In this document: positions 1 to 64,000 of the stretch, one piece after another
Layout of the letters: the number at the start of each line of letters is the position of its first letter
Numbering within the stretch: the stretch's first letter is position 1
IMG/VR virus record: IMGVR_UViG_3300050821_004371
Location: 1 to 64,000 of that record
Origin: a virus
Strand: one strand, 5' to 3'
DNA length: 64,000 nucleotides
Notes under the pieces: generated by a model
What the model saw: only the letters and a program-made list of their open reading frames with translations
The model's database searches: none
Told to the model about the DNA's origin: nothing
Program-made: the position numbers and the translations under genes

Positions 1-199
1 CGGCCAAGGCCAAGTTGTGCTTCGCCCGAACCTGGGATTCGTAATCCTTGTCTGTCGGGTCCACTTGCATCAAGTCCAATTGGAACTGGTCGATCTCCCC
101 GAGTTGGATTCGTTTCAGGACTTCGAATCCGGGCATCTGAACTGCGGACATCAATTGCTGGACTTCGGTATCTGACGGGCGATAGCTAGCTGCGTTCAT
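1..199 (-). CDS. Hypothetical protein, truncated at window edge; likely head-module gene following the portal block
   Basis: ATG at 199 (minus strand), open to the edge: MNAASYRPSDTEVQQLMSAVQMPGFEVLKRIQ...; read by hand, not in ORF track. Confidence 0.55.
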   Translation of the reverse strand, partial: MNAASYRPSDTEVQQLMSAVQMPGFEVLKRIQLGEIDQFQLDLMQVDPTDKDYESQVRAKHNLALA

Positions 200-233
200 T
201 AGTGTCTTATCCGTTTTCCGTATTTTCTTGCAC

Positions 234-258
234 AAAACCCCTTTATTTAGGGGGTTTC
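234..258 (-). terminator. Probable intrinsic terminator
   Basis: Minus strand CGAAACCCCCT-AAATA-AAGGGGTTTTGT hairpin directly after the stop at 260. Confidence 0.5.
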
Positions 259-259
259 G

Positions 260-1099
260 TTACGAACCGTAGTTGGCGGGCTGCTCTTTGGCTTCTCCAA
301 ACACAACTTCTGCTTTTAGGCCGCCGTGCTCGCCTTCATCAAGGATGCACATAATTCCTCCGGGCAATACGCGGTCGGTGTCTTCTGGTCGCCCGAGTTC
401 ATCCTTGCCCTCGACTTGCTTTTCTAGCTGGATGCAATTCGAACTGTGGAATACTAGCAGGATCGGCCCGTCTTCCTGTCCTTCTTTGATGTAGCGTTTA
501 ATCGCTTTGGTCTGACGCTTCGCGAACTCCCGCAGGCTTTCGCCATCTGGAATCGGTTCGTCAGGGTTGTCGATATAGTGATTGAAAGCTTCCTGCGTAT
601 CCTCTCGCGACTTGCCCGAAAACATTCCTACGTCCCACGGGCGAAGCGTCGGGTCTTTCTCAGCTTTGACACTCGGTAGTACAAGTTTAGCAGTTTCTTG
701 TGCTCGCCCGAGATCAGAACAGAATACCCGCTTGATACCTTTATCGGACAAGTATTCGCGGGCCGCCTGAGCTTCTTTCTTGCCCGTAGCATTCAGGGGA
801 ACTTCGATCCACCCTCGAAATAGCTTATCTTTGTTCCCGTTCGTTTCCCCGTGGCGAACCGCGTAGATGATCGCTGACTTTCGGCTTTGGTATCCGTTGG
901 AGCAGTCATCTGCGTCTACTTTAGCCCGCCCGTCGGCATTCTTGGGAACTTCCGGGTCAAGCACGACCAATTGGTTGCCGCACGATTCGTCATCCTTATA
1001 CCACACGCAGTTTCCGCAATTTCTAGGCTGGGGATTTTCCGAGGCGCGGACAAACCCCGAGACCCGCGTACCATCTTGTCCTTTCATTTCTCCTGCCAT
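260..1099 (-). CDS. Histidine phosphatase (phosphoglycerate mutase family) with N-terminal Cys-rich domain
   Basis: RHGETNGN..FRGW catalytic motif, SDLGRAQET, GESL, late FHSS; N-terminal CxxC-x8-C-x25-C. Confidence 0.85.
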   Translation of the reverse strand: MAGEMKGQDGTRVSGFVRASENPQPRNCGNCVWYKDDESCGNQLVVLDPEVPKNADGRAKVDADDCSNGYQSRKSAIIYAVRHGETNGNKDKLFRGWIEVPLNATGKKEAQAAREYLSDKGIKRVFCSDLGRAQETAKLVLPSVKAEKDPTLRPWDVGMFSGKSREDTQEAFNHYIDNPDEPIPDGESLREFAKRQTKAIKRYIKEGQEDGPILLVFHSSNCIQLEKQVEGKDELGRPEDTDRVLPGGIMCILDEGEHGGLKAEVVFGEAKEQPANYGS

Positions 1100-1872
1100 G
1101 CTTTAACCCCTTTACTGCTATTACAAGATTTACAAGCTGGCACGAGATTTGCAGTCCAATTGGAACCGCCCTTAGACAGCGCCTTGCGATGTTCTATCGT
1201 CAGAGTTTTTGGAGTAAGAATCTTAGGACAGTAAAAGCACTTCCATCCGTGATAATCAACTTTCTTCATCCAAGCATCGTAATCAAATATACCAGGCGCG
1301 TTTGCTAATCGCGCTCTCCGAGTCAGGACATATTTGCGAGAGTTTCGCAGAGCCTTTTCGGGATTACTCTTTCGCCAAGAGGCGACTGCCAAAGAATGGG
1401 CGTTGCTGCCGTGTTTCTCTAGCCACACAATATACCGTGCTCGTTGTAATTCTTTAGCTTTCGGAGTTTGGCGGTATCTAGTGGCTCGGTCTGCAACGAT
1501 GTCTTGGTTTTTGGCAGCGTAAGCAGCGGTTTTAGCGATAGTACAACTTCTGCATTCTAAGCGGGTCGCATAGAAATCGTTGGTAGATTCAACTTCATTA
1601 CACCGCTTGCAAATCCTGAAGTTACCCGCCGCCGTAACAATTATCTGATTATCATCAATTGGGGCGGGTTTAGCAGCCCGCCACTTTTTCCGGTATTCAG
1701 CATTTGACAGCCCGTTAATCGAGCGAGCGCTGTAGCAAGGCTTGCACCTATAATTTCTGCCGGATGCGGTCCTTGCGCTTCGGGGAAAATCTAGCAACGG
1801 CTTGAAATCACCGCAGCCTATACATTCCTTGTAGGCCCCATCGCCCGTAATAATTATTGGAGTCGCTTGCAT
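1084..1872 (-). CDS. HNH endonuclease with N-terminal zinc ribbons
   Basis: CFYC...TIEHRKALSKGGSNWTANLVPACKSCNSSKG. Confidence 0.85.
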   Translation of the reverse strand: MQATPIIITGDGAYKECIGCGDFKPLLDFPRSARTASGRNYRCKPCYSARSINGLSNAEYRKKWRAAKPAPIDDNQIIVTAAGNFRICKRCNEVESTNDFYATRLECRSCTIAKTAAYAAKNQDIVADRATRYRQTPKAKELQRARYIVWLEKHGSNAHSLAVASWRKSNPEKALRNSRKYVLTRRARLANAPGIFDYDAWMKKVDYHGWKCFYCPKILTPKTLTIEHRKALSKGGSNWTANLVPACKSCNSSKGVKAWQEK

Positions 1873-1880
1873 CCGCTTTT

Positions 1881-1891
1881 ATTATACCACA
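1881..1891 (-). promoter_or_regulatory. Extended -10 promoter, near-leaderless transcript for the HNH gene
   Basis: Minus strand TGTGG-TATAAT, 8 nt before the ATG at 1872. Confidence 0.5.
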
Positions 1892-4033
1892 CTACGCCAC
1901 GTCACCAAAACCCACGCCCCCCGGCGTTCCCTCGGTTTCCTCGGAACGGGCCGAAGATTCTACAGCGAACCTCATGAGGTCGCGTTTAATACGCCCCTGA
2001 GTATCTTCGTCCGCCTGCTGAGATTTCAGTTGAGCTTTTTGATCGTTAAGCTGCATCTGTGTCTGTAGCGGGCCTTGCTGTTGCTGCTGAAGTTTCTGTT
2101 GTCTACGGGCTTCCATCTGCGGAGTCAATGGCTTAATCAAGTCGCGGCGATCTTTCCAGTCGCTCGCCATCATAACCATATCGAGCAGCGTCAACTGGTC
2201 AACGTAGTAACCTTGGTCAGCCAAGAATTCCAAGAACTGCGGGTTTGCCAAGAACTGTTCGAGCAGGACTAGGCTCTGCGCCATAGTCTTTTTTGCTGAC
2301 AAGCTAGCGCCCGCGAGTACCTCGAAGGTTACTTTGCCGTTGTGATATTCCTGCATCCCGTCTACTTTTATTGTTTTATTAGGATCGGCGGGATCAACAT
2401 CTTGGTCGAAAGACGCCAGATAGTCTTTCCCCAACTCGTCGCCTAGAATGTCCTTTATCTCTTTATCCGACAGGTACGTGAAAATAAGTTCGTCTAGAAT
2501 ATACAGCCAAGGAAGGAACACTTGATCCAAGAAAGCGTCCAGAGGGCCATCTAGCCGCGTGGCGGACGCTTGAGCGAGATTATTAGCGCCCGTAGCCGAG
2601 CGCCCCATTCCGTTACGAGGGCCAGCAGAAGAACCCTGCACCAGAGCTTGATCAGCGCCCGTCGTGCTCTCGGTATTGGCTTCAGAATTTTGTAGCGCGG
2701 CCCAGGTTTCTGCGGGCACTTTCGGCTGTTCGAGTAATTTGTACGCCTTATCCACTTCGCCATCGACAGATACGATCTTTCCGATAGAAGTGCGGATCAT
2801 CTGCGTCGGGCTATTAGAATCTCTTGCCCGCAGATACACCGGGTTAACGCCAAAACTCAGAATCTTGAGAATCGAGTTGATCGTGCCTTGATCGACACGC
2901 TGGTTTTGCCCGACCGTAAGGCCGATGCCCATGCCGTAGAAGGCTTTCGGGCGATTCCACCAGTTGGCGGACAAGAAATTGATCTTCTTGAATTCGTTTT
3001 CCGCACTGTAAATTGTGATCTTGCGATTGACGACGATGATCTTTCGTTTCTTGTCAACGTACTCCAGAACTTCAAGCTCTTGCGCCAGCGGGTCGTTGCT
3101 CGAAATAATCGTCTTCTCTTGCGCGTGGTGAACAACTCCAACCGTAGTGTTCGTCTGATCCGTTCGTAAAGTGCTAGGCGTCATCGACGCTTCCATAGGA
3201 GGGGCCCAGAGTTCTTTTAATTTATCGTCCGACCAATACGCGCCCCAAGTCCACCCAGGTAGCGGCTTTCCATTCTCATCGACGTTAGCGTCTTTCAAGT
3301 CTTTTAGAGCGTAGAAATCCAGGAAGCGGCGGTCGATTACGTGCTTCGCTTCTCGGATATCCCCTACGTCCAAAGTTGCATCGATCAAGACATTCCCTAA
3401 TGGCCGAGACTCAAAGAAAGGAATGTAGCAAGTTCTTTCAGTCCACTTAATTGTGGGAGGAGCATCGGAATGAATTGTCTCGGAACCGCCCGCAGAGTCG
3501 GAAGTTTTGACGGAGTTTGTTATACGGCGGGGAATCTTTTTTGTGACCCGCTTAATCCCCCATTTCCAAATGCCCGTGCCAAGGAAACAAAACTGTTCCA
3601 AACCCCATTTTACTTCTCGCTTAAAATTACATTCGTCCAGCATCACAGACATGACCGTAGTTTTTTCGTCTACAGTTTTTTGTGACGTGCCGGGGCGCGG
3701 GCGAAGAACCATCGGGGGGTCCTCGAAAAATATCCCGGCATATAGCTTCGGGACAACCGAATTCACCACCTTAGCCACGGTGAACCTCTGCACGTTAGGC
3801 TCTAAGGTGTATGAATTTTCGAACACAGTCAGGGGGCGCGGCGCTTGAAATAGAAGATCAGAATCTCTCCATAAAAGTGCCCATTGTTTGCTTTGAATAA
3901 ACGCTTCGTCAATTACGGCGCACCCAACTACAAGGGCAGTTGTATCCTCTGCGGTCTTGAGATCACCTTGGCTGGTGAAATCGTTCGCGACGAGAACTTT
4001 GTTCGGGTTGCCCTCTGTGGGGATTAGCGCCAT
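1892..4033 (-). CDS. Portal protein (podovirus-type)
   Basis: 713 aa, directly after the terminase; NWWNRPKAFYGMGIG motif; Gln-rich coiled C-terminus. Confidence 0.8.
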   Translation of the reverse strand: MALIPTEGNPNKVLVANDFTSQGDLKTAEDTTALVVGCAVIDEAFIQSKQWALLWRDSDLLFQAPRPLTVFENSYTLEPNVQRFTVAKVVNSVVPKLYAGIFFEDPPMVLRPRPGTSQKTVDEKTTVMSVMLDECNFKREVKWGLEQFCFLGTGIWKWGIKRVTKKIPRRITNSVKTSDSAGGSETIHSDAPPTIKWTERTCYIPFFESRPLGNVLIDATLDVGDIREAKHVIDRRFLDFYALKDLKDANVDENGKPLPGWTWGAYWSDDKLKELWAPPMEASMTPSTLRTDQTNTTVGVVHHAQEKTIISSNDPLAQELEVLEYVDKKRKIIVVNRKITIYSAENEFKKINFLSANWWNRPKAFYGMGIGLTVGQNQRVDQGTINSILKILSFGVNPVYLRARDSNSPTQMIRTSIGKIVSVDGEVDKAYKLLEQPKVPAETWAALQNSEANTESTTGADQALVQGSSAGPRNGMGRSATGANNLAQASATRLDGPLDAFLDQVFLPWLYILDELIFTYLSDKEIKDILGDELGKDYLASFDQDVDPADPNKTIKVDGMQEYHNGKVTFEVLAGASLSAKKTMAQSLVLLEQFLANPQFLEFLADQGYYVDQLTLLDMVMMASDWKDRRDLIKPLTPQMEARRQQKLQQQQQGPLQTQMQLNDQKAQLKSQQADEDTQGRIKRDLMRFAVESSARSEETEGTPGGVGFGDVA

Positions 4034-4052
4034 GAATTATCCGTTTTCCGTA

Positions 4053-5909
4053 TTAATAAAGTCCCGCGTCGGCGATGGGATCACGATCCGGCATTTGAGG
4101 AATCCCGCCCTGCATCGCCAGCACTTGCCCGTCTTCAACTTGCTTCGCGAACGGCCCAAGCCCGTAAATTAAATCTCGTCGAAGTCTTTCAACTCTGTCC
4201 GTAACATTTACGGGCAACATCGGCTGCGTCTCTGCGAAATTCTGGAAGTGGTTCACGAGCAGGCTCAGGCTACAAACAATGTCCGTAAACGTCCCTTTAG
4301 GGAACGCCTCAAGCTCGTTGTAGAGTTCTTCAAGGCCCGCCATTGCTTTCCAGAAGTACAAGCGCCCGTCACCAAGCAATCGGCATGCAGGCTTCGCCTT
4401 GACTTCCTTGCTGTTAGCCTTCGAACCCTTCCCGAGCGATACGAATTCAAACGGAACGATGATTCTGAAGCGTTCCATCTCGCGGCGGATTTCCGAGCTT
4501 AACCATCGGGCACCCATCGAATCTTCGACAGCCACGCGGCGTGGTTTCCACTTGTGCGCGAAACTCGCCATGACGCCCGGAAGTTCATATTCCCCAAATC
4601 GCCCGCGAACCATGTCGATAATGTAAATCCCGGACGACGTGAATAGCCCCGCGATTCCAACCGTATATTTCGCACCCTTTTGCTCGCTATAAGCCAAGTC
4701 CCAGGCTTCAAAAGTAATTCCTTGTTGTGGAAGCGTATCAACTGTTCGGGCGACCATCAATTCGCGACGGAACTTGGTCTCGAACGATTTGTTCAGGTCA
4801 AGGAAAAATTGGCTGTAGTACGTTGCAGTATCGCCCGTCTTGTTGGCTTCCGCGTACTCCGTTTTGAGAACAGACAATGTTAACCGCTCGGGGAACCACA
4901 GAGTAATCATGTGGTCTTCGAGCAAGTCGGGCGTTCTATCTTCAAACTCCGGCTTGATGATTCCTGCCGGATGCGCCAAGACCTTGACCATCGCGGGCTG
5001 CCCGTTCCGAGCCCGTTTTTCTTCGTCCTTGACCGTGGCCGTTAAGTTATCGTCTTGGTGATACGGCGTACCGATTCTGTCTTTGTACCCGTACGGCTCG
5101 CACAACTTTCGGGCCATGGCAATTTCGCGATTGATGCTCGCGATCCGATCTTTGTTCTGCGTATTCTCGGCGGTCGTTCCGTCATCGATCTTCAAAAGAT
5201 CGGTGTGAGTACCAGTCGTGTTCTTCCCGAGCGACGTGGCGCGAATCGTGGGTCCAGCAATATCCTTGGACTTTCGGGCGGGCGTTATCCATTCAGGCTG
5301 TTCTCCAGGCTTCGATTCACAGTGCTCGGGGAACAAGATTTGGATAAGCCGCAGCTTGCCCGCAAATTCGTGATCCGCATCGAATACTTTCGGGTTACCG
5401 ATCTCGTACGGGCCTTCCCACGCTTTCTTCTGGTCTTTGTCCTCAATGGCCTCCAGCGTGAAGTGTCCTTTAATCACGCCCGTGAATTCCTCAGCGAGCG
5501 AGACCGTACCCGTCATAATGTTGATACGTATCGAAGGCCAGCACAGAACCCATTGGACGCAATCGACAATATCGGCAGTCGATTTGAACCCGCCTCGGGG
5601 GAGGAACAACAAGCGGTCGTGAAGACCCTTATCAAACTCCGCAAATACTTTAAAACTCTTGGCCGAAGGGTCTTTGAGAACGAAGAAGCCTTCTTTTTCG
5701 GGCGTTGAGAACAGTTCCCGATGGCAATCCGCAAACTGCCGATACCCGAGAATCTCTCGGGCAAGCCAGTAACCGTCCGTCTGGCACCGATGCCGAAGCG
5801 CAAGCCCGTCTTTAATCAGATCGTGCCCGTACTCTGCCTGAACCTGATACCGATACTTAGTCCAGTAAAGGGCTAGATCGTCTTTCTGTTTATCGGTCAG
5901 AGCTTGCAT
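4053..5909 (-). CDS. terL: Terminase large subunit
   Basis: Walker A-like LPRGGFKST, Walker B LLKIDD, IGTPYH, nuclease motifs AWDLAYS, VAVED, ELEAFP..TD. Confidence 0.9.
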   Translation of the reverse strand: MQALTDKQKDDLALYWTKYRYQVQAEYGHDLIKDGLALRHRCQTDGYWLAREILGYRQFADCHRELFSTPEKEGFFVLKDPSAKSFKVFAEFDKGLHDRLLFLPRGGFKSTADIVDCVQWVLCWPSIRINIMTGTVSLAEEFTGVIKGHFTLEAIEDKDQKKAWEGPYEIGNPKVFDADHEFAGKLRLIQILFPEHCESKPGEQPEWITPARKSKDIAGPTIRATSLGKNTTGTHTDLLKIDDGTTAENTQNKDRIASINREIAMARKLCEPYGYKDRIGTPYHQDDNLTATVKDEEKRARNGQPAMVKVLAHPAGIIKPEFEDRTPDLLEDHMITLWFPERLTLSVLKTEYAEANKTGDTATYYSQFFLDLNKSFETKFRRELMVARTVDTLPQQGITFEAWDLAYSEQKGAKYTVGIAGLFTSSGIYIIDMVRGRFGEYELPGVMASFAHKWKPRRVAVEDSMGARWLSSEIRREMERFRIIVPFEFVSLGKGSKANSKEVKAKPACRLLGDGRLYFWKAMAGLEELYNELEAFPKGTFTDIVCSLSLLVNHFQNFAETQPMLPVNVTDRVERLRRDLIYGLGPFAKQVEDGQVLAMQGGIPQMPDRDPIADAGLY

Positions 5910-5921
5910 TTAGTTTACGGG

Positions 5922-6206
5922 CTACGCCTTGTTCAAACCCTCAACTTGGCGTTTTTCACGGTCAAGTTTGCGCTTCAAGGACCAAAGCAGGGCTTCTTCG
6001 AGCTTCGTAATCACAAGAGAATTCTCGCGGCACGGGAAAGCTTTATTGAAGCCTTCGATCTTTTCCTTGGCCCAGATAATCACGTCGTCAATCTGGCAGC
6101 CGTTAACTCCGAATTCTTTAATCGGGCCACTCTGGATCGTAAATTTGACCGACGATTCTTGCCCGTGAATTTGTGGCCAACCCGTCTCTTGAATGTATTC
6201 ACTCAT
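5922..6206 (-). CDS. Tad1/Acb2-like immune-signal sponge (anti-Thoeris/anti-CBASS)
   Basis: IQSGPIKEFGVNG...FPCRENSLVITKLEEALLW..RKLDREKRQVEG matches the recalled Tad1 C-terminal pattern. Confidence 0.7.
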   Translation of the reverse strand: MSEYIQETGWPQIHGQESSVKFTIQSGPIKEFGVNGCQIDDVIIWAKEKIEGFNKAFPCRENSLVITKLEEALLWSLKRKLDREKRQVEGLNKA

Positions 6207-6267
6207 TTTCGTTCTCCAGTTCGTTTTCCGTACAATAGCCTAATTTCCGTACAGCACGAAAACCTAA

Positions 6268-6441
6268 TTACAGTTTCTTTGCTTCGGCGGCAATATCTTT
6301 CTTGGCCGCCGCAATCTCCCCGTCAACGAGCGAAACACCCTTCTTGGCGTCCGCGCTGAAAGCTGCTTTGACCGATTTCGTTACGCCGGGGGTAAATACG
6401 CCGACGATAAATCCAACAATTGCTCCGATAATGTAGTGCAT
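6268..6441 (-). CDS. Small membrane-anchored protein (57 aa)
   Basis: AAGGAG RBS; MHYIIGAIVGFIVGVFTPG... hydrophobic N-terminus; read by hand. Confidence 0.6.
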   Translation of the reverse strand: MHYIIGAIVGFIVGVFTPGVTKSVKAAFSADAKKGVSLVDGEIAAAKKDIAAEAKKL

Positions 6442-6468
6442 GACTTCTCCTTAAATTCGTTTTCCGTA

Positions 6469-6663
6469 CTATTTACCGCCGAAGTTTAAAGCGAACTGCC
6501 CCATTTTGGCGGTATGTTTCACGTTTGAGTTTGCAGCGGCGTGTTTGATGCTTTCGGGCAGTGGATCGGAATCTTTCCCAGACCATCCGTGCCTACGCGC
6601 CCACTGATGAAGTCCGCCTCGTCTAACCTTAAATGCCGCCCGATGCAGCGAATTTCTTGCCAT
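6469..6663 (-). CDS. Small basic phage protein
   Basis: MARNSLHRAAFKVRRGGLHQW...; ends at TAG followed by the repeated motif. Confidence 0.55.
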   Translation of the reverse strand: MARNSLHRAAFKVRRGGLHQWARRHGWSGKDSDPLPESIKHAAANSNVKHTAKMGQFALNFGGK

Positions 6664-7144
6664 TTTTGTTTTTCCTGTGGTTCCAAACCAAGAGCATTTC
6701 CTCGTACGTAAGAAACGCATTTTTCATAGTATTGCAAGTGAAGCAGCAAGGAACCGAATTGGTGTTGAGATATCCGACAGCAGAGTCCTTACGATCTAGC
6801 CCCGAGCCCGTTTCGGGAAGCCCGCTGCCGCAATAGTGGCAAGCGTTGTTTCTTACTAGAAAGGCGTACTCTTCGAACGAGAGGGCAAACTCTATTTCCC
6901 GACGCTTAGCCTGACTTTTGGCTAGCCGATACCGCCCCTCAATCGTACGAGAAGTGGCCCGGTCTCTGGATTTGTACTTCTCGATGTTGTTTAATCGAGA
7001 TGCTTTCCGAGAAGCCTTAACCTTGTCTAAATTGCGGGCTATGTATTTCTGCTGCTCTGCGTTGTGGCATTCTCGACAGTATGAATGATTCAAACTACGC
7101 CGAGGATTTAGGCCGCATTTGTAACAGGGTAACTCGCCCGCCAT
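6629..7144 (-). CDS. HNH endonuclease
   Basis: CHYCG...GLDRKDS..GY...NSVPCCFTCNTMKN. Confidence 0.8.
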   Translation of the reverse strand: MAGELPCYKCGLNPRRSLNHSYCRECHNAEQQKYIARNLDKVKASRKASRLNNIEKYKSRDRATSRTIEGRYRLAKSQAKRREIEFALSFEEYAFLVRNNACHYCGSGLPETGSGLDRKDSAVGYLNTNSVPCCFTCNTMKNAFLTYEEMLLVWNHRKNKNGKKFAASGGI

Positions 7145-7797
7145 TATTTCTTGTACCCCAAGTCTTTCTGCATTGCCACTACTGCGGGTGACCCGTCTTC
7201 ATCGTTTTCACTTTCATGTTCGCCGTCGTTTGGCTCTCCCCAATGCTGCTCCAGATGGTCGTGGAGTTCGTCCATGTTCTTGGCCGTATGTTCTTCCATC
7301 GGGTGGGAGAAATTAACGTGGTGATGCTCAATAACGTGCGACCCGTCCGAAGCTTTGCGAATGTGCATCGCCCGAATAACTTTGGGCGGCTGGACTTCTG
7401 CATCCGGAGCGTCGGCCAGGACGGAATGAGCAAGTCCCATCGCTGATTTCAGCTTGGCGTGGTCGCCCTGCGTCAGAACTTTCTCGCCCTCCTTCATAAT
7501 GTACGGGCCAGTCTTAGGTACGGTGCCCCCGTCGTGCATCTGTCCCAACGGCTTTACCATGTCCTTGACATCGATCCGCTTTTCACCTTTGCCAGAACCG
7601 TACGGGCCCTGAGACTTAGTTTTGTCCATCGGGCTGTTTACGGGCTTCATCGCCGTGCCTTTAGGGGCTGGAGCGCCCGTAGGCTTCAAGGCATCGACCG
7701 CCGACTGCTGCATCTTCGCCCGTTCATTAAGTTCGGTGCCGATAGGCGTGCTAGTCGGGTCTTTCGGAAGTAGGGACTGAATCGGGTTACCTGCCAT
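7144..7797 (-). CDS. Hypothetical protein (possibly virion-associated)
   Basis: 217 aa ORF abutting both neighbours; HDGGTVPKTG segment, His-rich. Confidence 0.55.
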   Translation of the reverse strand: MAGNPIQSLLPKDPTSTPIGTELNERAKMQQSAVDALKPTGAPAPKGTAMKPVNSPMDKTKSQGPYGSGKGEKRIDVKDMVKPLGQMHDGGTVPKTGPYIMKEGEKVLTQGDHAKLKSAMGLAHSVLADAPDAEVQPPKVIRAMHIRKASDGSHVIEHHHVNFSHPMEEHTAKNMDELHDHLEQHWGEPNDGEHESENDEDGSPAVVAMQKDLGYKK

Positions 7798-8278
7798 GTT
7801 TCACCTTAGAAATTCTAGTTTTGACTGCCTGTCTAATTCCGGGCGCAGGGTCGTAGTCGGGGTATAAACTTTTGAACTGCCGAAGTGCTTGGCTGAAGTT
7901 TGCGGGCAACTTTCCGTTCTGTACCAGCCAAAGTAATCCGAGAGACGGGGCCCGCGATTCACCCCTGTTACAAGCGACGAGAACTTTGTGCCCTAGACGA
8001 AGACTCTCAGAAATGTAATCAAGGCCCGTATCAAGCGCAGCGTTCGGTATATAATCAGCAGAATCGGCATCGATCAGGTTCAGCGCGAGGACGCGCCCTT
8101 TCTTAGCGTGCAGGTAATCTTTTCCCAGCGGGGCGGCTCTTTCCGTGTATCCGAGCAGCGAGCGGTGCCCGCCTTCGCCTTCTTTAGTCGCCCGCAAAAC
8201 CCGCCAATCAGGATCATCCGCAACCTTGAGGTAATCTGGATCACCCCCTATGTATAGCCGCGAATAAATTTCCTTCAT
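7787..8278 (-). CDS. Dual-specificity/tyrosine phosphatase-like protein
   Basis: IYSRLYIG start, CX5R loop VLVACNRGESRA. Confidence 0.75.
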   Translation of the reverse strand: MKEIYSRLYIGGDPDYLKVADDPDWRVLRATKEGEGGHRSLLGYTERAAPLGKDYLHAKKGRVLALNLIDADSADYIPNAALDTGLDYISESLRLGHKVLVACNRGESRAPSLGLLWLVQNGKLPANFSQALRQFKSLYPDYDPAPGIRQAVKTRISKVKHGR

Positions 8279-8293
8279 TGTTCGTTTTCCGTA

Positions 8294-8638
8294 CTACCAC
8301 ACGTCTTCGAATGCCCCGCGCAACGCCAGTCGCTTCATCTCGTCCTGAAAGACTTTTCCGTGGTCAGCTTTGGGGTGCGCGACGTGAACGCACTCGTGAA
8401 GTAAATCAGCCCGAACGTACCGCCAGCATTTGAGGAAATTGCGGGATATGTAAATCGCTACGGGCTCCGTGGTTCCTTCTTTGAAGCAGGTCACCGCGCA
8501 AGTCGCCCGATTGAGCCCGAAGAACTTTTTCATCTGCCCGGGCGTGATGAAATTAACTTCTATGTTCGGAAGTTTGCCCGAGAAATATTTGCGGTTGTAC
8601 TCGTTGTAGAGACGCTTGAGCGTACGGTGGGATGGCAC
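8294..8638 (-). CDS. SprT-like zinc metalloprotease
   Basis: YNRKYFSGKLP, LLHECVH (HExxH), HGKVF. Confidence 0.75.
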   Translation of the reverse strand: MPSHRTLKRLYNEYNRKYFSGKLPNIEVNFITPGQMKKFFGLNRATCAVTCFKEGTTEPVAIYISRNFLKCWRYVRADLLHECVHVAHPKADHGKVFQDEMKRLALRGAFEDVW

Positions 8639-9069
8639 ATTTTATCTCCTGCCCGCCGCTTTCGCTTTCGAGCAAATTTACTCTACGCAGGGCCCGTTGA
8701 TGTGGGTATCGTTTGGGTCCAAACCTTCAGTTTCCAGTACCCACGGATAGCCCACTTTCAGGGCGTCCCAAATCGGCTCCTCGGAAGGCGGGAACGGATT
8801 CGGGCTTTGATTCTGGTTCGTCATAAGATTCCTCGAAGGGCTGTACGGGCTTTCCGCCAAGCAGCAGAAGTTGCTGAATTGCCCACGCCCGAACTTTACC
8901 CGAAGCCTTAGCGTGCTCCGCAAGATTTACGAGCAAAGTTTTGACAGACGTGCGGGTCCGTTTTCGTTTCGAACCCGCTCTCTGCCTGCGTTTCTTTCGG
9001 GCAACTTTCTCCCGTTCCAACATTTCCTGTTGGGATTCCACAAGATTCATTGTCAATCCGTTTTCCGTA

Positions 9070-9285
9070 CTACTCGGGAATATTCCCCATCGCGCCTGAA
9101 TCAGTTCCGCCCGCGTAACCGGGATTCATTCCGCTCTGCTGTTGCCCGCGACCATCCTGGTACATCGGGTTTCCAGCACGTTTCGTTCCTGCGCTCGCGA
9201 AGTTGGTTTTCTTCTCATAACTTGCGATATGAGTCTTCCCTTTTCTCGCTGCGCCGATTCCGTAGTCACCCTTTTTTCTCGCCAT
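9070..9285 (-). CDS. Small hypothetical protein
   Basis: AAAGGA RBS, 71 aa, ends at TAG plus motif. Confidence 0.55.
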   Translation of the reverse strand: MARKKGDYGIGAARKGKTHIASYEKKTNFASAGTKRAGNPMYQDGRGQQQSGMNPGYAGGTDSGAMGNIPE

Positions 9286-9331
9286 AATTTTTCCTTTGGA
9301 ATTGGGCGGGCTTTTACACCCGCCCGTTATC

Positions 9332-9949
9332 CTACACTAACGTCAAGCTGAACGTGGTCAACTGCAAAGTCTCGGTAGTGTCCGAAACAGTGTTAGCAAA
9401 CGTCGGGGTGAAATTCGCCAGCGGATAATCCGTGGTGTTGTTCTCGCCCGTAATCGGCTCAGTCTGCGACGCAACGTTAAACGCCACGGTAATCGCCGAC
9501 GCAACGCTGGCAATCACAACCTGCGATCCGCCCACGTACACCGAGGGAGCAAAGCAAGTCAGAGTATTGGCGTTAGCTTCGCCGAAGAAATCCTGGCTGA
9601 CAATGTAATCGTAGAAAGTTCCGGCAGCCAAAACTCCGGAGTTCACGGCGGTGAAAGTGTTGGTGCCGCTGACGGTCGGGCCGCCCGAAACCGAAGTATT
9701 GTACGGGAAAATCTGCAAGCCAAAAGCAATTTCCTGAGTCGCGCCGTGTGCCTTAACCCACCCACCGTAGGTGATATTAAACCGACGACCGTTTAGGTTA
9801 TTGGAAGGACCCGACACGAGGTTGAAGTTGCCCGCAGTCAAACCCTGCGTTACGCCGTTGGCGCTAACCTGCCACAACTGGGCAGAAGTGCCCGAAGCGG
9901 AAGTCATCGCGCTAAAAAGAACTGGAGCCTGATTCTGTACAAAAGACAT
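9332..9949 (-). CDS. Putative virion structural protein
   Basis: 205 aa, S/T/G/N/V-rich, very low charge. Confidence 0.5.
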   Translation of the reverse strand: MSFVQNQAPVLFSAMTSASGTSAQLWQVSANGVTQGLTAGNFNLVSGPSNNLNGRRFNITYGGWVKAHGATQEIAFGLQIFPYNTSVSGGPTVSGTNTFTAVNSGVLAAGTFYDYIVSQDFFGEANANTLTCFAPSVYVGGSQVVIASVASAITVAFNVASQTEPITGENNTTDYPLANFTPTFANTVSDTTETLQLTTFSLTLV

Positions 9950-9952
9950 AAG

Positions 9953-10357
9953 CTACCTTTCGATTTTCGGGCCCTTGTCAGCGATCCGAAAATATTCGAT
10001 CATTTTTCTGGCTAGATCGTTCGCCAATGTGTTAGAGTTCCGGGAAATCCATTTGAATTCCACGGGCACTCCGAGCCCCCGAATAGTTTCAGTTCGAAGA
10101 CGTATATCAGAATCTTTATCAACCGATTCGATGACTTGTTTAGCGTCACCGAAAACTTTTAGCGGGCAGGTACAATCCATTTTCCGTACGAAGGAATCCA
10201 GACCGTAGCAGATCGCGTACTTCTCCGCGACTTTAGGCTTAATACCTTGCCCGATCATCCCCCAGCCGCGATCTATTTCAATCTTGTCCTTAAACAGGAC
10301 GTACCCGAAATAGCCCGTACCGTGCTTGGACGATCCGTCACAGAATAGCGAATACAT
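9953..10357 (-). CDS. RNase HI-like protein
   Basis: LFCDGSS, AEKYA, FGDAKQVI, WISRNSNTLANDLA. Confidence 0.8.
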   Translation of the reverse strand: MYSLFCDGSSKHGTGYFGYVLFKDKIEIDRGWGMIGQGIKPKVAEKYAICYGLDSFVRKMDCTCPLKVFGDAKQVIESVDKDSDIRLRTETIRGLGVPVEFKWISRNSNTLANDLARKMIEYFRIADKGPKIER

Positions 10358-10359
10358 TT

Positions 10360-10653
10360 TCAGTCGTTATTATGGGGCGAACCCTCGACGAGGGCATAGC
10401 CCAACGGAGAATTAGTGATATCGCCCGCAGGAGTGACAATCTGCCCGCTAGCAAAATCTGCGAATACTTGCCCTTGCGTCGTTGAAAACGACTGACTTGA
10501 CTGAACCTGCGGAGTCACGGGCGTGTTCGGGAGTGACCAGGTAATAATTGTCGCGGGAAAATTCGGGTTCGCGGTGCTGGATGCCGCTGCGGGCGATGCG
10601 GTTCTCGCAGTTGGGATCAAAGCGGCGGGTGTAACGGAACTTATATTTGGCAT
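10360..10653 (-). CDS. Hypothetical S/T/P/A-rich protein
   Basis: GGAGG RBS before the ATG at 10653 (MPNISSVTPAA...). Confidence 0.5.
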   Translation of the reverse strand: MPNISSVTPAALIPTARTASPAAASSTANPNFPATIITWSLPNTPVTPQVQSSQSFSTTQGQVFADFASGQIVTPAGDITNSPLGYALVEGSPHNND

Positions 10654-10679
10654 GATTGCCTCCAGAAAATTATAGAGTC

Positions 10680-11366
10680 TTAACCAGCCAATTTCGTATG
10701 AAGCTCGTACATCATCTCGGGTTTCGTTGTATGGATGGTTATGAGATTTTCCAAACCATACCGCCGAAAACATTCCGGGCAAGAACAACAGAGATATCGC
10801 GGGTCATGCACCAAAGGGATACCGTTGGCGGCCAGAATCCTACCCGTGGCCTGATCTTCCGCGCTATTCCATGTCGGGTCCCAAGGCGTATCCACTATCA
10901 ACTGCATCGCCCGACGACTGATAACATAAGCCGCGCCGCTCGCCCACTTCGAAGTGTTGCTTTCGAGTTCGTATCCGCAGTAATCAACGGGCTGGAAGAA
11001 TTTCAGGAAGTTACTGATCCGCATCACCACGTCATCATCAATTTTAACTACATGGGTGTAATTTCGATCCACGGCCCATTTGAAAATTGATTTAACCTTG
11101 GCGGGTAAGTCGTAATATCCATCCGGAGCGTCCAGCTCAACTAAATTCGGGAGATTAACTTGTTCAGGCCCTTGTCCGACGAAAAACTTAAAATCTACTT
11201 TATCTTGAAACTTCTGCTCCCAAGTTTGATACCAAGTTTCATAAACTGCTTCCGAGCGTTGGGTCTGAAAACCGTTTTTGTGGGCTACTTGGTCTCCCGG
11301 CGCATACTGGTATTTCCGGCAAGTTGTTAGGGCTAGAAGAACTTTTTGCTCGGCGGGTTCTAGCAT
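10680..11366 (-). CDS. GT31-like (galactosyltransferase/Fringe-type) glycosyltransferase
   Basis: APDGYYDLPAKV, VKIDDD, GAAYVIS, AED motifs. Confidence 0.75.
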   Translation of the reverse strand: MLEPAEQKVLLALTTCRKYQYAPGDQVAHKNGFQTQRSEAVYETWYQTWEQKFQDKVDFKFFVGQGPEQVNLPNLVELDAPDGYYDLPAKVKSIFKWAVDRNYTHVVKIDDDVVMRISNFLKFFQPVDYCGYELESNTSKWASGAAYVISRRAMQLIVDTPWDPTWNSAEDQATGRILAANGIPLVHDPRYLCCSCPECFRRYGLENLITIHTTKPEMMYELHTKLAG

Positions 11367-11925
11367 ATTCGCTCATGCATTTCTTGCAGTATCCGCTCGC
11401 CTTCTTTTTAACGCTATCGTGAAATTCTTCTAGGTCAACGAACTTCTGCTCTTTGTTGCACCATTTCAAGTCAGGAGACGGCGGAGGGTTCCGGATATGA
11501 GCCTCGCTTAATTTCTTACGAAACTCTTCTGAAAATTTCTTTCCCGTCCAATATCCGGGCTGTCCAAGATGCGAGTCGCGTAACTTCTTTTTAGTTTCCG
11601 CAGATGCCTTCATTCCGCGAATATGGGCGGTTCCGCCGAGTGCTATATTCATCCCCACGGAGTCGTCTCTGGCATTTAGACCGGCGATCCACAACATTTC
11701 TAAGCTATCAAGTTGTTCAAAAGATTTGATATCAGAAACTAAGGGCTCAATAATGAAACTCTCAAATGGATATTTCCGCAGCGCCCGATATAGATGATTC
11801 TTGGCTTGCGGGAGACGACGAGCAGCGATGAACTTTTGGCGGAGATATTTTTGCAGATTCGCCCCGCCGTGCTGCCCGACATAATATTTCCCGTTTATCA
11901 GGCAGTGAATTATGTAGATGAACAT
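11239..11925 (-). CDS. GIY-YIG homing endonuclease with NUMOD3-like repeats
   Basis: FIYIIHCLINGKYYVGQ, GMNIALGG, SAETKKKL/SEEFRKKLSEAH. Confidence 0.8.
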   Translation of the reverse strand: MFIYIIHCLINGKYYVGQHGGANLQKYLRQKFIAARRLPQAKNHLYRALRKYPFESFIIEPLVSDIKSFEQLDSLEMLWIAGLNARDDSVGMNIALGGTAHIRGMKASAETKKKLRDSHLGQPGYWTGKKFSEEFRKKLSEAHIRNPPPSPDLKWCNKEQKFVDLEEFHDSVKKKASGYCKKCMSEYARTRRAKSSSSPNNLPEIPVCAGRPSSPQKRFSDPTLGSSL

Positions 11926-12630
11926 TTATCCGTTTTCCGTATAGAACTTATGGCATGCTCGGACTTGTTCGGGCGAGAGTTGCGTAATCACCGCAGCATC
12001 AGGAAAATATTCCCATACGGGCTTCGATCTTTTTTCGATGCAGGCAGCGTCGGGGCACGAACAACCATGCCCGTATTCGGCTGCAATTCCTCGCCCCGGC
12101 TGAATGTACGGAATATCCGTTAACCGGATTCCATGCTTTGCGAGCAAAGTTCCGATGCCGCGATCTTCCGCCCAATCATCGATCCCATCTTCAGCAACGT
12201 GGGCCATCGAGCGACGCGACAGCCAATAAGCGCCGCCGCCCGCATAATCTCCGGGCTTTCGGATGCCCGCGTAGTCAGCTTCTACGATCTTGAATTTGCG
12301 GAAATTTATGTAGCCGTCATCATCGGCCTTGAGTACGTGATCGTAGCCCGAACGCAAGGCGAACTCAAACATCTTTCGAACTTTTTCGGGCAAGCCTGCG
12401 TAGTCGTCGGGAGCATCAAGCTCGATATAGCGCGGGAGATTTACTTCACCGTCACCGCGCCCGACAAAGAACTGCAAATCAATCTTGCCCGCAAATCTCG
12501 CGAGCCAATCCCCGTACCAAGTAGACAGAAGCGTCTGGATTCTGTCGTTCGCGCCCGCGAGATGCGCGTGTAACTCATGTTTCGGATACGCGAGAGCGCG
12601 ACAAGTGACGACCGCGATTAAGCTACGCAA
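11926..12630 (-). CDS. Second GT31-like glycosyltransferase (paralogue of 10680..11366)
   Basis: APDDYAGLPEKV, LKADDD, GGAYWLS, AED; start uncertain (TTG at 12630 chosen, ORF open to 12795). Confidence 0.7.
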   Translation of the reverse strand: MRSLIAVVTCRALAYPKHELHAHLAGANDRIQTLLSTWYGDWLARFAGKIDLQFFVGRGDGEVNLPRYIELDAPDDYAGLPEKVRKMFEFALRSGYDHVLKADDDGYINFRKFKIVEADYAGIRKPGDYAGGGAYWLSRRSMAHVAEDGIDDWAEDRGIGTLLAKHGIRLTDIPYIQPGRGIAAEYGHGCSCPDAACIEKRSKPVWEYFPDAAVITQLSPEQVRACHKFYTENG

Positions 12631-13838
12631 GGCCCTATGCCCAAGGGGATATACTTGACAGTCGAATCCTCGGCTAAGTGTTTCAGATATCGCCAAGGAT
12701 CGATCACGGTTTTGCCCGAGAAATTTTCTTCCTTGTATTTCGAATCGGGCAGCATGACCACAAATACGTCTGGATCGGGAAGTTCGAGCGGCCAACTGCT
12801 GTTCTGCGGAATCTTTCTTTTCTGTAGCTCTCTAGCAAGCGCGACGCCCGCCGATTCTTCCAGCAAGCCCGAACCAATCTTATATTCCCATCCAAGAACT
12901 TGGACTACATTGTCCTTGCCTAATTTTTCCACAACATCCGCCAAGTATAAAATCTGTGCCCGATTGAAAGCGTCGATGGTAAGAGGGAAACTTTGCCCGA
13001 GCGTTGCCATCGCCCGCGTATCTCTCGGTAAGCACGGACCCCCGTAACTCGTTCCGCCCTTCAACAACTTCTTTCCGATTCGACTATCCAGCCCAATGGC
13101 TTCGGAAACAACATCGCAGTCTGCGCCCGCGATATTCTGGCAAACTCTCGCTAACATATTTCCGTAGCTGATCTTCATGCACAGGAAATTATTTACGGCC
13201 AACTTTGTAACTTCGGCATTCTGAATCGACATTCGGGCGATTGGTGCGTCCGAAATCTTCTCGTACACCGAACTGACTCGGGCTTCGGTTAATGGGTCGC
13301 TAGCGCCGATCAGCACAAAGTCTGGGTTTAAGAAGTCTCGAATAACCGACCCAAGGGCTATAAATTCGGGATTATAACAGAGGCCGAAACTTTCCCCGCA
13401 TTTTCGCCCGCTATATTTCTCAAGAGTCTCACGAATCGGGCCCCAGGTATCTCCAGGCATAACGGTACTCGTTATGACTACGGGATGGAATGCGGGCTTC
13501 GACTTCGCCAACGTTCGCCCGATTTCTTCGCATACGGGCAAGATGTATTCCAAGGAGAACCGCCCGTCAGGATTGCTCGGCGTCGCGGTGACTACGAAAG
13601 TTACGTCCGCAAAACGGACTGCTTCGGAAATACTCGTGGTCGCCCGAAGGCGGCTTTTGTTCTCGGTCAGTAATTCTTGCAATCCGGTTTCGGATACGGG
13701 CGCAATGCCGAAGTTTATTGCTTTGACTTTCTCAGGGTCAGCGTCGCAGACCAGAACTTCGAAGCCCCTGGACGCGAGCGCGACCGCCATCGGACTCCCG
13801 AGCTTACCTGCACCGATGATGCCGATTCGACTAACCAT
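12618..13838 (-). CDS. UDP-glucose/GDP-mannose dehydrogenase family protein
   Basis: GAGKLG Rossmann motif, STVMPG, YNPEFI..G, YGGPCLPRD. Confidence 0.9.
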   Translation of the reverse strand: MVSRIGIIGAGKLGSPMAVALASRGFEVLVCDADPEKVKAINFGIAPVSETGLQELLTENKSRLRATTSISEAVRFADVTFVVTATPSNPDGRFSLEYILPVCEEIGRTLAKSKPAFHPVVITSTVMPGDTWGPIRETLEKYSGRKCGESFGLCYNPEFIALGSVIRDFLNPDFVLIGASDPLTEARVSSVYEKISDAPIARMSIQNAEVTKLAVNNFLCMKISYGNMLARVCQNIAGADCDVVSEAIGLDSRIGKKLLKGGTSYGGPCLPRDTRAMATLGQSFPLTIDAFNRAQILYLADVVEKLGKDNVVQVLGWEYKIGSGLLEESAGVALARELQKRKIPQNSSWPLELPDPDVFVVMLPDSKYKEENFSGKTVIDPWRYLKHLAEDSTVKYIPLGIGPCVA

Positions 13839-14793
13839 TGCGGGCGATCACCTGTTGTTCGATCCACGGATAAAGTTCTTGAAGGGACTCGTCCAGAGTA
13901 ATCTCGGGCGACCACCTGAGAACTTCCTTGATCCGGTCGTTGCAACTATTTCTTCCCCGCACCCCTGTTGGTTTAGAAAGGTCGTGCCGAGTGTTGATCG
14001 TCTTGCCGGATATTCGAGCGACCCTGCTGACCAACTGATTAACCGTCACGAGTTCGTCGGTTCCCAGGTTGAGAGGATAATGATAATCCGAATCCATTAA
14101 CCGTACAAGACCTTCGCAGCAATCTCGAACGTTCATAAACGAACGGGTCTGTTCGCCATCGCCCCAGACATCAATTGTATCACCATCTTCGGCTTGCGCG
14201 ATCTTCCTACAAATTGCTGCGGGGGCTTTTTCTTTTCCGCCGTCCCAAGTTCCGAGCGGACCCACAACATTGTGAAACCGAACTATACGCACATCAAGAT
14301 TATAGTCTTTTCCGTAGTAACCCGTCAAAAGCTCAGAGTACAACTTTTCCCATCCGTATCCGGGTTCAGGGTCAGCAGGAAAAGCATCTTCCTCTTTCAG
14401 AGGAGAAACATTAGCATCATCTTGTTTGCCCGCCGGATAGATGCACGCGCTAGATGAGTACAGATATTTTTTGACTTTGTTTACTCGGGCGGCTTCGAGC
14501 ATGTGCGCGTTAATCAACACGTTATCGTGAGCAATCTCGGCGACGTGGGACGTGATCCAGCCAATTCCGCCCATTGACGCGCTCAACTGCCATACAAAAT
14601 CTACGCCGTCAGTAGCCCGTAAACAATTCTGATATTCGCGAAGATCGGTAATCAAGAATTCATCAGCGGGCGATTCGTCATATTCGGGGTATTTCAAGTC
14701 AGCAACCCGAACCCAGTGCCCGTCCGTCTTAAGTCGCTTCGCGAGCCACGAGCCTATAAATCCGCCGCCCCCACAAATCAGACTCTTTGTCAT
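13831..14793 (-). CDS. NAD-dependent sugar epimerase, GDP-mannose 3,5-epimerase-like
   Basis: GGGGFIG, SSACIYP, YGWEK (YxxxK), KEKAPAAICRK, WGDGEQTRSF. Confidence 0.9.
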   Translation of the reverse strand: MTKSLICGGGGFIGSWLAKRLKTDGHWVRVADLKYPEYDESPADEFLITDLREYQNCLRATDGVDFVWQLSASMGGIGWITSHVAEIAHDNVLINAHMLEAARVNKVKKYLYSSSACIYPAGKQDDANVSPLKEEDAFPADPEPGYGWEKLYSELLTGYYGKDYNLDVRIVRFHNVVGPLGTWDGGKEKAPAAICRKIAQAEDGDTIDVWGDGEQTRSFMNVRDCCEGLVRLMDSDYHYPLNLGTDELVTVNQLVSRVARISGKTINTRHDLSKPTGVRGRNSCNDRIKEVLRWSPEITLDESLQELYPWIEQQVIARNG

Positions 14794-15614
14794 ACCGTCG
14801 CCTCAACTAACCAATGCCAGCCCAGCCAAGCCTCTAATTTTTTGAACAGCCAATCGGGGCAGATATTCCAAGGGAAAGCTAACTTGTATTCGTAACGCTT
14901 GTAAGACTCCACATCCCACTTGAAGATATGGGCTTTGTACATTTTCCGTACGTGAAACCCGTTTCGCTCAAGCATCGCCCGCAACTCTTTTTTCGAGTAG
15001 ACGTGAGTTATCGGGCATCCGGTCTGCGCTTCTGAATATCGGGCGACCAACTCGTCGAACTTCCAGAACTGCCCGTGCCCGTACTTCAGCAGAATCCAGA
15101 GGCTCTTAAACGAATACTTGTTGTACACCATCAGCTTCAAAGTTCCGTTCGGGCGAAGCAGAGGTTTAGCTTCTCGCAAAATCTTTTCAGGATTCGGGGA
15201 GTGGTGAATCGATCCGAAAGCATAAACAAGATCGTAGAACGCGCTCGCCCTAACCGGACTATTGAAAAAGTTCTCGGCGTTTATTTCCCAGAAATCGATA
15301 TCGACGTTTGCCAGTTCCGCTCGCTTACGGGCAATCTTGATGGATTCTTTGGAAAGGTCTGTTGCGGTTACTTCGGCGTGCGCTTGCGCGAAGTTGATCG
15401 CGTCCGTTCCGATTCCGCAACCGATCTCAAGAACTTTTTTTCGTGTCCATTTTCCGAACTCGGCGAAGCCCGGAATATGAGGCTCGACAAAGTATTTTCG
15501 ATCCTGAACTTCGAAGTGATATTCCAAAGTGTCGGTCGGAAACTCGGAATGCCGGATATTACACGGGCGAGCGTTCCAATAATCGCGAACCGAATCTATT
15601 GTCTGTAGGGTCAT
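14790..15614 (-). CDS. Class I SAM-dependent methyltransferase
   Basis: VLEIGCGIGTD, YAFGSIHH, LRPNG. Confidence 0.85.
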   Translation of the reverse strand: MTLQTIDSVRDYWNARPCNIRHSEFPTDTLEYHFEVQDRKYFVEPHIPGFAEFGKWTRKKVLEIGCGIGTDAINFAQAHAEVTATDLSKESIKIARKRAELANVDIDFWEINAENFFNSPVRASAFYDLVYAFGSIHHSPNPEKILREAKPLLRPNGTLKLMVYNKYSFKSLWILLKYGHGQFWKFDELVARYSEAQTGCPITHVYSKKELRAMLERNGFHVRKMYKAHIFKWDVESYKRYEYKLAFPWNICPDWLFKKLEAWLGWHWLVEATV

Positions 15615-17059
15615 AGTCGTGCTGTTTTAAGAATATTAGCGGGCAACGCTTGGCCCATCGAATGTTCAAAGAGGATTGCCGATCCTGCCGCAGGATACGG
15701 GATATTCAACTTCCCGCGAACTTCGGCTTCTACTTCATCCCGTAACCGGACAAGCTCAGGAGCCGAGAGATAATCGGTCCAGACGAAAGCCTTGTATTCT
15801 CCGGGCTTCCCCTTGTAGTATCCGACTTCCGCGTTCGGGTCGGTGTTTTCCATGTACAGGGCATCGCCGTTAAACTCGTATCGGTAAACAGGTTCTTTTA
15901 CCAATACCGCGTTATCCCAATATGGGGTTCCGGGATACGTCGTGATTACCGTGCAATCGAAGTCGTCGGGCTTTTCTGCGAGTAGCCAATCACGGGTTGC
16001 GAGGATCGTTTCTTCGCTCTCGCCCGGATGCCCGAAACTCATTAAAGCTTTTACTTTCAGCCCGTACTTGTGGGCCGTTCGAAGCATCCGTGTGTTATCT
16101 TCGAGCGATGCCTTCTTGTTGATGTTCTTCAGGATTCTCGGGTGAGCGGATTCAAATCCGCAGAGCAGCCAACGGAAGCCTGCGTCGTACATCGCCTTCG
16201 CTTGTTCTTCGTTGAACAACTCCGCCTTGACAAACCCGCGAAGCCGCCAGTCAATGCCCGTGGCTTTAATCTTCTGGCAAAGCTCGACTAGACCCTTGTT
16301 GACGTTCAATTCGTCGTCGTAGGCCATAAGCCCGCGAAGCCCGTACTTCTCGTTGATCGCGAGCATCTCGGCGACTACGCTGTCCGCCGTCCGGCTTCTG
16401 ATCCTGCGAAGCATCGGGGAGAATCGCCCGCCGCAGAAACCGCATTCGAAAGGGCAGCCAAGTTGAAACACCGCGCTCGTAGCTTTCTCACCGTCTACCG
16501 TGTAATGGTAGCTAGCCATGTCCACTAAATGTCTTGCGGGCAACGGTGACTCAGAAAATTCTTTCGAAGATACCCACAAATCCGATTTCGGATCGTCGGC
16601 GTCAATCAGCCCGTATTCACGGATTGCCCGAAAGATTGATTTCTCGCCATCGCCCGCAACAACGGTATCGAAGTTCTGCATCAGGAAATCCAAGGCGGCG
16701 AGCGCCCGTTGGTTTCCTCGTTTTACCGCCGCATGGACTAAGGTCGGATGCGGGCCACCAAGAATCGTCTTGCCCTTTAGAACTTTTCTGATTCTAACTG
16801 CTGCGGGAATCTGAGGCGTAGTTGCCGTTATCGCGAATAGCTCGCAGCCTTTATAATCCGCTGCCGCTTCTTCGTAGTTCGCGACGCCCGTTAAATCCAG
16901 GTGATCGATTTCCCAGCCCGCTTGCTCAAGAACCGCGCCGATCTTCAGAATTCCGAGACTGACGAAAACTCTTTGATCGAGAAGAAATCCGGAAGGCGGG
17001 GTTACGAGACAAATCTTGCCCTTGCTAACCTTCGGAGTTCCTTCTATTTGAACGAGCAT
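15611..17059 (-). CDS. B12-binding radical SAM protein
   Basis: ILGGPHPT, GDGE, CPFECGFC (CxxxCxxC), GFES, YPGTPY. Confidence 0.88.
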   Translation of the reverse strand: MLVQIEGTPKVSKGKICLVTPPSGFLLDQRVFVSLGILKIGAVLEQAGWEIDHLDLTGVANYEEAAADYKGCELFAITATTPQIPAAVRIRKVLKGKTILGGPHPTLVHAAVKRGNQRALAALDFLMQNFDTVVAGDGEKSIFRAIREYGLIDADDPKSDLWVSSKEFSESPLPARHLVDMASYHYTVDGEKATSAVFQLGCPFECGFCGGRFSPMLRRIRSRTADSVVAEMLAINEKYGLRGLMAYDDELNVNKGLVELCQKIKATGIDWRLRGFVKAELFNEEQAKAMYDAGFRWLLCGFESAHPRILKNINKKASLEDNTRMLRTAHKYGLKVKALMSFGHPGESEETILATRDWLLAEKPDDFDCTVITTYPGTPYWDNAVLVKEPVYRYEFNGDALYMENTDPNAEVGYYKGKPGEYKAFVWTDYLSAPELVRLRDEVEAEVRGKLNIPYPAAGSAILFEHSMGQALPANILKTARL

Positions 17060-17175
17060 CCATTTTCCGTACTATAACGGGCGGTGGTAGGCTTGCGCTT
17101 CGGCGGGCGACATCATGCTTACTTTTAGTTTTTCGTACCAAGACCGTAATCGAAATGCTTCGTAAGTTCCCATGA

Positions 17176-17871
17176 TTATCCCTTTGTAAACCAGAAACAT
17201 CCAGCCCCTTCGTCTTCATCTGCCGTAATCGCGGGGTCTGCGTTTCTTATGAATCTATACGGCAAATCACCCGGAATGAACGAGAATTCTTTCAGACGCA
17301 AGTCCGAGAACAACTCCGTAACTTTCTGGTACGAGTAAATCCGATGGGCGTTGAATGCGAGTTTAGGGCGTCCAACGGGCAAGACTAGCAGCAAGTTTCC
17401 ACCCGCAGCCAAAGATCGGCTTAATTCTCGGGCGGCCTTCTGGTCGCCGTACGGATCAATTGGGTCGCCGTATCGCCCGAGTCCTGCGTGTTCCATCGCG
17501 TGCATGCACGAGAGAGAATCTATAGAATTGTCCGCAAAACGGAGATCAGTCAAGGTCTCTACTGCGGTATTGATGCCCGGAAGTGGTATCGTCATCGGGC
17601 GAATATCGCAAGCTATAATGTTTACGAACGCGGAGGCAATCGTCACGAAATACGAACACGACCCGATATCGAAATGGCTTTCGGGTTTGGTCTCGGCCAA
17701 GATTCGGGCGGCCCAACCCACGTGAAGCAAATATCTGTGGTTGTACGTTACCTGAACCCCGGAATCGTCCAAACACGGAACAAAATCCAAAGCATTAAGC
17801 GTGATGCTGGAATCGCCCGCAGCCAACCGAGAGAACTCAACCAAGTCCCGCGTGTAGTCGTTTTCGTGCAT
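17176..17871 (-). CDS. DUF268-like methyltransferase-fold protein
   Basis: HFDIGS, SLSCMHAMEHAGLGRYGDPIDP, FNAHRIY. Confidence 0.75.
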   Translation of the reverse strand: MHENDYTRDLVEFSRLAAGDSSITLNALDFVPCLDDSGVQVTYNHRYLLHVGWAARILAETKPESHFDIGSCSYFVTIASAFVNIIACDIRPMTIPLPGINTAVETLTDLRFADNSIDSLSCMHAMEHAGLGRYGDPIDPYGDQKAARELSRSLAAGGNLLLVLPVGRPKLAFNAHRIYSYQKVTELFSDLRLKEFSFIPGDLPYRFIRNADPAITADEDEGAGCFWFTKG

Positions 17872-18722
17872 CAGATTTCGTACGTCTTAAAAGCGTAAGT
17901 CGGGAATCCCCAATTTGGCCCGTTTTCTTTTCCGTGCGGAGTTGCGTCGCTCCACGCCGGGCAATGTCGCTCGTTATGCGAATGACTCAGGTGGAACGTA
18001 GGTTCGGGTAAGTAAATCTGTTTCCATCCCCGAGCGGCGGCCAAGTACACGGTCTCGCCGTCCGAAGTAACGGTGTAATCCCGCTCCGGGTGCCCGTGCA
18101 TCTCAAACCAGTTCTTTCGGGCCATCAGAAAGAAGTCGCCCGACTTGTTGAAGTGCAGGGGCTCAACCCTGCCGATTGGAGGAGGGTACGTAAACTTCCC
18201 TTCCACATCGGGCTTTACAAATCCCGGATTCCCGTTGGGCTTTCCGTTGACGAGCGACTCACAAGCCCGATGAACCTGAAATACTTTCCCGTCTCGGACA
18301 TCGTAACTATCCGTTCGGTAGAAAGCGTTGGGCTCAAGATTCTTTAGCCGAAGGAGCAAAGCCTCACTGTAGATATTATCAGGATTCGCGGACAACACGT
18401 ACTCGCCCGTTGCCCGCCTGATGCCAACGTTCTTCGCCCACATTTCCCAGAAGACTTCTCGTCTCGGGTTAGGAACCAGATTGTGGACCAATTCCGGGAC
18501 TTCAATAAATTTTACGGGCAGTGTCTTTCGCTGCCAGTTCAGAGCGTGTGCGACTCGGGGCGCGTCTACGGGCGGATTCCATTCAACAAACGTAATGTCT
18601 GCGTCAAGCCCGATCTTAGCTGCCAACAGAAACAGGTTGTCGATGCACGCCTGCGTCCGGCCTATGAAGTCGCCACCGTATCCGCGATTGTTGCATGCAA
18701 AAACCCAGCTTAGGTAACTCAT
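17871..18722 (-). CDS. Putative GT-A fold glycosyltransferase
   Basis: FVEWNPP, AKNVGIRRATGEYVLSANPD, SGDFFLM. Confidence 0.65.
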   Translation of the reverse strand: MSYLSWVFACNNRGYGGDFIGRTQACIDNLFLLAAKIGLDADITFVEWNPPVDAPRVAHALNWQRKTLPVKFIEVPELVHNLVPNPRREVFWEMWAKNVGIRRATGEYVLSANPDNIYSEALLLRLKNLEPNAFYRTDSYDVRDGKVFQVHRACESLVNGKPNGNPGFVKPDVEGKFTYPPPIGRVEPLHFNKSGDFFLMARKNWFEMHGHPERDYTVTSDGETVYLAAARGWKQIYLPEPTFHLSHSHNERHCPAWSDATPHGKENGPNWGFPTYAFKTYEI

Positions 18723-19561
18723 AGGCGAACCCAAGTCGAGCAAGGGATTTCTGACCCGTCATGCGGGCTCCCCGCAGGGAACCAGTGGCGCGGGGCCACA
18801 ACAATTTTGTCGGGACTAGGATTTAGCCATGCGGCCCACCACGCGAAAGACGAATTCGGAATAATGGCGTGTTTACAAAGCCGCATTAAAAAATTATCTT
18901 CGTGTTCCGTCCCGTTATCCGTTTTCCGTACTTCGTGGTCGGGTTGCTCAATTACTCCCGTCGTGTTGTGATCTACAAAAGTTACGGGGTAATTAAAGAC
19001 TTGGATATTCTGCTTACACCACTCAATGTCGTCAGAAAAAACGAAGAAGTGCGGGCTAGGGATTCGGGTTGCAATATAACTGGCCGCTCGCTTGTAATAA
19101 TCGGGGTGAACTAGCCCATGGTATACAAGATTCTTCTCAGTCAGCGTATCCGTTCTTCGAATGTGTAGGAAAACAGAATCGCTGTTTTCTATTTCTCGGG
19201 CGACCGATAACGACTTCGCGCTCGGATAGTACCGAAGAGTCAGGTCTTTCCGAACTTGATCTTCTACCCCTACGAGATATTTTTCATTCTGCCAATAACC
19301 CGTAAACGTTATGTCTTGATCGTACTTTTTTAGGAACTCTGGGTGAAATCGCAAATTGCCTTCTTGAACGAACTGCCCACGAATCGGCCCAAGTTCAATC
19401 TTGGTATTAAATCGGTCCAGAACATACGCCCGCTGGGGGTTATGATCGAACCACGAACATTCAAGGAGGACTTCGTTACTGAGGGCCTTAAGTGCCACAG
19501 AGAAAGCATACTGAAATGCTTGATTCCCGAATCCACCGCAAGTTCGTATCGTAACGGCCAT
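18719..19561 (-). CDS. GT11 alpha-1,2-fucosyltransferase-like protein
   Basis: GGFGNQAFQY, GYWQNEKY, HIRRTD, FSDDIEW, NSSFAWWAAWL. Confidence 0.88.
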   Translation of the reverse strand: MAVTIRTCGGFGNQAFQYAFSVALKALSNEVLLECSWFDHNPQRAYVLDRFNTKIELGPIRGQFVQEGNLRFHPEFLKKYDQDITFTGYWQNEKYLVGVEDQVRKDLTLRYYPSAKSLSVAREIENSDSVFLHIRRTDTLTEKNLVYHGLVHPDYYKRAASYIATRIPSPHFFVFSDDIEWCKQNIQVFNYPVTFVDHNTTGVIEQPDHEVRKTDNGTEHEDNFLMRLCKHAIIPNSSFAWWAAWLNPSPDKIVVAPRHWFPAGSPHDGSEIPCSTWVRL

Positions 19562-19563
19562 GA

Positions 19564-19968
19564 CTATATTTTATGGCTGCTTTTCGTGTTGTGGATGGCG
19601 ATCCTGTCGAGCAACCCGTCCATCTGTTCTTGCAGACGTAGAACTTCACCTTCCAAGTTCTCTACCCGCTGGGTCAGAGAAAGCTCGACAAACTCTTTTG
19701 GAAGCCCGAGAGTTTCTTGGACTGTCGGCCAATCTACGGGCAAGAGATTGTACTGCTCGGGCGGCAATCCGCGACCTTGCAACGGGAGGCTGTCCGTTTC
19801 CTGTACAGGATCGTAAGTCTGGAACGGGTCGCCCGTAAAGCCGAATGGCGGCGGAACGTTTACCTCTCGCGGGCGAAGTGTTTCAAGGGTGTTCGAAGCC
19901 CGAGGACCTCGGTAGGGAGTAGGCACTTCTTGCCCGTCTTTCAGAATAGTATCTTTATATTCGTTCAT
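19564..19968 (-). CDS. Hypothetical protein with C-terminal coiled coil
   Basis: 134 aa ORF abutting the GT11 gene. Confidence 0.55.
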   Translation of the reverse strand: MNEYKDTILKDGQEVPTPYRGPRASNTLETLRPREVNVPPPFGFTGDPFQTYDPVQETDSLPLQGRGLPPEQYNLLPVDWPTVQETLGLPKEFVELSLTQRVENLEGEVLRLQEQMDGLLDRIAIHNTKSSHKI

Positions 19969-20103
19969 AAATTTTTTAGTTCTGCGAGCCCGCTAGCAAA
20001 ATATGAATCACCCATTGCAGACGCTCGATAACCGCGTATTCGTAAGCCGCGACGCCCGTAACCGCTAAAACATAGACTGCCAGAATTCATCCCGCAAGCT
20101 TGG

Positions 20104-20766
20104 TCATTTTACAACCTCGGCTGAGAACGCTTTAGCTCGGGCAATGTCTTCGGGCTTGAAGTTCAGAAAATACACGAATCCTAAATCCATGCTCACGCCC
20201 TCTCGGGTTTGCATCTGATCGCCCGAAAGCACGGCAACGAGAATTCCAGAAGTATTGAAAATGCCTGCGCCTGACTCGCCCGGAAACGCTTGGATATCAA
20301 TCAGGATTTTATCGGGCTCGCCTTCTCCCATCGCGGCGGCCATTGATCGATCAACCTTGAGGCCCGCAACGTATCCCTTCTGGTAAATGTCTTGCCAGTC
20401 TCCCGGATTCCCTATGGTAAAAACATCGTCCGTAACCTGCAAAGACTTCTGGTCTACTTCGACGTAATCCGCGAACGTCACACCCTTCAGGAGCAGGATC
20501 GAATGATCTTGCCCGTCTCGGATTCGGGCGATCACCGTGAACGGCCCGTCTTCGCCCCGGATGTATAGATCGTCGGTCGGAAGCTCGCAGTGCGTTGCGG
20601 TCAATAGCGCGTGAGGCCCGATTGCCGTGGCGGAACATCGGGAGCCTTCAGCAATCGTTGCCTGCCCGATTTGATAACTTGCTTTATGCGCCTTAATGAT
20701 TGCGGGTGAGATCGCGAACGCGGGCAACGATAAACCGAGAACTACGAGCAGCAGAAACTTCTTCAC
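20104..20766 (-). CDS. Secreted trypsin-like serine protease
   Basis: Signal peptide MKKFLLLVVLGLSLPAFA; LTATHC, D, PGESGAG triad motifs. Confidence 0.8.
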   Translation of the reverse strand: MKKFLLLVVLGLSLPAFAISPAIIKAHKASYQIGQATIAEGSRCSATAIGPHALLTATHCELPTDDLYIRGEDGPFTVIARIRDGQDHSILLLKGVTFADYVEVDQKSLQVTDDVFTIGNPGDWQDIYQKGYVAGLKVDRSMAAAMGEGEPDKILIDIQAFPGESGAGIFNTSGILVAVLSGDQMQTREGVSMDLGFVYFLNFKPEDIARAKAFSAEVVK

Positions 20767-21047
20767 GGGCTACCTTGGGTACAGGGCATTCATTTTCGCG
20801 GTACCCGAAGGTTCCCCTGCTCCGCGTCATATTCGTACTTGGTTCCAACCCGGTGAATCGCCCGTTGCCGGGAAGTGTCTTTTTAGTCGGCATCTTCGCG
20901 GGCGACGACCTTAGCTTTGCGCCATTGACGGCCAAAGCCGTAAGGCTGAAAAACAAAACTTTCGGGGGTCTGCACCTATGCGTCGCCCTTTTCGGGCGAC
21001 TTTTCAGGCCGGGGCTGTTAGCCCGCAAGACCCCCTACTGGCCCGTG
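20764..21047 (-). ncRNA. Candidate structured RNA or 5' leader
   Basis: Nested stems GGGGGTCTTGC/GCAGACCCCC, GGGCT/AGCCC, GTCGCCC-GAAAA-GGGCGAC, ACC-TTCG-GGT, closing CACGGGC/GCCCGTG; no convincing ORF. Confidence 0.35.
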
Positions 21048-21668
21048 ATTTACGGGCGATTGGGAAGATTTGTTCCCACACAGCAACCTTCAGATCGTAT
21101 CAAGCGTTCTCGACGGTCAAGTTCTTCGATGGTCAGTGTTTCTAGATCGGCGTCCATAATCTCTTTGGCCGTCTTCCTGCTCGTATGGATCAGTTCATTT
21201 CTACGGGCAAGTTGTTCGGGCTTGTAGTCTTCTACCCAGATTGGTTGCTCAACGCGCATTAGTCAACCATTCCAGAAAGGATTTATGGCAACCCGAACAC
21301 AGCTCAATATCGAACTCCACGGGGCCTTCGGTTCCCCACATTTCTGGATCAACGTCTTCAAAGACGGTTGAGAACAGCAATTCTGTCTGTCTCTTTTTGT
21401 GGCACCGGGCGCATCGGGACTTTTTCAAATTAAAACCAGCTTACTTATAGGATTGACTTCTTTTCAATTTTTCGTCAAACCGCCAACTGGTGGGCGGAAC
21501 TTAAAGCACAGGTAACTTGGGAGTGCGTGTCTGCTTTGTACTCTCGGCAAGACGGGCACCAATTTTTAAGAACTTTTTCGGGCATGGTGATGGTCGAGTG
21601 GATAGAGTAAGTTTTCTGCTGTTGTTCGCAGAATGCTCTGTCCCGAGAGTTCTTCAAATCGGTCAGAT

Positions 21669-22088
21669 TCATTGCTCGTCCTCCGTCATATCGCAGTCTA
21701 CTGCTGCGTCTGTACCGCAGTGCTGGCAGCGTAGGAACCAACTGTTGTCTTCCACGGACCCTTCAACCCAAGATAGCTTGCCCGAACCGCATTCTGGGCA
21801 TGTTTGGGTTTCGCGGGCAACTTGCTCTCGGTATTCACCCCCGCCGTGGATCGTATCGTGGGAAAGCTGAGTCTTACGGGCACCGGAAGCCAGCCCATCT
21901 TCCGCAAGTATCTTCTCCCATTTGGCTACTTCCTTGTTGCGGGGTTTGGAACTGATCCCCTTAGAATCATGCTCGGCAATCATTTCACTGATTGCGGGCG
22001 TTGAAGCCGAGGCCAATCTTTTAGGCGAGATACCGATACGCTTCGCTATCCGAAGCAGAACGTCTCTTTCTGTCTCTAGCTCGATCAT
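21669..22088 (-). CDS. Hypothetical protein with C-terminal zinc ribbon
   Basis: CPECG...CQHCG. Confidence 0.6.
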   Translation of the reverse strand: MIELETERDVLLRIAKRIGISPKRLASASTPAISEMIAEHDSKGISSKPRNKEVAKWEKILAEDGLASGARKTQLSHDTIHGGGEYREQVARETQTCPECGSGKLSWVEGSVEDNSWFLRCQHCGTDAAVDCDMTEDEQ

Positions 22089-22119
22089 TTAGTCCCGTCT
22101 AAAAGGAGTACCAACATGG

Positions 22120-22398
22120 TTACTTGTCACCATTTCTCTTTAAGTATTTGATAACATTGTTGATACTGTCGAGACTTCCGCCGACTTCTTCCGAGACTTC
22201 CCGAGCAGACATGCCTACACGCCAATAAAGATAGGCTATCCTGTACCTCCGCATGGCGGGCCCGAAGATTCTCATTTTGAGCTTCTTGTCGCTGTTGGCC
22301 CAAGTAGGAACGTTCTTTCGCGGGCGTCTGATCTTGCGGACTTGGAACCCATCGGGTATCCAATTGCCCTTAAACTCCTGAGAAGATTCGTCAAACAC
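22120..22398 (-). CDS. Putative HTH (sigma region 4-like) DNA-binding protein
   Basis: YLYWRVGMSAREVSEEVGGSLDSINNVI. Confidence 0.55.
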   Translation of the reverse strand: MFDESSQEFKGNWIPDGFQVRKIRRPRKNVPTWANSDKKLKMRIFGPAMRRYRIAYLYWRVGMSAREVSEEVGGSLDSINNVIKYLKRNGDK

Positions 22399-22487
22399 TG
22401 CTTGTCCGCTTTCCGTACAAAATTTAGGCGGGCAACGGGCGGCTGATTACCGAACGTTGCCCGCCATCCGAAAGATACAGCAAAACT

Positions 22488-22516
22488 AGATTACCAAAGA
22501 TTGATTACTTTGTCAA
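22488..22516 (-). promoter_or_regulatory. Sigma70-type promoter
   Basis: TTGACA-17-TAATCT with TG extension; downstream 11-bp hairpin at 22427-22465. Confidence 0.7.
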
Positions 22517-22518
22517 GC

Positions 22519-22794
22519 CTACTTCTTCTCCTCGGGCTTCGCGATCTTGATGACGCCCGGAACCTGACCTACGGGCGACCCCGGCGGGGCCTGGACGAGC
22601 ATAACCTGCGTCGCCTGAATCTGGATTACGATGTGCGGCGGAAGGATTTCGCCCGAAGGCTTGCCGTCAAGAGTGATTCCACGAGCAATCGATCCGTCGT
22701 CTATTTTCTGGATTACGCCGATAATGTGATCGGGCTTCAAGGATATAGCATCGCCCGTAGCGAGTTCATTGCCGATAAAGTCTAGTATTTTCAT
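22519..22794 (-). CDS. Hypothetical protein
   Basis: 91 aa, ATGA overlap with upstream ORF. Confidence 0.6.
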   Translation of the reverse strand: MKILDFIGNELATGDAISLKPDHIIGVIQKIDDGSIARGITLDGKPSGEILPPHIVIQIQATQVMLVQAPPGSPVGQVPGVIKIAKPEEKK

Positions 22795-23168
22795 GCAGTT
22801 ACCTTCCCTTGTGGTTTGTTAATATCATATTCTTCAAGATAATGACAGTAGTCTTCGGGAGGATATTCTTCCTTCAGGAATCTCTGGCGGGCCTCGGCAG
22901 TCTCTTTATCCGTCCAGATGGAATCGATCTCGTTCCCCTCCCACGCGGGCCCGTAACTAACTGCCCACAGTTTCATGGAGTTACCCTTTCTTCGAACTTT
23001 TTGACGTAACTCCGGATGCCGCGCCTCCGGCGCATACTCGGCAAATAGTTGCGCCCATCTGACGAAGGTGAAAGTGTCAAAGAATCTACCTTCTTTCGAA
23101 ACTTTGGACTCTAGCCATTTGTGAGCTGCCTTATACTCTGCGGGCGTGTACAGCTTCTTGTCTGTCAT
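22791..23168 (-). CDS. Hypothetical protein
   Basis: 125 aa, GAGG RBS. Confidence 0.6.
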   Translation of the reverse strand: MTDKKLYTPAEYKAAHKWLESKVSKEGRFFDTFTFVRWAQLFAEYAPEARHPELRQKVRRKGNSMKLWAVSYGPAWEGNEIDSIWTDKETAEARQRFLKEEYPPEDYCHYLEEYDINKPQGKVTA

Positions 23169-23458
23169 CTCAACCTCACAAATTCCGCGATAGATATTCT
23201 ACCGCTAGCTCGAGTTCGCCTACAGCTTCGTCTGAATCTTGGCAGACTTCCTCGACATCCGCGACCAAAGCCCGAAGCTTGTCCCGCGCGTCGGCAATGA
23301 CTGCCTGGTGCTTCTTGATTGCGGCAATAATGGTTAGCTTCGTCAGCGGTTTGCGCGTGTCACTCATCTCAACCCCCGTATTGGTCATCCCAGCCTTCGT
23401 TGCGCGTGTCTGTCATCGGGTTCCTACACATTTCTTTACAATTACAAAACTTTACGAA

Positions 23459-23512
23459 TGGTGGACGGAACGTCGAGGCGTGCCCGACCTAAACTACTGG
23501 CTAGTTCCGCCC
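23459..23512 (-). ncRNA. Candidate 54-nt tRNA-Ala-like minihelix RNA
   Basis: GGGCGGAAC...GTTCCGTCC-ACCA with G3:U70 equivalent and A discriminator, immediately after a promoter. Confidence 0.4.
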
Positions 23513-23520
23513 GTAGAAGC

Positions 23521-23549
23521 AGAGTACCAGAGTCGCGAGCGGTTGTCAA
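23521..23549 (-). promoter_or_regulatory. Sigma70-type promoter
   Basis: TTGACA-17-TACTCT with TG extension. Confidence 0.65.
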
Positions 23550-25318
23550 GCCCATGCCGTTAAGGGACGTTTTGTGGCCTGTAAGAGACGGATAAGGGAC
23601 TTTAGCGTGCCGGAAGCAAGCCCCACCCACCTATTTGAAAAGAAGGTACTTAGAATATTTTTGCTACCCAAGCATAGGCCGCGAATGACTAGGGGCGGTG
23701 GGGTAGAGCGCCCGGTGGCATCTCCAAGATAACAATCCTTTTACCCAAGGGACCCTAAAGTGGTACACGCCAAAACTGTCTCCTCGATCCTGGTGCGGTC
23801 TGGGGTGTACTCCGGCGCTTCGGGCTTGCAATCCGCACATTCTAATCGGGTTAGAGGATTCGTTGGAATTTGTTGTTGAGTAGAAAACTCAACAGAAATT
23901 TCTGGTGGGAAATCGTGGCCGCTAATGGGGTCAAGTGGGAAATTGAAATCGAGCGTGGCTACTGTGTGCCATACAGTATTACTTTGGTAATCAGGCTTTA
24001 GCGGGCAAGTGTCGGGCCTTGCCTCAGAACGAACCAAACTAGGTATTCGATATTGCAAACGCCTCTAGCTCGCTGCAAGCATCCAAAGGGATCATCTTGC
24101 GCGTCTAGCCATTTGGTTATTATCTCCTTATCTTTCGCTGTCATGTACTCGTTTACGGGCTTCGGGCTATTCATTTTCCGTATTCCTCTGGCGCAGGCAG
24201 CGAATGCACGGTCCAAACTCGCCCTGATGATCCGTTGTTCGCTGGCATCGCTCGCAATATGCTTCCCGCTCGATTACCATAAAGTCTGACATCGTGTATT
24301 CTTCACAGCGCTCATGTTGCATTCGGGCGTCCAATCTTATACGGAAAACGAACTGTCTAATCTATTGATTACGGGCAAGTTGCTTCTGTCTAACCACGTA
24401 TTGCAAAGCCTCGGACACGTTCTTCCATCCCGATTGCTCGCACAGGTCTCGGACTCGGTTTACCAGCAGATACCATTCTTCGGGCGTGAGTATTGGATAG
24501 TCTTTCGGGTTTGGTTCGGGCATAATCCTCTTTCCGTACAACGGGAAAAATGCCCGCAGATTCACTAGGTCTGCGGGCTTATGCGCTAACAGGGTAAACT
24601 TTTCAATCACTTACGGGCGGAAAACCGCTCTTTAGCAAGTACATGAACAGCGTTTACTCCGATAGGCGTCAAGGTCACGATATAACTCAGTCGATGACGC
24701 CCGCGCAATGCCTCTGGGATAACCTCAAGATCATAAGTGACAAGCCCGAGGGATGATAAATGCTCTATTGTCTTAGCTTTGCGGGCTTTGTAGGCAATGG
24801 TTTGATAGGGAATTTCGCTCTTAGCAAACAAATCATCTAGCATCTTGATCTGAGGTCCAGTCAATTTGTCCAGCATTTCTCCCCCTAGTACTTCTTGCCG
24901 TAATTTGTCAACCATTCCCCAAAGTCTTTAATCGTGGGCTCGGACGTGTCTATTCCGTCCAAAATACCTTTCTTTTCGGGCGTCCGATGCCCGCAAGCTG
25001 CGATCAAGAAGCATAGAATCAGAAACATTCCGTAGGTCATTAGCGTCTCGCTCCTTCGGGCGAATTGTGCTCAACTAATCCAGTTTCCGAATCCCAAACT
25101 TGCCCGTATCCAAGCTTCCACGGGCAGCCAAGGATTGTCTTAGCGCAAGACATGCACATCGGCTCGCGCCATCCCTTGGCAATTTCCTGATGGCTCGCGT
25201 AATTGCCCATCAATTTGCACTTTGGGCAGGTTAGCGACATCCCAGTAAAGGCCCGAATCTTCATGTCTGTATATTAGCACCTAGCTCGCCAAAGTCAAGT
25301 ACATTTTCCGTATAATCG

Positions 25319-25331
25319 CAAGTCATTGATT
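25319..25331 (+). promoter_or_regulatory. IHF-consensus site
   Basis: CAAGTCATTGATT = YAANNNNTTGATW; also an exact match at 24358-24370 and a near match at 25477-25489. Confidence 0.45.
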
Positions 25332-25506
25332 TTCGGGCGATTATAGGTCTTGACGCTGTACAGATAACGGATTAGACTCCGATCATGGTTGCCCGAATAG
25401 CAAAATCTGTCAAGTTTTATGACATAAAAACGCATTTGGTCGGATTCGGGCAGAATGCGGGCGTGTGGATAGTCTGTAACCTATTGAAATTGTGGATTCT
25501 GATAGG

Positions 25507-25899
25507 CTATGGCATATCCCGGCTTGGGACACATTTCGGAGTTGCAAAGGCAGACCGCATCAAATAGTCTTGGATGCGAAAGAGCGGTATTTTGTGTTTT
25601 TCTATCCAGCCTAACAGCATGTTACACGGGTTACACAAGAGTCCGCGAATTATGCCGGAAGAGTGAGAATGGTCAATATGCGGCGAGTGCAGATGTGCAG
25701 CACAAAGCAAGCATCTAGATTGCTGCTCGGTGAGCATGGTGTCAACATCTTCGGGAGTAAGCCCGTAGGTCTTCTCCAATCGGCGCTTGCGGGTATGGAA
25801 TCGCTTGACGGCGGGCGGCGAAGATACCCTACAATCCGCACACGTAGGTTTCGAGGCAGGTTTGAGCGTACCGCATTTGGGGCAGTTGTTTAGTGGCAT
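25507..25899 (-). CDS. Endonuclease VII-like protein
   Basis: YGLTPE..TMLTEQ..RCLLC, IDHSH..G.IRGLLCNPCN. Confidence 0.8.
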   Translation of the reverse strand: MPLNNCPKCGTLKPASKPTCADCRVSSPPAVKRFHTRKRRLEKTYGLTPEDVDTMLTEQQSRCLLCAAHLHSPHIDHSHSSGIIRGLLCNPCNMLLGWIEKHKIPLFRIQDYLMRSAFATPKCVPSRDMP

Positions 25900-25911
25900 A
25901 TTATGTTAACC

Positions 25912-25940
25912 ATTGTACCATAAATTGTCAGTTTTGTCAA
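25912..25940 (-). promoter_or_regulatory. Strong sigma70-type leftward promoter at the strand switch
   Basis: TTGACA-17-TACAAT with TG extension. Confidence 0.75.
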
Positions 25941-25967
25941 GGGCTTACTGATTCTAAAGGCTTTAAG

Positions 25968-25990
25968 TTTGGTCTCTTGGTTGCAAGATA
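25968..25990 (+). promoter_or_regulatory. Repeated rightward element with sigma54-like spacing (copy 1)
   Basis: TTTGG-N8-TTGCAAGATA (GG-N10-GC); matching copy at 27549-27571; both followed by AAAGAGGCCGAA and an ATG. Confidence 0.45.
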
Positions 25991-26357
25991 CATTGCAAAG
26001 CCCGCAAGGGCAGAAAAGAGGCCGAACATGAGACCACAAGATCAAGACAGGTGGGATGAAACACGGGTTTCAGTAATTCTCAAGACTTCGGAGCCCGAAG
26101 GTGTTTATGTTCCGTACTGGCAAGGTGAAGACGATTTCGAGCAGGCGAGGAGATAATATGTCGATGACCAAAATTGATACGGGCAAAATGCACGAAGCTT
26201 ACGAGCAGATGACAAGCGACGATCAGCGGGCAATTGATAAGGCTTTCACGGCTGCCCGCACTGCTCTGATCGATAACGGGCTTGGACACGTCGCAAACGA
26301 TGACCGAGCAGAAGAACTGGTCGCTGCCATCGCCTATTACGTTATCAGGAGCAAACA

Positions 26358-26636
26358 ATGAGAACGAAGATTTTCAGACCACGCGGAATCGAAGAAGACG
26401 GGCTCAAGTATTATCAAGAGCAGGACAAGCACGGTGATTACGTTTCGATTGACCCGAGCACGGCTGATTATTACCGTCAAATCGGGCAACCTGGGAAGCT
26501 AGAAGCCCGCGCAACGTGCATTGCTGGTAGTGTTTCTAGCGTCTGTACCACGAGCGTTACACTCCAATGGCTGCAAAAGCATTGCCATCGTGTACGGAAA
26601 GCGGATATTCCCGCCAACTGGCTAGAGGTTCTGTGA
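26358..26636 (+). CDS. Early hypothetical protein
   Basis: AGGAG RBS, ATGA overlap; part of a run of small early ORFs at 26028-28497. Confidence 0.6.
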   Translation: MRTKIFRPRGIEEDGLKYYQEQDKHGDYVSIDPSTADYYRQIGQPGKLEARATCIAGSVSSVCTTSVTLQWLQKHCHRVRKADIPANWLEVL

Positions 26637-26852
26637 ATTCCGCAACCAGAGACTTACTAACGCGGTCCTTCGGATTACGGGCGATCTTGCTTGGACGCCC
26701 GAGAATCAGAACGATCCACAGCAGCCCGAAAGACCTAGAGTTTTGGTTCGGGCGATTGGACAAGTTTCAGGCAGAAACGCCCGCATGGGCTGAAAATATT
26801 TGGCTCGCGGGCTTCGAGTGCATGATAGAATCTAGTCGATAACGGAGGATTT

Positions 26853-27122
26853 ATGAAGACGAAATTGGCCTTGCTCGCCGCTCTAGCGGTATCGAATTTG
26901 CTCTGGTTTAACTATTACGGGCAACTGTCCCGCGATTACGACCGAACAGATGCGTATCGGCAATGGTCGGATTCAATCATCAGCGAGCAGCCGGATTCGC
27001 TCGTCTACAAAATACGGAAAACGTATATCGGCGAAGCCCGTGTAACATGTTTAAATGGTGGAGATGCCGCAATTAGGCCCTTGGATGAATTCGGGCAGAT
27101 TATCGTTAGCTGTGGCAAGTAA
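26853..27122 (+). CDS. Small exported/membrane protein
   Basis: GGAGG RBS, hydrophobic N-terminus. Confidence 0.6.
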   Translation: MKTKLALLAALAVSNLLWFNYYGQLSRDYDRTDAYRQWSDSIISEQPDSLVYKIRKTYIGEARVTCLNGGDAAIRPLDEFGQIIVSCGK

Positions 27123-27548
27123 TCGCCAGAATGTTACTCGGGTTACTTGCCCGAAAACAAGCCTTCCCCTAGACTGAGACTCGGAGGTTTTTATGTCAAT
27201 GTCTTGGGTTACAAATGACGCGGTTTACGTGCAGGATGCGCTGCGAGAGTTCAATTTCAGGCAGCCTGCGTACACAAAGCCAGCAGAGAATTTCGGGCAA
27301 CTGTCGCCCGAGAATCAATCTTGGGTTTTGATGCGGGCAGCCGAGCTTAAGACCGAGGCAGCCCGATGACCGAGAAAATCCTAAGCTTCTGGTATTGGCT
27401 CGAACAGTGGAGTTTAATCTGCTTTGCGGGCTGGGCGTTGCTTGCGGGTTTGGATTGGCTGTTTGGCAAAAATCGGTACAACCGATGACACTTTCGGGCA
27501 ACCTGTCCGTTTTCCGTATTGTTGCCCGATGAAAACAAAAGACTTAGG

Positions 27549-27571
27549 TTTGGAGAGACAGTTGCAAGATA
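27549..27571 (+). promoter_or_regulatory. Repeated rightward element with sigma54-like spacing (copy 2)
   Basis: TTTGGAGAGACAGTTGCAAGATA. Confidence 0.45.
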
Positions 27572-27608
27572 ACAAGTGTAAGTCAAATCACACAAAGAGG
27601 CCGAAACA

Positions 27609-27947
27609 ATGCAAGCATACAGCGATCCAAAACGAGCGAGCGATCCTTACAGCCTGCCCGATGTGGAAGTATTCGAGCTAACGGCAGAAGAGGCCGTCCA
27701 GCAGGATGAGGATTTGATGTGGGATGCGGGCAAGCGATTCCCGCTAATGCACATGAATTCCCGCGATAGGGACAAGGCTATTGAGTGGGCAATCGAAGAA
27801 TCAGGCACGACTGGCGGGTGGTTCTGGTGGACGTGTCTGCCTGGATGTATGCCCGATAGTTGTGCGTTTGGCCCGTTCAAAACCCGCAAGGAAGCTTTAG
27901 CAGATGCGCAAGAGAATGCCGACGTAGACGAGGATTCGGGCGAGTAA
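27609..27947 (+). CDS. Acidic early protein
   Basis: GAGG RBS; GWFWW..PGCMPDS...GPFKT; acidic tail. Confidence 0.65.
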   Translation: MQAYSDPKRASDPYSLPDVEVFELTAEEAVQQDEDLMWDAGKRFPLMHMNSRDRDKAIEWAIEESGTTGGWFWWTCLPGCMPDSCAFGPFKTRKEALADAQENADVDEDSGE

Positions 27948-28022
27948 GCAAACCCAGTACAGAAAACGGATTACGGGCGATAGCCCGAAACGATCGGACC
28001 AGACCTTTAAACGGAGGAAAAT

Positions 28023-28346
28023 ATGTCACAGAGAGACCGAAACGAATTCGTACACTTTTTCATGAAGTATGCACCGTTATCGTTGGAAGAGAAGTACGGC
28101 AGTCTTCGGAATGCCGCTCTAAAACTCATGCGATACGCTGCCACTCACGTTCGGATTGAGGCCGAGCTAACCAACGGCTACAAGGATCATGCGGGCAATT
28201 GGGACTTCGCCCGAACACAAAAGGCTATTGCCAAGCGTAATCGGATTGATGCCAAGATGGAAGCAATTGCGCCTATCGTTTACGGTGCATTAACCGTCAG
28301 TGTTCGGATGGGCAATCGGGAATTCTACATTCCTGCGCGAGGATAA
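28023..28346 (+). CDS. Early hypothetical protein
   Basis: GGAGG RBS, 107 aa. Confidence 0.65.
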   Translation: MSQRDRNEFVHFFMKYAPLSLEEKYGSLRNAALKLMRYAATHVRIEAELTNGYKDHAGNWDFARTQKAIAKRNRIDAKMEAIAPIVYGALTVSVRMGNREFYIPARG

Positions 28347-28498
28347 CATGCGTAAAACGATCCTGCTCCTTCTCACGCTAGTCATGCTGGTTAACTTCGG
28401 GTTTGCTTCGGGCGTCCGCCGTCATTCGGGTGCCCGAAGATCAATCCGGAAAACGTACACGATCCATAAACCTGCCCGTAGACATCAGAGGAGATAAC

Positions 28499-29146
28499 AT
28501 GAAGTTTGAAATCAAAAATCGTTGGACAGCAGAAGTAATTTTCAGTTCGGATTCCGTAGATTTGCGGGCGTCCGTAACTGCGGCAGTCAAAACTGGGGCG
28601 GACTTGCGGTCGGCGAACTTGCGGTCGGCGGACTTGCGGTCGGCGGACTTGCGGTCGGCGGACTTGCGGTCGGCGGACTTGCGGTCGGCGAACTTGCGGT
28701 CGGCGAACTTGCGGTCGGCGGACTTGTGGTCGGCGGACTTGTGGTCGGCGAACTTGTGGTCGGCGAACTTGCAGTCGGCGGACTTGCGGTCGGCGAACTT
28801 GCGGTCGGCGAACTTGCAGTCGGCGGACTTGCGGTCGGCGAACTTGCGGTCGGCGAACTTGACCAAAGCACAACTACCCGCGCCTACAATGGTTCTTATG
28901 GCTTCGTGGGGAAGCGTATCAGCGGAGCTGTGCGCCGATCTAATGATGTACGACGCCTCTTGCCACCCGAATCAAAATGCCTTTGACAAGTGGGCAGCAG
29001 GCGGACCTTGCCCGTATGAAGGAGTCAATGTTCAGCGAGCTTGCAATTTCAAAGAACAGAAAGAACTGTGGGGAAAAGGAAAGTTCCGCAAACCGATCAA
29101 TTTAATGCTTCGCTTGTTCAAGGAAAAGGGTATCAAATTTGAGTAA
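28499..29146 (+). CDS. Pentapeptide repeat protein
   Basis: GAGGAG RBS, MKFEIKNRW then A(D/N)L(R/W/Q)S x17. Confidence 0.85.
   Translation: MKFEIKNRWTAEVIFSSDSVDLRASVTAAVKTGADLRSANLRSADLRSADLRSADLRSADLRSANLRSANLRSADLWSADLWSANLWSANLQSADLRSANLRSANLQSADLRSANLRSANLTKAQLPAPTMVLMASWGSVSAELCADLMMYDASCHPNQNAFDKWAAGGPCPYEGVNVQRACNFKEQKELWGKGKFRKPINLMLRLFKEKGIKFE
28598..28861 (+). repeat. 15-bp coding tandem repeat, about 17.6 copies
   Basis: GCG(G/A)ACTTG(CGG/TGG/CAG)TCG units. Confidence 0.95.
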
Positions 29147-29385
29147 CCCGTAGACACGGGCGATAGGAGCCGTATGGAATTCCCCGAGCAAATCGGCTTT
29201 TCGATGGGCCCGTTTGGATACACGTTCACGTTGCCTCGTTATCTTGACGGTGCTTACGGTTGTTGTGGCAGAGATGGGTGCAATGCAAAACATTGGCCCA
29301 ACTGGATCGGCTTGTTCTGGGATTCGAGCAAGAAACGGTTGTACTTCTTCCCCGTGCCGATGTTCGGGCTACGGATTGACTTTGA

Positions 29386-29502
29386 TTAGCGTTTATCGGG
29401 CTTCGGGCAATCGCTCATAGCGCAGAGCCGCCCGAAGAACAAAGCGAAGACAACGGACGCCAGGAACCAGACGCCCGCAAGTTTGAGAATGAAAGTAACC
29501 AT
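29386..29502 (-). CDS. 38-aa single-TM peptide, antisense to the early arm
   Basis: [38 protein letters not shown]; AAAGGGG RBS; TTGACA upstream at 29549-29554. Confidence 0.5.
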
Positions 29503-29578
29503 AAGTAATTCCCCTTTCGTGTAGCATCGTGGCACTAACGGGCGATGTTGTCAAGAAAATACGGAAAACGGAGGAGAA

Positions 29579-29914
29579 ATGTCCAAACCTTGTTCTTGCC
29601 TAGAGCCTCATGCCGCACATACCTATAACGGGCGACCGATGCTCTTGTGTCCAGGCGTCGGGCGTCAAGACTTGCACGGTACGGAAAACGTATGGAAAGG
29701 GAGCATACAACGGACGCTAGATGATTGGGAAGAGTCAGACACCCGCAAGGCTCTAGACATTATAGCGCGGGAAGGAAGGGTATCGCCCGAATCCACTTTC
29801 TGTATTGACTGCGGGCAGCCTACTACGCCCGGTAAAGGCTCTGCTCGTTGCCCGTCATGCTGGGAAGATAGGTTAGATTACGAATTCCAGCAGCAAGCGG
29901 GGGAGGATTACTAA
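29579..29914 (+). CDS. Zn-finger hypothetical protein
   Basis: GGAGGAG RBS, CIDCG...CPSC. Confidence 0.6.
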   Translation: MSKPCSCLEPHAAHTYNGRPMLLCPGVGRQDLHGTENVWKGSIQRTLDDWEESDTRKALDIIAREGRVSPESTFCIDCGQPTTPGKGSARCPSCWEDRLDYEFQQQAGEDY

Positions 29915-30333
29915 TGATACGCCCGCTAGCAGACATAGAACGGGAAGCAATCCTAGCGGCATGCCTGGAAACTCGGGATTGTCAACGGGCATCCCGTGAG
30001 CTAGGTATCGGGCGAACGACGCTGTACCGCAAGCTTAGGGAGTATGGCGAGCCTTTGAGTAGATTTCGGGCGTCGAAGCCCGTGAAGATTCGGGAGAGCG
30101 TTTCTGGCCCGCCAATGTGCCCGATTTGTCATTTCACGGGAAAGAATACCTTCGCGCATCTGGTCAAGGCTCACGGTTGGACGCCCGAAGATGCTGGAAG
30201 GTACGCGGGCAATCCCGAGCGATACTTGCCAGAAGGCCCGGTAAATCATTGCGGGATTCACGGGCGATACAACGGGCGTTTGCTTCGGTGCCTGCTTTGT
30301 ATGGAAAACGGTCGCCCGATTGAAAACTTGTAA
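29914..30333 (+). CDS. Fis/NtrC-type HTH protein with Zn fingers
   Basis: LADIEREAILAA...ASRELGIGRTTLYRKLREYG; CPIC..H..H. Confidence 0.8.
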   Translation: MIRPLADIEREAILAACLETRDCQRASRELGIGRTTLYRKLREYGEPLSRFRASKPVKIRESVSGPPMCPICHFTGKNTFAHLVKAHGWTPEDAGRYAGNPERYLPEGPVNHCGIHGRYNGRLLRCLLCMENGRPIENL

Positions 30334-30398
30334 CACGATGAAAATACACGATTTGGTTTTCGGGAAGTAAAACTTTAGGTGGTTTATACCGAGCGAAA

Positions 30399-30980
30399 AT
30401 GGAAACGATTCTGGCAGCGATTCTCGGGGTGTTAGCCTTCGGGCTTCTGTTGGTGGGACTCTTACGGGCGAAAAAGCAAGTCGCTGCGAAAGCCCAGGAG
30501 TTGAAGGCGTTTCAGGAATCTCTTGAAAAATTTCGGGCTACCGCGCAGAAGCAGGCGATGGATTCGTTGGAATCGCAATTGTCCGTTTTCCGTACAACGG
30601 AGTTGCGGGCGACGGTTGAGATCGCCCGCAAGGAAGTCAAGCTCGAATACGATTCTAAACTTGCCCGTGAGATTGAGAAGCAACGGGCCGAAGCTATCAA
30701 GCAATCCAAGGCCGTGAATCGCGGGCTTGTGGCCGAGCAGCTAGCGCCGCACATGGTTGGGTTTCCGTATAGCCCGAAGGACTGTCATTTTTTAGGCCAA
30801 CCTTGCGATTATCTTGTATTTGACGGTTTGGATGCGGGCGACCTGAAGCGGATCGTCTTGCTTGAAGTTAAGACGGGCAAGTCTCAACCGAATGCCCGTG
30901 AGAAACAAGTTCGGGCAGCCGTTGAAGAAGCCCGAGTTCAATACGATATTTTTCGTCTTGATACGTCCGATTTCACTTGA
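30399..30980 (+). CDS. Membrane-anchored Holliday-junction-resolvase-like PD-(D/E)XK protein
   Basis: N-terminal TM, coiled coil, EQLAP..FLGQPCDYLVFDG..LEVKTG. Confidence 0.75.
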   Translation: METILAAILGVLAFGLLLVGLLRAKKQVAAKAQELKAFQESLEKFRATAQKQAMDSLESQLSVFRTTELRATVEIARKEVKLEYDSKLAREIEKQRAEAIKQSKAVNRGLVAEQLAPHMVGFPYSPKDCHFLGQPCDYLVFDGLDAGDLKRIVLLEVKTGKSQPNAREKQVRAAVEEARVQYDIFRLDTSDFT

Positions 30981-31006
30981 CATCAGCAGTCCGTTTTCCG
31001 TATATT
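30977..31006 (+). promoter_or_regulatory. Sigma70-type promoter with the repeated motif in its spacer
   Basis: TTGACA-18-TATATT; spacer and -10 contain CCGTTTTCCGTA. Confidence 0.65.
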
Positions 31007-31137
31007 TGGATCAGGAGGCCCGAAATGGAAGTAATAGCTCAAACTCTAGTTCTAGGAATAGGCGCTCTCGTAGTTTTCGGGCTAGTAGTCTTAGCGGGCG
31101 TCTGGGTGATTAATGAAGTCTTGGAAGGGTTGTTCTG

Positions 31138-31620
31138 ATGAAGCTGATTCCTCTGACTCGCGGTTATGTGGCCCTCGTTGATGACGAGGACTACGAGCGG
31201 ACGATTGGTGCGGGAAAGTGGACCGCGTTGGTGTGCAAGAATGCTGTATACGCTCATCGAAAAACTCCAATTGAGAGAAAGACCATTCTTCTGCATCGCT
31301 TTCTTCTCGGGGTAACCGACGCTCGGACTGACGTGGATCACAAAAACGGGAACGGATTGGATTGCCAGCGGTCTAATCTTCGCAAGGCTACGCGGGGTCA
31401 GAATAACGCTAACCGCAGGAGATTTCGTGGGGCGAGCCCGTACAAGGGCGTATTTAAAAACCACTTGCGCTGGTCTGCCCGAATATATGTAGATTACCGA
31501 AAAGTGCCCTTGGGAAATTTCATGACGCAGGAAGAAGCGGCGCGAGCTTACGATGCGGCAGCTACGGAACATTTTGGAGAATTTGCTTGTCTCAATTTTC
31601 CTGCCGAGGTTACCCAATGA
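31138..31620 (+). CDS. HNH-AP2 endonuclease
   Basis: VDHKNGNGLDCQRSNLR, YKGV, WSARI, EEAARAYD..A..HFGEFA. Confidence 0.85.
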   Translation: MKLIPLTRGYVALVDDEDYERTIGAGKWTALVCKNAVYAHRKTPIERKTILLHRFLLGVTDARTDVDHKNGNGLDCQRSNLRKATRGQNNANRRRFRGASPYKGVFKNHLRWSARIYVDYRKVPLGNFMTQEEAARAYDAAATEHFGEFACLNFPAEVTQ

Positions 31621-32669
31621 AACGCGGAGTTCTGACCTTTGGCGGTAATACGGTTAACGTATGGATCAAGATGGTTGAGGGCGAAATCCGAGCGACTTCG
31701 GCGCGTCCGAAGGAAAGCGTCTCCTTTCAGAAGTTCTCGGACAAATACATCGCGGAGACAATCCCCAACTTCAAGCCCGCTAGCCAATCAAGCTTGAAGT
31801 CCAACATCGTCGCCTTGAATTCGTTTTTCGGCCCTGTATCCTTGGCGTCTATCGACGCGGAAAAGATTCAAGCTTACGTTGCGTCGTGTGCGGGTATCGC
31901 CCCTAAGACAATCAAGAACAGGCTCGGCACGATGAAGATGGTTTGGCGACGGGCGAGGGCCTGGGGATATGCTGATGGGAATCCCTTCGAGTTCGTTTCG
32001 CTGCCTCGGGCTGAATTGAAAGAGGCAAAGTCGTTGTCCGTCGATGAAGTACGTTCAATAATCCGCGCAACGAGTGGAGAATTCAACATGATGCTGAGAA
32101 TTCTCGCAGAGACAGGCTGTCGCGGCGGCGAGCTAGTGGCTTTGGCGAAAACTGATATCGACTTGGACGCCCGTGTAATCCGAATCAGACGCTCAGCATT
32201 CCAAGGAAAACTTCAGACGCCGAAGACGGGAAACGCGGTCAGGACGATTCATATTAGCGGGCAACTTGCCCGAGAGTTATCAAGTTTCGCTGGTGCCTTC
32301 GGCACAGACCGTGATGGCGGGAAGGATCATCTTATGATGCCTGCCAAGCATAATCCTATTGCGGGTGCTAGCGAATTATTCTTCCCCTACAAAGGAAACC
32401 CGTGGAATAACGGGGAGATTGTCCGCCGTCTTAAACCTGTTTTGGGTACGGGCGCTGGGCTGCACGCGTTCCGTCACGCGAATATCTCGCTGATGGCATC
32501 GCTCGGAGTTCCTTTGCATATCCAGAAGGAGAGAATCGGGCATGCTTCAGGCGATATCACTGCCCGATATACTCATTCGTCGCCCGAAGATCACAAGAAG
32601 TACGCTGAGATTATCGGGCAAGCTTTGTGTACGGAAAATGTATTGCGGGCGACCGCAGGGGGAGATTGA
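31617..32669 (+). CDS. Tyrosine recombinase/integrase
   Basis: TGCRGGE (R), TPKT (K), HAFRH, IGHAS, RYTH catalytic set. Confidence 0.88.
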   Translation: MKRGVLTFGGNTVNVWIKMVEGEIRATSARPKESVSFQKFSDKYIAETIPNFKPASQSSLKSNIVALNSFFGPVSLASIDAEKIQAYVASCAGIAPKTIKNRLGTMKMVWRRARAWGYADGNPFEFVSLPRAELKEAKSLSVDEVRSIIRATSGEFNMMLRILAETGCRGGELVALAKTDIDLDARVIRIRRSAFQGKLQTPKTGNAVRTIHISGQLARELSSFAGAFGTDRDGGKDHLMMPAKHNPIAGASELFFPYKGNPWNNGEIVRRLKPVLGTGAGLHAFRHANISLMASLGVPLHIQKERIGHASGDITARYTHSSPEDHKKYAEIIGQALCTENVLRATAGGD

Positions 32670-33117
32670 TGATTTCACCAGAAACTAGCGAAGACATTCT
32701 CGCGGAGATTGCCCGAAATCTCGGGCGAATCGCCGATGCTCTTGAATACGCTCACAACTGCCACACGCCAACGCCAGACGAGTTGGACCCGTTTCACGAC
32801 CAAGGAAATGCAACCAACCACCGTGTAAGCCAGTGCAGCGTGGACTATTGCGGCGAAGAAGCAATCCCGAAGAAATCCTTATTCTCAATTAATATCAATG
32901 CGTAACCCCTGTCAAGCCTTCGTGAAAAACCGCAAACTGCGCTGTCGGGTTGCCTGCGGGCGTTCTGGTCGCCGTTGCTACGTTTCAGGTATGAGTTACG
33001 GAGTCAACATCGTCCTATGTTCGCGGCACAGAGAGCGGGAAAAGAAGCAATGTTTGTACGAAGTTGAAATTCTACCGTCGCCCGAAAGAGCGGCGGATTT
33101 CTTGGAGGGAATCTAAA

Positions 33118-33444
33118 ATGATTATCAAGTGTGTTGCGGGCGAAAAACTGGAATTAAGCGATACTAGGCTAACCGAACTCGGAGATGTAAATCCGAGCGG
33201 TTGCCTGCCTCGTTACCTTAAATTAAAAGATTTGCGGGCAGCTTGGAAAAAGGGGTACGTGAAAGTAATTCGCGTTATGCCCACGTTCGGCGGGGGTATC
33301 CTAACCACCGATGTACCTTTTGAGCCCGAAATATTCAAAATCGGCTGCCGGACCTTCTCGCCCGCCGCGTTCGCCAAGATTCTGAAAGCGGCGGGTGTCA
33401 AGCCTGTACGGAAAACGAAGCCCGCGAAGAAGAGGAAAAAATGA
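33118..33444 (+). CDS. Hypothetical protein
   Basis: GGAGGG RBS, basic C-terminus. Confidence 0.55.
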   Translation: MIIKCVAGEKLELSDTRLTELGDVNPSGCLPRYLKLKDLRAAWKKGYVKVIRVMPTFGGGILTTDVPFEPEIFKIGCRTFSPAAFAKILKAAGVKPVRKTKPAKKRKK

Positions 33445-33989
33445 TTTACTCATTCGTCTCTGGAATCGTATTCGGGCTAGTATTATCGGCCACGGACAAC
33501 GGCAGTATGGGTTGGCGGTATTGGGTTCTGCTCACAGTTTTCGCTCTTAACGGGGCTATACAATACTGCCTCGGAAGAGCAAGTAAATAGCGCCATGCCC
33601 GGTAAACCCATCACGCACGAAAACATCGGGGAGACCGTGTTCTACTACGACCCTAAGAACCAGGGGAAGCGTACGGGCGTCCTCGTCAGCCTGACGGCGG
33701 AGATCGCCCAACCGATCAAGGGCAAGAGGAAGAAAGTTTTGCCCGCAAGTGAGTGCGAATTATATACGAAAGAGGAAAGTCAATGAGCGATACTGTGGAA
33801 GTAACACCCGAACCCATGGTCGTGGTTATCTCGGCGGCGGTTTGCCCATCCCACTCCTTCAACTACGTGTCAATGCCCAGAGACGCGGGCGGCGATGCAC
33901 GAGGGTTCTTATTTAAGTGCCCGATACGAGATTGCGGAAAGGGCGTTACGGCCTTGACGGGCACCAACTTCTAGTGTCACACTATAGAG

Positions 33990-34655
33990 ATGTTCAAAAA
34001 TCTAACTAATCGGAGATTTGGTCGTCTCTTAGTTGTGGACCGTTATGGCACGGATTCTCGTCGGAACGTCCTGTGGGATTGCCTTTGCGATTGCGGGAGA
34101 TGGAAAATCTTACCGTCCAATATTTTGACTAGGGGGCAGCAAAGTTGCGGGTGTCTCCAAATAGAGGCCGCTGTCCGCACTTGCAAGAATCGTATTAAAC
34201 ATGGCCACTCGCGTGGCCGAGGAAGACTATCGCCAGAGTACATATCCTATAGTTCCGCCAAGCAGCGGTGTAACAATCCCAACAACATCGGGTACAAAAA
34301 TTACGGGGGTCGGGGAATTCGGTTCCTGTTCACTGGCTTCGAGCAATTCTTTGCCGAAATTGGAATTCGCCCGTCTGCTGCGCATACCCTTGACCGATAC
34401 CCCGATAAGAACGGGAATTATGAGCCGGGAAATGTACGGTGGGCAACAAAGAAAGAGCAGGCTAACAATCGTCGCACATCAAATAGTCCTAACATAAACT
34501 CTTCTACGGGGCTTCGAGGCGTAACATTTGACAAGAGTCGGAATAAATTCGTTGCGCGTATTACGCTCCGGGGGCGAGAGCACCATATTGGTCGATTTTC
34601 AACTGCCAAAGAAGCTTCCGAGGCGTATTTGGAAAAGAAACAGGCGCAAGAATGA
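33990..34655 (+). CDS. HNH-type homing endonuclease with AP2-like C-terminus
   Basis: FGRL, CLCDCG, YKNYGGRGI, LDR..GNYEPGNVRWAT. Confidence 0.8.
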   Translation: MFKNLTNRRFGRLLVVDRYGTDSRRNVLWDCLCDCGRWKILPSNILTRGQQSCGCLQIEAAVRTCKNRIKHGHSRGRGRLSPEYISYSSAKQRCNNPNNIGYKNYGGRGIRFLFTGFEQFFAEIGIRPSAAHTLDRYPDKNGNYEPGNVRWATKKEQANNRRTSNSPNINSSTGLRGVTFDKSRNKFVARITLRGREHHIGRFSTAKEASEAYLEKKQAQE

Positions 34656-36697
34656 CTGTTTGTTTCCTTGATTTCGAGACGCGGGGGACCGTTGATCTGC
34701 GCGAATACGGGCTGGCAAACTATCTTGACAGCCCTGACACGCAGTCCCTGATGCTCGGGTGGAGTCTGAACGAAAACCCCGTAAATCTATTTCAGAACCA
34801 CGTTGATGGAAAGTTTTGCTCCGAACTTCGAGATGCAATCACGGACCCGCACGTAACCAAAATAGCTTATAATGCCCCCTTTGAACACGGCGTTCTAAAG
34901 AAGCTGTACGGGATCGATACGCCTCTCTCTTCGTGGGCCGATGTTCTAATCTGGGCCCGGCATTTGTCAGTTACGGGCAGCCTTGGGGATGTCGGCAAGG
35001 TCTTTGGATTGCCCGTAGATGAAATGAAAGACGCCGAGGGCGAGCGACTTATTAAGTTATTCTGCGAACCGGGCGTCGCCGCCCATGAAACCCCGCTGTT
35101 CGGAAAGATGCCTGCGTGGTTCCACGACGCCGATTCAGACCCCGAGGATTGGAATAAGTTTTGCGAATACTGCAAGCAGGACATAATTGCCGAGCGGTCG
35201 TTGTGGAAACGAATGCAGGCGTTTCCGTTGCCCGAAATGGAGCAGCGAGGCTGGGAGCTGGATCAAAGAATAAACGCCCGTGGACTTCCGATGGACATGG
35301 ATTTGGTTGCGGGCAGCAAGGATGTCGCCGAACTCGTCAAGGCCGACCTCTGGGCGGAACTCAAGCAAATTACGGGCGTTGAGAATCCTAACAGTGGCCC
35401 ACAAATGCTGGCGTGGCTCGAAACCCAAGGCTATACTTTCTCGGGCATTGGAAAGCCCTTCGTCAACCGCGCTCTTGCGGGCGAATGCGAATTAACTAAT
35501 GCGGCGATTAAAGCCCTTAATCTCCGCAAACAATCGTCCAAGACCTCCGACGCCAAACTCCAGAAGATCGTGAATTCTGTTTCGGGCGACGGTCGGCTGA
35601 GACACCAATTCCTGTATATGGGTGCTCCGAGAACGGGACGCTGGTCGGGCGGCGGTGGCGAAGTCAAGAACGTTCAAATGCAAAACCTGCCCCGCCCGAC
35701 AAGAGAAGTTTCAAAGAATCTCGATCTCGCGATCAATTTGCTCAAGAATCGAGATTACACGGGCATCGCAATGGAATTCTCTAGCCCGATGGACGTTGTT
35801 ACAAGCACTTTGCGCTCGACAATCAAAGCGAGTCCGGGCAAGAAGCTTCTCGTCTGCGATCTGAACGCCGTGGAATTCCGGGCGCTCGGCTGGATTACCC
35901 GCTGCGAAAGCATCCAATCCGTTTTCCGTACAGGCCGCGATCCATACAAAGACTTTGGGGCCGATCTATTCCAGAAACCATACGAGGAAATAACAAAAGA
36001 AGAACGGCAGAATGCCAAGCCTGGAGTTCTCGGCGGCGGGTATCAGCTTTCGGGCGGCGAAGAATTCATCAACGACGCCGGGGATAAAGTCTTCTCGGGG
36101 CTGATGGGGTACGCCCGAAGCCTGCAAATCGAAATCGATCACGATCTGGCCCACGATTCAATCGCCGCATTCCGGGCGAAATACTGGGAGGTGCCCGAAG
36201 CTTGGAAGGAAATCGAAGCCGCTGCTCTTGAAGCCGTCCGTCATCCGGGAAAAATCGTGGAGTACAACGCCTTCGCTTTCGAGTGCTTCGGAACCAAACT
36301 CCTGCGGTTGATGCTGCCTTCGGGTCGCGGACTACATTACATTCGCCCGAAGATCGAGAAAGACGAAAAGTTCAACAAAGACGGGATCACCTACGAGGGT
36401 CGCCTGCAATCCAAGAAAGCCATTGGCCGGATTAAGATTTATGGAGGGAAATTTGTTGAGAACATGTGCCAAGCCTTTTCTCGGGATTTGCTTCTTCACG
36501 GGATGTTTGAAGCAGAGAAAGCTAATTTGACTATCGTAGCCCATACCCATGACGAATTAGTATGTGAAGTGGATGTAGATTCAAGGTTATCCCTTGATGA
36601 CCTTCGGGCGGCCATGATAAAATGCCCAGAATGGTCCCCTGGATTGGTACTAGATGCTGAAGGATATGAAACTACAAAATGCTACCGAAAAGACTGA
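34652..36697 (+). CDS. Phage family A DNA polymerase
   Basis: Exo DFET/AYNAPFE/YCKQD; RTGRWS, QNLP, DLNAVEFR, RQNAKP..LGGGY, HTHDE. Confidence 0.92.
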   Translation: MTVCFLDFETRGTVDLREYGLANYLDSPDTQSLMLGWSLNENPVNLFQNHVDGKFCSELRDAITDPHVTKIAYNAPFEHGVLKKLYGIDTPLSSWADVLIWARHLSVTGSLGDVGKVFGLPVDEMKDAEGERLIKLFCEPGVAAHETPLFGKMPAWFHDADSDPEDWNKFCEYCKQDIIAERSLWKRMQAFPLPEMEQRGWELDQRINARGLPMDMDLVAGSKDVAELVKADLWAELKQITGVENPNSGPQMLAWLETQGYTFSGIGKPFVNRALAGECELTNAAIKALNLRKQSSKTSDAKLQKIVNSVSGDGRLRHQFLYMGAPRTGRWSGGGGEVKNVQMQNLPRPTREVSKNLDLAINLLKNRDYTGIAMEFSSPMDVVTSTLRSTIKASPGKKLLVCDLNAVEFRALGWITRCESIQSVFRTGRDPYKDFGADLFQKPYEEITKEERQNAKPGVLGGGYQLSGGEEFINDAGDKVFSGLMGYARSLQIEIDHDLAHDSIAAFRAKYWEVPEAWKEIEAAALEAVRHPGKIVEYNAFAFECFGTKLLRLMLPSGRGLHYIRPKIEKDEKFNKDGITYEGRLQSKKAIGRIKIYGGKFVENMCQAFSRDLLLHGMFEAEKANLTIVAHTHDELVCEVDVDSRLSLDDLRAAMIKCPEWSPGLVLDAEGYETTKCYRKD

Positions 36698-37283
36698 CCC
36701 CCGCTGGACTCTCGCTTACAGCAACGGAGCCCAACGTAGAAAACTAGGGCGGTGCGCCGTCGTAGACGCCCGGTTCGGATCGTGCCGCGTAATAAAATCA
36801 TTTCCAGGTAAAGGCGGAAGAACCTACCTTCAGTGCGATTGTGGGACGGAATTCGATGTAACTACCCGACAAGTTTGGCGTGGGCAAGTGACTAGATGCG
36901 CTAGTTGCGGACATGCCGAAAGCAACCGAAAGACTGCACAAAACCAAGGCATAGATGTAATCCCTGATCCGAAGCTTCGCAGTCTGTGGTTGCATCGCCG
37001 GACAGGTATGATCTCCCGCTGCTACAATCCCGAGTCAAAAGCCTACAAGAATTACGGTGGGCGCGGGATAACGGTCTACGGCTCTTGGATCGAAAACCGC
37101 ATAGAATGGCTCAAGTACGTTGTGACGCTGCCTAATTGGGATGATCTCAGTCTTGAAATTGATCGCGAGAATAACGACGGGAACTACGAACCGGGAAATC
37201 TCCGCATGGTTACCCGAAAGGTGAATTGCAACAATCGACGGGTTGCCCGAAAAAACCAGTTGACTTCCGGGCTTCGCCCGTGA
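36666..37283 (+). CDS. HNH-type homing endonuclease
   Basis: QCDCG, RCYNP..YKNYGGRGI, IDRENNDGNYEPGNLR; paralogue of 33990..34655. Confidence 0.78.
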   Translation: MKLQNATEKTDPRWTLAYSNGAQRRKLGRCAVVDARFGSCRVIKSFPGKGGRTYLQCDCGTEFDVTTRQVWRGQVTRCASCGHAESNRKTAQNQGIDVIPDPKLRSLWLHRRTGMISRCYNPESKAYKNYGGRGITVYGSWIENRIEWLKYVVTLPNWDDLSLEIDRENNDGNYEPGNLRMVTRKVNCNNRRVARKNQLTSGLRP

Positions 37284-37359
37284 TACGGTTAATGAACGTC
37301 TGGAACACGGGCGGCCTGATTGACGGCCTCTTTCGGGTCGCCCGCAATAAGGAGAAAAC

Positions 37360-37779
37360 ATGGATTACGATCAGTATAGCGACAAGAATTTCGTCAATCG
37401 AAAACTCAAGCCCTTCAATTTGCAGGAAGCTTTAGCGGGCAAGCCCGTGGTCGATGGCCTAGGAAATCCCGTGGTCAATTTCCACTATTTCAAGGGATCG
37501 CAGAGCACGCAAAAGTTATATGGTTTGGATAATACGGGCGAGATCAATTCCTGCGGGGACGATGGGCAGTTCTTTGAGGGTGACAAAAGCCCGTCAAAAT
37601 ACGACCTCTTCATGGCCTCTGAGAAGAAAGAAGGCTGGATCGCTATCGGGCGAATGACGCAGCCCTCTGCAACCGTGGCTTTTTGCACTCACGTGTGGGC
37701 AACCAAGGAGCAGGCCGAGGCTGCATATATGCCCGAAGGTTTTCCGTTTTCCGTACAGAAAATCACTTGGGAAGAATAG
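37360..37779 (+). CDS. Hypothetical phage protein
   Basis: AAGGAG RBS; KPFNLQEALAGKPVV. Confidence 0.7.
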   Translation: MDYDQYSDKNFVNRKLKPFNLQEALAGKPVVDGLGNPVVNFHYFKGSQSTQKLYGLDNTGEINSCGDDGQFFEGDKSPSKYDLFMASEKKEGWIAIGRMTQPSATVAFCTHVWATKEQAEAAYMPEGFPFSVQKITWEE

Positions 37780-37780
37780 C

Positions 37781-37810
37781 TTGACAGCTCGCCCGAGAGT
37801 TTGGTAGACT
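37781..37810 (+). promoter_or_regulatory. Sigma70-type promoter
   Basis: TTGACA-18-TAGACT with TG extension. Confidence 0.65.
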
Positions 37811-38104
37811 GTTTTCGGGCGTCGGGCTTGCTAGCCGTTGATCGTCCGTTCGTCCATTTATAGGAGTTTCGATGTTCATCGTCTACGATCAGACTTGGAA
37901 GCGCCATTTGGTTTACGGGCGACTTGCGGGCGATAAATCCGGCCCGAAGGTTTTGCTTTTGACAGGGGCGCAAGAGGCTGTGTCCGTTTTCCGTACTCGG
38001 AAATCCGCCGAACAAGCTATAGAAAACACCCGAAAACACGGGTGTTATGCTTGGTCCAACAACATCTACGTTCTTCTGCCCGTGAAACTCGAAAGGAAAA
38101 AGTA

Positions 38105-39064
38105 ATGCCCGAAAATGAAAACATCCCGCCCGTCTCTGCGGGCCTCAAGACTTCCGAAGAAATTGGCGAGCTTGCTAAGGCTCTCGCCGACGCCCGCAAA
38201 GATTATAAACCCGTCCTCAAAGACGCCAACAATCCCTTCTTCAAATCCAAGTATGCCGATCTTGCGGGCGTTATTGAGGCCACGAGCGACGCCTTGTCCA
38301 AGAACGGGCTTGCCGTAATCCAATCTCCGAGGCTCGGGTTGAACCGAATCGCGGTCACAACCTTGCTTGCGCATTCTTCTGGGCAATGGTTGCGCGATGA
38401 TCTCGAACTTCCGATGTCCAAGTTCGATGCCCAAGGTGCGGGCAGCGCGATCACCTACGCTCGGCGCTACGCTTATCAGGCAATTGTCGGGGTGGCCGCT
38501 GAAGATGATGACGGGAATTCTGCTTCGGGCAAGTTTGAGAAGCAGGGCGATAACTTTGTCCGCAAAACGGATTCGCCCGTTACTGCTGGACAGGGTGTCA
38601 ACGTCCCTAATCTGCCAGTAGCGCCCGTAACCGTTGGCAAGTTGCCCGAGCTTCAGAAGCCCGTCGCCCGTAAGAAGAAAGAATCTGTTACTGATGCGGG
38701 CAAGCCTTGGGGCGGAGAGTTTTCAATCAAGACGGATGAAAGTGCCAAGATTCCTGCATTCAACGCCATAACGCCCGAGAATCCGATTACTGACGCCGAC
38801 GTTATCTTTCCGGGCGACCCCGAACCGACGCCCGAAGTCCAGAAAACGGACAGGCTCGCTACTGACGACGAGCGTAAGGCTTTCATGGCCCGGTTAATCA
38901 AGCTGAAGGACAAAGGATTTACGGGCATCCGTGAGTATTTGCTGAAGGAATCGGGCGTTCAGATAACGAACGACATTCCAGTTCAGAAAATGAACGAGTT
39001 GGTCGCCCGATTAGAAGTTGCGGAATCAGAAGGCAAGCTGAAGGAGTTGCTCGGAGGAAAATAA
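38105..39064 (+). CDS. ERF-family ssDNA annealing protein
   Basis: NPFFKSKYADL, LAHSSGQW, QGAGSAITYARRY, EDDDG. Confidence 0.9.
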   Translation: MPENENIPPVSAGLKTSEEIGELAKALADARKDYKPVLKDANNPFFKSKYADLAGVIEATSDALSKNGLAVIQSPRLGLNRIAVTTLLAHSSGQWLRDDLELPMSKFDAQGAGSAITYARRYAYQAIVGVAAEDDDGNSASGKFEKQGDNFVRKTDSPVTAGQGVNVPNLPVAPVTVGKLPELQKPVARKKKESVTDAGKPWGGEFSIKTDESAKIPAFNAITPENPITDADVIFPGDPEPTPEVQKTDRLATDDERKAFMARLIKLKDKGFTGIREYLLKESGVQITNDIPVQKMNELVARLEVAESEGKLKELLGGK

Positions 39065-39360
39065 TGGTCGTCCTCGCAAATGGCGGGCTACTCGGGCATC
39101 CGGATTCGTTCTGCTTCTATTGCGGGCGAGCGGTTCGGGTTTGGAAGTATCAAATTCATACACAAAAACCGCCCGATTCCCATACTTGGGACCATGTAAT
39201 CCCTAAGAGCAAGGGCGGGACCAAGAAAGTTACCGCCTGCCACGGATGCAACGACGAGAAACGGGACATGACGCTCGATGAATACCGCTTGATTCGGGCG
39301 TTCAGGGCTGGTATAGTTCAGTTGCCCGAATACAAGTTCGCGGCAGAACAGAGAATCTAG
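39064..39360 (+). CDS. Small HNH endonuclease
   Basis: CFYCG, DHVIPKSKGG, ACHGCN. Confidence 0.8.
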   Translation: MVVLANGGLLGHPDSFCFYCGRAVRVWKYQIHTQKPPDSHTWDHVIPKSKGGTKKVTACHGCNDEKRDMTLDEYRLIRAFRAGIVQLPEYKFAAEQRI

Positions 39361-39379
39361 TACGGAAAACGGAGGAGAG

Positions 39380-39646
39380 ATGAAGATCAAAGTTGAAGTT
39401 ACGGAAAGAAACATTCGGCTCGGGAAAAATCATGCAAGCAACGTTTTCAATTGCCCATTAGCCCGCGCCTTAAAAAGGACGCTGAGGAAACGTTTCTATA
39501 GCACAGGCTGGGCCGGATTCACGACTACAGACGGGTATAGAGTAGAATTTCCCTTGAAAGCAAAACTGTTTCAAGATCGTCTGTTTGATGGCAAGCCCGT
39601 AAAACCGTTCTCGTTCACAATCTCGTTGCCCGCAAAAACCCGATGA
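39380..39646 (+). CDS. Hypothetical protein
   Basis: GGAGGAG RBS embedded in the repeated motif. Confidence 0.65.
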   Translation: MKIKVEVTERNIRLGKNHASNVFNCPLARALKRTLRKRFYSTGWAGFTTTDGYRVEFPLKAKLFQDRLFDGKPVKPFSFTISLPAKTR

Positions 39647-39803
39647 TCTACTACAAATTACTCTGGCTAGCAGCGTGTCTTGTCGGGCTAGCGCACTTGC
39701 TGCTGTTCGCGTTTACCGCCAGTCTTCCGAGCTTGCTCGCAATGATTGTCTGCGGGCTAGCTTGCGCGATAACTTATAATCAGGCTTGGAAATAGGAGAG
39801 AAT

Positions 39804-40238
39804 ATGTCAAAATCAGTGAACAAAGTAACTCTGCTCGGAAATCTCGGGAAAGACCCAGAAGTTAAGTTTACGCCTTCGGGCACCGCCGTTGCTAAACTGA
39901 CGCTCGCGACCGAAGACCGATCGAAAGACAAGGACGGAAACTGGACTGAGAAGACCGAATGGCACAACGTCGTTCTTTGGGCCAAGCTCGCGGAGATCGC
40001 GGGCGAATATCTCAAGAAGGGCGGAAAGGTTTATATCGAGGGTCGCCTGCAAACCCGATCCTGGGATGACAAGACTTCGGGCCAGAAGAAGTACATGACG
40101 GAAGTTATCGGGCAAGAATTGGTGCTGCTTGGGTCTGTACAGAAAACGGATAATCGGGCTTCGAGAGGTACGGGCCAAGGTTTGGTTCAAGGTCGCCCGC
40201 AAACCAACCAAGTCGCAGACGAAGATATTCCATTCTAG
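39804..40238 (+). CDS. ssb: Single-stranded DNA-binding protein
   Basis: VNKVTLLGNLGKDPE, TEWHNVV, IEGRLQTRSW, C-terminal EDIPF. Confidence 0.95.
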   Translation: MSKSVNKVTLLGNLGKDPEVKFTPSGTAVAKLTLATEDRSKDKDGNWTEKTEWHNVVLWAKLAEIAGEYLKKGGKVYIEGRLQTRSWDDKTSGQKKYMTEVIGQELVLLGSVQKTDNRASRGTGQGLVQGRPQTNQVADEDIPF

Positions 40239-40645
40239 GAGGAAATGTGCTCCAGCAATTACCGGGCGGTTTGTGCTTTGCCCACGGGCCTTACGAAGAC
40301 GGGTTTTCTTGCCCGCGATGGCCGAAGTGTGTGACCGATCCGTCGAAAGACGAATACTTTGCGTTGGCCGCCCGTAGGAAGAAAAACAATGCTTGTCTTC
40401 GGGCGGCGGAAATCCTTGAAGAAGCGGACATGCTGGATACGACCGTTCAGATGCTTCGTTCAGTCGCCGAAGCTTACAAGTAGTCTCAAAACGTCGTTGA
40501 TTAGGAGGAAGTAATGGCGGGCGACCCGATCTTTGATCGCAGTCTACACGAAAAGTCAATAACACCCACATGGAAATTCCTTCTGCTATTCTGCATGTTC
40601 TGGAAATACAGGCTAATTGCTCCGGGCGTGCTGGTGAGACGGTAG

Positions 40646-41467
40646 ATGCTCGATAAACAGGAGTTCTCACTCTACAACGGGGAAGTCGTTCTCTCGGTCA
40701 ATGAAAAGGCGCATACGAGTCAAGTTTCCGAGCTAGGATGCAAGCCTTTCAAAATTCCGCACGTCACAACGGTTCTCAATAGTCTCGCCAAGCCTGCAAT
40801 CGCACCCTGGTCAATCGGGGTCTGTTGTGATTACATTTACGATAACGTCAAGCTGTTGATGGCGGGCGACAGCTTCTCGGTTGAAGCGATTTTCAAGATT
40901 ATTGAGCAAGCCCGCCAAGCCCCCGAGTACGAGCGTCAGAAGGCCGCTGATATCGGAACCGCCGCGCACGACTGGTTGGAATCTTATTGGCTTTCGGTTG
41001 TACAGAAAACGGATTCTCCGCAATTGCCCGAAGAAGGGCCCGTTAGAAACTGCGTAGACGCCGCTATGACCTGGATCAAAGATCACGACATGAGGCCAAT
41101 CCTGTTCGAGCGCCCGTTTTATTCTCGCTTGCATAAATTTACGGGCAAGGAGGATTTTGTCGGTCTTGTGGACGGCGAACTCGCGATCATAGACTACAAA
41201 AGTTCGAAGTCGATTTACCCAGAGACGGCTCTCCAGACCGCCGCCTACGCCAAGATGTACGAGGAAGAATTCGGGGTTAGGATCGCCCGTAGGTGGGCCT
41301 TGAAACTCGGGAAGTTTGACGGCAAGGTCGATCCCAAGCCCTACCCCCCGAACTCGCTCGAAACCGATTACGATTCGTTTCTTGCGGTCTTCAAAATCTA
41401 TGATAGACTCAAGCATCTCAGGCGGAAGCCGAAGCCCGAGAAGCAAGATTTCTTGGAGGGATTGTGA
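40646..41467 (+). CDS. PD-(D/E)XK exonuclease
   Basis: VTTVL, GTAAH, GKEDF, IIDYKSS, LQTAAY. Confidence 0.8.
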   Translation: MLDKQEFSLYNGEVVLSVNEKAHTSQVSELGCKPFKIPHVTTVLNSLAKPAIAPWSIGVCCDYIYDNVKLLMAGDSFSVEAIFKIIEQARQAPEYERQKAADIGTAAHDWLESYWLSVVQKTDSPQLPEEGPVRNCVDAAMTWIKDHDMRPILFERPFYSRLHKFTGKEDFVGLVDGELAIIDYKSSKSIYPETALQTAAYAKMYEEEFGVRIARRWALKLGKFDGKVDPKPYPPNSLETDYDSFLAVFKIYDRLKHLRRKPKPEKQDFLEGL

Positions 41468-41779
41468 AGCGAGCTTATTGCGGGCGACGCGGCCCCGCTA
41501 AGAAACAAGCCGAGCATATTTGCATATCCAAGGTTGGACATTCGGGCCGTTGTCTTTGCAGTTGTGGGGTACGGTTCAAATCCACAAGAAGGTATAAAGC
41601 CCGCATCTTTGAATTGCTCTTGTTGCCCGCAGACTATCAAGTTCGGAAAACGGAGTAGGAATGCTCGAACAAATGACAGATATCGCCCGAACCTTACACG
41701 CCATTGATTTCACCTTGGGGTTGATCTGTATCGTGCTGATGGTGCTAACTGTTGTTTTCATGCTCAAAAGGACGCACTG

Positions 41780-42268
41780 ATGCTTAACGGGCAAGACAAA
41801 GCTTTTTACCAACCCTGGAACGAGGAAGAATTCCAGTCCGATCTGTTTGTACGGAAAATGAATCAGTCCGAGAAATTCCTATACCGTACTCTTTTGCAAG
41901 CCGCGTTTTTTCACAGCACTCGCCCGTATCTGCCCAAGGACGACGATATTCTCTGGATGCTCGCAGACTGTGATACCAAAGAATTCTGGATGTCTAACAA
42001 AGATAAGGTAGTTGCTCGATTCTACACGGAAATTGTGGACGGGCAAGAAATGCTGGCCCACGGACGGGTGATGAGGGATTGGCAGCGTATACTAGACAAA
42101 CGCGAAGCATTAGCTGAGCGGGGGCGTAGCGGCGGCTTAGCAAAAGCTAAGCGCCAGCTTACCAAGGAAGTAAAGCAAGTAAGTAAAGTAAGTGAAGTAG
42201 AGGTAAGGGAAGAAAACCCTTTTTCCTGCCTCGGAGAACTGAATGTCAATCAAGAAGAAAATTCATAA
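41780..42268 (+). CDS. DUF1376/YdaU-like replication-initiator-type protein
   Basis: FYQPWN..EFQSD..MN..EK.LYRTLL, LPKDD..L, GRSGG.AK. Confidence 0.5.
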   Translation: MLNGQDKAFYQPWNEEEFQSDLFVRKMNQSEKFLYRTLLQAAFFHSTRPYLPKDDDILWMLADCDTKEFWMSNKDKVVARFYTEIVDGQEMLAHGRVMRDWQRILDKREALAERGRSGGLAKAKRQLTKEVKQVSKVSEVEVREENPFSCLGELNVNQEENS

Positions 42269-42887
42269 GACTTGCCTGCTGGTTCTTGGCACCAATCCAG
42301 AGCCCGAACAATGGGATGTCTGGAAGCAGGTTATGCAACTATCCGAGGTCTTTGGCGAGCGGAAGCTCCAAGAGGCTTTTGACGAATGGGCGGATACCCG
42401 TAAAGGCGATCTGTTCAAGAAAGGTCCGTTAACCGAATTCCTGAAGATTGCCCCAGGGTTGTGTACGGGCATTATCCAACTCAAGCCCAAAGGCGATCTG
42501 TTTTCTTTGCTTAACGACTTAGCCGCTATATCAGACAACCAAGTTCTGTTCAATCGAGATCAGCAAGCAGCTATCGGGCGACTTATGGCTACCCACTCGC
42601 CCGCAGACATCAAATCCGCCTTCTCCGAGTTCTGGGGGAACATTTCGGGCGACGATTTCCTTGTCCGTCAGGCGGCCAAGACGTTTACCGAGGCTGCCGA
42701 GCAACTTTTGTTTGTTCGGGCGAAACGAGCCGAGGACGCCCGAAAGACCGAGGAGCTTATTCGGGTCAGTACGGAAAAAGAACGAGCTAAGGCGGTTCAG
42801 GAAGCAGTAAATTTCCTTGCGGAAGTGGAAAAAGAAGCCGATCTTGTCGAAGATACGCTGCCAGATGAAACAGGAACCTTACAATAA
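42243..42887 (+). CDS. Hypothetical protein
   Basis: 214 aa, GGAG RBS. Confidence 0.65.
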   Translation: MSIKKKIHKTCLLVLGTNPEPEQWDVWKQVMQLSEVFGERKLQEAFDEWADTRKGDLFKKGPLTEFLKIAPGLCTGIIQLKPKGDLFSLLNDLAAISDNQVLFNRDQQAAIGRLMATHSPADIKSAFSEFWGNISGDDFLVRQAAKTFTEAAEQLLFVRAKRAEDARKTEELIRVSTEKERAKAVQEAVNFLAEVEKEADLVEDTLPDETGTLQ

Positions 42888-43340
42888 CGATTTTCTAAGA
42901 CGAGGCTAAAGGCTTCTCGGGCGAGGGTAAGGGTTAGGGTGGTTTCGGGCCTCGAAGCCCGCAAATCGAACGCTAGGATAGAACTTTAGTAACATCGGAG
43001 GTAGTACAGAAAATGGATAACCAGCTCCCGCCTTGCAGACTATTCGGGAATTGCCCGCTATGCAACGCTGAATACGAAGCCCGTAAGTCCGCCCCATTGC
43101 CTGCGGGCCTAACCGTGGGCATATACCCCAAAGTATTTAAATTCAAGATACCTTGGTATCATCGGGCGTGGGCTTGGTTTCGGGCGGGCTGGAAAGAATA
43201 CCAGCAATATCTGCAAGGCGGTCGCCCGTGATCTACCACGGTCACTTTACCCATCCGGACCTTTGGCTCATGTGGGCGGTCGTGGTATTGACGCCCGTAA
43301 ACACTTTGGGTATTCTGTATCTGCTTTGGAGGCGCGGGCG

Positions 43341-43676
43341 ATGATTAAGCGAGAGCCGTACGGAGTTTCGAGCAACGAAGTCGCGGAATTTGTACGCGAG
43401 CGTCGTCTGTACCTGAACGCTTTGCGTGAAGCTATCACGTGGACAGAAGAGGCGGATAACGATTTCAGGAGTGGTGAGGAGTTGGACAAGGCTGTTTATT
43501 ACAAGAACCTGATGAATGCCAGCTATAATCGGGCTAATAATGCGGGTTACCGAACTCACGCACTTGTTGCGGAAGTTAAAGCTCTCCGTTCTGGGCAAGG
43601 TGTAACGTACGGGCGTGAGGAGGATGACCCCACCCGAGACGATTTTGCTGTTCGTATCTGTACGGAAAACGGATAA
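43341..43676 (+). CDS. Hypothetical protein
   Basis: GGAGG RBS; ends in motif-derived CTENG. Confidence 0.55.
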   Translation: MIKREPYGVSSNEVAEFVRERRLYLNALREAITWTEEADNDFRSGEELDKAVYYKNLMNASYNRANNAGYRTHALVAEVKALRSGQGVTYGREEDDPTRDDFAVRICTENG

Positions 43677-43896
43677 TGCCCGAAACTAGCCTACAGGAAC
43701 TCAAGCAAGCCGAGGATTTGGGGCGGAAACTGAACCCGCATCCCGAAGGCTCGTACGCTTGGTACGGGTGGTCGATGGAATTCACGATAGATAACGGGCG
43801 AGTGCTTGCTAAACCAGATTCGGTTAGTGAGCAAAACAGCTTTAGTGATTTTGATTGGGATGCCTTCGGGCAACTCAGGAAAGACCCCAAATACTG

Positions 43897-45795
43897 ATGC
43901 CCGAAGAATCTCTTCAATCTCTGAAGCAGCACCCGAAGATATTAGACTTGTATCGGGCGAAGCTGTCTTTGAAGCAGGACGGCAAGAGATGGCGCGGGCT
44001 TTGTATTTGGCATGCCGATTCGCACGCAGGAAATTTCGACGTGTTTCAGCACCAAGGAACGTGGATTCATAAATGTCTTTCGTGTGGTATCTCGGGCAGC
44101 ATCTTGGATTTAATCCAGAAAACGGACAACTGTGACTTGCGGGCGGCGGTCAAGATTGTCCGCGAATATTGTTCTGATTTTGCGAACGCCCGTACCCAAG
44201 TTGAGAACGTATTTCGCCCGCTAGGAGTTCCAGATGCCCCAAAGAAAACATACCCCGCAGACGGTTACAAAGCCTACGAGCAAGCCTTCCAAAATTCGCA
44301 AGCCGCGCAGCAATTCATTCTCGGCAGAGGAATTACGGTGGAAACAGCTAAACGATTACGAGTTGGTTTTCGCCAAGATATTGGTAGGCAAGCGGGGGAC
44401 GGAAGCCCGCTAGCAGACAAAGGCTGGATTTCTTTTCCGTATTTCCGAGACGGCCAAGTTGCGCTAATTAAGTATCGTTCTATAATCGCCAAGAAAACAG
44501 AAGTCAATGGCAAGAAATTCTCAGGTATTATTCGACAAGCGGGCATGGATACGCTCATGTTCAACACCCAAACGGTGGATATGATGGAGCCTGTTTTCCT
44601 AGTAGAAGGGGAGCCCGATACTTGTATTTTCGAACAAGCTGGATTTAAGGCAGTCGGAATTCCGATGGCGGAATATCAATGCACGCCCGAAGACAAGGAT
44701 TTATTGTTGTCCGCCGAATCCGTCATCCTTGCGGGCGATAACGACGATGCGGGCAAGAAGGCTATGCAGAAGCTTTGGGCCGAGATGAAAGAGCGAACGT
44801 ACTTGCTCCGATGGCCCGAGGGTGTGAAAGACGCGAATCAATTCTTTCTGGAAACTTGCGGGCGATCAGAATCCGTTTTCCGTACAAAGATCGAAGCCCT
44901 TGTCCAAGAAGCCAAAGTTCGCCCGATGGCGGGGATTTACAGCTTGCAAGAATCCCTGATGAACAGCACGGAAGAAAACGTTAAGGACGATCCAAACCGC
45001 TTTCGCTTCTCGATCCCGAGCGTTGACCGAATGGCGATCTTGTCGCCCGGATCAGTAATCGGCGTGGTCGCGACTTCTACCGGGCAAGGAAAAACAACTT
45101 TCGTCCTGCAAGAAACTTTGGAGGCCGCCCGCAAGCACGGCGAAGTCATACTCAACTACCAAGCCGAACTAACCATCGAGCAAATTTCCCGAATTGTTAC
45201 CGCCCACGTTCTGCGAAAGCATCGTCTTGAACTCACTCCCGATGACATGAAATCAGCGGCTCACGCCCTCGCTGGGGCGAAATACTACGTCGGGCGAAAC
45301 GCAGCATTGACTACGATCACGCCCGTACTCGATTTGATGGAAGCCGCTATTCGCCGCTTGTCTCCAACGGTCGCGGTGCTCGATAATATCCACTACCTTG
45401 TCCGTAACGAGCAAGATCAAGTCAAGGCGATGGAAAACGCGATGCAGCGCGTTAAATCTATGGCCGTTCTTTACGGGCTAAAATTCTTTGTCCTCGGGGC
45501 CCCCAAGAAAGCCGAATCCACGGCCAAAGGCAAGCAGTTGCATGTTACGGACGTTCGTGGTAGCGTAGCATTTGGAGACGATTCGGACGCCGTATTTACG
45601 ATCCATCGGGATATGCTGACGAACTCCGATGACCGGAAGAACGACTATAGCCCGCAGACAAAGCTGAGGCTCGTAAAGGTCAGAGACAAGGGTCCGGGCG
45701 ACGCCGAAGTTGATTTACTCTTTTTGGGCGAGATTGCTTCCTTCGTGGAGATCGCCCGATTAAACGAACCAGAGTTATTTGGAGATCACCGATGA
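43897..45795 (+). CDS. Primase-helicase (Zn finger + TOPRIM + SF4 helicase)
   Basis: CIWH...CLSC, EGEPD, GDNDDAG, KDAN, ATSTGQGKT, VLDNIH. Confidence 0.88.
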   Translation: MPEESLQSLKQHPKILDLYRAKLSLKQDGKRWRGLCIWHADSHAGNFDVFQHQGTWIHKCLSCGISGSILDLIQKTDNCDLRAAVKIVREYCSDFANARTQVENVFRPLGVPDAPKKTYPADGYKAYEQAFQNSQAAQQFILGRGITVETAKRLRVGFRQDIGRQAGDGSPLADKGWISFPYFRDGQVALIKYRSIIAKKTEVNGKKFSGIIRQAGMDTLMFNTQTVDMMEPVFLVEGEPDTCIFEQAGFKAVGIPMAEYQCTPEDKDLLLSAESVILAGDNDDAGKKAMQKLWAEMKERTYLLRWPEGVKDANQFFLETCGRSESVFRTKIEALVQEAKVRPMAGIYSLQESLMNSTEENVKDDPNRFRFSIPSVDRMAILSPGSVIGVVATSTGQGKTTFVLQETLEAARKHGEVILNYQAELTIEQISRIVTAHVLRKHRLELTPDDMKSAAHALAGAKYYVGRNAALTTITPVLDLMEAAIRRLSPTVAVLDNIHYLVRNEQDQVKAMENAMQRVKSMAVLYGLKFFVLGAPKKAESTAKGKQLHVTDVRGSVAFGDDSDAVFTIHRDMLTNSDDRKNDYSPQTKLRLVKVRDKGPGDAEVDLLFLGEIASFVEIARLNEPELFGDHR

Positions 45796-45972
45796 GCGAA
45801 CCGACCGTCTATTACTCGCCCGAAACTCTTGAAGCTTTGCGGGCGAACACTCAAATGTCTGAGGGAACTTGGCACAAAATTATGAATCCGCTTTGTGGGG
45901 CGTGCGCCTACGAGCGCGGGCTGGAATTTGTACGGAAAATGAACAACTCGTCGCCCGAAGAGAAGCAAGGTC

Positions 45973-46002
45973 TTGACAAAGAATCTTAAAGCATGGTAGG
46001 AT
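45973..46002 (+). promoter_or_regulatory. Sigma70-type promoter
   Basis: TTGACA-18-TAGGAT with TG extension. Confidence 0.65.
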
Positions 46003-46383
46003 GTAGGAGGATTACGGGCGATGAAAAATTGGATTGATAAATGGTTCTGGTCTTCTTTGTTGGGCGGATTGTTCATTTGCGTAGTAGCCTTGAGCAATTT
46101 GATACTTTCGGGCGATACGGGAATTTTGGATCATTTCCTTGAAATTCTCATTCTCCCGTTTCTGTTTAGCACGCTGTTCGCGCTGATTGCTATTATTTGT
46201 ACGGAAAAAGGATAATGCCCGAAGAAATCAAAGCCGTTATCGGGCAGTACAGCGACTACTTCTCTAGTTGGTGGGGATACGAGGACGGAACCATGCTTGA
46301 CTTGGGCGACCCTCGCGGGTATATGTGGATCAAGGTTGACGGTAAGACGGTTCCAGATCACGAAACGGTACGGAGGATGGCAG

Positions 46384-47028
46384 ATGCAAGAAATTGAACC
46401 CGTATCGCCCGAAGCCCGCAAGAAGCAGGAGCTACTCCTAGAAAAAGTAGACGCCTTGCTTGATGAAACTCGTCTCGGGCAAGAAAAACTTCATCGGAAC
46501 TTCATCCAGATTGGGATCGCTTTGCTCGAAGTTGACCGCTCAAAAGCTTGGACGCTCCGAAGTCATTCAAGCGACGGCTACATCAAGTCCTGCGAGGCCC
46601 GATTCGGAAAAGGAAGAACTGCGCTTTACGGCTTCAAGTCGGTTGCCGAGAACCTTCTCCCGCACTTGCCCGAACAGAAATTGCTGGAAATGGGGATTTC
46701 AAAAGCGCAGCCTTTAGCCCAATATACGAAGAGGTCGGGGGGTAAAATCCCGGAAGACCTTGTATCTAAGGCGATTGATCCGAAGGTCGGAGTCGAAGAA
46801 TTTAGGGCAAGCATCGCCGAGACGTTGCATGAGAAGCCGGAATCTGGAAAGTGGTTCGAGTTCTTGTCGGGCTTCTATGTCACGCCCGAAGAGAAGGCGG
46901 AATTAGAACGGGCGATCCAGTCAGCCAAGGCCCAGATAGAGTTGCCCGAAAACTGTTCGGAATGGTTGGAACGGAAATTGGTCGCGCAAGCAATGGCCGC
47001 TGAGTGTTTGTCAAGTTGGGGAGCGTAA
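46384..47028 (+). CDS. Hypothetical DNA-binding-like protein
   Basis: GGAGG RBS; IGIALLEV..W...; MGISKA. Confidence 0.6.
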   Translation: MQEIEPVSPEARKKQELLLEKVDALLDETRLGQEKLHRNFIQIGIALLEVDRSKAWTLRSHSSDGYIKSCEARFGKGRTALYGFKSVAENLLPHLPEQKLLEMGISKAQPLAQYTKRSGGKIPEDLVSKAIDPKVGVEEFRASIAETLHEKPESGKWFEFLSGFYVTPEEKAELERAIQSAKAQIELPENCSEWLERKLVAQAMAAECLSSWGA

Positions 47029-47040
47029 AAGGAGGGGAAT

Positions 47041-47244
47041 ATGGCAGAAAGTTCGTCTAGTTCAAGCGGCATTGGCTTTTCCGGGCTACTTGGGATCGCG
47101 TTCATCGTGCTCAAGCTGACCCACGTAATCAATTGGTCTTGGTGGTACGTCACTCTGCCGCTGTGGGGCGGGTTAGCGTTACTCTTGGGTTTCCTTTTGG
47201 TATTGGGGTTGTTTGCGCTAATCGCGGCCTTGTTCGGAATATGA
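47041..47244 (+). CDS. Small membrane protein
   Basis: GIGFSGLLGIAFIVLKL..VINWSWWYVTLPLW. Confidence 0.75.
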   Translation: MAESSSSSSGIGFSGLLGIAFIVLKLTHVINWSWWYVTLPLWGGLALLLGFLLVLGLFALIAALFGI

Positions 47245-47615
47245 ACGCCCGAAACACTGTTTGGGTTGAGCGAGTCAATGGGTCCATAATCCGGATTTTC
47301 AGATCGACTCACGGGCAGGATTGGTCTCGGGCGATGGAAGCCCGAACTCTAGAAACTTGCCCGAAAAAAGATGCCGTGAGTGCGATTCGCTCGCAAATCT
47401 GGAAGCGGTGCTCGGGCAAGTGCGAGTGGTGCGGAAAACGGATTAAGGAATCCGGCCCGTTATTTGCCCGAATGAATATGCACGAAGTAATCCCGAAAGG
47501 CAACGGCGGCGAAGTCAGCTTGACAAACTCTGTGGGTATTTGCTATGATTGCCACTTCAATAGCCCGAAAGCCCACGGGGATCGAAAACCTCAATGGACA
47601 AAGGAGTTGGAATAA
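47241..47615 (+). CDS. HNH endonuclease
   Basis: CEWCG, HEVIPKGNGG, N..GICYDCH. Confidence 0.7.
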   Translation: MNARNTVWVERVNGSIIRIFRSTHGQDWSRAMEARTLETCPKKDAVSAIRSQIWKRCSGKCEWCGKRIKESGPLFARMNMHEVIPKGNGGEVSLTNSVGICYDCHFNSPKAHGDRKPQWTKELE

Positions 47616-47860
47616 TGGTTTATCCAAGATTTCAAATTTGAAATTGCGGGCCATTCGGATCAAGATATGATGTGGTTTGAACCCGGCCCGAGCGAATGCG
47701 GGTATATTACTGATGGGGTTTGTTTCGGGCACGATGATTCAGCGGGGTACGTAATGGACTTTTCCGATCTTCAAAAATGCTATTTCGCCGCCTTGGAAAC
47801 CCGTCGTCGTATTGAAGATGGCGACGATACGGAAAACGAATCGCCCGAAGGAGAGTAAAC

Positions 47861-48316
47861 TTGCCAAGAGTCGAAGTTTTAGTAAAGCTAAAAGACGGCC
47901 AAAACATCTTGCTAACCGAAGGCGACCTGATCCAAAAGACGGTTGTCATCGAGTGTTGCAGCCAACGCTGTGCTTCTAGACACGGGCAAGAATTGCCGCA
48001 GGAAGTTTCTCTGATTGACGGGCGGCCGATGCCCGCAGAAGGCCGTCAATGGCTGTCTTTGATCTTGCCCGAAACCAGCCCGCAGTATACACCAATGCCG
48101 CCGAATTTCTGTAGCCCGAGTTGCGTTCGGGACTTTCTTTCGTATCAGTACATCGCTCCTAGTTCTGCGGGCGTCGAGGAAGTACAGAAAACGGATTTTC
48201 CGAAGCCCGACTATCAAGACCCAAAGCCCGATTATTTAGGAGTGAAAGTTGAATCGTTCTCGCACCCCGTAATAGAACCAACAGTTATCGGGCAAGCAGA
48301 CGGAGCAGGAGAATAG
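47861..48316 (+). CDS. Hypothetical Cys-containing protein
   Basis: AGGAG RBS, FCSPSC. Confidence 0.55.
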   Translation: MPRVEVLVKLKDGQNILLTEGDLIQKTVVIECCSQRCASRHGQELPQEVSLIDGRPMPAEGRQWLSLILPETSPQYTPMPPNFCSPSCVRDFLSYQYIAPSSAGVEEVQKTDFPKPDYQDPKPDYLGVKVESFSHPVIEPTVIGQADGAGE

Positions 48317-48317
48317 C

Positions 48318-48503
48318 TTGCCGATCTTCACATTATTTTGCCCGAACTGTAACAAGGAAGTCGATAGGCTGATCTTGAAGATCACTACGACTCGGACTCC
48401 GCAGTTTTGTGATTGCGGGCATCAAATGGATCGAGTGCCCGAAGTTCCAGGAAGATTTGTTCGCGGGCAAGGTTCGTGGAGTTCGCCCGCATCGAAAGGA
48501 TAG
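48318..48503 (+). CDS. FmdB-like zinc ribbon protein
   Basis: MPIFTLFCPNC...CDCG..MDR. Confidence 0.6.
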   Translation: MPIFTLFCPNCNKEVDRLILKITTTRTPQFCDCGHQMDRVPEVPGRFVRGQGSWSSPASKG

Positions 48504-48997
48504 TGCGTGGAAAAAGCGACCGAACTCGAATATCTGCAATATTTCTATTCGGCTGCGGGCGATTGTTTCGGGCCTGCCGACGACGATATTTACGACGCCA
48601 TCAAAAGAAATTTCAAGAAGTGGAAGGGCAAGGCGTTGCCTGAAGGATACAGCGATCCAGATTTTCCCGAGGAAGAATAAATGCCCGTAATCTTGCTAGT
48701 TGCTGGACTCGCTGTCGGCTGGGTTCTTACGGGCGTCTTGTACGTTTTCCGTACTCGCGGGCTTCGGGAAACCATCGGGTATCTCGAAGTTGCCCGAGAA
48801 GAACTTATGCAATCGGCCTTGGACGCCGAAAAACGAGCGGGCGTCGCCGAGACCGAAAGCCAGTACATGAAGCTGACGCTCGCAAACGTATTACAGAGGC
48901 CCGCAGTAGCAGTAATGACCGACGAAAATATCCAGCAGTTAGGGGCGATCATAGAATCCGTTATGAAAGCCCCAGATAAGTTGAATTAGGAGGAAAG

Positions 48998-49315
48998 ATG
49001 TTTTATCAGAAAACCATCCGGGATTTACGGGCGGCCAACCTTAGTCTGGCTAACTCCCGAGACCGAGCATTGTCCGAACTATCAATCCTCCAAGACGCCT
49101 TCCGCCGGGGAGTTCAGATAACAGACGAACTCAAGGAGCAGATTGCGAGCCTAGAAGCCCGAAATGAAAAACTGAATTCTTCGCTGTTATCCGCCGAGGA
49201 CAAGTACGACAGGCTTGCGGGCAAGTACGACAATCTGTCGAATCGGCACGACATGCTGGACTCGGTTCTTCGGCAACTGCGGATTTCTATTAAATTGCCT
49301 GCGGGGAAGAAATAA
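48998..49315 (+). CDS. Coiled-coil protein
   Basis: AGGAGG RBS; ends L.SVL.QL.I..KLP like its neighbour (tandem paralogues). Confidence 0.65.
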   Translation: MFYQKTIRDLRAANLSLANSRDRALSELSILQDAFRRGVQITDELKEQIASLEARNEKLNSSLLSAEDKYDRLAGKYDNLSNRHDMLDSVLRQLRISIKLPAGKK

Positions 49316-49605
49316 TGTTTTGGTGGAATGAAATTAAAGCTTTGCGAGGTGACTTAGCTCGGGCACGCGAGCGTCGAGACACGTATTACGGATATTGGCA
49401 ACAAGTCGCTGCTCAACTAAAACAAGCAGAATCCGACCTCGAAGTTGCCCGAAAGAAGAACGACGATCTCGACCAGAGAGGGCGGAACTTCGCCCGACAA
49501 GCGGATGATCTAGAGTTTCAGAAGCGAACGCTGGAAAGTGTCTTGGAGCAGTTGCAAATTCCCGTCAAATTACCTAGGCCCGGAAGAGTTAAGTTGACAA
49601 AGTAA
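49315..49605 (+). CDS. Coiled-coil protein, paralogue of 48998..49315
   Basis: LESVLEQLQIPVKLP vs LDSVLRQLRISIKLP. Confidence 0.65.
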   Translation: MFWWNEIKALRGDLARARERRDTYYGYWQQVAAQLKQAESDLEVARKKNDDLDQRGRNFARQADDLEFQKRTLESVLEQLQIPVKLPRPGRVKLTK

Positions 49606-49620
49606 CTGAGAACTGCTAAT

Positions 49621-50046
49621 ATGCCCAAGACTGAAGATCAAAAGCGAGATGCTTACTACCATAAGAAGTACGGTGTCGGGCTGGATTGGTACAATGCGAG
49701 GTTTGCCGAGCAAGGCGGGTGTTGCGGAATCTGTCGTCGCCCGCAAGAACATTTTACGAAGCGGTTCGCTGTAGATCACGATCACGGATGGAAGAAAGTT
49801 AAAGTAATCGCGACTTTGATCGCTGATATTTGGTTTGCTTATGCGGATTATCTCGGGCAGAAGTGGGAGCAAGAAACTTACAAGAAGGCGGAGTCGGTAC
49901 GGAAAGTGAAGCTGGCACTCAAGAAAATGTCCTGCCGAGGATTGCTTTGCCCGGGGTGCAATCGCGGACTTCGGTATTACGCCGACGACCCGACGAGGCT
50001 CGCAAACGCCGCTGAGTACCTGAAGAGACATCAAAATGCTCGATAA
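49621..50046 (+). CDS. Endonuclease VII-like protein
   Basis: KYGV, QGGCCGIC, AVDHDH, RGLLCPGCNRGL. Confidence 0.8.
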   Translation: MPKTEDQKRDAYYHKKYGVGLDWYNARFAEQGGCCGICRRPQEHFTKRFAVDHDHGWKKVKVIATLIADIWFAYADYLGQKWEQETYKKAESVRKVKLALKKMSCRGLLCPGCNRGLRYYADDPTRLANAAEYLKRHQNAR

Positions 50047-50731
50047 CTATCTCAAGTGGTTCAAAGCTCACGAATTTCTTGCAATCGCTTTGATTATAGT
50101 TGTTCCCGTCGCCCTGCTCGGTAACAAGGCCCTGAACAAAGATTACGACGCGGCGGTCGCCCGAGAGAAATCCGCCGAACAAACTTTACAGACCCAGAAA
50201 GAACAGAACGACAAGCTAGCGATCCAGAACCAGCAGGCACAGCAGCAGTACCAGGTTCTTCTCGGGCAAGTCTCTGCGGATAACAAGAAGCTGACCGCCG
50301 AAATGCTTCAGCTTTCACAAACGCTCGCCGCCCGACAAAAACAGGACGCCGCGCTCCCGTTGCCCGAATTGGCGTCCCGCTGGGAATTCTTAATTGGAAC
50401 TTCAGGAATCTCAAGTACGGAAAACGGACTTCAAGCTTCCCCCGATGCGGCGCGGGCGACGGTTTCAAACCTGGAATCGTTGCCCGTACTCAAACAGCAA
50501 CTTGCGGATGAAACTACTTTAGCGGGCGACAAAGACAAGCAAATTACGAGCCTCGGGCAAGTCGTTGGTGGGCAGAATACTGAAATTGCGGGCCTGAATA
50601 TTCAATTATCGGACGCGAGCAAAGCGTGTCAGGCGCAAGTCGCGGTCGCCCGAAAGTCAAAGTGGCGCTGGTTTAAGTTCGGATTTGTAACAGGATTCGT
50701 GACGGGCGTTGCGACCGGACATTATTTATGA
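50036..50731 (+). CDS. Membrane-anchored coiled-coil protein (spanin-like)
   Basis: N-terminal TM, long Q-rich coil, C-terminal aromatic/Gly segment WRWFKFGFVTGFVTG. Confidence 0.45.
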   Translation: MLDNYLKWFKAHEFLAIALIIVVPVALLGNKALNKDYDAAVAREKSAEQTLQTQKEQNDKLAIQNQQAQQQYQVLLGQVSADNKKLTAEMLQLSQTLAARQKQDAALPLPELASRWEFLIGTSGISSTENGLQASPDAARATVSNLESLPVLKQQLADETTLAGDKDKQITSLGQVVGGQNTEIAGLNIQLSDASKACQAQVAVARKSKWRWFKFGFVTGFVTGVATGHYL

Positions 50732-51038
50732 TTTACAAAATACCAGTCATCGGTTACGTGGTCTCTTTTGTCGAATATCAGCGGGCAAATCGCGCCTATT
50801 GGAAAGTGGCGGATAAAGGCCCTGAATTTCCAGAGTACAACAAAGCGTACGCCGCAACCTGGGTCGCTTTCGATCATACTTTTGAAGCCTTCTGTTGGAC
50901 GAGCGGATTTTTAATACTCGCCGCGATAGTTGGCGGAATGGTGTTTCTCCCGTGCATCTAGAAAGAGGAGTCTTTCCGCAAGATTTGGTCAGAGGGAAGA
51001 ACACCCCGAAAGCAGAAGACGAGGTTGAAAAGGAACTG

Positions 51039-51356
51039 ATGCGGATTTATCGGATCGCCCCAGTAGCGTTCTCTGGGGCCGATATGACGGGCTTTACAAT
51101 CGGGGTAAAGCAGGAAGAGATTCTCTGCATTATACAGAAAACAGATTACGAGAAATTGCCCGAGGAATCAAGGCCAACACTGATAATGCGGTACATTTTC
51201 AAAACTCCCGAGGAACAAGAAGCATTCAGCCTCGGGTCTCGTATTGAGGTCGTCACGGGCTTCGAGCCTTTTGCTACGATGGTTTATGGAAGCCCGCAAT
51301 CTTTTGGGGCATACGATGAAAAGACCGGGCAGTACGTTTCGGAGGTTGGTAATTAA
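51039..51356 (+). CDS. Hypothetical protein
   Basis: AAGGA RBS. Confidence 0.55.
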   Translation: MRIYRIAPVAFSGADMTGFTIGVKQEEILCIIQKTDYEKLPEESRPTLIMRYIFKTPEEQEAFSLGSRIEVVTGFEPFATMVYGSPQSFGAYDEKTGQYVSEVGN

Positions 51357-51841
51357 TGATCCTAGAAATCGGGTATCTGACGCCGCAGCGGTATACAGAT
51401 GAAATCAATATACTCAAACGCATCCAGGGCGGGTGTACGCAAATAATTGCGGAAATTTCTCCCGCCGACAGGTCGTTCTTCGAAAACGAGGGATTTTTCG
51501 TCGGCGGGACAGTTTCTCCCAAAACCGGGCCCATCCGTCTCATCGTCAAGAAGAATCTTCGAATAGACATCAGCGAGCCGTTGTGTACGGAAAATGAATT
51601 AACTATCGCGGAATCTGAGTTCCTGAAGATGCTAGCGGCCCGCTATCCTACACCGTATGCGCCTTGCATTGGTTTGTCGCCCGACTGGAGGACGATAGCC
51701 CGAGAATGGTATGAGGGACCTTATAAGCGGGCAATGCAAGAAGTCGGAGATCGAATTGCCCGCAGCGGTGGAGAAAGCCAACTAACAATGGTCGGCAATT
51801 TCGAGGGGTCCCCAGACGGAACGGACACGTGGAAAATATGA
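51356..51841 (+). CDS. Hypothetical protein
   Basis: GGAGG RBS, TAATG coupling. Confidence 0.6.
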   Translation: MILEIGYLTPQRYTDEINILKRIQGGCTQIIAEISPADRSFFENEGFFVGGTVSPKTGPIRLIVKKNLRIDISEPLCTENELTIAESEFLKMLAARYPTPYAPCIGLSPDWRTIAREWYEGPYKRAMQEVGDRIARSGGESQLTMVGNFEGSPDGTDTWKI

Positions 51842-52403
51842 AAGTCTACGTCGTAATGTCGGGTTTCTATGACCAATACGGTCTCAGTCAAGTCTTCGGG
51901 ACCCGAGAATCGGCTGAGAAATACATCCAGCGGCACGTTAAAGGCGCATCTTCTTGGGCGGACGAGGTGCAGCCCGGATTCTATCACACGATAGAGGCTG
52001 TAGTCGGAACCGAATCCCAAGAATCAGAGTTGGTTTATTTATGACATTTATAACAAACGCTAGCATCAAATATCCCTCGGGCGATGTCCGAGTTGCCTTC
52101 GACAGGGAATTGGAAGTGACGGTTGATACCCTATTGGAGAAGCAAGACATCATTCGGATGGCTGCACAAATTCTGGCGGGAGTTGCGAAATCCGATCAAA
52201 TCCAGATTCGGGTATCGGCTGGCGATTTGCTGGCTGTTTTGGACCCTCATGCGGAAAAGGAGCAAGAAGCCTGAGATGCCCGAGATATATTGGTATACGA
52301 AAGAAGACATTGATCGTCTCGGTAGACGTATATGTCCGAAGTGTGGTAAAATATACCGTGAGTGCAAATGTTCCGATGAAGAAACCTGAGATCAAAATTC
52401 CGT

Positions 52404-52462
52404 GACGGGGCGTGTCTAGACGAGACTACACTAGACAGGACGTGACAAGACATGACAAGAAC
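52404..52462 (+). repeat. GAC-NN pentamer array 1a (11 units plus GAAC tail); candidate guide RNA
   Basis: GACGG GGCGT GTCTA GACGA GACTA CACTA GACAG GACGT GACAA GACAT GACAA GAAC. Confidence 0.85.
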
Positions 52463-52476
52463 TTTGATTTTTGCTA

Positions 52477-52519
52477 GACTAGACATGATTCGACCCGACG
52501 AGACCGGACAAGACGAGAA
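52477..52519 (+). repeat. GAC-NN pentamer array 1b (8 units)
   Basis: GACTA GACAT GATTC GACCC GACGA GACCG GACAA GACGA GAA. Confidence 0.85.
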
Positions 52520-52528
52520 AGGCCAAAA

Positions 52529-53380
52529 GTGAACAGCGAAGCGACGACCTTAAATCATCTGACCGAAATTGAAACCATGCTCCAAGACTACGAACCTATA
52601 GTCAAGCAGAGCATGTTGATTGACGGACAGGCTCGGTATGTAACTTGGGATTTCCGCAAAACCGCGCACGAAACTATTGAGCTTCTTCAGATCACCGATA
52701 TTCAGTTCGGGCACAAACAGTGCGACGAACAGAAATTGCACGAATACTTGTCGTGGGTCTTGGCCGCCGATAATCGCTACATTCTGCTTGTTGGCGATTT
52801 GATTGACGCGGGGCACCAATTGTCCAAGGGAAGTTGCTTCGAGCAGATTGGCGATCCGCAGACCGAAGTTTGGCGGCTTGTAGAAATTCTCGCCCCGCTT
52901 CGGCACCGCATTCTTGGGTATGTCGGCGGCAATCATGAGCGGCGTACGATCCCGACCTTCGGAGATGCTGGGAAGAACATCGCATCCATTTTGCGGATTC
53001 CGTACAGCCCTGGCAAGCAGCACATCGACATCTTGTTCGGGGATCATAAACCGTTCAAGATCACTCTCTGGCATGGTGGGGGAAGCGGCGGGACAAAAGG
53101 CGCTATCGCTAACACGGTATACCGCCTGATGATGCAGGCGGACTCTCAACTGTACCTTCTTGGACACCTTCACCAAGCCGTTGTGTTGCCCGATGCTCGC
53201 GAAACCAGAGACGGGAAAGGCGGGATTAAAATCACTAAGATCATGGGCGCGATGGGCACATCGTTCTTAAAGCATTATGGGACGTACGCCGAAGTAATCA
53301 TGGGAACCCGCCCGCAGACAATTATGATGGCTCGTGCTATAATCGAAAAGAACGGACATTGGGAGTTGACTTTACGCTAG
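52529..53380 (+). CDS. Calcineurin-like metallophosphoesterase
   Basis: TDIQFG, GDLID, GNHE, WHG, GHLH. Confidence 0.85.
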   Translation: MNSEATTLNHLTEIETMLQDYEPIVKQSMLIDGQARYVTWDFRKTAHETIELLQITDIQFGHKQCDEQKLHEYLSWVLAADNRYILLVGDLIDAGHQLSKGSCFEQIGDPQTEVWRLVEILAPLRHRILGYVGGNHERRTIPTFGDAGKNIASILRIPYSPGKQHIDILFGDHKPFKITLWHGGGSGGTKGAIANTVYRLMMQADSQLYLLGHLHQAVVLPDARETRDGKGGIKITKIMGAMGTSFLKHYGTYAEVIMGTRPQTIMMARAIIEKNGHWELTLR

Positions 53381-53434
53381 ACTCGTCACGACGCGACGCG
53401 ACGTGACATGACTGGACAAGACATGACAAGAACC
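53380..53434 (+). repeat. GAC-NN pentamer array 2 (10 units plus GAACC tail)
   Basis: GACTC GTCAC GACGC GACGC GACGT GACAT GACTG GACAA GACAT GACAA GAACC. Confidence 0.9.
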
Positions 53435-53626
53435 AATCATAGCGGATTCTTAAAGGGGCTGGAAGCTCAAGCCCAAAAGTTGATTCGGGAAGTGAAGCGG
53501 GAATCGGGGGTCAAAAAGCCCGGAGATAAGCCTTTGCTTATTGTACCGCCCGATCTCTCATTGCCCGAACGACAAACAATTTCTGGCGGGGCGAGATTAG
53601 TTCGCCCGCCAAACGATGTTTCGTGA
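53408..53626 (+). CDS. Small ORF between arrays 2 and 3 (start uncertain)
   Basis: 72 aa; its ATGs come from array units and its stop overlaps array 3. Confidence 0.35.
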   Translation: MTGQDMTRTNHSGFLKGLEAQAQKLIREVKRESGVKKPGDKPLLIVPPDLSLPERQTISGGARLVRPPNDVS

Positions 53627-53689
53627 CCGGACTGGACACGACGCGATTAGACAGGACAGGATTTGACTAGACCGGACATGACAAGAACC
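53625..53689 (+). repeat. GAC-NN pentamer array 3 (12 units plus GAACC tail)
   Basis: GACCG GACTG GACAC GACGC GATTA GACAG GACAG GATTT GACTA GACCG GACAT GACAA GAACC. Confidence 0.9.
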
Positions 53690-53731
53690 AGATTGTACAA
53701 AAGCTAAATTCAACCGCTCAAGGAGAGCAAA

Positions 53732-54310
53732 ATGAAAACAGCAAAAGTACGCCTGAAGTCAGCATCCCCGTATGCCCAAGGACGGCATTACGCAAACGAA
53801 GTTCCTAAGCTTAACAAGGAAGGCGCGGACGCCTACGAGCAGCGCACTTGGGTCAACCGCTTGCACACCACGACCGAAGGCAAGGTTTTGATTCCGCCCT
53901 TCGCGTTCAAGAACGCTTTAGATGATGCCGCCAAGTTCCTCGGCGAGCAGATTCCGGGCAAGGGAAAGTCAACGTACACAAAACATTTTCAGGCAGGCGT
54001 CATGGTGCTGGACCCGATGGTTCTCAAGACGCATAAGGACGATGTTCGCAAGGAAGCCCGATTCGTGCCCGCAGATGGCAAGCCCGGAAGCGGCAAGCGG
54101 GTTATGAAGTATTTCCCTGTGATCGACTCGTGGGAAGGTGAGGTCGAATTTCTCGTGCTAGACGATACAATCACGTTGCCCGTGTTGGAGCACCATTTGA
54201 AGCAAGCGGGGCAGTTCATCGGCCTCGGCGTATCTCGCCCGCGTAATCGTGGCGTATATGGGCGGTTCATCGTGGAAAAGGTGGAATGGAAGGATTCTGC
54301 AACAGTTTAA
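53732..54310 (+). CDS. Stand-alone Cas7/RAMP-like RNA-binding protein
   Basis: AAGGAG RBS; N-terminal strand VRLKSASPY, GKVLIPPFAFKNALDDAA (cf. RAMP IPgSslKGalR), C-terminal Gly loop FIGLGVSRPRNRGVYGRF. Confidence 0.7.
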   Translation: MKTAKVRLKSASPYAQGRHYANEVPKLNKEGADAYEQRTWVNRLHTTTEGKVLIPPFAFKNALDDAAKFLGEQIPGKGKSTYTKHFQAGVMVLDPMVLKTHKDDVRKEARFVPADGKPGSGKRVMKYFPVIDSWEGEVEFLVLDDTITLPVLEHHLKQAGQFIGLGVSRPRNRGVYGRFIVEKVEWKDSATV

Positions 54311-54314
54311 GCGA

Positions 54315-54383
54315 GACGGATCGGGACGCGGCATGGCTTGACTTGATTTGACACGATACGACTTGACGAGACTTGACACGAGG
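54315..54383 (+). repeat. GAC-NN pentamer array 4 (13 units)
   Basis: GACGG ATCGG GACGC GGCAT GGCTT GACTT GATTT GACAC GATAC GACTT GACGA GACTT GACAC GAGG. Confidence 0.88.
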
Positions 54384-54388
54384 TTTTA

Positions 54389-55363
54389 ATGGCTCTCAAA
54401 GAAGCTCTCACCCGTTTAGATAAATTGTTTGGGAAAGGCGTTGTCCTTCGCCTTGGAGACCACAAACCCGTTTCCGTTGAAAGTATAAGCACGGGCATCA
54501 TGGGACTTGACAACGCCATCGGCATTGGCGGGCTTCCCAAAGGCCGAGTGGTAGAAATCATCGGGGCTGAATCGGGAGGCAAAACCACCCTCACTTTGTC
54601 CGTGATTGCAGAATGCCAAAAAGCAGGGGGTATCGCAGCTTTTATCGATGCCGAGCATAGTTTTGATCCAGTTTGGGCCAAGAAGCTGGGCGTGGATGTG
54701 GACAACCTGCTGGTTTCGCAGCCGGACTATGGCGAGCAGGCTCTCGAAATCGCGGAGAGTTTGATTCGGTCGGGCGATATAGGAATCGTTGTTGTTGATT
54801 CCGTAGCGGCTTTGACGCCAAAAAGCGAGATTGAAGGAGAATTCGGCGACTCGCAGATGGGTTTACAAGCCCGAATGATGTCGCAGGCAATGCGTAAGCT
54901 GACCTCCGCCACTCATAAATCCAACGCAATTCTGGTGATGATAAACCAAATTCGCGAGAAGATTGGCGTTTTTTACGGGTCTAATGAAACAACTCCTGGT
55001 GGGCGGGCCCTACGTTTTTATTCAAGTGTCCGCCTAGACGTACGTCGAGCGTCCACGCTGAAAGATGGGGAAGAACCAAGGGGCATTCGCGTCAAGGTTA
55101 AGGTAATCAAGAATAAGTGTTCGGCTCCGTTTAAGACGGCAGAATTCGATCTGATTTTCGGGCGCGGAATTGACAAAGAAGGCGATCTCGTTGATCTCTG
55201 TACGGAAAACGGAGTGATTTCTAAGAGCGGGGCGTGGTTCGTCACCGAGGGCGGTAGGAAGTTTCAGGGTAGGGATGCCGTGGTTCAGGCGTTTCGCGAT
55301 GATTCGGATTATGCGGGCGGGTTCAAAACCAAGTTGCTCGAAAAGCTATGCTCAAAAGGATGA
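54389..55363 (+). CDS. recA: RecA recombinase
   Basis: [61 protein letters not shown]. Confidence 0.96.
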
Positions 55364-55460
55364 AAAATCGCTATCGAGAAGTAAAAATGCTTCATATCGG
55401 GCTAGGCTCGGGCGTCTGGCATTTGATCGATATCGTTTACGTGCTTACGGGCAGGATATT

Positions 55461-56402
55461 ATGAACCTTCACAGCTATCCAAAAGTTTTTGCTATCGGGC
55501 ACCGAGCGGTTGCCGACCTGTTTCAGGGCCCCGTGCTCGTTGAGGAAAAGATTGACGGCAGCCAGTTTTCCTTCGGTACGGTTAACGGACAACTTGAGCT
55601 CCGATCCAAAGGCGCGGAACTCTACCCCGACAACCCCGAGAAGATGTTCTCGCTCGGAATCTCTGCCGCCAAAGAACTAATCCCCGTCCTTCACGATGGC
55701 TGGACGTATCGGGCGGAGTTCCTCCAGAAGCCGAAGCATAATTGCATGAAGTACGGGCGGGTGCCTGCCCGCAACGTGATCTTGTTCGATGTCAATACGG
55801 GCGACGAAGTTTATTTAACTCGGGAAGAAAAGGAAGAAGAAGCTGCCCGTATCGGGCTGGAAATAACGCCCGTACTTTATCAGGGCTTGGTAGACTCGCC
55901 CGAAACTCTTTACGGGCTTCTGAAACGAGATAGCATCCTTGGCGGAGGGAAGATCGAAGGAATCGTAGTCAAGAACTACAATCAGTTTGGCGCGGACAAG
56001 AAAGTCCTGATGGGGAAGTTCGTGACGGAGGAATTCAAGGAAACGCATTCCAAAGAATGGAAAGCCGATAACCCGAGCGTAGGAGACGTAATAGATCGAA
56101 TCGTAGCAACTCTGCGGTCAGAAGTCCGCTGGAATAAATCCATTGCCCGGATGAAAGAAGCGGGGGCGCTCGAAAATTCCCCCAAAGATATCGGAATCTT
56201 GCTCAAAGAAATCCAAACAGATATCCGAGCGGAAGAACTTGACTTCATTCAAGGTAAACTGCTAGAGTACGCTCTGCCTCGCGTCCTGCGGGCGTCCACG
56301 GGAGGATTCCCCGAATACTACAAGAAACTGCTGCTTGAATCAGCATTCGAGGAGAAAGAAAGTGCACCATCGTTGGGAGGGTCGTCACGAGAAGTCAATT
56401 GA
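55461..56402 (+). CDS. ATP-dependent RNA ligase (Rnl2-like)
   Basis: YPK, EEKIDGSQF (motif I), YRAEF, ILFDV, IEGIVVK. Confidence 0.75.
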   Translation: MNLHSYPKVFAIGHRAVADLFQGPVLVEEKIDGSQFSFGTVNGQLELRSKGAELYPDNPEKMFSLGISAAKELIPVLHDGWTYRAEFLQKPKHNCMKYGRVPARNVILFDVNTGDEVYLTREEKEEEAARIGLEITPVLYQGLVDSPETLYGLLKRDSILGGGKIEGIVVKNYNQFGADKKVLMGKFVTEEFKETHSKEWKADNPSVGDVIDRIVATLRSEVRWNKSIARMKEAGALENSPKDIGILLKEIQTDIRAEELDFIQGKLLEYALPRVLRASTGGFPEYYKKLLLESAFEEKESAPSLGGSSREVN

Positions 56403-56567
56403 GGAAATAGCGAGCGAAATCGGTTGCTCGAAGCGGGCGGTCAAACAGGCGTTAGATCGAGGAATGAAGAAGCTTAGGGACGGGCGGGCTGTACGAATAA
56501 AGGATTTGGCAATCGCCCGAGAAAAGGAAGTTCGTTACGGGCTTCCGAGGATAGTCAAGGAGGGTTT

Positions 56568-56870
56568 GTGAGCACTATAACTGATCCGCTGGATTTAGTC
56601 TTAACCGTCAACAATTTACCAGAGAATAGTTTGGCTCTAGAAGTCGCGACGGAGATCGGGCGAGCAAGATCGATGTTTCCTGCTATCCATAATCCGCACG
56701 AAGGGCTGGCAGTCATCCGCGAAGAGTATTTGGAGTTCGAAGCCGAGGTCTGGAAATACAACCCTTTTAAGAATCGCGACACTCGACCACAAATGAGAAC
56801 CGAGCTTATTCAGTTGGCAGCGATGGCCCTGCGGACAATCCTAGACACTATTGATAAGGACCCAGCATGA
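56568..56870 (+). CDS. MazG-like all-alpha NTP pyrophosphatase
   Basis: HEGLAVIREEYLEFEAEV...ELIQLAAMA. Confidence 0.6.
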   Translation: MSTITDPLDLVLTVNNLPENSLALEVATEIGRARSMFPAIHNPHEGLAVIREEYLEFEAEVWKYNPFKNRDTRPQMRTELIQLAAMALRTILDTIDKDPA

Positions 56871-57271
56871 AAGTCTACTTAGCAGCAGGTTTCTCCCGTA
56901 AAAACGAAATTGCCGAGAAATCTCAAGAGCTTGAGAATCTCGGCATAGTTGTAACATCGACTTGGCCTTACGAGGATATTTCGGGCAACGCTAAACTTCA
57001 CGAGGTTTCGGACGAATACCTCCGCACCCACGCCCGAAAAGACTTGAATGAAATCCTTTCAGCGGACGCGATCATATTGTTCACCCAAGACCCTCTGGTT
57101 CCGTTTCATCGTGGCGGGCGAATGCACGAGACGGGTTTTGCTCACGCGCTCGGAAAGTCCCTGCTGATCTGCGGGCCTCGGGAGAACCTATTTCATTGGC
57201 TGCCCGAGTTCAACCAGTTCAACACTTGGGAAGAACTCAAGGCAACTTTAACCAAAGCTATTCTTGTCTAG
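56867..57271 (+). CDS. Nucleoside 2-deoxyribosyltransferase/N-hydrolase-like protein
   Basis: KVYLAAGF, DL.EI..ADAII, G..HETGFA.ALGK. Confidence 0.7.
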   Translation: MKVYLAAGFSRKNEIAEKSQELENLGIVVTSTWPYEDISGNAKLHEVSDEYLRTHARKDLNEILSADAIILFTQDPLVPFHRGGRMHETGFAHALGKSLLICGPRENLFHWLPEFNQFNTWEELKATLTKAILV

Positions 57272-57278
57272 GAGAAAT

Positions 57279-57740
57279 ATGTCGTACGAGGAACACAGAG
57301 ATGTTATTCTCGGGCCAATTCCGCCCGTTGATCCTAAATTGAAAGAGTTGCTGAAGAAAGAGCCCGTAGCTTACGTTGAGGATAAGCCTACGCAGTTTTT
57401 GGTTGCGGGCGAAAAGAAATCAATCCTGCCCGAATCTGCTGCTGAAAGAAAAAAGATTCCGATTGGTACGGGCGTCCTCGACTACTTCCCCGCCGCTTTG
57501 GCTGCCGTCGCCGCTGTGTCGTTTGCGGGCAACGAGCAGCATAATCCTGGTCAAGAACTTCACTGGTCGCGAGGGAAGTCTGGCGATCAGGCGGATACTT
57601 TGATTCGACACTTTCTGGAGCGCGGGACTTTGGATGTTGACGGGCACCGCCACTCGGCAAAACTTGCGTGGAGGGCGCTCGCCATACTCCAACTTGAACT
57701 TGAAGCCGAAGGCGCTCCAATTGCCCGAGGAGCTAAATAG
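57279..57740 (+). CDS. DUF5664-like (dATP/dGTP diphosphohydrolase-related) protein
   Basis: YFPAALAAVA.VS..GN.QH, LHW.R.KS, RH, H.AK.AWRALA.LQ. Confidence 0.65.
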   Translation: MSYEEHRDVILGPIPPVDPKLKELLKKEPVAYVEDKPTQFLVAGEKKSILPESAAERKKIPIGTGVLDYFPAALAAVAAVSFAGNEQHNPGQELHWSRGKSGDQADTLIRHFLERGTLDVDGHRHSAKLAWRALAILQLELEAEGAPIARGAK

Positions 57741-57748
57741 GAGGAAAT

Positions 57749-58000
57749 ATGTGCGTAGTTAGTGCTATGATTGACAGTTCCCGGCAATGGGGCCCGATTC
57801 AAAAATGGCCGTATCCCGTAGTACAAGATATGTCAGACATTATCCGAAGGCTCGCGGAGATCGACAAGAAACTCGGGGCCAAGGACTGCTTTGATCCCAA
57901 GAAAGATTTTTTCATTCAGGAATTGTCCGAACGATTGGCGGCTTTAGAAGCGGTAGCGAAGACGAAGAAAGCTCGTAAGAAAATACAGAAAACGAACTAA
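57749..58000 (+). CDS. Hypothetical protein, last gene of the plus arm
   Basis: AGGAGG RBS; convergent overlap with 57997..58218. Confidence 0.65.
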   Translation: MCVVSAMIDSSRQWGPIQKWPYPVVQDMSDIIRRLAEIDKKLGAKDCFDPKKDFFIQELSERLAALEAVAKTKKARKKIQKTN

Positions 58001-58218
58001 AGCCCGATCTTCTTGGCGACAACATGGAACGCCCCGACTAGGGGGACGATCACGGCGCTCTGAATCCAGAATCGGGTGTCGGCGGTCTTCTGGGCGTCTT
58101 CGAGCATTGTGACGCGCCCGTGCTCGCCCGCAAGACTTTCAAGCATACCCTTAATCTGCCCGATATCTGACGCCATCTGTAAATTGTATTCCCGTCTCTC
58201 GTGATGCTCGATTTCCAT
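57997..58218 (-). CDS. Small coiled-coil + TM protein (holin-like)
   Basis: AAAGGA RBS; C-terminal hydrophobic helix. Confidence 0.45.
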   Translation of the reverse strand: MEIEHHERREYNLQMASDIGQIKGMLESLAGEHGRVTMLEDAQKTADTRFWIQSAVIVPLVGAFHVVAKKIGL

Positions 58219-58252
58219 ATTTTCCTTTCGGGCGATTTATACTTTTTCCGTA

Positions 58253-59251
58253 CTACGCGGGTCCGATGGCAAGCCAAGTAAACGGCGACCCGTCAGAACT
58301 TACCGTAGTAAAACTTGAAGCCGACGTTGTGTTCAACTGAGTCGTGCCCGTGCCGGGGCCCGTGCTCAACAAGACGTTCGGGGTTCCGCTGAAGGCGGGA
58401 CTGAAATTTACGGTCGTGCTGCCCGTGGCCGTCCCGTATTCGATTCTGAGCCCGTTTGCGGGCGGGATTATCAAGCCCGTTTGCCAATCGGCAGCGCTTG
58501 AGGAAGTCGCGGTCAAAACCTGTCCGGCAGTCGGCGTCCCGCTGACGGTTACGCCCGAAATCTGAGTTGTGTTTGTCGATCCTTGCGGGCCTTGGAATCC
58601 TCTCGGGCCTTGGGTCCCCTGAGCGCCCTGGAATCCCTGTGGGCCAGCTCCGGGCGGACCCCACTGGACACCGACGCCCGTAGATGTCAGAACTTCCCCA
58701 GACGTTCCCTGAAACCCGATATTATCGGTAAGCTTCCCGTAGATTCCAACGTTGAGCAGCGCCGCGTCCCATTCCGCGCCCTGAAAACCGAGGCTCTGGG
58801 TCGTGTTGTTTGTCGCAGGCAATAGACTGAAATCCTGAATCGTCTGGTCGCCCGAAGGAATCAGAAGAACCGCTCCCGGATAGCTGACGCTCGAACTTGC
58901 GGGCGTCAACGTCGCGAGATTGATCGGGCCGGGGCCCATGATTACGACGTTGGTAGGCCCGAAAACCAAAGCGCCCGTCCCGTCGTAAACGGTCATGTAG
59001 TAGAACGTGCCCGAGGGGACAAGGGCGGTATTCGGCCAAAGTTGGGCGTTCGCGGATTGCGGAATGCTGCCTAAATTATTGAGAGCGAAAGAAACAGTGG
59101 GCGGGCAAATCTGATTGGTGTTGAGAACTGTGGCGTCTTGAGAAAGACGGAAAGTTATAGTCCCGTACGGATTCGGGACACCAGAGGAAAATGCAATCGG
59201 TTGCCCGTCTGCGAGTGTGAAGCCACCGCCATATATCTGAACTGTCGCCAT
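58253..59251 (-). CDS. Tail fibre/spike with collagen-like segment
   Basis: GPQGFQGAQGTQGPRGFQGPQG; C-terminal TVNFSPAFSGTP..WLAIG (H-type lectin-like). Confidence 0.75.
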   Translation of the reverse strand: MATVQIYGGGFTLADGQPIAFSSGVPNPYGTITFRLSQDATVLNTNQICPPTVSFALNNLGSIPQSANAQLWPNTALVPSGTFYYMTVYDGTGALVFGPTNVVIMGPGPINLATLTPASSSVSYPGAVLLIPSGDQTIQDFSLLPATNNTTQSLGFQGAEWDAALLNVGIYGKLTDNIGFQGTSGEVLTSTGVGVQWGPPGAGPQGFQGAQGTQGPRGFQGPQGSTNTTQISGVTVSGTPTAGQVLTATSSSAADWQTGLIIPPANGLRIEYGTATGSTTVNFSPAFSGTPNVLLSTGPGTGTTQLNTTSASSFTTVSSDGSPFTWLAIGPA

Positions 59252-59259
59252 TTAGTCCT

Positions 59260-59637
59260 CTAGACGTAATTGATACTGACCGCGCAACTAGTTGCCGGAG
59301 ACGTCGTAGAGCCGACAGCCGAGCCCGTTACGCACCAAGCGACCACGCCCGTGCCGAAAGTCAATCCGGGAGTCGATGCCCCTGAATTCACGAAGTAAAA
59401 GGTCTGCTCACTGCTCCCCGGAACCATCAGGCAAACGTCGGGGTTAGTGGTTCCGACCGTCGCCGAGGTTGCGTTCGCCAGCTTCACGTATATGGCCGAA
59501 ACCGTGGAATTCGTTACTTGAACCCAATAAACAAGGGCGCTGGATGCTTTGATGTCGTCGGCGGTGTTGCCCATCGCCGTATCGGTAAAGATATACGAGC
59601 TAGCGGGCGTGGAAATAGGAACTGTTGAAACGCTCAT
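59260..59637 (-). CDS. Putative virion structural protein
   Basis: T/S/V-rich, AAGGA RBS. Confidence 0.55.
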   Translation of the reverse strand: MSVSTVPISTPASSYIFTDTAMGNTADDIKASSALVYWVQVTNSTVSAIYVKLANATSATVGTTNPDVCLMVPGSSEQTFYFVNSGASTPGLTFGTGVVAWCVTGSAVGSTTSPATSCAVSINYV

Positions 59638-59647
59638 CGGTTTATCC

Positions 59648-60058
59648 TTATTTAAAAAATGTCAAACTTCCCATGTCGGAGCATCTTACCCGCTCGGGAT
59701 TTCGGGCGACGTGGGTTAACCACCACTCAGACTGCACGTCAGCTAGATCGCCCCAATACAAAGCACCGTTGCTTGAATCTTTTCGGGTGTCGTCGCAAAT
59801 CCCGTCAATATCGTTGTACAGTGAAAGGAAGCGTCGATCCCAGGCGTCGGGGTGTTGCGTCGTCTTCGGCGGAGCCGCGTGCCACTTGTCAACCGTGTCA
59901 AGAACGTGAAGATAAGTTCCGAAGCCCGCCTTCTCTCGGTTCTTTAACGTGTGTAGAATGTTCAACATAGCGGGCGTTCCGCCGTAATGTTGCCCGTATT
60001 TCCAGGCACATTCTATAAGTTGGGCCTTGATATAGAGTTCGGAGTTCGTGCTTGCCAT
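59648..60058 (-). CDS. SleB/Hydrolase_2-like cell wall hydrolase
   Basis: AMLNILHTLKNR..G, DSSNGALYW, C-terminal GSLTFFK. Confidence 0.5.
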   Translation of the reverse strand: MASTNSELYIKAQLIECAWKYGQHYGGTPAMLNILHTLKNREKAGFGTYLHVLDTVDKWHAAPPKTTQHPDAWDRRFLSLYNDIDGICDDTRKDSSNGALYWGDLADVQSEWWLTHVARNPERVRCSDMGSLTFFK

Positions 60059-60075
60059 AGAATCCTTTTTCCGTA

Positions 60076-60339
60076 CTAGTGTTGTTTCGGGTCTACGGGC
60101 GATGACCCGAGCCTGCGAACTGGAGCGCCTTTTTTCGCAGCGTACAGATGCAAAGGATGCGGGCTAATCCCGTTCGCCTTGTCCTGATCTGCGGGCGCGT
60201 TTTGGACACTGAACTTTGCCCCTACGGGCGTGTCGGACTTACGGTTGTCCACGTCTGAATCTGCGGGCTTGATGCCCGTTGGGTTGGGGAGTACTCGCCC
60301 GCTAAAATCTGCGGGTGCGCCTTGTCCTTCGTCAGCCAT
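60076..60339 (-). CDS. Hypothetical protein
   Basis: TAATG coupling, ends TAG plus motif. Confidence 0.55.
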   Translation of the reverse strand: MADEGQGAPADFSGRVLPNPTGIKPADSDVDNRKSDTPVGAKFSVQNAPADQDKANGISPHPLHLYAAKKGAPVRRLGSSPVDPKQH

Positions 60340-60745
60340 TACTCTTCCTCATCCGTATGAAGTTCTGGCTCCGGGCGTCCTGGTTCTTCGAGCTTCCCGA
60401 AATGCACGAAGTAGGCTCCGCCGTCTAATCTTGACCGAAGATGCTGGTCGGTTTCAAATTGGCTGCGGGCAATGGCTACGTGCGAGCCGCAGGACAGGCA
60501 TTTGCCGCCCGAGAACGATCCGCCGCAGTTCTTGCATTGCAGGGGAGTAGGAATAGTTTGGGGATTCATTGACATTACTTTTTACCTGATTTCTTTGGGG
60601 ATTTCTTTTCGGGCAGCCGGGAAAAGTCAGTCTTGCTCGACCATTCGGCTAACGCCTTCTTCCCGATTCTGTCGGGATGGCTGTAAAGGAATTTCTGTTG
60701 GGATTTGCTCGCAAATGGCATGATTTGTATACCTACGGTTAGCAA

Positions 60746-62737
60746 TTATTGGTTTGTGTAAACTACTTGGTCCTGATCTTCGGGCTGCGATAGCGGTTCG
60801 GTCGCCCCTTGAAGTACGTTTCCAAGAGCGCCTTTAGCCGCTGTCCCAACTCTACGGGCTGCGGGCGATGCTTCTAGAGTCGCCCCAATCTTTCCCGCTG
60901 TACGGAAAGCGGACCACATTTTCGGGCTGTTAGCAACTTTGTCAAGCAACTCCGTGGCTTTCCCGAAGTCACCCGAACCCGCCAATCCTAAAGCGATTCC
61001 TAATCCGCCGAGCGCGGGATGAATTGCTCCGCCGCCTGCACCCGCCCCGCTAAGAACGCCCGCACGGACAAGCTTCTGATAATTGGCCGCTGATTTCAGG
61101 TCGCCCGCAAGTTTATCCAAACCCGCTTGAGCCGTCCCCATATCAAACAATTTCTCTTTGACTTCGGGCGGCAGGTTATCAATTTGCTTGAAGTTCTTCA
61201 CGAACTTCGCGGGATTGATTTGTCCAGTTTCCGAACTAGCATCCGCCAATTGCCTCTGGATAATTCCTTTGCCAAGGTCTTTTACGGCGGGTTCACCGAT
61301 TGTCTCGGACAACGTGTTAATCTTATTCAGCTTATCGCCGCCCTGAAGCAAGTATTTCGCGGCGTTGTCAAGCTTGGTAGTCGAGTCAATGCCCGGATCG
61401 GACAATCTCTGAATGGCGGGCGTCTGAAACAACTTTACTTTGTCTTTGTACGCCGAGCGCAAAGCATCGTAATCCTGCGCGGCTTCAGGCTTTCCCGATT
61501 GCTTCGCAAGATTCGCGATTGTATCGTCGATTCCGTCTCGGAGTTTCTGGTAGACTTGAACGTCAGCGCGATCCGCCGAGCTAGTTCCGCCTTTCGTCAG
61601 CACTCCAATCTTTTCCCCGAGTTGCTGGCGGTACTGAATAAGTTCGTCGATATTCATATTGCCCGCACTCTTGGGATCGTTCAACGAGTTCAGGAATTTC
61701 TTTGATTCGTCCGATCCTCCGGCAAGCCCCTGAAACGCGCTTCCGAGAACGCCTTTTCCCTCTGTTTTTCCTTGCAAGGCTTCTTGTGCGGCTTTCTGTA
61801 GCGGGCTATCTTGATACGGGACTTTTTGGTCACCCAAATCTCCCTTGAGCTTCTGGATTCCAGATTCAAAATCCCCGTGCATCTTGGTTTCGGCGTCGTT
61901 AATTTGAGTCGCGAGATTTTTTCCGATATCCGAAGCACTCGGAGCATTCTTCCCCGCTTCTGACGCTTCCTGAACCGCTTTCCCCGCTTCGCCTGCTTTT
62001 TCCGCTACTCTCCCGAGCGTCCCGAAGGCTGCTCCAAGCACACCCGAAGTCGCGCCCTGCTCAACCCCCGCCTTCAATCCTTTTTCCGGACTTCCGGTTT
62101 TCGCTGTCTCTTGAGCGCCCGCAACAGCCCCTTGGCGGAGTGCGTCCATTCCCGCCCCGACTAATCGGGCAAGTAACGGATTCTTCTGAATCAGGGCTTT
62201 GGCTTCCTCGCCAAGTTCGCCCGTAGCTTTTCCTACGTCAGCGCCCATCTGAATCGCCCGCATCAACCTCGGGCTTTTCTGAAGAAGGCCCATCGCGCCC
62301 GAAATCTGTTTGAACTTGTCAGCCATCGACAAGCCTTTCAGGGCTTCGTCGCCGAGCATGAATTCCGCCAGATTCTCGCCGCCGTATCCTACCCATTGGG
62401 CGGTTCCTTCCGGGCTTTGTATGCCTTTTTTCTCGGCGGCCAATCCTTCCGTAGGGGCGAGCGTTTCCCCGACACCCGGAACCTTGTTGAGCAGAGTTCC
62501 GATTCCGTGAACCGTGTCCATCAGGGCATTTCCGAAGCCCGAAGATACGTCGCCCGCAACATCGCCGATCTTGCCGAGCGTAGACTCTTCGGGCTGTCCG
62601 CTTTCCGTACTAGCGGGCTGCGCCATAACGATATCGCCCGAAGGAGGAGGCGGAATGTGCCCGCCCGCAGGTTGAGCCTGTGGCTGCGCTTGGACTGTAG
62701 TTCCGCTAGGCGGTGCTGGAATCTGATCGTCTGCCAT
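60746..62737 (-). CDS. Putative internal virion (ejection) protein
   Basis: 663 aa, A/G/Q/K-rich and helical, in the late block. Confidence 0.55.
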   Translation of the reverse strand: MADDQIPAPPSGTTVQAQPQAQPAGGHIPPPPSGDIVMAQPASTESGQPEESTLGKIGDVAGDVSSGFGNALMDTVHGIGTLLNKVPGVGETLAPTEGLAAEKKGIQSPEGTAQWVGYGGENLAEFMLGDEALKGLSMADKFKQISGAMGLLQKSPRLMRAIQMGADVGKATGELGEEAKALIQKNPLLARLVGAGMDALRQGAVAGAQETAKTGSPEKGLKAGVEQGATSGVLGAAFGTLGRVAEKAGEAGKAVQEASEAGKNAPSASDIGKNLATQINDAETKMHGDFESGIQKLKGDLGDQKVPYQDSPLQKAAQEALQGKTEGKGVLGSAFQGLAGGSDESKKFLNSLNDPKSAGNMNIDELIQYRQQLGEKIGVLTKGGTSSADRADVQVYQKLRDGIDDTIANLAKQSGKPEAAQDYDALRSAYKDKVKLFQTPAIQRLSDPGIDSTTKLDNAAKYLLQGGDKLNKINTLSETIGEPAVKDLGKGIIQRQLADASSETGQINPAKFVKNFKQIDNLPPEVKEKLFDMGTAQAGLDKLAGDLKSAANYQKLVRAGVLSGAGAGGGAIHPALGGLGIALGLAGSGDFGKATELLDKVANSPKMWSAFRTAGKIGATLEASPAARRVGTAAKGALGNVLQGATEPLSQPEDQDQVVYTNQ

Positions 62738-62740
62738 ATT

Positions 62741-64000
62741 TTATTTGCCCGTCGCTACCCATTGCTTGCCGTCGTAACCCCATTTTCCATCCGAGCTAGT
62801 TGCCGCGAAGTTTTGTGCGGGCTTCGGGGGCGTAACGGGCTTGTCCTTCGTGCTCGTAACAGTTCTGCTCTGAACGCCCATCCTCTGCAAAGCTTGTTTG
62901 CTTTCGGGAGCCAGAAGACTTGGATATTCGTCTCCCATCGTGTTTGAATATTTTCGGCCAAGCTCGGCAAGGCGGATATCGCCGCTTTCTCCGAGTTTCT
63001 TTAAAGCCGATTCGATCTGGGCGGGCGTGGAATCGTCGTTCAGCACGGTTTCCATTACCTTGATATCGCCTTCGTGCTCCGCCCGATTGTTGTTCAGGAA
63101 ACTCATGTACTCTTTCCGTACAGGAACGAGAGCGGTTTGGAACGCTTGGAAGTTCGTGTCGTTGGCGGCGTTCTTTCTGATCCAATTCAGAGGACGGTTG
63201 ATAAGCGGGCTGCCCGTCTGCCCGCGCATCGCGCCCGTAGCAGACAAAGCATCGTTCGCGTGCCCGAGGAACGTGTTGAACGACACGATACTGTCAGCGG
63301 CTTTCCCGTCGCTGAAGTCGTTAAGAACTTTAGTTTTAGCTTCAAGCTTTGCGGGCGAATAATCCTTCGGGTCTTTCCCTTGGGCTTTTGCTTCGTCGGC
63401 AATCATGTTATAGACACGGGTTTTCTGATCCCCCCGGAAGGAGACTAAATCGCGGATTTGCGCGAGGTTGCCCGAAACAATGTTTTTAGCCGCCGTGGAT
63501 AAATCTTTGTCCTCAATCGCCCGTTGAGCGTTGATTTCCTGTTCTTTATCCGTAAACTTGGTATTGGCCTTGATTTTCAGGAAATCCTGCGCCCGCTGCT
63601 TATCTTGAGGCGTAGATTTGGGGTCGGACAAGATGCTGGCGGCTTTGTTGTCATCCATCTTGTCACCTTCAGCTTCAAGGCGGCCTTCCGTTACCCCTTT
63701 TTCCTTCGCTTTCGCGAGATCAGCAGCTTTTTGATTCGACAATTTCTCAAGATTCTCTTGCCCGAACAACTCCGACATGATGCCCGCAGCCTGCGGGTGA
63801 TTCTTCTGGATTGACTTAATCTGATCGTTCGGATCGGCGCTCGCAGCATCATTATGGAACTTCTCAATCGCGGACAATACCTGCGGGTTCTTTTTGATCT
63901 GCTCCGCGAGATCGACTTTATCCCCGCCTACCTGCTCGTGAACGTCATCAAGTTCCCGCTGCGTCTGCTGGATCAGGTCCAATTTATGGTTCATCAAGGC
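62741..64000 (-). CDS. Putative internal virion protein, N-terminus outside window
   Basis: ORF open to the edge; C-terminal WGYDGKQW. Confidence 0.55.
   Translation of the reverse strand, partial: ALMNHKLDLIQQTQRELDDVHEQVGGDKVDLAEQIKKNPQVLSAIEKFHNDAASADPNDQIKSIQKNHPQAAGIMSELFGQENLEKLSNQKAADLAKAKEKGVTEGRLEAEGDKMDDNKAASILSDPKSTPQDKQRAQDFLKIKANTKFTDKEQEINAQRAIEDKDLSTAAKNIVSGNLAQIRDLVSFRGDQKTRVYNMIADEAKAQGKDPKDYSPAKLEAKTKVLNDFSDGKAADSIVSFNTFLGHANDALSATGAMRGQTGSPLINRPLNWIRKNAANDTNFQAFQTALVPVRKEYMSFLNNNRAEHEGDIKVMETVLNDDSTPAQIESALKKLGESGDIRLAELGRKYSNTMGDEYPSLLAPESKQALQRMGVQSRTVTSTKDKPVTPPKPAQNFAATSSDGKWGYDGKQWVATGK

Follow-up and report, generated by a model that had tools for sequence, protein, structure and literature searches.

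The DNA analysed here belongs to a soil phage represented by a single contig of 91,482 bp, the first 64 kb of which constitute the window. A leftward arm on the minus strand and an arm on the plus strand flank a divergent control region, and among the genes are those for terminase, portal, tyrosine integrase, DNA polymerase, an Erf-like protein, SSB, a PD-(D/E)XK nuclease, primase/helicase and RecA. One short motif recurs throughout (Table 1).

Table 1. Motif copies ("site"; coordinates of the 15-bp core, positions -7 to +7; bits, matrix score), promoters and selected genes in the window. Single capital letters, L056 and L059 denote relatives.
Feature	Position	Strand	Bits	Remarks
Site, between crude gene calls, sense	209..223	-	26.7	
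Site, portal gene, sense	2992..3006	-	21.5	identical in L059
Site filling terminase stop (TAA)/portal start junction	4039..4053	-	28.2	stop codon immediately before; ATG 19 nt past motif T
Site, intergenic, sense	6219..6233	-	26.3	
Site, intergenic, sense	6455..6469	-	25.9	right after TAG stop
Site, stop/start junction	8280..8294	-	27.4	TAG, motif, ATG at +15; kept in L056 (local identity 73%)
Site, stop/start junction	9056..9070	-	28.5	kept in A, E, I
Site, in gene, sense	10175..10189	-	22.9	kept in A, E, H
Site	11928..11942	-	27.2	just upstream of ATG at 11925
Weak site	12115..12129	-	14.2	
Site, TCCGCAAAACGGA form, in gene, antisense	13605..13619	+	16.1	kept in C, E, H
Site, TACGGTTAATGGA form, in gene, sense	14092..14106	-	19.2	kept in C, E, H
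Sigma70-like promoter TTGACG-18-TATAAT (11/12)	14300..14328	-		spacer holds exact forward core TACGGAAAA, 14308-14316
Site, in gene, sense	14937..14951	-	19.3	lost in C, H
Site, in gene, sense	15445..15459	-	20.4	kept in C, H
Site	17058..17072	-	25.2	directly upstream of ATG at 17059
Site, in gene, antisense	17530..17544	+	18.2	
Site, in gene, sense	18917..18931	-	27.8	kept in A, C, H
Site, in gene, sense	19792..19806	-	18.8	
Site	22404..22418	-	25.1	upstream of weak-HTH gene 22120-22398
Weak site, in gene	22699..22713	-	15.4	
Site, sense	24169..24183	-	22.1	
Site, intergenic, antisense	24339..24353	+	25.1	kept in A
Site, sense	24525..24539	-	22.8	
Leftward-arm sigma70-like promoter TTGACT-16-TAATAT	25271..25298	-		ATG at 25264, 7 nt after -10
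Site	25299..25313	-	21.5	abuts and overlaps leftward promoter -35
Sigma70-like promoter TTGACG-17-TAGACT	25350..25378	+		17-nt spacer is motif (CTGTACAGATAACGGAT)
Site	25358..25372	+	22.8	fills spacer of 25350 promoter
Weak site	26103..26117	-	13.5	
Site, sense	26592..26606	+	21.6	in spacer of weak promoter-like site (9/12)
Site, sense	27012..27026	+	22.3	
Site, antisense to arm	27505..27519	-	26.1	
Site, TACAGAAAACGGA form, intergenic	27957..27971	+	26.5	
Site, sense	28444..28458	+	20.9	
Promoter-like TGGACA-18-TATTTT	29556..29585	-		reversed motif in spacer supplies TA of -10; conserved in A
Site	29559..29573	+	22.5	directly upstream of ribosome-binding site of gene 29579-29914
Site in ORF 29579-29914	29679..29693	+	20.3	kept in A; ORF missed by crude gene caller
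Site in ORF 29579-29914, antisense	29791..29805	-	19.2	
HTH_8 protein gene	29914..30333	+		PF02954
Weak site, 3' end of HTH_8 gene	30299..30313	+	14.1	
Site, in gene, antisense	30581..30595	-	28.7	
Strong sigma70-like promoter TTGACA-18-TATATT (11/12)	30977..31006	+		reversed motif in spacer; conserved in A
Site	30989..31003	-	25.2	embedded in 30977 promoter
Tyrosine integrase gene	31587..32669	+		phrog_1
Weak site	31648..31662	+	15.8	
Site, sense	32629..32643	+	22.2	kept in A
Site, sense	33406..33420	+	21.0	
Site, DNA polymerase gene, antisense	35917..35931	-	27.5	
Site, antisense	37742..37756	-	23.2	
Site, intergenic, antisense	37982..37996	-	25.9	
Site, Erf-like gene, sense	38558..38572	+	21.7	kept in A
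Site, Erf-like gene	38837..38851	+	21.8	lost in A
Site, Erf-like gene	38981..38995	+	17.4	
Site, junction	39360..39374	+	25.2	TAG, motif, GGAGGAG, ATG; kept in B
Site, SSB gene, sense	40137..40151	+	26.3	
Site, PD-(D/E)XK nuclease gene	41000..41014	+	26.1	
Site, intergenic	41641..41655	+	21.4	
Site, sense	41849..41863	+	23.6	kept in A
Site, sense	42769..42783	+	22.2	kept in A, D, J
Site	43004..43018	+	25.6	ATG within motif (TACAGAAAATGG)
Site	43660..43674	+	28.4	overlaps TAATG stop/start overlap
Site, primase/helicase gene, sense	44113..44127	+	23.0	
Weak site, primase/helicase gene, antisense	44428..44442	-	12.6	
Site, primase/helicase gene, antisense	44871..44885	-	28.2	kept in 7/7 relatives compared; flank identity 59-100%
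Site, sense	45930..45944	+	25.5	
Site	46199..46213	+	26.3	overlaps TAATG stop/start overlap
Site	47429..47443	+	21.4	kept in B
Site	47827..47841	+	19.3	
Site, TACAGAAAA form	48182..48196	+	23.9	
Site, antisense	48740..48754	-	24.4	
Site, in gene, sense	50415..50429	+	25.5	kept in B, D
Site	51132..51146	+	21.5	
Site	51585..51599	+	24.0	
Weak site, antisense	52984..52998	-	15.5	
Site, recA	55200..55214	+	24.9	kept in B, D
Site, TACGGTTAACGGA form	55576..55590	+	17.4	
Weak site	56491..56505	+	15.0	
Site	57983..57997	+	22.6	kept in D
Site	58239..58253	-	24.1	right after TAG stop
Site, stop/start junction	60062..60076	-	25.6	kept in D
Site, in gene, antisense	60900..60914	+	22.0	
Site	61222..61236	-	17.3	
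Site	62077..62091	-	21.6	
Site	62596..62610	-	24.4	
Site	63107..63121	-	17.1	

Abundance and symmetry of the motif

Exact copies of the core (TACGGAAAA/TTTTCCGTA) number 41 in the window, compared with 0.83 ± 0.91 (maximum, 4) in shuffles that preserve dinucleotides, and 53 in the full genome. A preliminary description had estimated about 40 copies against fewer than one expected, and all 16 core coordinates that it quoted are among the exact matches. When up to two mismatches to the 14-mer GTACGGAAAACGGA are allowed, 60 matches are obtained (0.78 expected), including the TACAGAAAA variants reported earlier at 27958, 40138, 41001 and 48183. A 19-nt position matrix with a threshold of at least 12 bits recovers 103 sites genome-wide, 78 of them in the window, compared with 2.65 in third-order Markov nulls.

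The consensus, R-T-a-C-G-g-AAAA-C-G-g-A-Y, is a quasi-palindrome of 15-17 bp. Although the motif was initially regarded as asymmetric, its invariant positions are dyad-symmetric around the A-tract: T-6/A+6 are present in 101 of the 103 sites, and the C-4/G+4 pair in 98, with R-3/Y+3 as a further symmetric pair. Moreover, a sister clade carries a near-perfect palindrome, GTNCGG-AAA-CCGNAC, in the same stop-motif-start slots. In the phage's own clade, the ratio of CGGAAAACG to CGGAAACCG is 43:0, 31:1 and 30:2, against 3:7 and 3:8 in its sister; the change between clades is concerted and clade-specific. Such dyad symmetry points to a dimer-type site.

Selection on the motif as DNA

The motif is selected as a DNA sequence and reflects neither codon nor peptide bias, because third codon positions within it are conserved, sites are retained at orthologous positions, and it is read in all six frames (three sense and three antisense). 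In alignments of less than 80% identity, third-codon identity to relatives is 0.848 in the motif, 0.597 in the flanks and 0.562 elsewhere (p = 2e-13); in the 80-90% band, it is 0.908 in the motif versus 0.694 (p = 8e-6). Of 85 comparisons, at least 62 retain the site, and codon-shuffled genes fail to reproduce the motif. The strong selection suggested earlier is thus borne out. The recurrent peptides described previously are likewise real (VRKTD/VQKTD, CTENG/STENG and, from antisense copies, SVFRT), as are the sites within RecA (55201), DNA polymerase (35930) and primase/helicase (44114, 44441 and 44884). For example, the recA site encodes CTENG where, in an alignment, Escherichia coli RecA has GVKEK. 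A second word, GCCCG, is also under selection (1,094 copies).

A bias toward the mRNA-sense orientation had also been described, and the counts agree: in the left minus arm, 14 exact cores are sense and 1 is antisense, with a mixture in the plus arm, and the 103 matrix sites comprise 78 sense and 25 antisense copies. The observed ratio is 2.4:1 within genes and 28:8 between genes. As a functional signal, however, this bias is not supported, since a ratio of 2.5:1 follows from strand composition alone and one of 1.9-2.4:1 from codon-shuffled genes, and antisense sites within genes are retained at least as well as sense ones (85% and 78% of comparisons, respectively). Because orientation is predicted by strand composition and antisense copies persist like sense ones, the motif probably acts on duplex DNA rather than on RNA.

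The alternative that the motif is an uptake-type sequence, also raised in the preliminary description, is not supported, as no cellular genome searched was enriched. Matches did not exceed 4 in any of 201 Acidobacteriota genomes, as for a control pattern, and an 18-mer scan of ~185,000 species genomes gave chance levels; in the genomes searched, the motif is not a host signature. Nor is it equally frequent in a phage genome of like composition: Tunturi_3, the nearest isolate, similar in size and GC content, yields 4 matrix hits, no more than chance would give. The tyrosine integrase (phrog_1, E = 1.8e-50) is context for a possible temperate lifestyle, but a search of 401 Acidobacteriota genomes turned up no integrated relative, and growth of the nearest isolates is lytic (PMC11924767).

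Spacing, gene junctions and promoters

Sites are more evenly spaced than under random placement (coefficient of variation (CV) 0.72 versus 0.98, P = 0.0002), and the largest site-free gap is 2.8 kb versus 4.6 kb (P = 0.0016). They are three-fold enriched immediately upstream of gene starts; about one-third are intergenic, and those within genes are distributed uniformly along gene length.

Some copies are tied to promoters. In 4 instances a reversed motif is found at a distance of 17-18 nt from an exact TTGACA, compared with 0.068 expected (P = 8e-7), and these four sites sit in a fixed register within perfect TTGACA promoters. Among the top 21 promoter-like sites, 5 contain the core in their spacer. 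In the divergent control region, each of the two promoters touches a motif site, and two promoter-motif arrangements (29556 and 30977) are conserved in relative A. Many strong promoters have no site, and the gene behind one of the site-bearing promoters is a moron that encodes a secreted protein of host origin.

A candidate protein-binding site

The dyad symmetry, the fixed register within sigma70-type promoters and the clade-specific variant make a protein-binding site the best reading of the motif; that proposal of the preliminary description is kept in this form, with binding itself a deduction from sequence. Our favored explanation, held tentatively and at slightly less than even odds, is that the ~100 dispersed copies are sites for a dimeric, probably phage-lineage-encoded DNA-binding protein, serving as operators or for genome-wide docking. 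A two-fold symmetric protein would recognize the double-stranded motif sequence-specifically through R-T-N-C-G and C-G-N-A-Y, two half-sites that flank the A-tract at a spacing of about one helical turn.

The binder is probably encoded by the phage itself, and two helix-turn-helix (HTH) proteins had been put forward for this role. The product of 29914-30333 (+), a Fis/NtrC-type HTH_8 protein of 139 aa with Cys/His motifs (PF02954, E = 9.6e-11), is the only clear HTH regulator found and has 9 homologues among 5.8 billion proteins. Its recognition helix stays the same in phages that lack the motif, and among orthologues with an identical motif a residue beside the helix varies; as a binder it is unsupported, given this lack of co-variation. 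The C-terminal end of its orthologues is itself a motif peptide, PV(R/Q)KTD. The other candidate, 22120-22398, has only a sub-threshold HTH_23 match and is likewise unsupported. No CI, Cro or Cluster A type repressor was detected by Pfam among ~70 proteins scanned.

At a handful of sigma70 host-type promoters, a protein bound in the spacer would exclude RNA polymerase, which suggests that the motif is an operator there and that the effect of binding may be repression. The moron promoter counts against this favored explanation, since silencing of a moron is not expected of a prophage repressor. Also against it stand the many strong promoters that have no site, the negative results for the HTH_8 protein and in the repressor scan, the lytic growth of the nearest isolates and the lack of an integrated relative in the Acidobacteriota genomes searched. 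A coverage or architectural role fits as well as transcription control, in that about a third of the sites are intergenic and those in genes are uniform along them.

If the favored explanation holds, the other ~90 copies, spread evenly through genes and junctions, would hold the same protein along the genome. The resemblance to the stoperator arrays of Cluster A mycobacteriophages noted earlier is fair as a functional analogy, those arrays serving genome-wide silencing or timing of transcription; the mycobacteriophage arrays contain 20-30 sites, whereas the present motif is about four times denser, and it is akin to stoperators but not a member of their family. Genome-wide occupancy may thus serve to silence or time transcription in this phage lineage, or may fulfil a related coating role.

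A dyad-symmetric site and its sister-clade variant

The preliminary description of this DNA had counted about 40 copies of one short word in the window, far above chance. The excess is borne out: TACGGAAAA occurs 41 times in the window versus 0.83 expected from dinucleotide shuffles, and 53 times over the whole 91,482-bp genome. Aligned copies follow the pattern T-W-R-TACGGAAAA-Y-G-R-A-Y-W, in which information runs from three bases 5' of the T to about six past the A-run. No conservation was found outside this pattern in the aligned copies, and the motif is therefore a free-standing 17-19-mer, not a fragment of a longer repeat. With an iterated position matrix, 103 sites scored at least 12 bits (78 of them in the window), versus 2.65 in third-order Markov nulls, and the motif is the only long over-represented word in the genome. 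The recurrent peptides that it was said to imprint on proteins (VRKTD/VQKTD, CTENG/STENG and, antisense, SVFRT) are present, and sites do lie within the recA, polymerase and primase genes.

The word had also been called asymmetric, but its invariant positions are dyad-paired. Numbered from the central A, T(-6) and A(+6) occur in 101/103 sites, C(-4) and G(+4) in 98/103, and R(-3) pairs with Y(+3), residual asymmetry being confined to the centre (G-A-A-A-A) and to positions -5/+5. Half-sites of 5 bp spaced by one helical turn are characteristic of binding by a dimeric protein to duplex DNA, and it is quite probable that some protein binds these sites in the duplex. In two contigs of a sister clade, L147 and L148 (terminase 74% identical), the sites read GTNCGG-AAA-CCGNAC, a near-perfect palindrome with the core CGGAAACCG. 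The variant occupies the same slots, for example TAG-TCCGGAAACCGTAC-gactt-ATG. Judging from the word counts, the switch between CGGAAAACG and CGGAAACCG is a concerted one between clades.

Occurrences of the two core variants in the phage and in homologous contigs
Genome or contig	CGGAAAACG	CGGAAACCG
This genome	43	0
Relative A (~88% nt identity)	31	1
Relatives B-E (70-77% nt identity)	30	2
L147	3	7
L148 + L052	3	8

Selection, placement and spacing of the sites

Selection acts on the DNA of the sites. Within genes, the motif T falls at codon position 2 (26 sites), 3 (17) or 1 (4), and 20 antisense sites are spread over all three antisense frames. About 20 IMG/VR contigs carry the motif, all of them homologous to the phage at 66-96% nucleotide identity, and orthologous positions kept their sites in at least 62 of 85 comparisons, several apparent losses being alignment-gap artefacts. 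In alignments below 80% identity, third-codon positions were 84.8% identical in the motif, versus 59.7% in flanks of 60 nt and 56.2% in the remaining sequence (p = 2e-13); for alignments of 80-90% identity, the figures were 90.8% in the motif versus 69.4% (p = 8e-6), and non-coding positions followed the same trend. In RecA, the site encodes CTENGV where the E. coli protein, an orthologue without the motif peptide, has GVKEKL between the conserved LVDL and GAW blocks; the site lies in a tolerant stretch.

The nearest described phage, by a terminase identity of 38%, is Tunturiibacter phage Tunturi_3. It is an Acidobacteriota podovirus of 97.6 kb and 51.3% GC (PMC11924767), and the paper describing it makes no mention of any motif. 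Of the same GC and size class as the present phage, Tunturi_3 has four matrix matches, which is the chance level. The motif could in principle be an artefact of base composition or of codon or dipeptide usage, or be common to genomes of similar composition, and its purine-rich strand, which resembles coding strands and accounts for the orientation bias, would agree with this. However, both null models are far exceeded, all six frames are used with synonymous positions conserved, and a phage of equal GC and size is without the motif. Codon or peptide bias is ruled out on these grounds, and the probability of any such artefact is negligible.

Of the 103 matrix sites, 78 (76%) are in the mRNA-sense orientation, a predominance that had been singled out in the preliminary description. 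Expected sense:antisense ratios are 2.47:1 from zero-order composition and 1.9-2.4:1 in codon-shuffled genes, and the observed ones are 2.4:1 in genes and 28:8 in intergenic DNA, the latter not significantly over expectation. Thus, strand composition and codon shuffles predict the bias, and orientation probably carries no functional signal. Antisense in-gene sites equal sense sites in strength and are retained in 85% of cases versus 78% for sense.

About 65% of the sites lie within genes; intergenic DNA nonetheless holds 36/103 of them versus 13% non-coding DNA (p = 2e-8), labels that are approximate because genes were called with a crude codon-score caller that missed some ORFs (e.g. 29579-29914). 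The 60 nt upstream of start codons are enriched about 3-fold (~27 sites, or 26%, at 29/155 genes), and gaps from a stop to the next start are often filled exactly by the motif. Just inside gene 5' ends, sites are depleted, and elsewhere along genes they are uniform. All modules carry them, in the early and late arms, at about one per 0.9 kb, and no dominant cluster surrounds a regulator gene, the maximum being five sites per 1.5 kb. Moreover, the spacing is more even than chance (coefficient of variation 0.72 versus 0.98, P = 0.0002), and the largest gap is 2.8 kb versus 4.6 kb by chance (P = 0.0016). The simplest reading is selection for genome coverage, with intergenic DNA as the cheapest location for a site.

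Gene content, host links and a second word

The contig, whose first 64 kb are the window, carries a tailed-phage gene set. Its early arm, on the plus strand, covers about 26-58 kb; the other arm, long and on the minus strand, extends on the circular map from 25.3 kb to 1 and then from 91.5 to 58.2 kb. Genes for recombination and repair encode RecA, an Erf-like annealing protein, SSB, a PD-(D/E)XK nuclease and two endonucleases VII; an RNA ligase is also encoded, and no RNA polymerase or sigma factor was found among the scanned phage proteins. The set of homing-endonuclease-like genes is unusually large, with two of HNH_3+AP2 type, one AP2 and two HNH besides the two endonuclease VII genes. A permuted tmRNA was matched by Rfam, though ARAGORN reported no tRNA or tmRNA. 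The late arm includes a sugar-nucleotide block, with the gene for UDP-glucose dehydrogenase and its neighbours; outside this block, the genome encodes a glycosyltransferase-methyltransferase fusion.

Coordinates of features (window positions unless marked as genome or as an L-numbered record)
Feature	Position	Detail
Portal	1892-4033	
Large terminase	4053-5909	
Sugar-nucleotide block	12618-17059	
Leftward promoter, divergent region	25298-25271	site overlaps -35
Rightward promoter, divergent region	25350-25378	TTGACG-17-TAGACT, entire spacer is the motif
-10 to start codon, consensus promoters	25264-25298; genome 70737-70775	6-7 nt
Motif-bearing promoter	29585	9/12 consensus
HTH_8 protein gene	29914-30333 (+)	139 aa, PF02954
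Motif-bearing promoter	30977	11/12
Tyrosine integrase	31587-32669	
Homing-endonuclease-like and endonuclease VII genes	31138-31620, 33990-34655, 39064-39360, 47133-47615, 25507-25899, 49621-50046; L141:16032-16730	
Family-A DNA polymerase	34652-36697	
Primase/helicase	43855-45795	
Deoxyribosyltransferase-like gene	56867-57271	weak match
dATP/dGTP diphosphohydrolase, N-terminal domain	57264-57740	PF18909, E = 2.4e-8
Motif-bearing promoter	genome 66062	10/12
Motif-bearing promoter	genome 70737	12/12
Motif-bearing promoter	genome 73743	11/12
159-aa protein gene	L141:9788-10267 (+) = genome 73788-74267	
Glycosyltransferase-methyltransferase fusion	genome 75777-77483	
Permuted tmRNA	L142:2593-2854 (-) = genome 84593-84854	Rfam 68.5 bits, gathering score 47
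Group I intron	L142:6029-6202 (-) = genome 88029-88202	Rfam 51.4 bits, gathering score 50

No near-identical record was found when 20 kb were compared by megablast with the phage collection, and a TerL search of 401 Acidobacteriota genomes found no prophage relatives. A gene for a 159-aa protein, transcribed opposite to the late arm from a motif-bearing promoter (genome 73743), encodes a product 42-54% identical to cellular PEP-CTERM secreted proteins, the named matches including Candidatus Sulfotelmatobacter, and is without the PEP-CTERM sorting tail. By this homology, the gene is a host-derived moron and a second host link to Acidobacteriota.

The motif itself is not enriched in the cellular genomes searched. 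Across about 185,000 species genomes (one genome per species), the 18-mer stands at chance level, one metagenome-assembled genome (MAG) contig apart. In 201 Acidobacteriota genomes, a sample that includes the unpublished G025, on which no claim rests, TACGGAAAAYGRA has 0-4 matches each, close to the counts for a reversed control pattern, versus about 45 in the 91 kb of the phage. The comparison with uptake-type sequences made in the preliminary description thus finds no counterpart in any cellular genome searched, and a host genome signature was rejected, as counts in the 18-mer scan, the MAG and the 201 genomes were at chance or control level. The exceptional contig, QIAN01000352.1 (10.5 kb, from an Acidobacteria MAG), has two perfect inverted 18-mers TTGTACGGAAAACGGATT (L124:7644-7661 and L130:1858-1875), 2.2 kb apart in similar arms of about 28 bp that flank small ORFs, with a third core between them. 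Its ORFs showed no homology to those of the phage, and the 7.9-Mb MAG has no further copies of the 18-mer. This arrangement might represent either a small mobile element or a related regulator-operator pair.

A second, shorter word is also selected. GCCCG/CGGGC occurs 1,094 times in the whole genome, or once per 84 bp. This count exceeds the compositional expectation 5.1-fold and that from codon shuffling about 4-fold. Every frame and each strand contains the word, its density does not differ between coding and non-coding DNA, and its context is [not G]GCCCG[not G]AA. Third-codon positions within it are conserved at 76.9%, versus 60-64% in controls, and words one step away from it show no depletion. 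The relatives that carry the motif all share it, with 8-18 copies per kb; Tunturi_3 has 1.25 per kb. Possible roles are a target of sequence-specific DNA modification, a site for a coating protein or a Chi-like word. The gene with the diphosphohydrolase domain adjoins one with a weak match to nucleoside 2-deoxyribosyltransferases, a pair that may point to altered nucleotide pools or modified DNA and could bear on GCCCG.

Promoter copies, candidate binder and possible function of the array

About five to seven sites lie within or touch sigma70-like promoters. In the characteristic arrangement, TTGACA-N6/7-TCCGTTTTCCG-TA-TAAT, the reversed motif fills the promoter spacer and donates the first two bases of the -10. 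An exact TTGACA was seen 17-18 nt from the motif four times versus 0.068 expected (P = 8e-7). Both promoters of the divergent region carry sites, and the arrangements at 29585 and 30977 are kept in one relative. Since RNA polymerase would be blocked by a protein at these positions, the copies concerned look like operators. Many strong promoters are site-free, and no -10-like element stands at a fixed distance from the sites in general; on this basis, the motif does not itself serve as promoter or activator site. At two consensus promoters, start codons lie at about the usual position of the transcription start, and the mRNAs from these promoters may, from this spacing, be leaderless.

The only clear HTH regulator found is a 139-aa protein with a Fis/NtrC-type HTH_8 domain (PF02954) followed by Cys/His motifs. 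This protein, which had been put forward as a binder, hardly occurs outside the lineage, with 9 homologues among 5.8 billion proteins. The recognition helix does not vary, not even in unrelated phages without the motif; the residue just before it may be R, S, Q or K in orthologues whose motifs are identical, as in contig C, a relative in which R is replaced by Q and the motif is unchanged. Co-variation with the motif is thus negative or neutral, and the protein is no more than a candidate. The records of the variant clade did not yield it, but they are incomplete, IMG/VR UViG_3300050821_001994 and 3300021559_000076 being fragments. Several orthologues (L151:8001-8291; P0124-P0127) end in PV(R/Q)KTD, which is the motif in its commonest frame, so that a site stands at the 3' end of the HTH_8 gene in several relatives. 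The 159-aa gene was considered as an autoregulated repressor and rejected, being a homologue of PEP-CTERM secreted proteins, and no repressor-like Pfam match was found among about 70 scanned phage proteins.

Taken with the promoter register, the dyad suggests that a dimeric DNA-binding protein, probably encoded by the phage, would occupy about 100 sites. Bound within promoters it would repress; at the other sites it might block or damp transcription genome-wide, as the stoperators of Cluster A mycobacteriophages do, or have an architectural or marking role. The operator- or stoperator-like reading could well be right, and we hold it tentatively. An alternative is that a protein coats, compacts, bends or marks the phage chromosome at regular intervals, in the manner of a phage nucleoid-associated protein, with promoter overlaps secondary and no regulatory role; possible uses are replication or recombination factories, packaging and nuclease protection. 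The even spacing, the uniformity of in-gene sites, the equal density in early and late arms, a layout that fits a Fis-type core (PMC4784862), and the co-occurrence of GCCCG, which points to a broader DNA-level code, all speak for it. Yet the fixed register in perfect TTGACA promoters and the sites in both divergent-region promoters are operator-like, base specificity is far above that of known nucleoid-protein sites, and the scans gave no candidate protein; we regard this account as rather unlikely. Alternatively, a host transcription factor or nucleoid protein might read the motif, the phage thereby sensing host state or titrating the factor. That the phage scans yielded no binder, that an Acidobacteria contig non-homologous to the phage bears two perfect inverted 18-mers, and that the host links point to Acidobacteriota favour this; but not one of the 201 sampled Acidobacteriota genomes exceeds the control count, the MAG has just two matches in 7.9 Mb, and the concerted A-to-C switch between sister clades is simpler with a co-evolving phage protein. 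A host factor is accordingly quite improbable.

The sites could also be homology patches for module exchange among related phages well supplied with RecA, Erf and nuclease functions. The present genome encodes the recombination proteins listed above, and 17% of homology breakpoints lie within 30 nt of a site versus 6.8% of random positions. When junctions are controlled for, however, breakpoints fall at 10/27 site-bearing and 32/127 site-free junctions (p = 0.24); two thirds of the sites are in genes, and such a role needs neither dyad symmetry nor promoter register, so that it is very improbable. An RNA-level signal, whether an mRNA processing site, a translational-regulator site or a start-associated or ribosome-binding element, would fit the sites upstream of starts, the sense majority and the several genes whose only Shine-Dalgarno is the GGA within the motif. 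Against this, the orientation bias is the compositional expectation, antisense sites match sense sites in strength and conservation, most sites are distant from starts, and five lie upstream of transcription starts, within promoters. Antisense retention and the lack of -3/+3 pairing covariation together argue against an RNA-level role, which is most improbable. An RNA hairpin (UCCG-loop-CGGA) was likewise rejected, for lack of that covariation and for an A.G mismatch in most sites. Finally, the motif could be a promoter or activator site specific to the phage and used in middle or late transcription. In favour, no phage RNA polymerase was found among the scanned proteins, the 57-kb late arm contains few sigma70-like promoters, and no other long word is over-represented. 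This reading is scarcely credible for a palindromic site that occurs in both orientations and all temporal modules, has no -10-like hexamer at a fixed distance and sits inside the spacer of host-type promoters.

Among known systems, the array functions, by analogy, most like the Cluster A stoperators, and may be counted as a variant form of dispersed operator array. Cluster A mycobacteriophages (L5, Bxb1) have 13-bp asymmetric sites for a monomeric repressor, 20-30 per genome of about 50 kb, with a functional orientation rule (PMC6550527, PMC9283540). As in the present phage, many copies of one short site are dispersed genome-wide, few in promoters and most elsewhere, each clade has a related but distinct consensus, and the genome encodes its own DNA polymerase, endonuclease VII and integrase. 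The defining feature, an asymmetric 13-mer for a monomer, is not shared, however: the phage site is a dyad-symmetric quasi-palindrome of 15-17 bp with about 103 copies in 91 kb, about four times as many, two thirds of them in genes, and its orientation bias appears compositional. With its integrase gene, the phage is possibly temperate. The 15-bp core also resembles that of E. coli Fis, whose degenerate sites are read mainly by DNA shape (PMC4784862): it has G/C at +/-7 (G(-7) in 72/103, C/T(+7) in 93/103), pyrimidine-purine steps at +/-(3-4) in about 98% of sites (CG at -4/-3 and +3/+4), an A-tract or A/T-rich centre (GAAAA) and A/T at +/-8, and the phage encodes a Fis-family HTH protein (PF02954). 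Unlike Fis sites, the motif is almost invariant at 10 positions and much more base-specific, and the HTH_8 protein shows no co-variation with it, near-identical helices occurring in motif-free phages.

The start-associated sequences (SAS) of Cluster K phages, 13 bp long, lie 3-7 bp from start codons with a Shine-Dalgarno core, in one orientation and only in the non-structural half (PMC3203893). They too are a lineage-specific word at many gene junctions, sometimes over the upstream stop, and absent from hosts; the present motif differs in that only some 26% of its sites come within 60 nt of a start, and in that its sites occur in both orientations and in all modules; it is not of the SAS type. 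It likewise differs from polar chromosome words such as Chi and KOPS, being dyad-symmetric, with a compositional bias and no enrichment in hosts, and from phage promoters, with no fixed -10, with sites in both orientations and with neither a polymerase nor a sigma factor among the proteins scanned.

Uptake sequences (Neisseria DUS, Pasteurellaceae USS) are a property of the host genome shared by its phages. The motif resembles them in its density of about one per kb, its presence in genes in several frames and its imprint on peptides, but differs in that no cellular genome searched is enriched. The C1 operators of phage P1 and the inverted repeats of phiC31 are operators of about 17 bp at some 15-20 places genome-wide, the conserved sites of the Streptomyces phage phiC31 being intergenic inverted repeats; they offer a tentative parallel, in which the sites are about 5-fold fewer and stand at promoters or between genes, not within them.

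To our knowledge, dispersed operator arrays occur in very few phage groups, chiefly the Cluster A mycobacteriophages. The present array would carry this principle over to soil phages that are uncultured and have links to Acidobacteriota, and would be a more extreme case of it. About 100 evenly spaced sites, mostly in coding sequence, impose a measurable cost on synonymous and amino-acid choice. The enrichment of GCCCG is a possible sign of a system for sequence-specific modification or coating of DNA. Two superimposed selected codes, a dyad site about every 0.9 kb and GCCCG about every 84 bp, might even amount to a phage 'chromatin' or self-marking system, an unlikely proposal; if true, dedicated proteins or modifications would recognise the phage DNA as self and organise or protect it, as distinct from repressor-operator control, and we know of no such system described in phages. 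The single-base difference between sister clades (AAAAC versus AAACC) is a natural experiment for finding the binder by co-variation. Moreover, the motif marks this lineage in metagenomes, and flags gene junctions and host-type promoters in genomes where most genes lack a known function.

What the first reader, a model, noticed from the sequence alone, without database searches (positions are those of the whole stretch)
53732..54310. Minimal solo Cas7-like RAMP protein in a phage replication arm
The 192-aa protein shows the RAMP landmarks in order: first strand L..xSP, IP...KNAL helix, a thumb-like FVPADGKPGSGKRV insertion, and a terminal GLG..R...G.YGRF loop. No other cas gene is in the window. 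It could be a guide-RNA filament subunit, or a decoy Cas7 that poisons host Cascade/Csm complexes.
Basis: partly seen in the sequence, partly recalled or inferred. Interest (0 to 1): 0.75.

Follow-up and report, generated by a model that had tools for sequence, protein, structure and literature searches.

The report
Phage VIPR guide-RNA system, GAC variant
The 192-aa gene is a Vipr protein, the small Cas7-like subunit of the phage RNA-guided DNA-silencing system VIPR described in 2026, and it sits among five guide arrays built on GAC/NN instead of the usual GGY/NN, so it is a new member of a known kind.

Summary

The gene belongs to a family published in 2026. It is homologous to the solved SUSP1 Vipr protein (PDB 36pp; E 1.3e-3 alone, 9.4e-10 as a profile). 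Five period-5 arrays on the same strand surround it (52419-54383, 51 units, GAY constant, NN uninformative). No such array occurs elsewhere in the 91-kb phage genome or in shuffles. This is a VIPR locus: Vipr protomers coat a vrRNA and present the NN dinucleotides to read double-stranded DNA.

The "guide-RNA filament subunit" reading is supported. The "decoy Cas7" reading is not.

Three features differ from the canonical system:
- The constant triplet is GAY, not GGY. A later preprint already lists GAC/NN arrays.
- The accessory gene found beside vipr in 73 of 80 relatives is absent.
- The arrays abut gene junctions of an exonuclease gene, a conserved 67-aa ORF and recA.

No target was found, and RNA expression could not be tested. 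This scan's own first-stage notes flagged the same arrays on this genome.

The parts
53732..54310 (+). vipr gene: a 192-aa single-RRM RAMP (Cas7-like) protein with a thumb (residues 111-124) and a G-loop (164-179).
52419..52462 (+). Array A: 8 pentamer units (7 GAC, 1 CAC) plus a terminal GAAC. It ends in the shared 14-nt GACATGACAAGAAC and is followed by a T-rich stretch.
52477..52522 (+). Array B: 8 units (7 GAC, 1 GAT). It runs into GAAAGG, the ribosome-binding-like sequence before the GTG start of the exonuclease gene.
53380..53433 (+). Array C: 10 units (9 GAC, 1 GTC) plus GAAC. It starts at the last base of the exonuclease stop codon. Its last units contain the ATG of orf67. It ends in GACATGACAAGAAC.
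   Evidence: A promoter-like site at 53315-53343 lies upstream (consensus match only).
53625..53688 (+). Array D: 12 units (10 GAC, 2 GAT) plus GAAC. It overlaps the TGA stop of orf67 and ends in GACATGACAAGAAC, 44 nt before the vipr start.
54315..54383 (+). Array E: 13 units (8 GAC, 2 GAT, 2 GGC, 1 ATC). It starts 5 nt after the vipr stop and runs into GAGG, the ribosome-binding-like sequence of recA.
53423..53626 (+). orf67: a small ORF between arrays C and D, conserved in close relatives. It is a candidate locus-specific accessory protein of unknown function.
   Evidence: Three metagenomic proteins of 66-67 aa are 81-84% identical, with one in-frame indel. One lies on a 1563-nt contig, the same length as the contig of the 94%-identical Vipr P0002. 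No Pfam, PHROG or PADLOC match.
53585..53610 (+). GC-rich hairpin at the 3' end of orf67, 14 nt before array D. It may be a processing or termination element.
   Evidence: Fold of 53570-53700: -35.1 kcal/mol, z -3.13, 0 of 200 shuffles fold as well. The role is inferred.
52529..53380 (+). Metallophosphoesterase / DNA-repair-exonuclease-like gene bracketed by arrays B and C. It is probably an ordinary replication or recombination gene rather than a VIPR accessory.
   Evidence: PF00149 E 1.9e-5. phrog_7339 'DNA repair exonuclease' E 3e-25. A homologue occurs in only 1 of 80 relatives' loci, and there 3 kb from vipr.

Best explanation
This is a VIPR (Viral Interference Programmable Repeat) locus in a complete 91-kb tailed-phage genome. 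The 192-aa protein is a Vipr, a minimal single-RRM RAMP. By homology, its protomers should polymerise one per pentamer along transcripts of the five flanking arrays, hold each constant triplet, and expose the variable NN dinucleotides. Those dinucleotides would then read double-stranded DNA of a competing mobile element with one skipped base per unit and block its transcription. What is shown here is the fold, the homology to a solved Vipr, and the array anatomy with its restriction to this locus. Also shown are strand polarity and NN hypervariability in relatives. What is inferred is transcription and processing of the arrays, filament formation, the 1-nt-skip rule, and silencing of a rival element. 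The locus is a non-canonical member: its constant triplet is GAY rather than GGY, it lacks the accessory gene usual for its clade, and its arrays have no structured tail. Three arrays instead share a 14-nt end.
For: 1. Homology to a solved Vipr.
- The single sequence hits PDB 36pp 'SUSP1 Vipr protein' at E 1.3e-3 over residues 94-182, covering thumb and G-loop.
- A 35-sequence profile raises this to E 9.4e-10, with no other credible hit.

2. RAMP fold.
- Model pLDDT is 93.5.

3. Arrays.
- There are five period-5 arrays, all on the + strand, within 52419-54383.
- None occurs elsewhere in the 64-kb window or the 91-kb genome, and none in 20 shuffles.
- The 51 units have G at position 1 in 49, A at position 2 in 47, and a pyrimidine at position 3 in all 51.
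- Positions 4 and 5 carry only 0.17 and 0.02 bits.

4. Family-wide linkage.
- 63 of the 80 IMG/VR relatives' loci have period-5 arrays next to vipr.
- The stricter scan found GGC-type arrays only on the vipr strand.

5. Guide-like variation.
- Two near-identical relatives with GAC arrays (L004, L005) keep their flanks and every GAC.
- They differ at nearly every NN and in unit number.

6. Published mechanism for the family.
- vrRNAs co-purify with Vipr, silencing follows a 1-nt-skip rule, and vrRNAs target rival phages and satellites (10.64898/2026.04.26.720920).
- Filament and triplex structures are solved (10.64898/2026.04.26.720927).
- GAC/NN arrays beside Vipr-like folds are already listed (10.64898/2026.10.21.760802).

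7. Context.
- The record is a virus with direct terminal repeats and 100% estimated completeness.
- It encodes a portal, large terminase, DNA polymerase, primase-helicase, Erf and RecA.
Against: - No target was found. There is no self-match above chance under any skip rule.
- Exact 1-nt-skip patterns of guides C, D and E have no hit in IMG/VR, and E has none in GTDB genomes.
- The one genome hit for guide D is at chance expectation and puts the skipped base at codon position 2.
- In SUSP1, changing GGY to GAY was among the motif perturbations that abolished silencing. This Vipr must therefore recognise its handle differently.
- The SUSP1 residues that read G1 and G2 (D177, W178, R138) correspond here to V167, S168 and F128.
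- No RNA data could be obtained.
- The accessory gene of this clade is missing.
- No structured tail, hammerhead or Rfam family is present.
Confidence: 0.85

Rival explanations
1. The system acts as a VIPR with a nuclease arm. The metallophosphoesterase/exonuclease gene bracketed by arrays B and C serves as the accessory (vap-like) effector. Targets would then be degraded rather than only silenced, as proposed for VIPR types III-V.
For: The exonuclease-like gene lies inside the array cluster. The clade's usual accessory gene is absent. The discovery paper reports nuclease or helicase accessory genes in some types.
Against: A homologue occurs in only 1 of 80 relatives' loci, and there 3 kb away from vipr. 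The gene fits the surrounding replication and recombination module of Erf, RecA, ligase and endonuclease VII. It has no PADLOC match.
Confidence: 0.1
2. The protein is a decoy Cas7 (anti-CRISPR). It would insert into or titrate host Cascade/Csm complexes or their crRNAs, and the arrays would be unrelated or serve only as a sponge.
For: The protein has a Cas7-like fold, sits in a phage, and has no cas partners.
Against: The protein has its own strand-specific arrays, whose constant triplet changes along the Vipr tree in relatives. It is homologous to a Vipr shown to be an RNA-guided DNA binder. Sequence identity to the matched Cas7/Csm3 chains is only about 5-23%. The host and its CRISPR type are unknown.
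Confidence: 0.03
3. The arrays act at the DNA or mRNA level in cis. They could be iteron-like protein-binding sites, or translational operators at gene junctions through which the protein regulates the exonuclease gene, orf67 and recA. In this view they are not trans-acting guides.
For: The arrays overlap stop codons, ribosome-binding-like sequences and the orf67 start codon. No trans target was found.
Against: The hypervariable NN between near-identical relatives is what guides show, not operators. In relatives the neighbouring genes differ while the arrays persist. A cis effect could also coexist with guide function.
Confidence: 0.05

Closest known systems
SUSP1 / Pseudomonas fulva type II VIPR systems (bioRxiv 10.64898/2026.04.26.720920 and 10.64898/2026.04.26.720927; PDB 36pp)
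   Same: Both have a ~20-kDa single-RRM RAMP with thumb and G-loop, with detectable sequence homology (profile E 9.4e-10). Both have arrays of 8-13 pentamer units with a constant triplet and hypervariable NN on the gene's strand, upstream and downstream of vipr. Both are phage-encoded with no cas genes.
   Different: The constant triplet here is GAY, not GGY. The residues matching SUSP1 D177/W178/R138 are V167/S168/F128. There is no ~40-nt pseudoknot tail; three arrays share a 14-nt end instead. There is no vap gene. Protein similarity is low and detectable only in the C-terminal half.
Non-canonical VIPR-like arrays (GAC/NN, CAC/NN, WGT/NN, TGH/NN) reported from a genomic language model survey (bioRxiv 10.64898/2026.10.21.760802)
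   Same: These are fixed-triplet/variable-dinucleotide pentamer arrays with GAC as the fixed triplet, next to a Vipr-like fold.
   Different: That report is computational and gives cluster-level logos. I could not check whether this locus is among its 6,318 sequences. Absence of the accessory gene and the gene-junction placement are not described in the text I read.
Cas7 of type VII and type III CRISPR-Cas (Csm3, Cmr4, Cas7-11 domains)
   Different: There is no CRISPR array, no Cas1, and no other cas gene found. There is no Pfam RAMP match. Identity is only about 5-23%. The repeat period is 5 nt, not the 6-nt crRNA segments bound per Cas7 subunit.
Pseudomonas phage vB_Pae_LESphi2 gene P21_9 (OQ594955.1), annotated 'hypothetical protein'
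   Same: This is the only match in the cultured-phage collection: 27.7% identity over 95% of the query. It has pentamer arrays immediately upstream.
   Different: Its arrays are canonical GGC/NN with longer tails. It lies beside the cI/cro region of a temperate phage.

Membership tests
VIPR / Vipr protein family | Sequence homology to an experimentally characterised Vipr | tested here: met
   PDB 36pp SUSP1 Vipr: phmmer E 1.3e-3 over residues 94-182; profile of 35 homologues E 9.4e-10.
VIPR / Vipr protein family | Minimal single-RRM protein of about 20 kDa without a second RRM | tested here: met
   192 aa. The model shows one beta-alpha-beta core plus a thumb.
VIPR / Vipr protein family | Flanking tandem pentanucleotide arrays (9-16 units) with a constant triplet and hypervariable NN, on the gene's strand | tested here: met
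   Five arrays of 8, 8, 10, 12 and 13 units. Positions 1-3 carry 1.5-1.7 bits each and positions 4-5 carry 0.17 and 0.02 bits. The arrays are unique to this locus in 91 kb. NN is hypervariable in the GAC-type relatives L004 and L005.
VIPR / Vipr protein family | Constant triplet is GGY (canonical code) | tested here: not met
   The triplets are GAC 41, GAT 5 and GGC 2 of 51 units. Papers allow 'a related consensus' and list GAC/NN variants. This makes the locus a non-canonical member rather than excluding it.
VIPR / Vipr protein family | Adjacent accessory gene (vap) | tested here: not met
   73 of 80 relatives' loci carry a ~165-aa same-strand gene beside vipr. A profile of it finds nothing in this genome, best E 0.79. 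In SUSP1, vap1 enhanced protection, and the papers describe only Vipr plus one vrRNA as required.
VIPR / Vipr protein family | Conserved 3' tail after the repeat tract | tested here: inconclusive
   Arrays A, C and D share the end GACATGACAAGAAC. Arrays in the relatives inspected end in 2-3 units with NN = AA, mostly followed by a T-run. No significant structure was found around the arrays themselves, and there is no Rfam match.
VIPR / Vipr protein family | Arrays are transcribed into ~100-nt RNAs that co-purify with the protein | not testable with these tools
Only consensus promoter-like sites were found.
VIPR / Vipr protein family | Guides match rival mobile elements under the 1-nt-skip rule and do not target their own genome | tested here: inconclusive
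   No self-target was found; the best match is 12-19 of 16-26 positions, the same as under the other skip rules. No exact external target was found. One chance-level hit was discounted. Only exact matching was possible on the large collections.
CRISPR-Cas Cas7 (Csm3/Cmr4/type VII Cas7) | Encoded with a CRISPR array and other cas genes | tested here: not met
   No CRISPR-like repeats, no Rfam CRISPR repeat family, no Cas1 or Pfam RAMP hit in the genome, and no PADLOC hit.
CRISPR-Cas Cas7 (Csm3/Cmr4/type VII Cas7) | Cas7 RAMP fold | tested here: met

The most novel reading that the evidence does not exclude
The constant triplet may be a fast-switching 'handle' that keeps each phage's Vipr from being loaded with rivals' guides or decoy vrRNAs. 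Within this one Vipr clade (over 50% identity) the triplet is GGC, CGC, GAC, CTC, GTT or AGT. It changes at least 13 times on the tree, including between well-supported sister lineages. This locus would then be a naturally orthogonal GAY-reading Vipr. Its altered G-loop (V167/S168) and small residue 11 on strand 1 would point to the specificity code. Its arrays, embedded in gene junctions, might additionally let Vipr binding tune translation of the exonuclease gene, orf67 and recA.
Probability: 0.25. Interest if true: 0.6.

Novelty: new member of a known kind. Interest (0 to 1): 0.4.

Why it matters
VIPR is a newly described RNA-guided DNA-recognition system that has been proposed as the ancestor of CRISPR RAMPs. 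This locus adds a complete-genome example of the GAY/NN variant, a handle change that inactivates the SUSP1 system. It is therefore a natural starting point for mapping how Vipr reads its constant triplet and for building mutually orthogonal VIPR tools. It also shows that a Vipr can persist without the clade's usual accessory gene. For genome annotation, it explains a 'hypothetical protein' and five odd microsatellite-like tracts in one step.

Tried and rejected
**Family libraries**
- Pfam, PADLOC and Rfam gave nothing for the protein or the arrays.
- PHROGs gave only phrog_4652, of unknown function.

**Target search**
- No self-match above chance in the 91-kb genome under skips 0-2.
- Exact 1-nt-skip patterns of guide D (12 and 10 units), E (11 units) and C (10 units) had 0 hits in IMG/VR.
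- Guide E had 0 hits in GTDB genomes.
- Guide D (10 units) had 1 hit in a Cytophagia MAG methyltransferase-like ORF. About one hit is expected by chance, the next two units mismatch, and the skipped base falls on codon position 2. I rejected it.
- Two guides from GAC-type relatives, used as a positive control for the rule, also had 0 hits.
- 118 guides scored against 0.77 Mb of fetched loci showed no excess for skip 1. The skip rule therefore could not be tested here.

**Close relatives**
- The metagenome scan returned nothing above 55% identity.

**Specificity determinants**
- Mutual information between Vipr alignment columns and triplet class was dominated by phylogenetic noise.
- Only residue 11 stood out, and the G-loop positions are not strictly predictive. 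L042 has GAC arrays with the consensus R-F.

**Not attempted**
- I sent no complex-prediction job. The filament needs RNA, which the tool does not take.

Full report
**Observation**

ORF 53732-54310 (+) encodes a 192-aa protein. An alignment of 35 homologues (56-94% identity) shows the glycine-rich loop to be invariant: G160, G164, G166, R169, P170, G174, G177, R178 and F179. The thumb residues G116, G119, R123 and V124 are invariant too. The family is large. It has 1,178 clusters at 90% identity with E <= 1e-3 and 1,068 clusters at 50% identity, almost all unnamed metagenomic proteins of about 185 aa.

**Fold**

An AlphaFold2 model built on that alignment has mean pLDDT 93.5 and pTM 0.87.
- Foldseek against the PDB ranks type VII Cas7 first (8z4j_J, E 2.6e-9, TM 0.59), followed by Csm3, Cmr4 and Cas7-11 domains.

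**Identity**

A sequence search of the PDB returned one meaningful hit: 36pp, 'SUSP1 Vipr protein', at E 1.3e-3 over residues 94-182. A profile of the 35 homologues raises this to E 9.4e-10.

Vipr is the protein of VIPR systems, described in 2026 (10.64898/2026.04.26.720920).
- It is a minimal RAMP encoded mainly by phages and prophages.
- It is flanked by arrays of 9-16 pentamers in which a constant GGY alternates with hypervariable NN.
- The array transcripts (vrRNAs) co-purify with Vipr.
- The complex binds double-stranded DNA through the NN dinucleotides with one skipped base per unit and silences transcription.
- Natural guides target rival phages and satellites.
- Cryo-EM shows one protomer per repeat in a right-handed filament. 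The GGY bases are held by the RRM sheet, thumb and G-loop (10.64898/2026.04.26.720927).

**The arrays**

The window has five such arrays, all on the + strand:

| Array | Coordinates | Units |
|---|---|---|
| A | 52419-52462 | 8 |
| B | 52477-52522 | 8 |
| C | 53380-53433 | 10 |
| D | 53625-53688 | 12 |
| E | 54315-54383 | 13 |

- Of the 51 units, 41 begin GAC, 5 GAT and 2 GGC.
- Positions 1-3 carry 1.5-1.7 bits each. Positions 4 and 5 carry 0.17 and 0.02 bits.
- No array of this kind occurs elsewhere in the window, on either strand, or in the rest of the 91,482-nt genome. None occurs in 20 shuffles.
- Arrays A, C and D end in the same 14 nt, GACATGACAAGAAC.
- Arrays B and E run into ribosome-binding-like sequences of the next gene.
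- Arrays C and D begin in the stop codons of the preceding ORFs.

The scan's other first-stage notes on this genome describe the same arrays and the shared end. I had reached both independently, and they agree with my reading.

**Relatives**

I fetched 80 IMG/VR loci encoding 51-63%-identical proteins.
- 63 of the 80 have period-5 arrays directly up- and/or downstream of vipr. The stricter scan found GGC-type arrays only on the vipr strand.
- The constant triplet is GGC in 38 loci, CGC in 8, GAC in 5, CTC in 6, GTT in 2 and AGT in 2.
- In the loci inspected, arrays end in two or three units with NN = AA, mostly followed by a T-run.
- Two near-identical loci with GAC arrays (L004, L005) have identical flanks and keep every GAC. 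They differ at almost every NN and in unit number. This is the signature of exchangeable guides, now seen for the GAC type.
- A maximum-likelihood tree needs at least 13 triplet changes. It places different triplets in well-supported sister lineages: L070 GGC with L064 GTT at 100/98, and L063 CGC with L004/L005 GAC, with L007 GGC as sister.
- GAC arose at least twice. The window's protein sits on a long branch without a supported sister.

**How this locus differs**

1. *The handle.* The discovery paper tested a GGY-to-GAY substitution in SUSP1 and reports that perturbing the GGY motifs abolished silencing.
   - The SUSP1 residues that read G1 and G2 (D177, W178, R138) align here with V167, S168 and F128.
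   - The clade consensus at those positions is R, F, F.
   - The V-S pair is shared with the 94%-identical relative P0002.
   - Residue 11 on strand 1 is A or T in all GAC, GTT and AGT rows, but V or I in 21 of 23 GGC rows.
   - These are leads, not a code. L042 has GAC arrays with the consensus G-loop.
   - A later preprint already lists GAC/NN, CAC/NN, WGT/NN and TGH/NN arrays next to Vipr-like folds: 21 clusters, 6,318 sequences (10.64898/2026.10.21.760802). The GAC handle is therefore not a new discovery.
2. *The accessory gene.* 73 of 80 relatives have a ~165-aa same-strand gene beside vipr, with a weak winged-helix hit. A profile of it finds nothing in this genome.
   - In its place, between arrays C and D, lies a 67-aa ORF (53423-53626). 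It is 81-84% conserved in three metagenomic proteins.
   - Its start codon lies inside the shared array end. Its 3' end forms a strong hairpin (z -3.1).
3. *Placement.* The arrays are interleaved with an exonuclease-like metallophosphoesterase gene and recA. Neither is linked to vipr in relatives.

**Context**

The record is a virus with direct terminal repeats, a 97-nt terminal overlap and 100% estimated completeness. It encodes a portal, large terminase, DNA polymerase, primase-helicase, Erf, RecA, RNA-ligase-family and endonuclease VII proteins. It has one Vipr, no Pfam RAMP or Cas1 match, and no CRISPR repeats.

**What could not be shown**

No target was identified, and expression could not be examined. 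The mechanism therefore rests on homology plus anatomy.

**Verdict**

The 'guide-RNA filament subunit' reading is supported through membership of the VIPR family. The 'decoy Cas7' reading is unsupported. The locus is a new, non-canonical (GAY/NN, vap-less) member of a known kind. Its main added value is as a natural handle variant, and as evidence that the handle switches often within one Vipr clade.

Noticed in passing
L001-L080 (IMG/VR relatives of the Vipr gene): Within one Vipr clade (51-63% identity to the query) the constant triplet of the pentamer arrays is GGC (38 loci), CGC (8), GAC (5), CTC (6), GTT (2) or AGT (2). The tree needs at least 13 switches, some between well-supported sister lineages.
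   Followed up: partly
L004:3808-3982 and 4560-4634; L005:3848-3982 and 4560-4629: Two near-identical loci keep their flanks and every GAC but differ at nearly every NN and in unit number. This shows directly that GAC-type arrays carry exchangeable guides.
   Followed up: yes
for example L042:4642-5166, L031:3362-3850, L055:3685-4179: A ~165-aa same-strand gene lies next to vipr in 73 of 80 relatives, often between arrays. It has a weak sub-threshold winged-helix (PF01035) hit and is the likely accessory (vap) gene of this clade. It is absent from the window's genome.
   Followed up: partly
window 28403-29146 (tandem repeat 28597-28861): A 15-bp repeat of 17.7 copies encodes a pentapeptide-repeat protein with the unit A-[DN]-L-[RWQ]-S.
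   Followed up: partly
L112 (Pseudomonas phage vB_Pae_LESphi2, OQ594955.1) 2030-3085: Gene P21_9, annotated 'hypothetical protein', is a 27.7%-identical Vipr homologue. Canonical GGC/NN arrays lie upstream, beside the cI/cro region. This looks like an unannotated VIPR locus in a cultured phage.
   Followed up: partly
window 53408-53626: The shared array end GACATGACAAGAAC contains an ATG. At array C it starts the conserved 67-aa ORF. At arrays A and D it opens short frames of 26 and 9 codons, which I read by eye. The invariant C-terminal third of orf67 coincides with a GC-rich hairpin, so RNA structure may contribute to its conservation.
   Followed up: partly
genome G000: 1-97 and 91385-91482: The start of the contig is repeated at its end (97 nt). 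The record is classed as having direct terminal repeats and being 100% complete, so the window is the first 64 kb of a complete 91-kb phage genome.
   Followed up: yes
L111:3626-3654 (uncultured Cytophagia MAG contig CAYUVM010000101.1): This is the only exact 1-nt-skip match to 10 units of guide D. It lies in a 768-aa methyltransferase-like ORF. About one hit is expected by chance and the skipped base falls on codon position 2, so I discounted it.
   Followed up: yes
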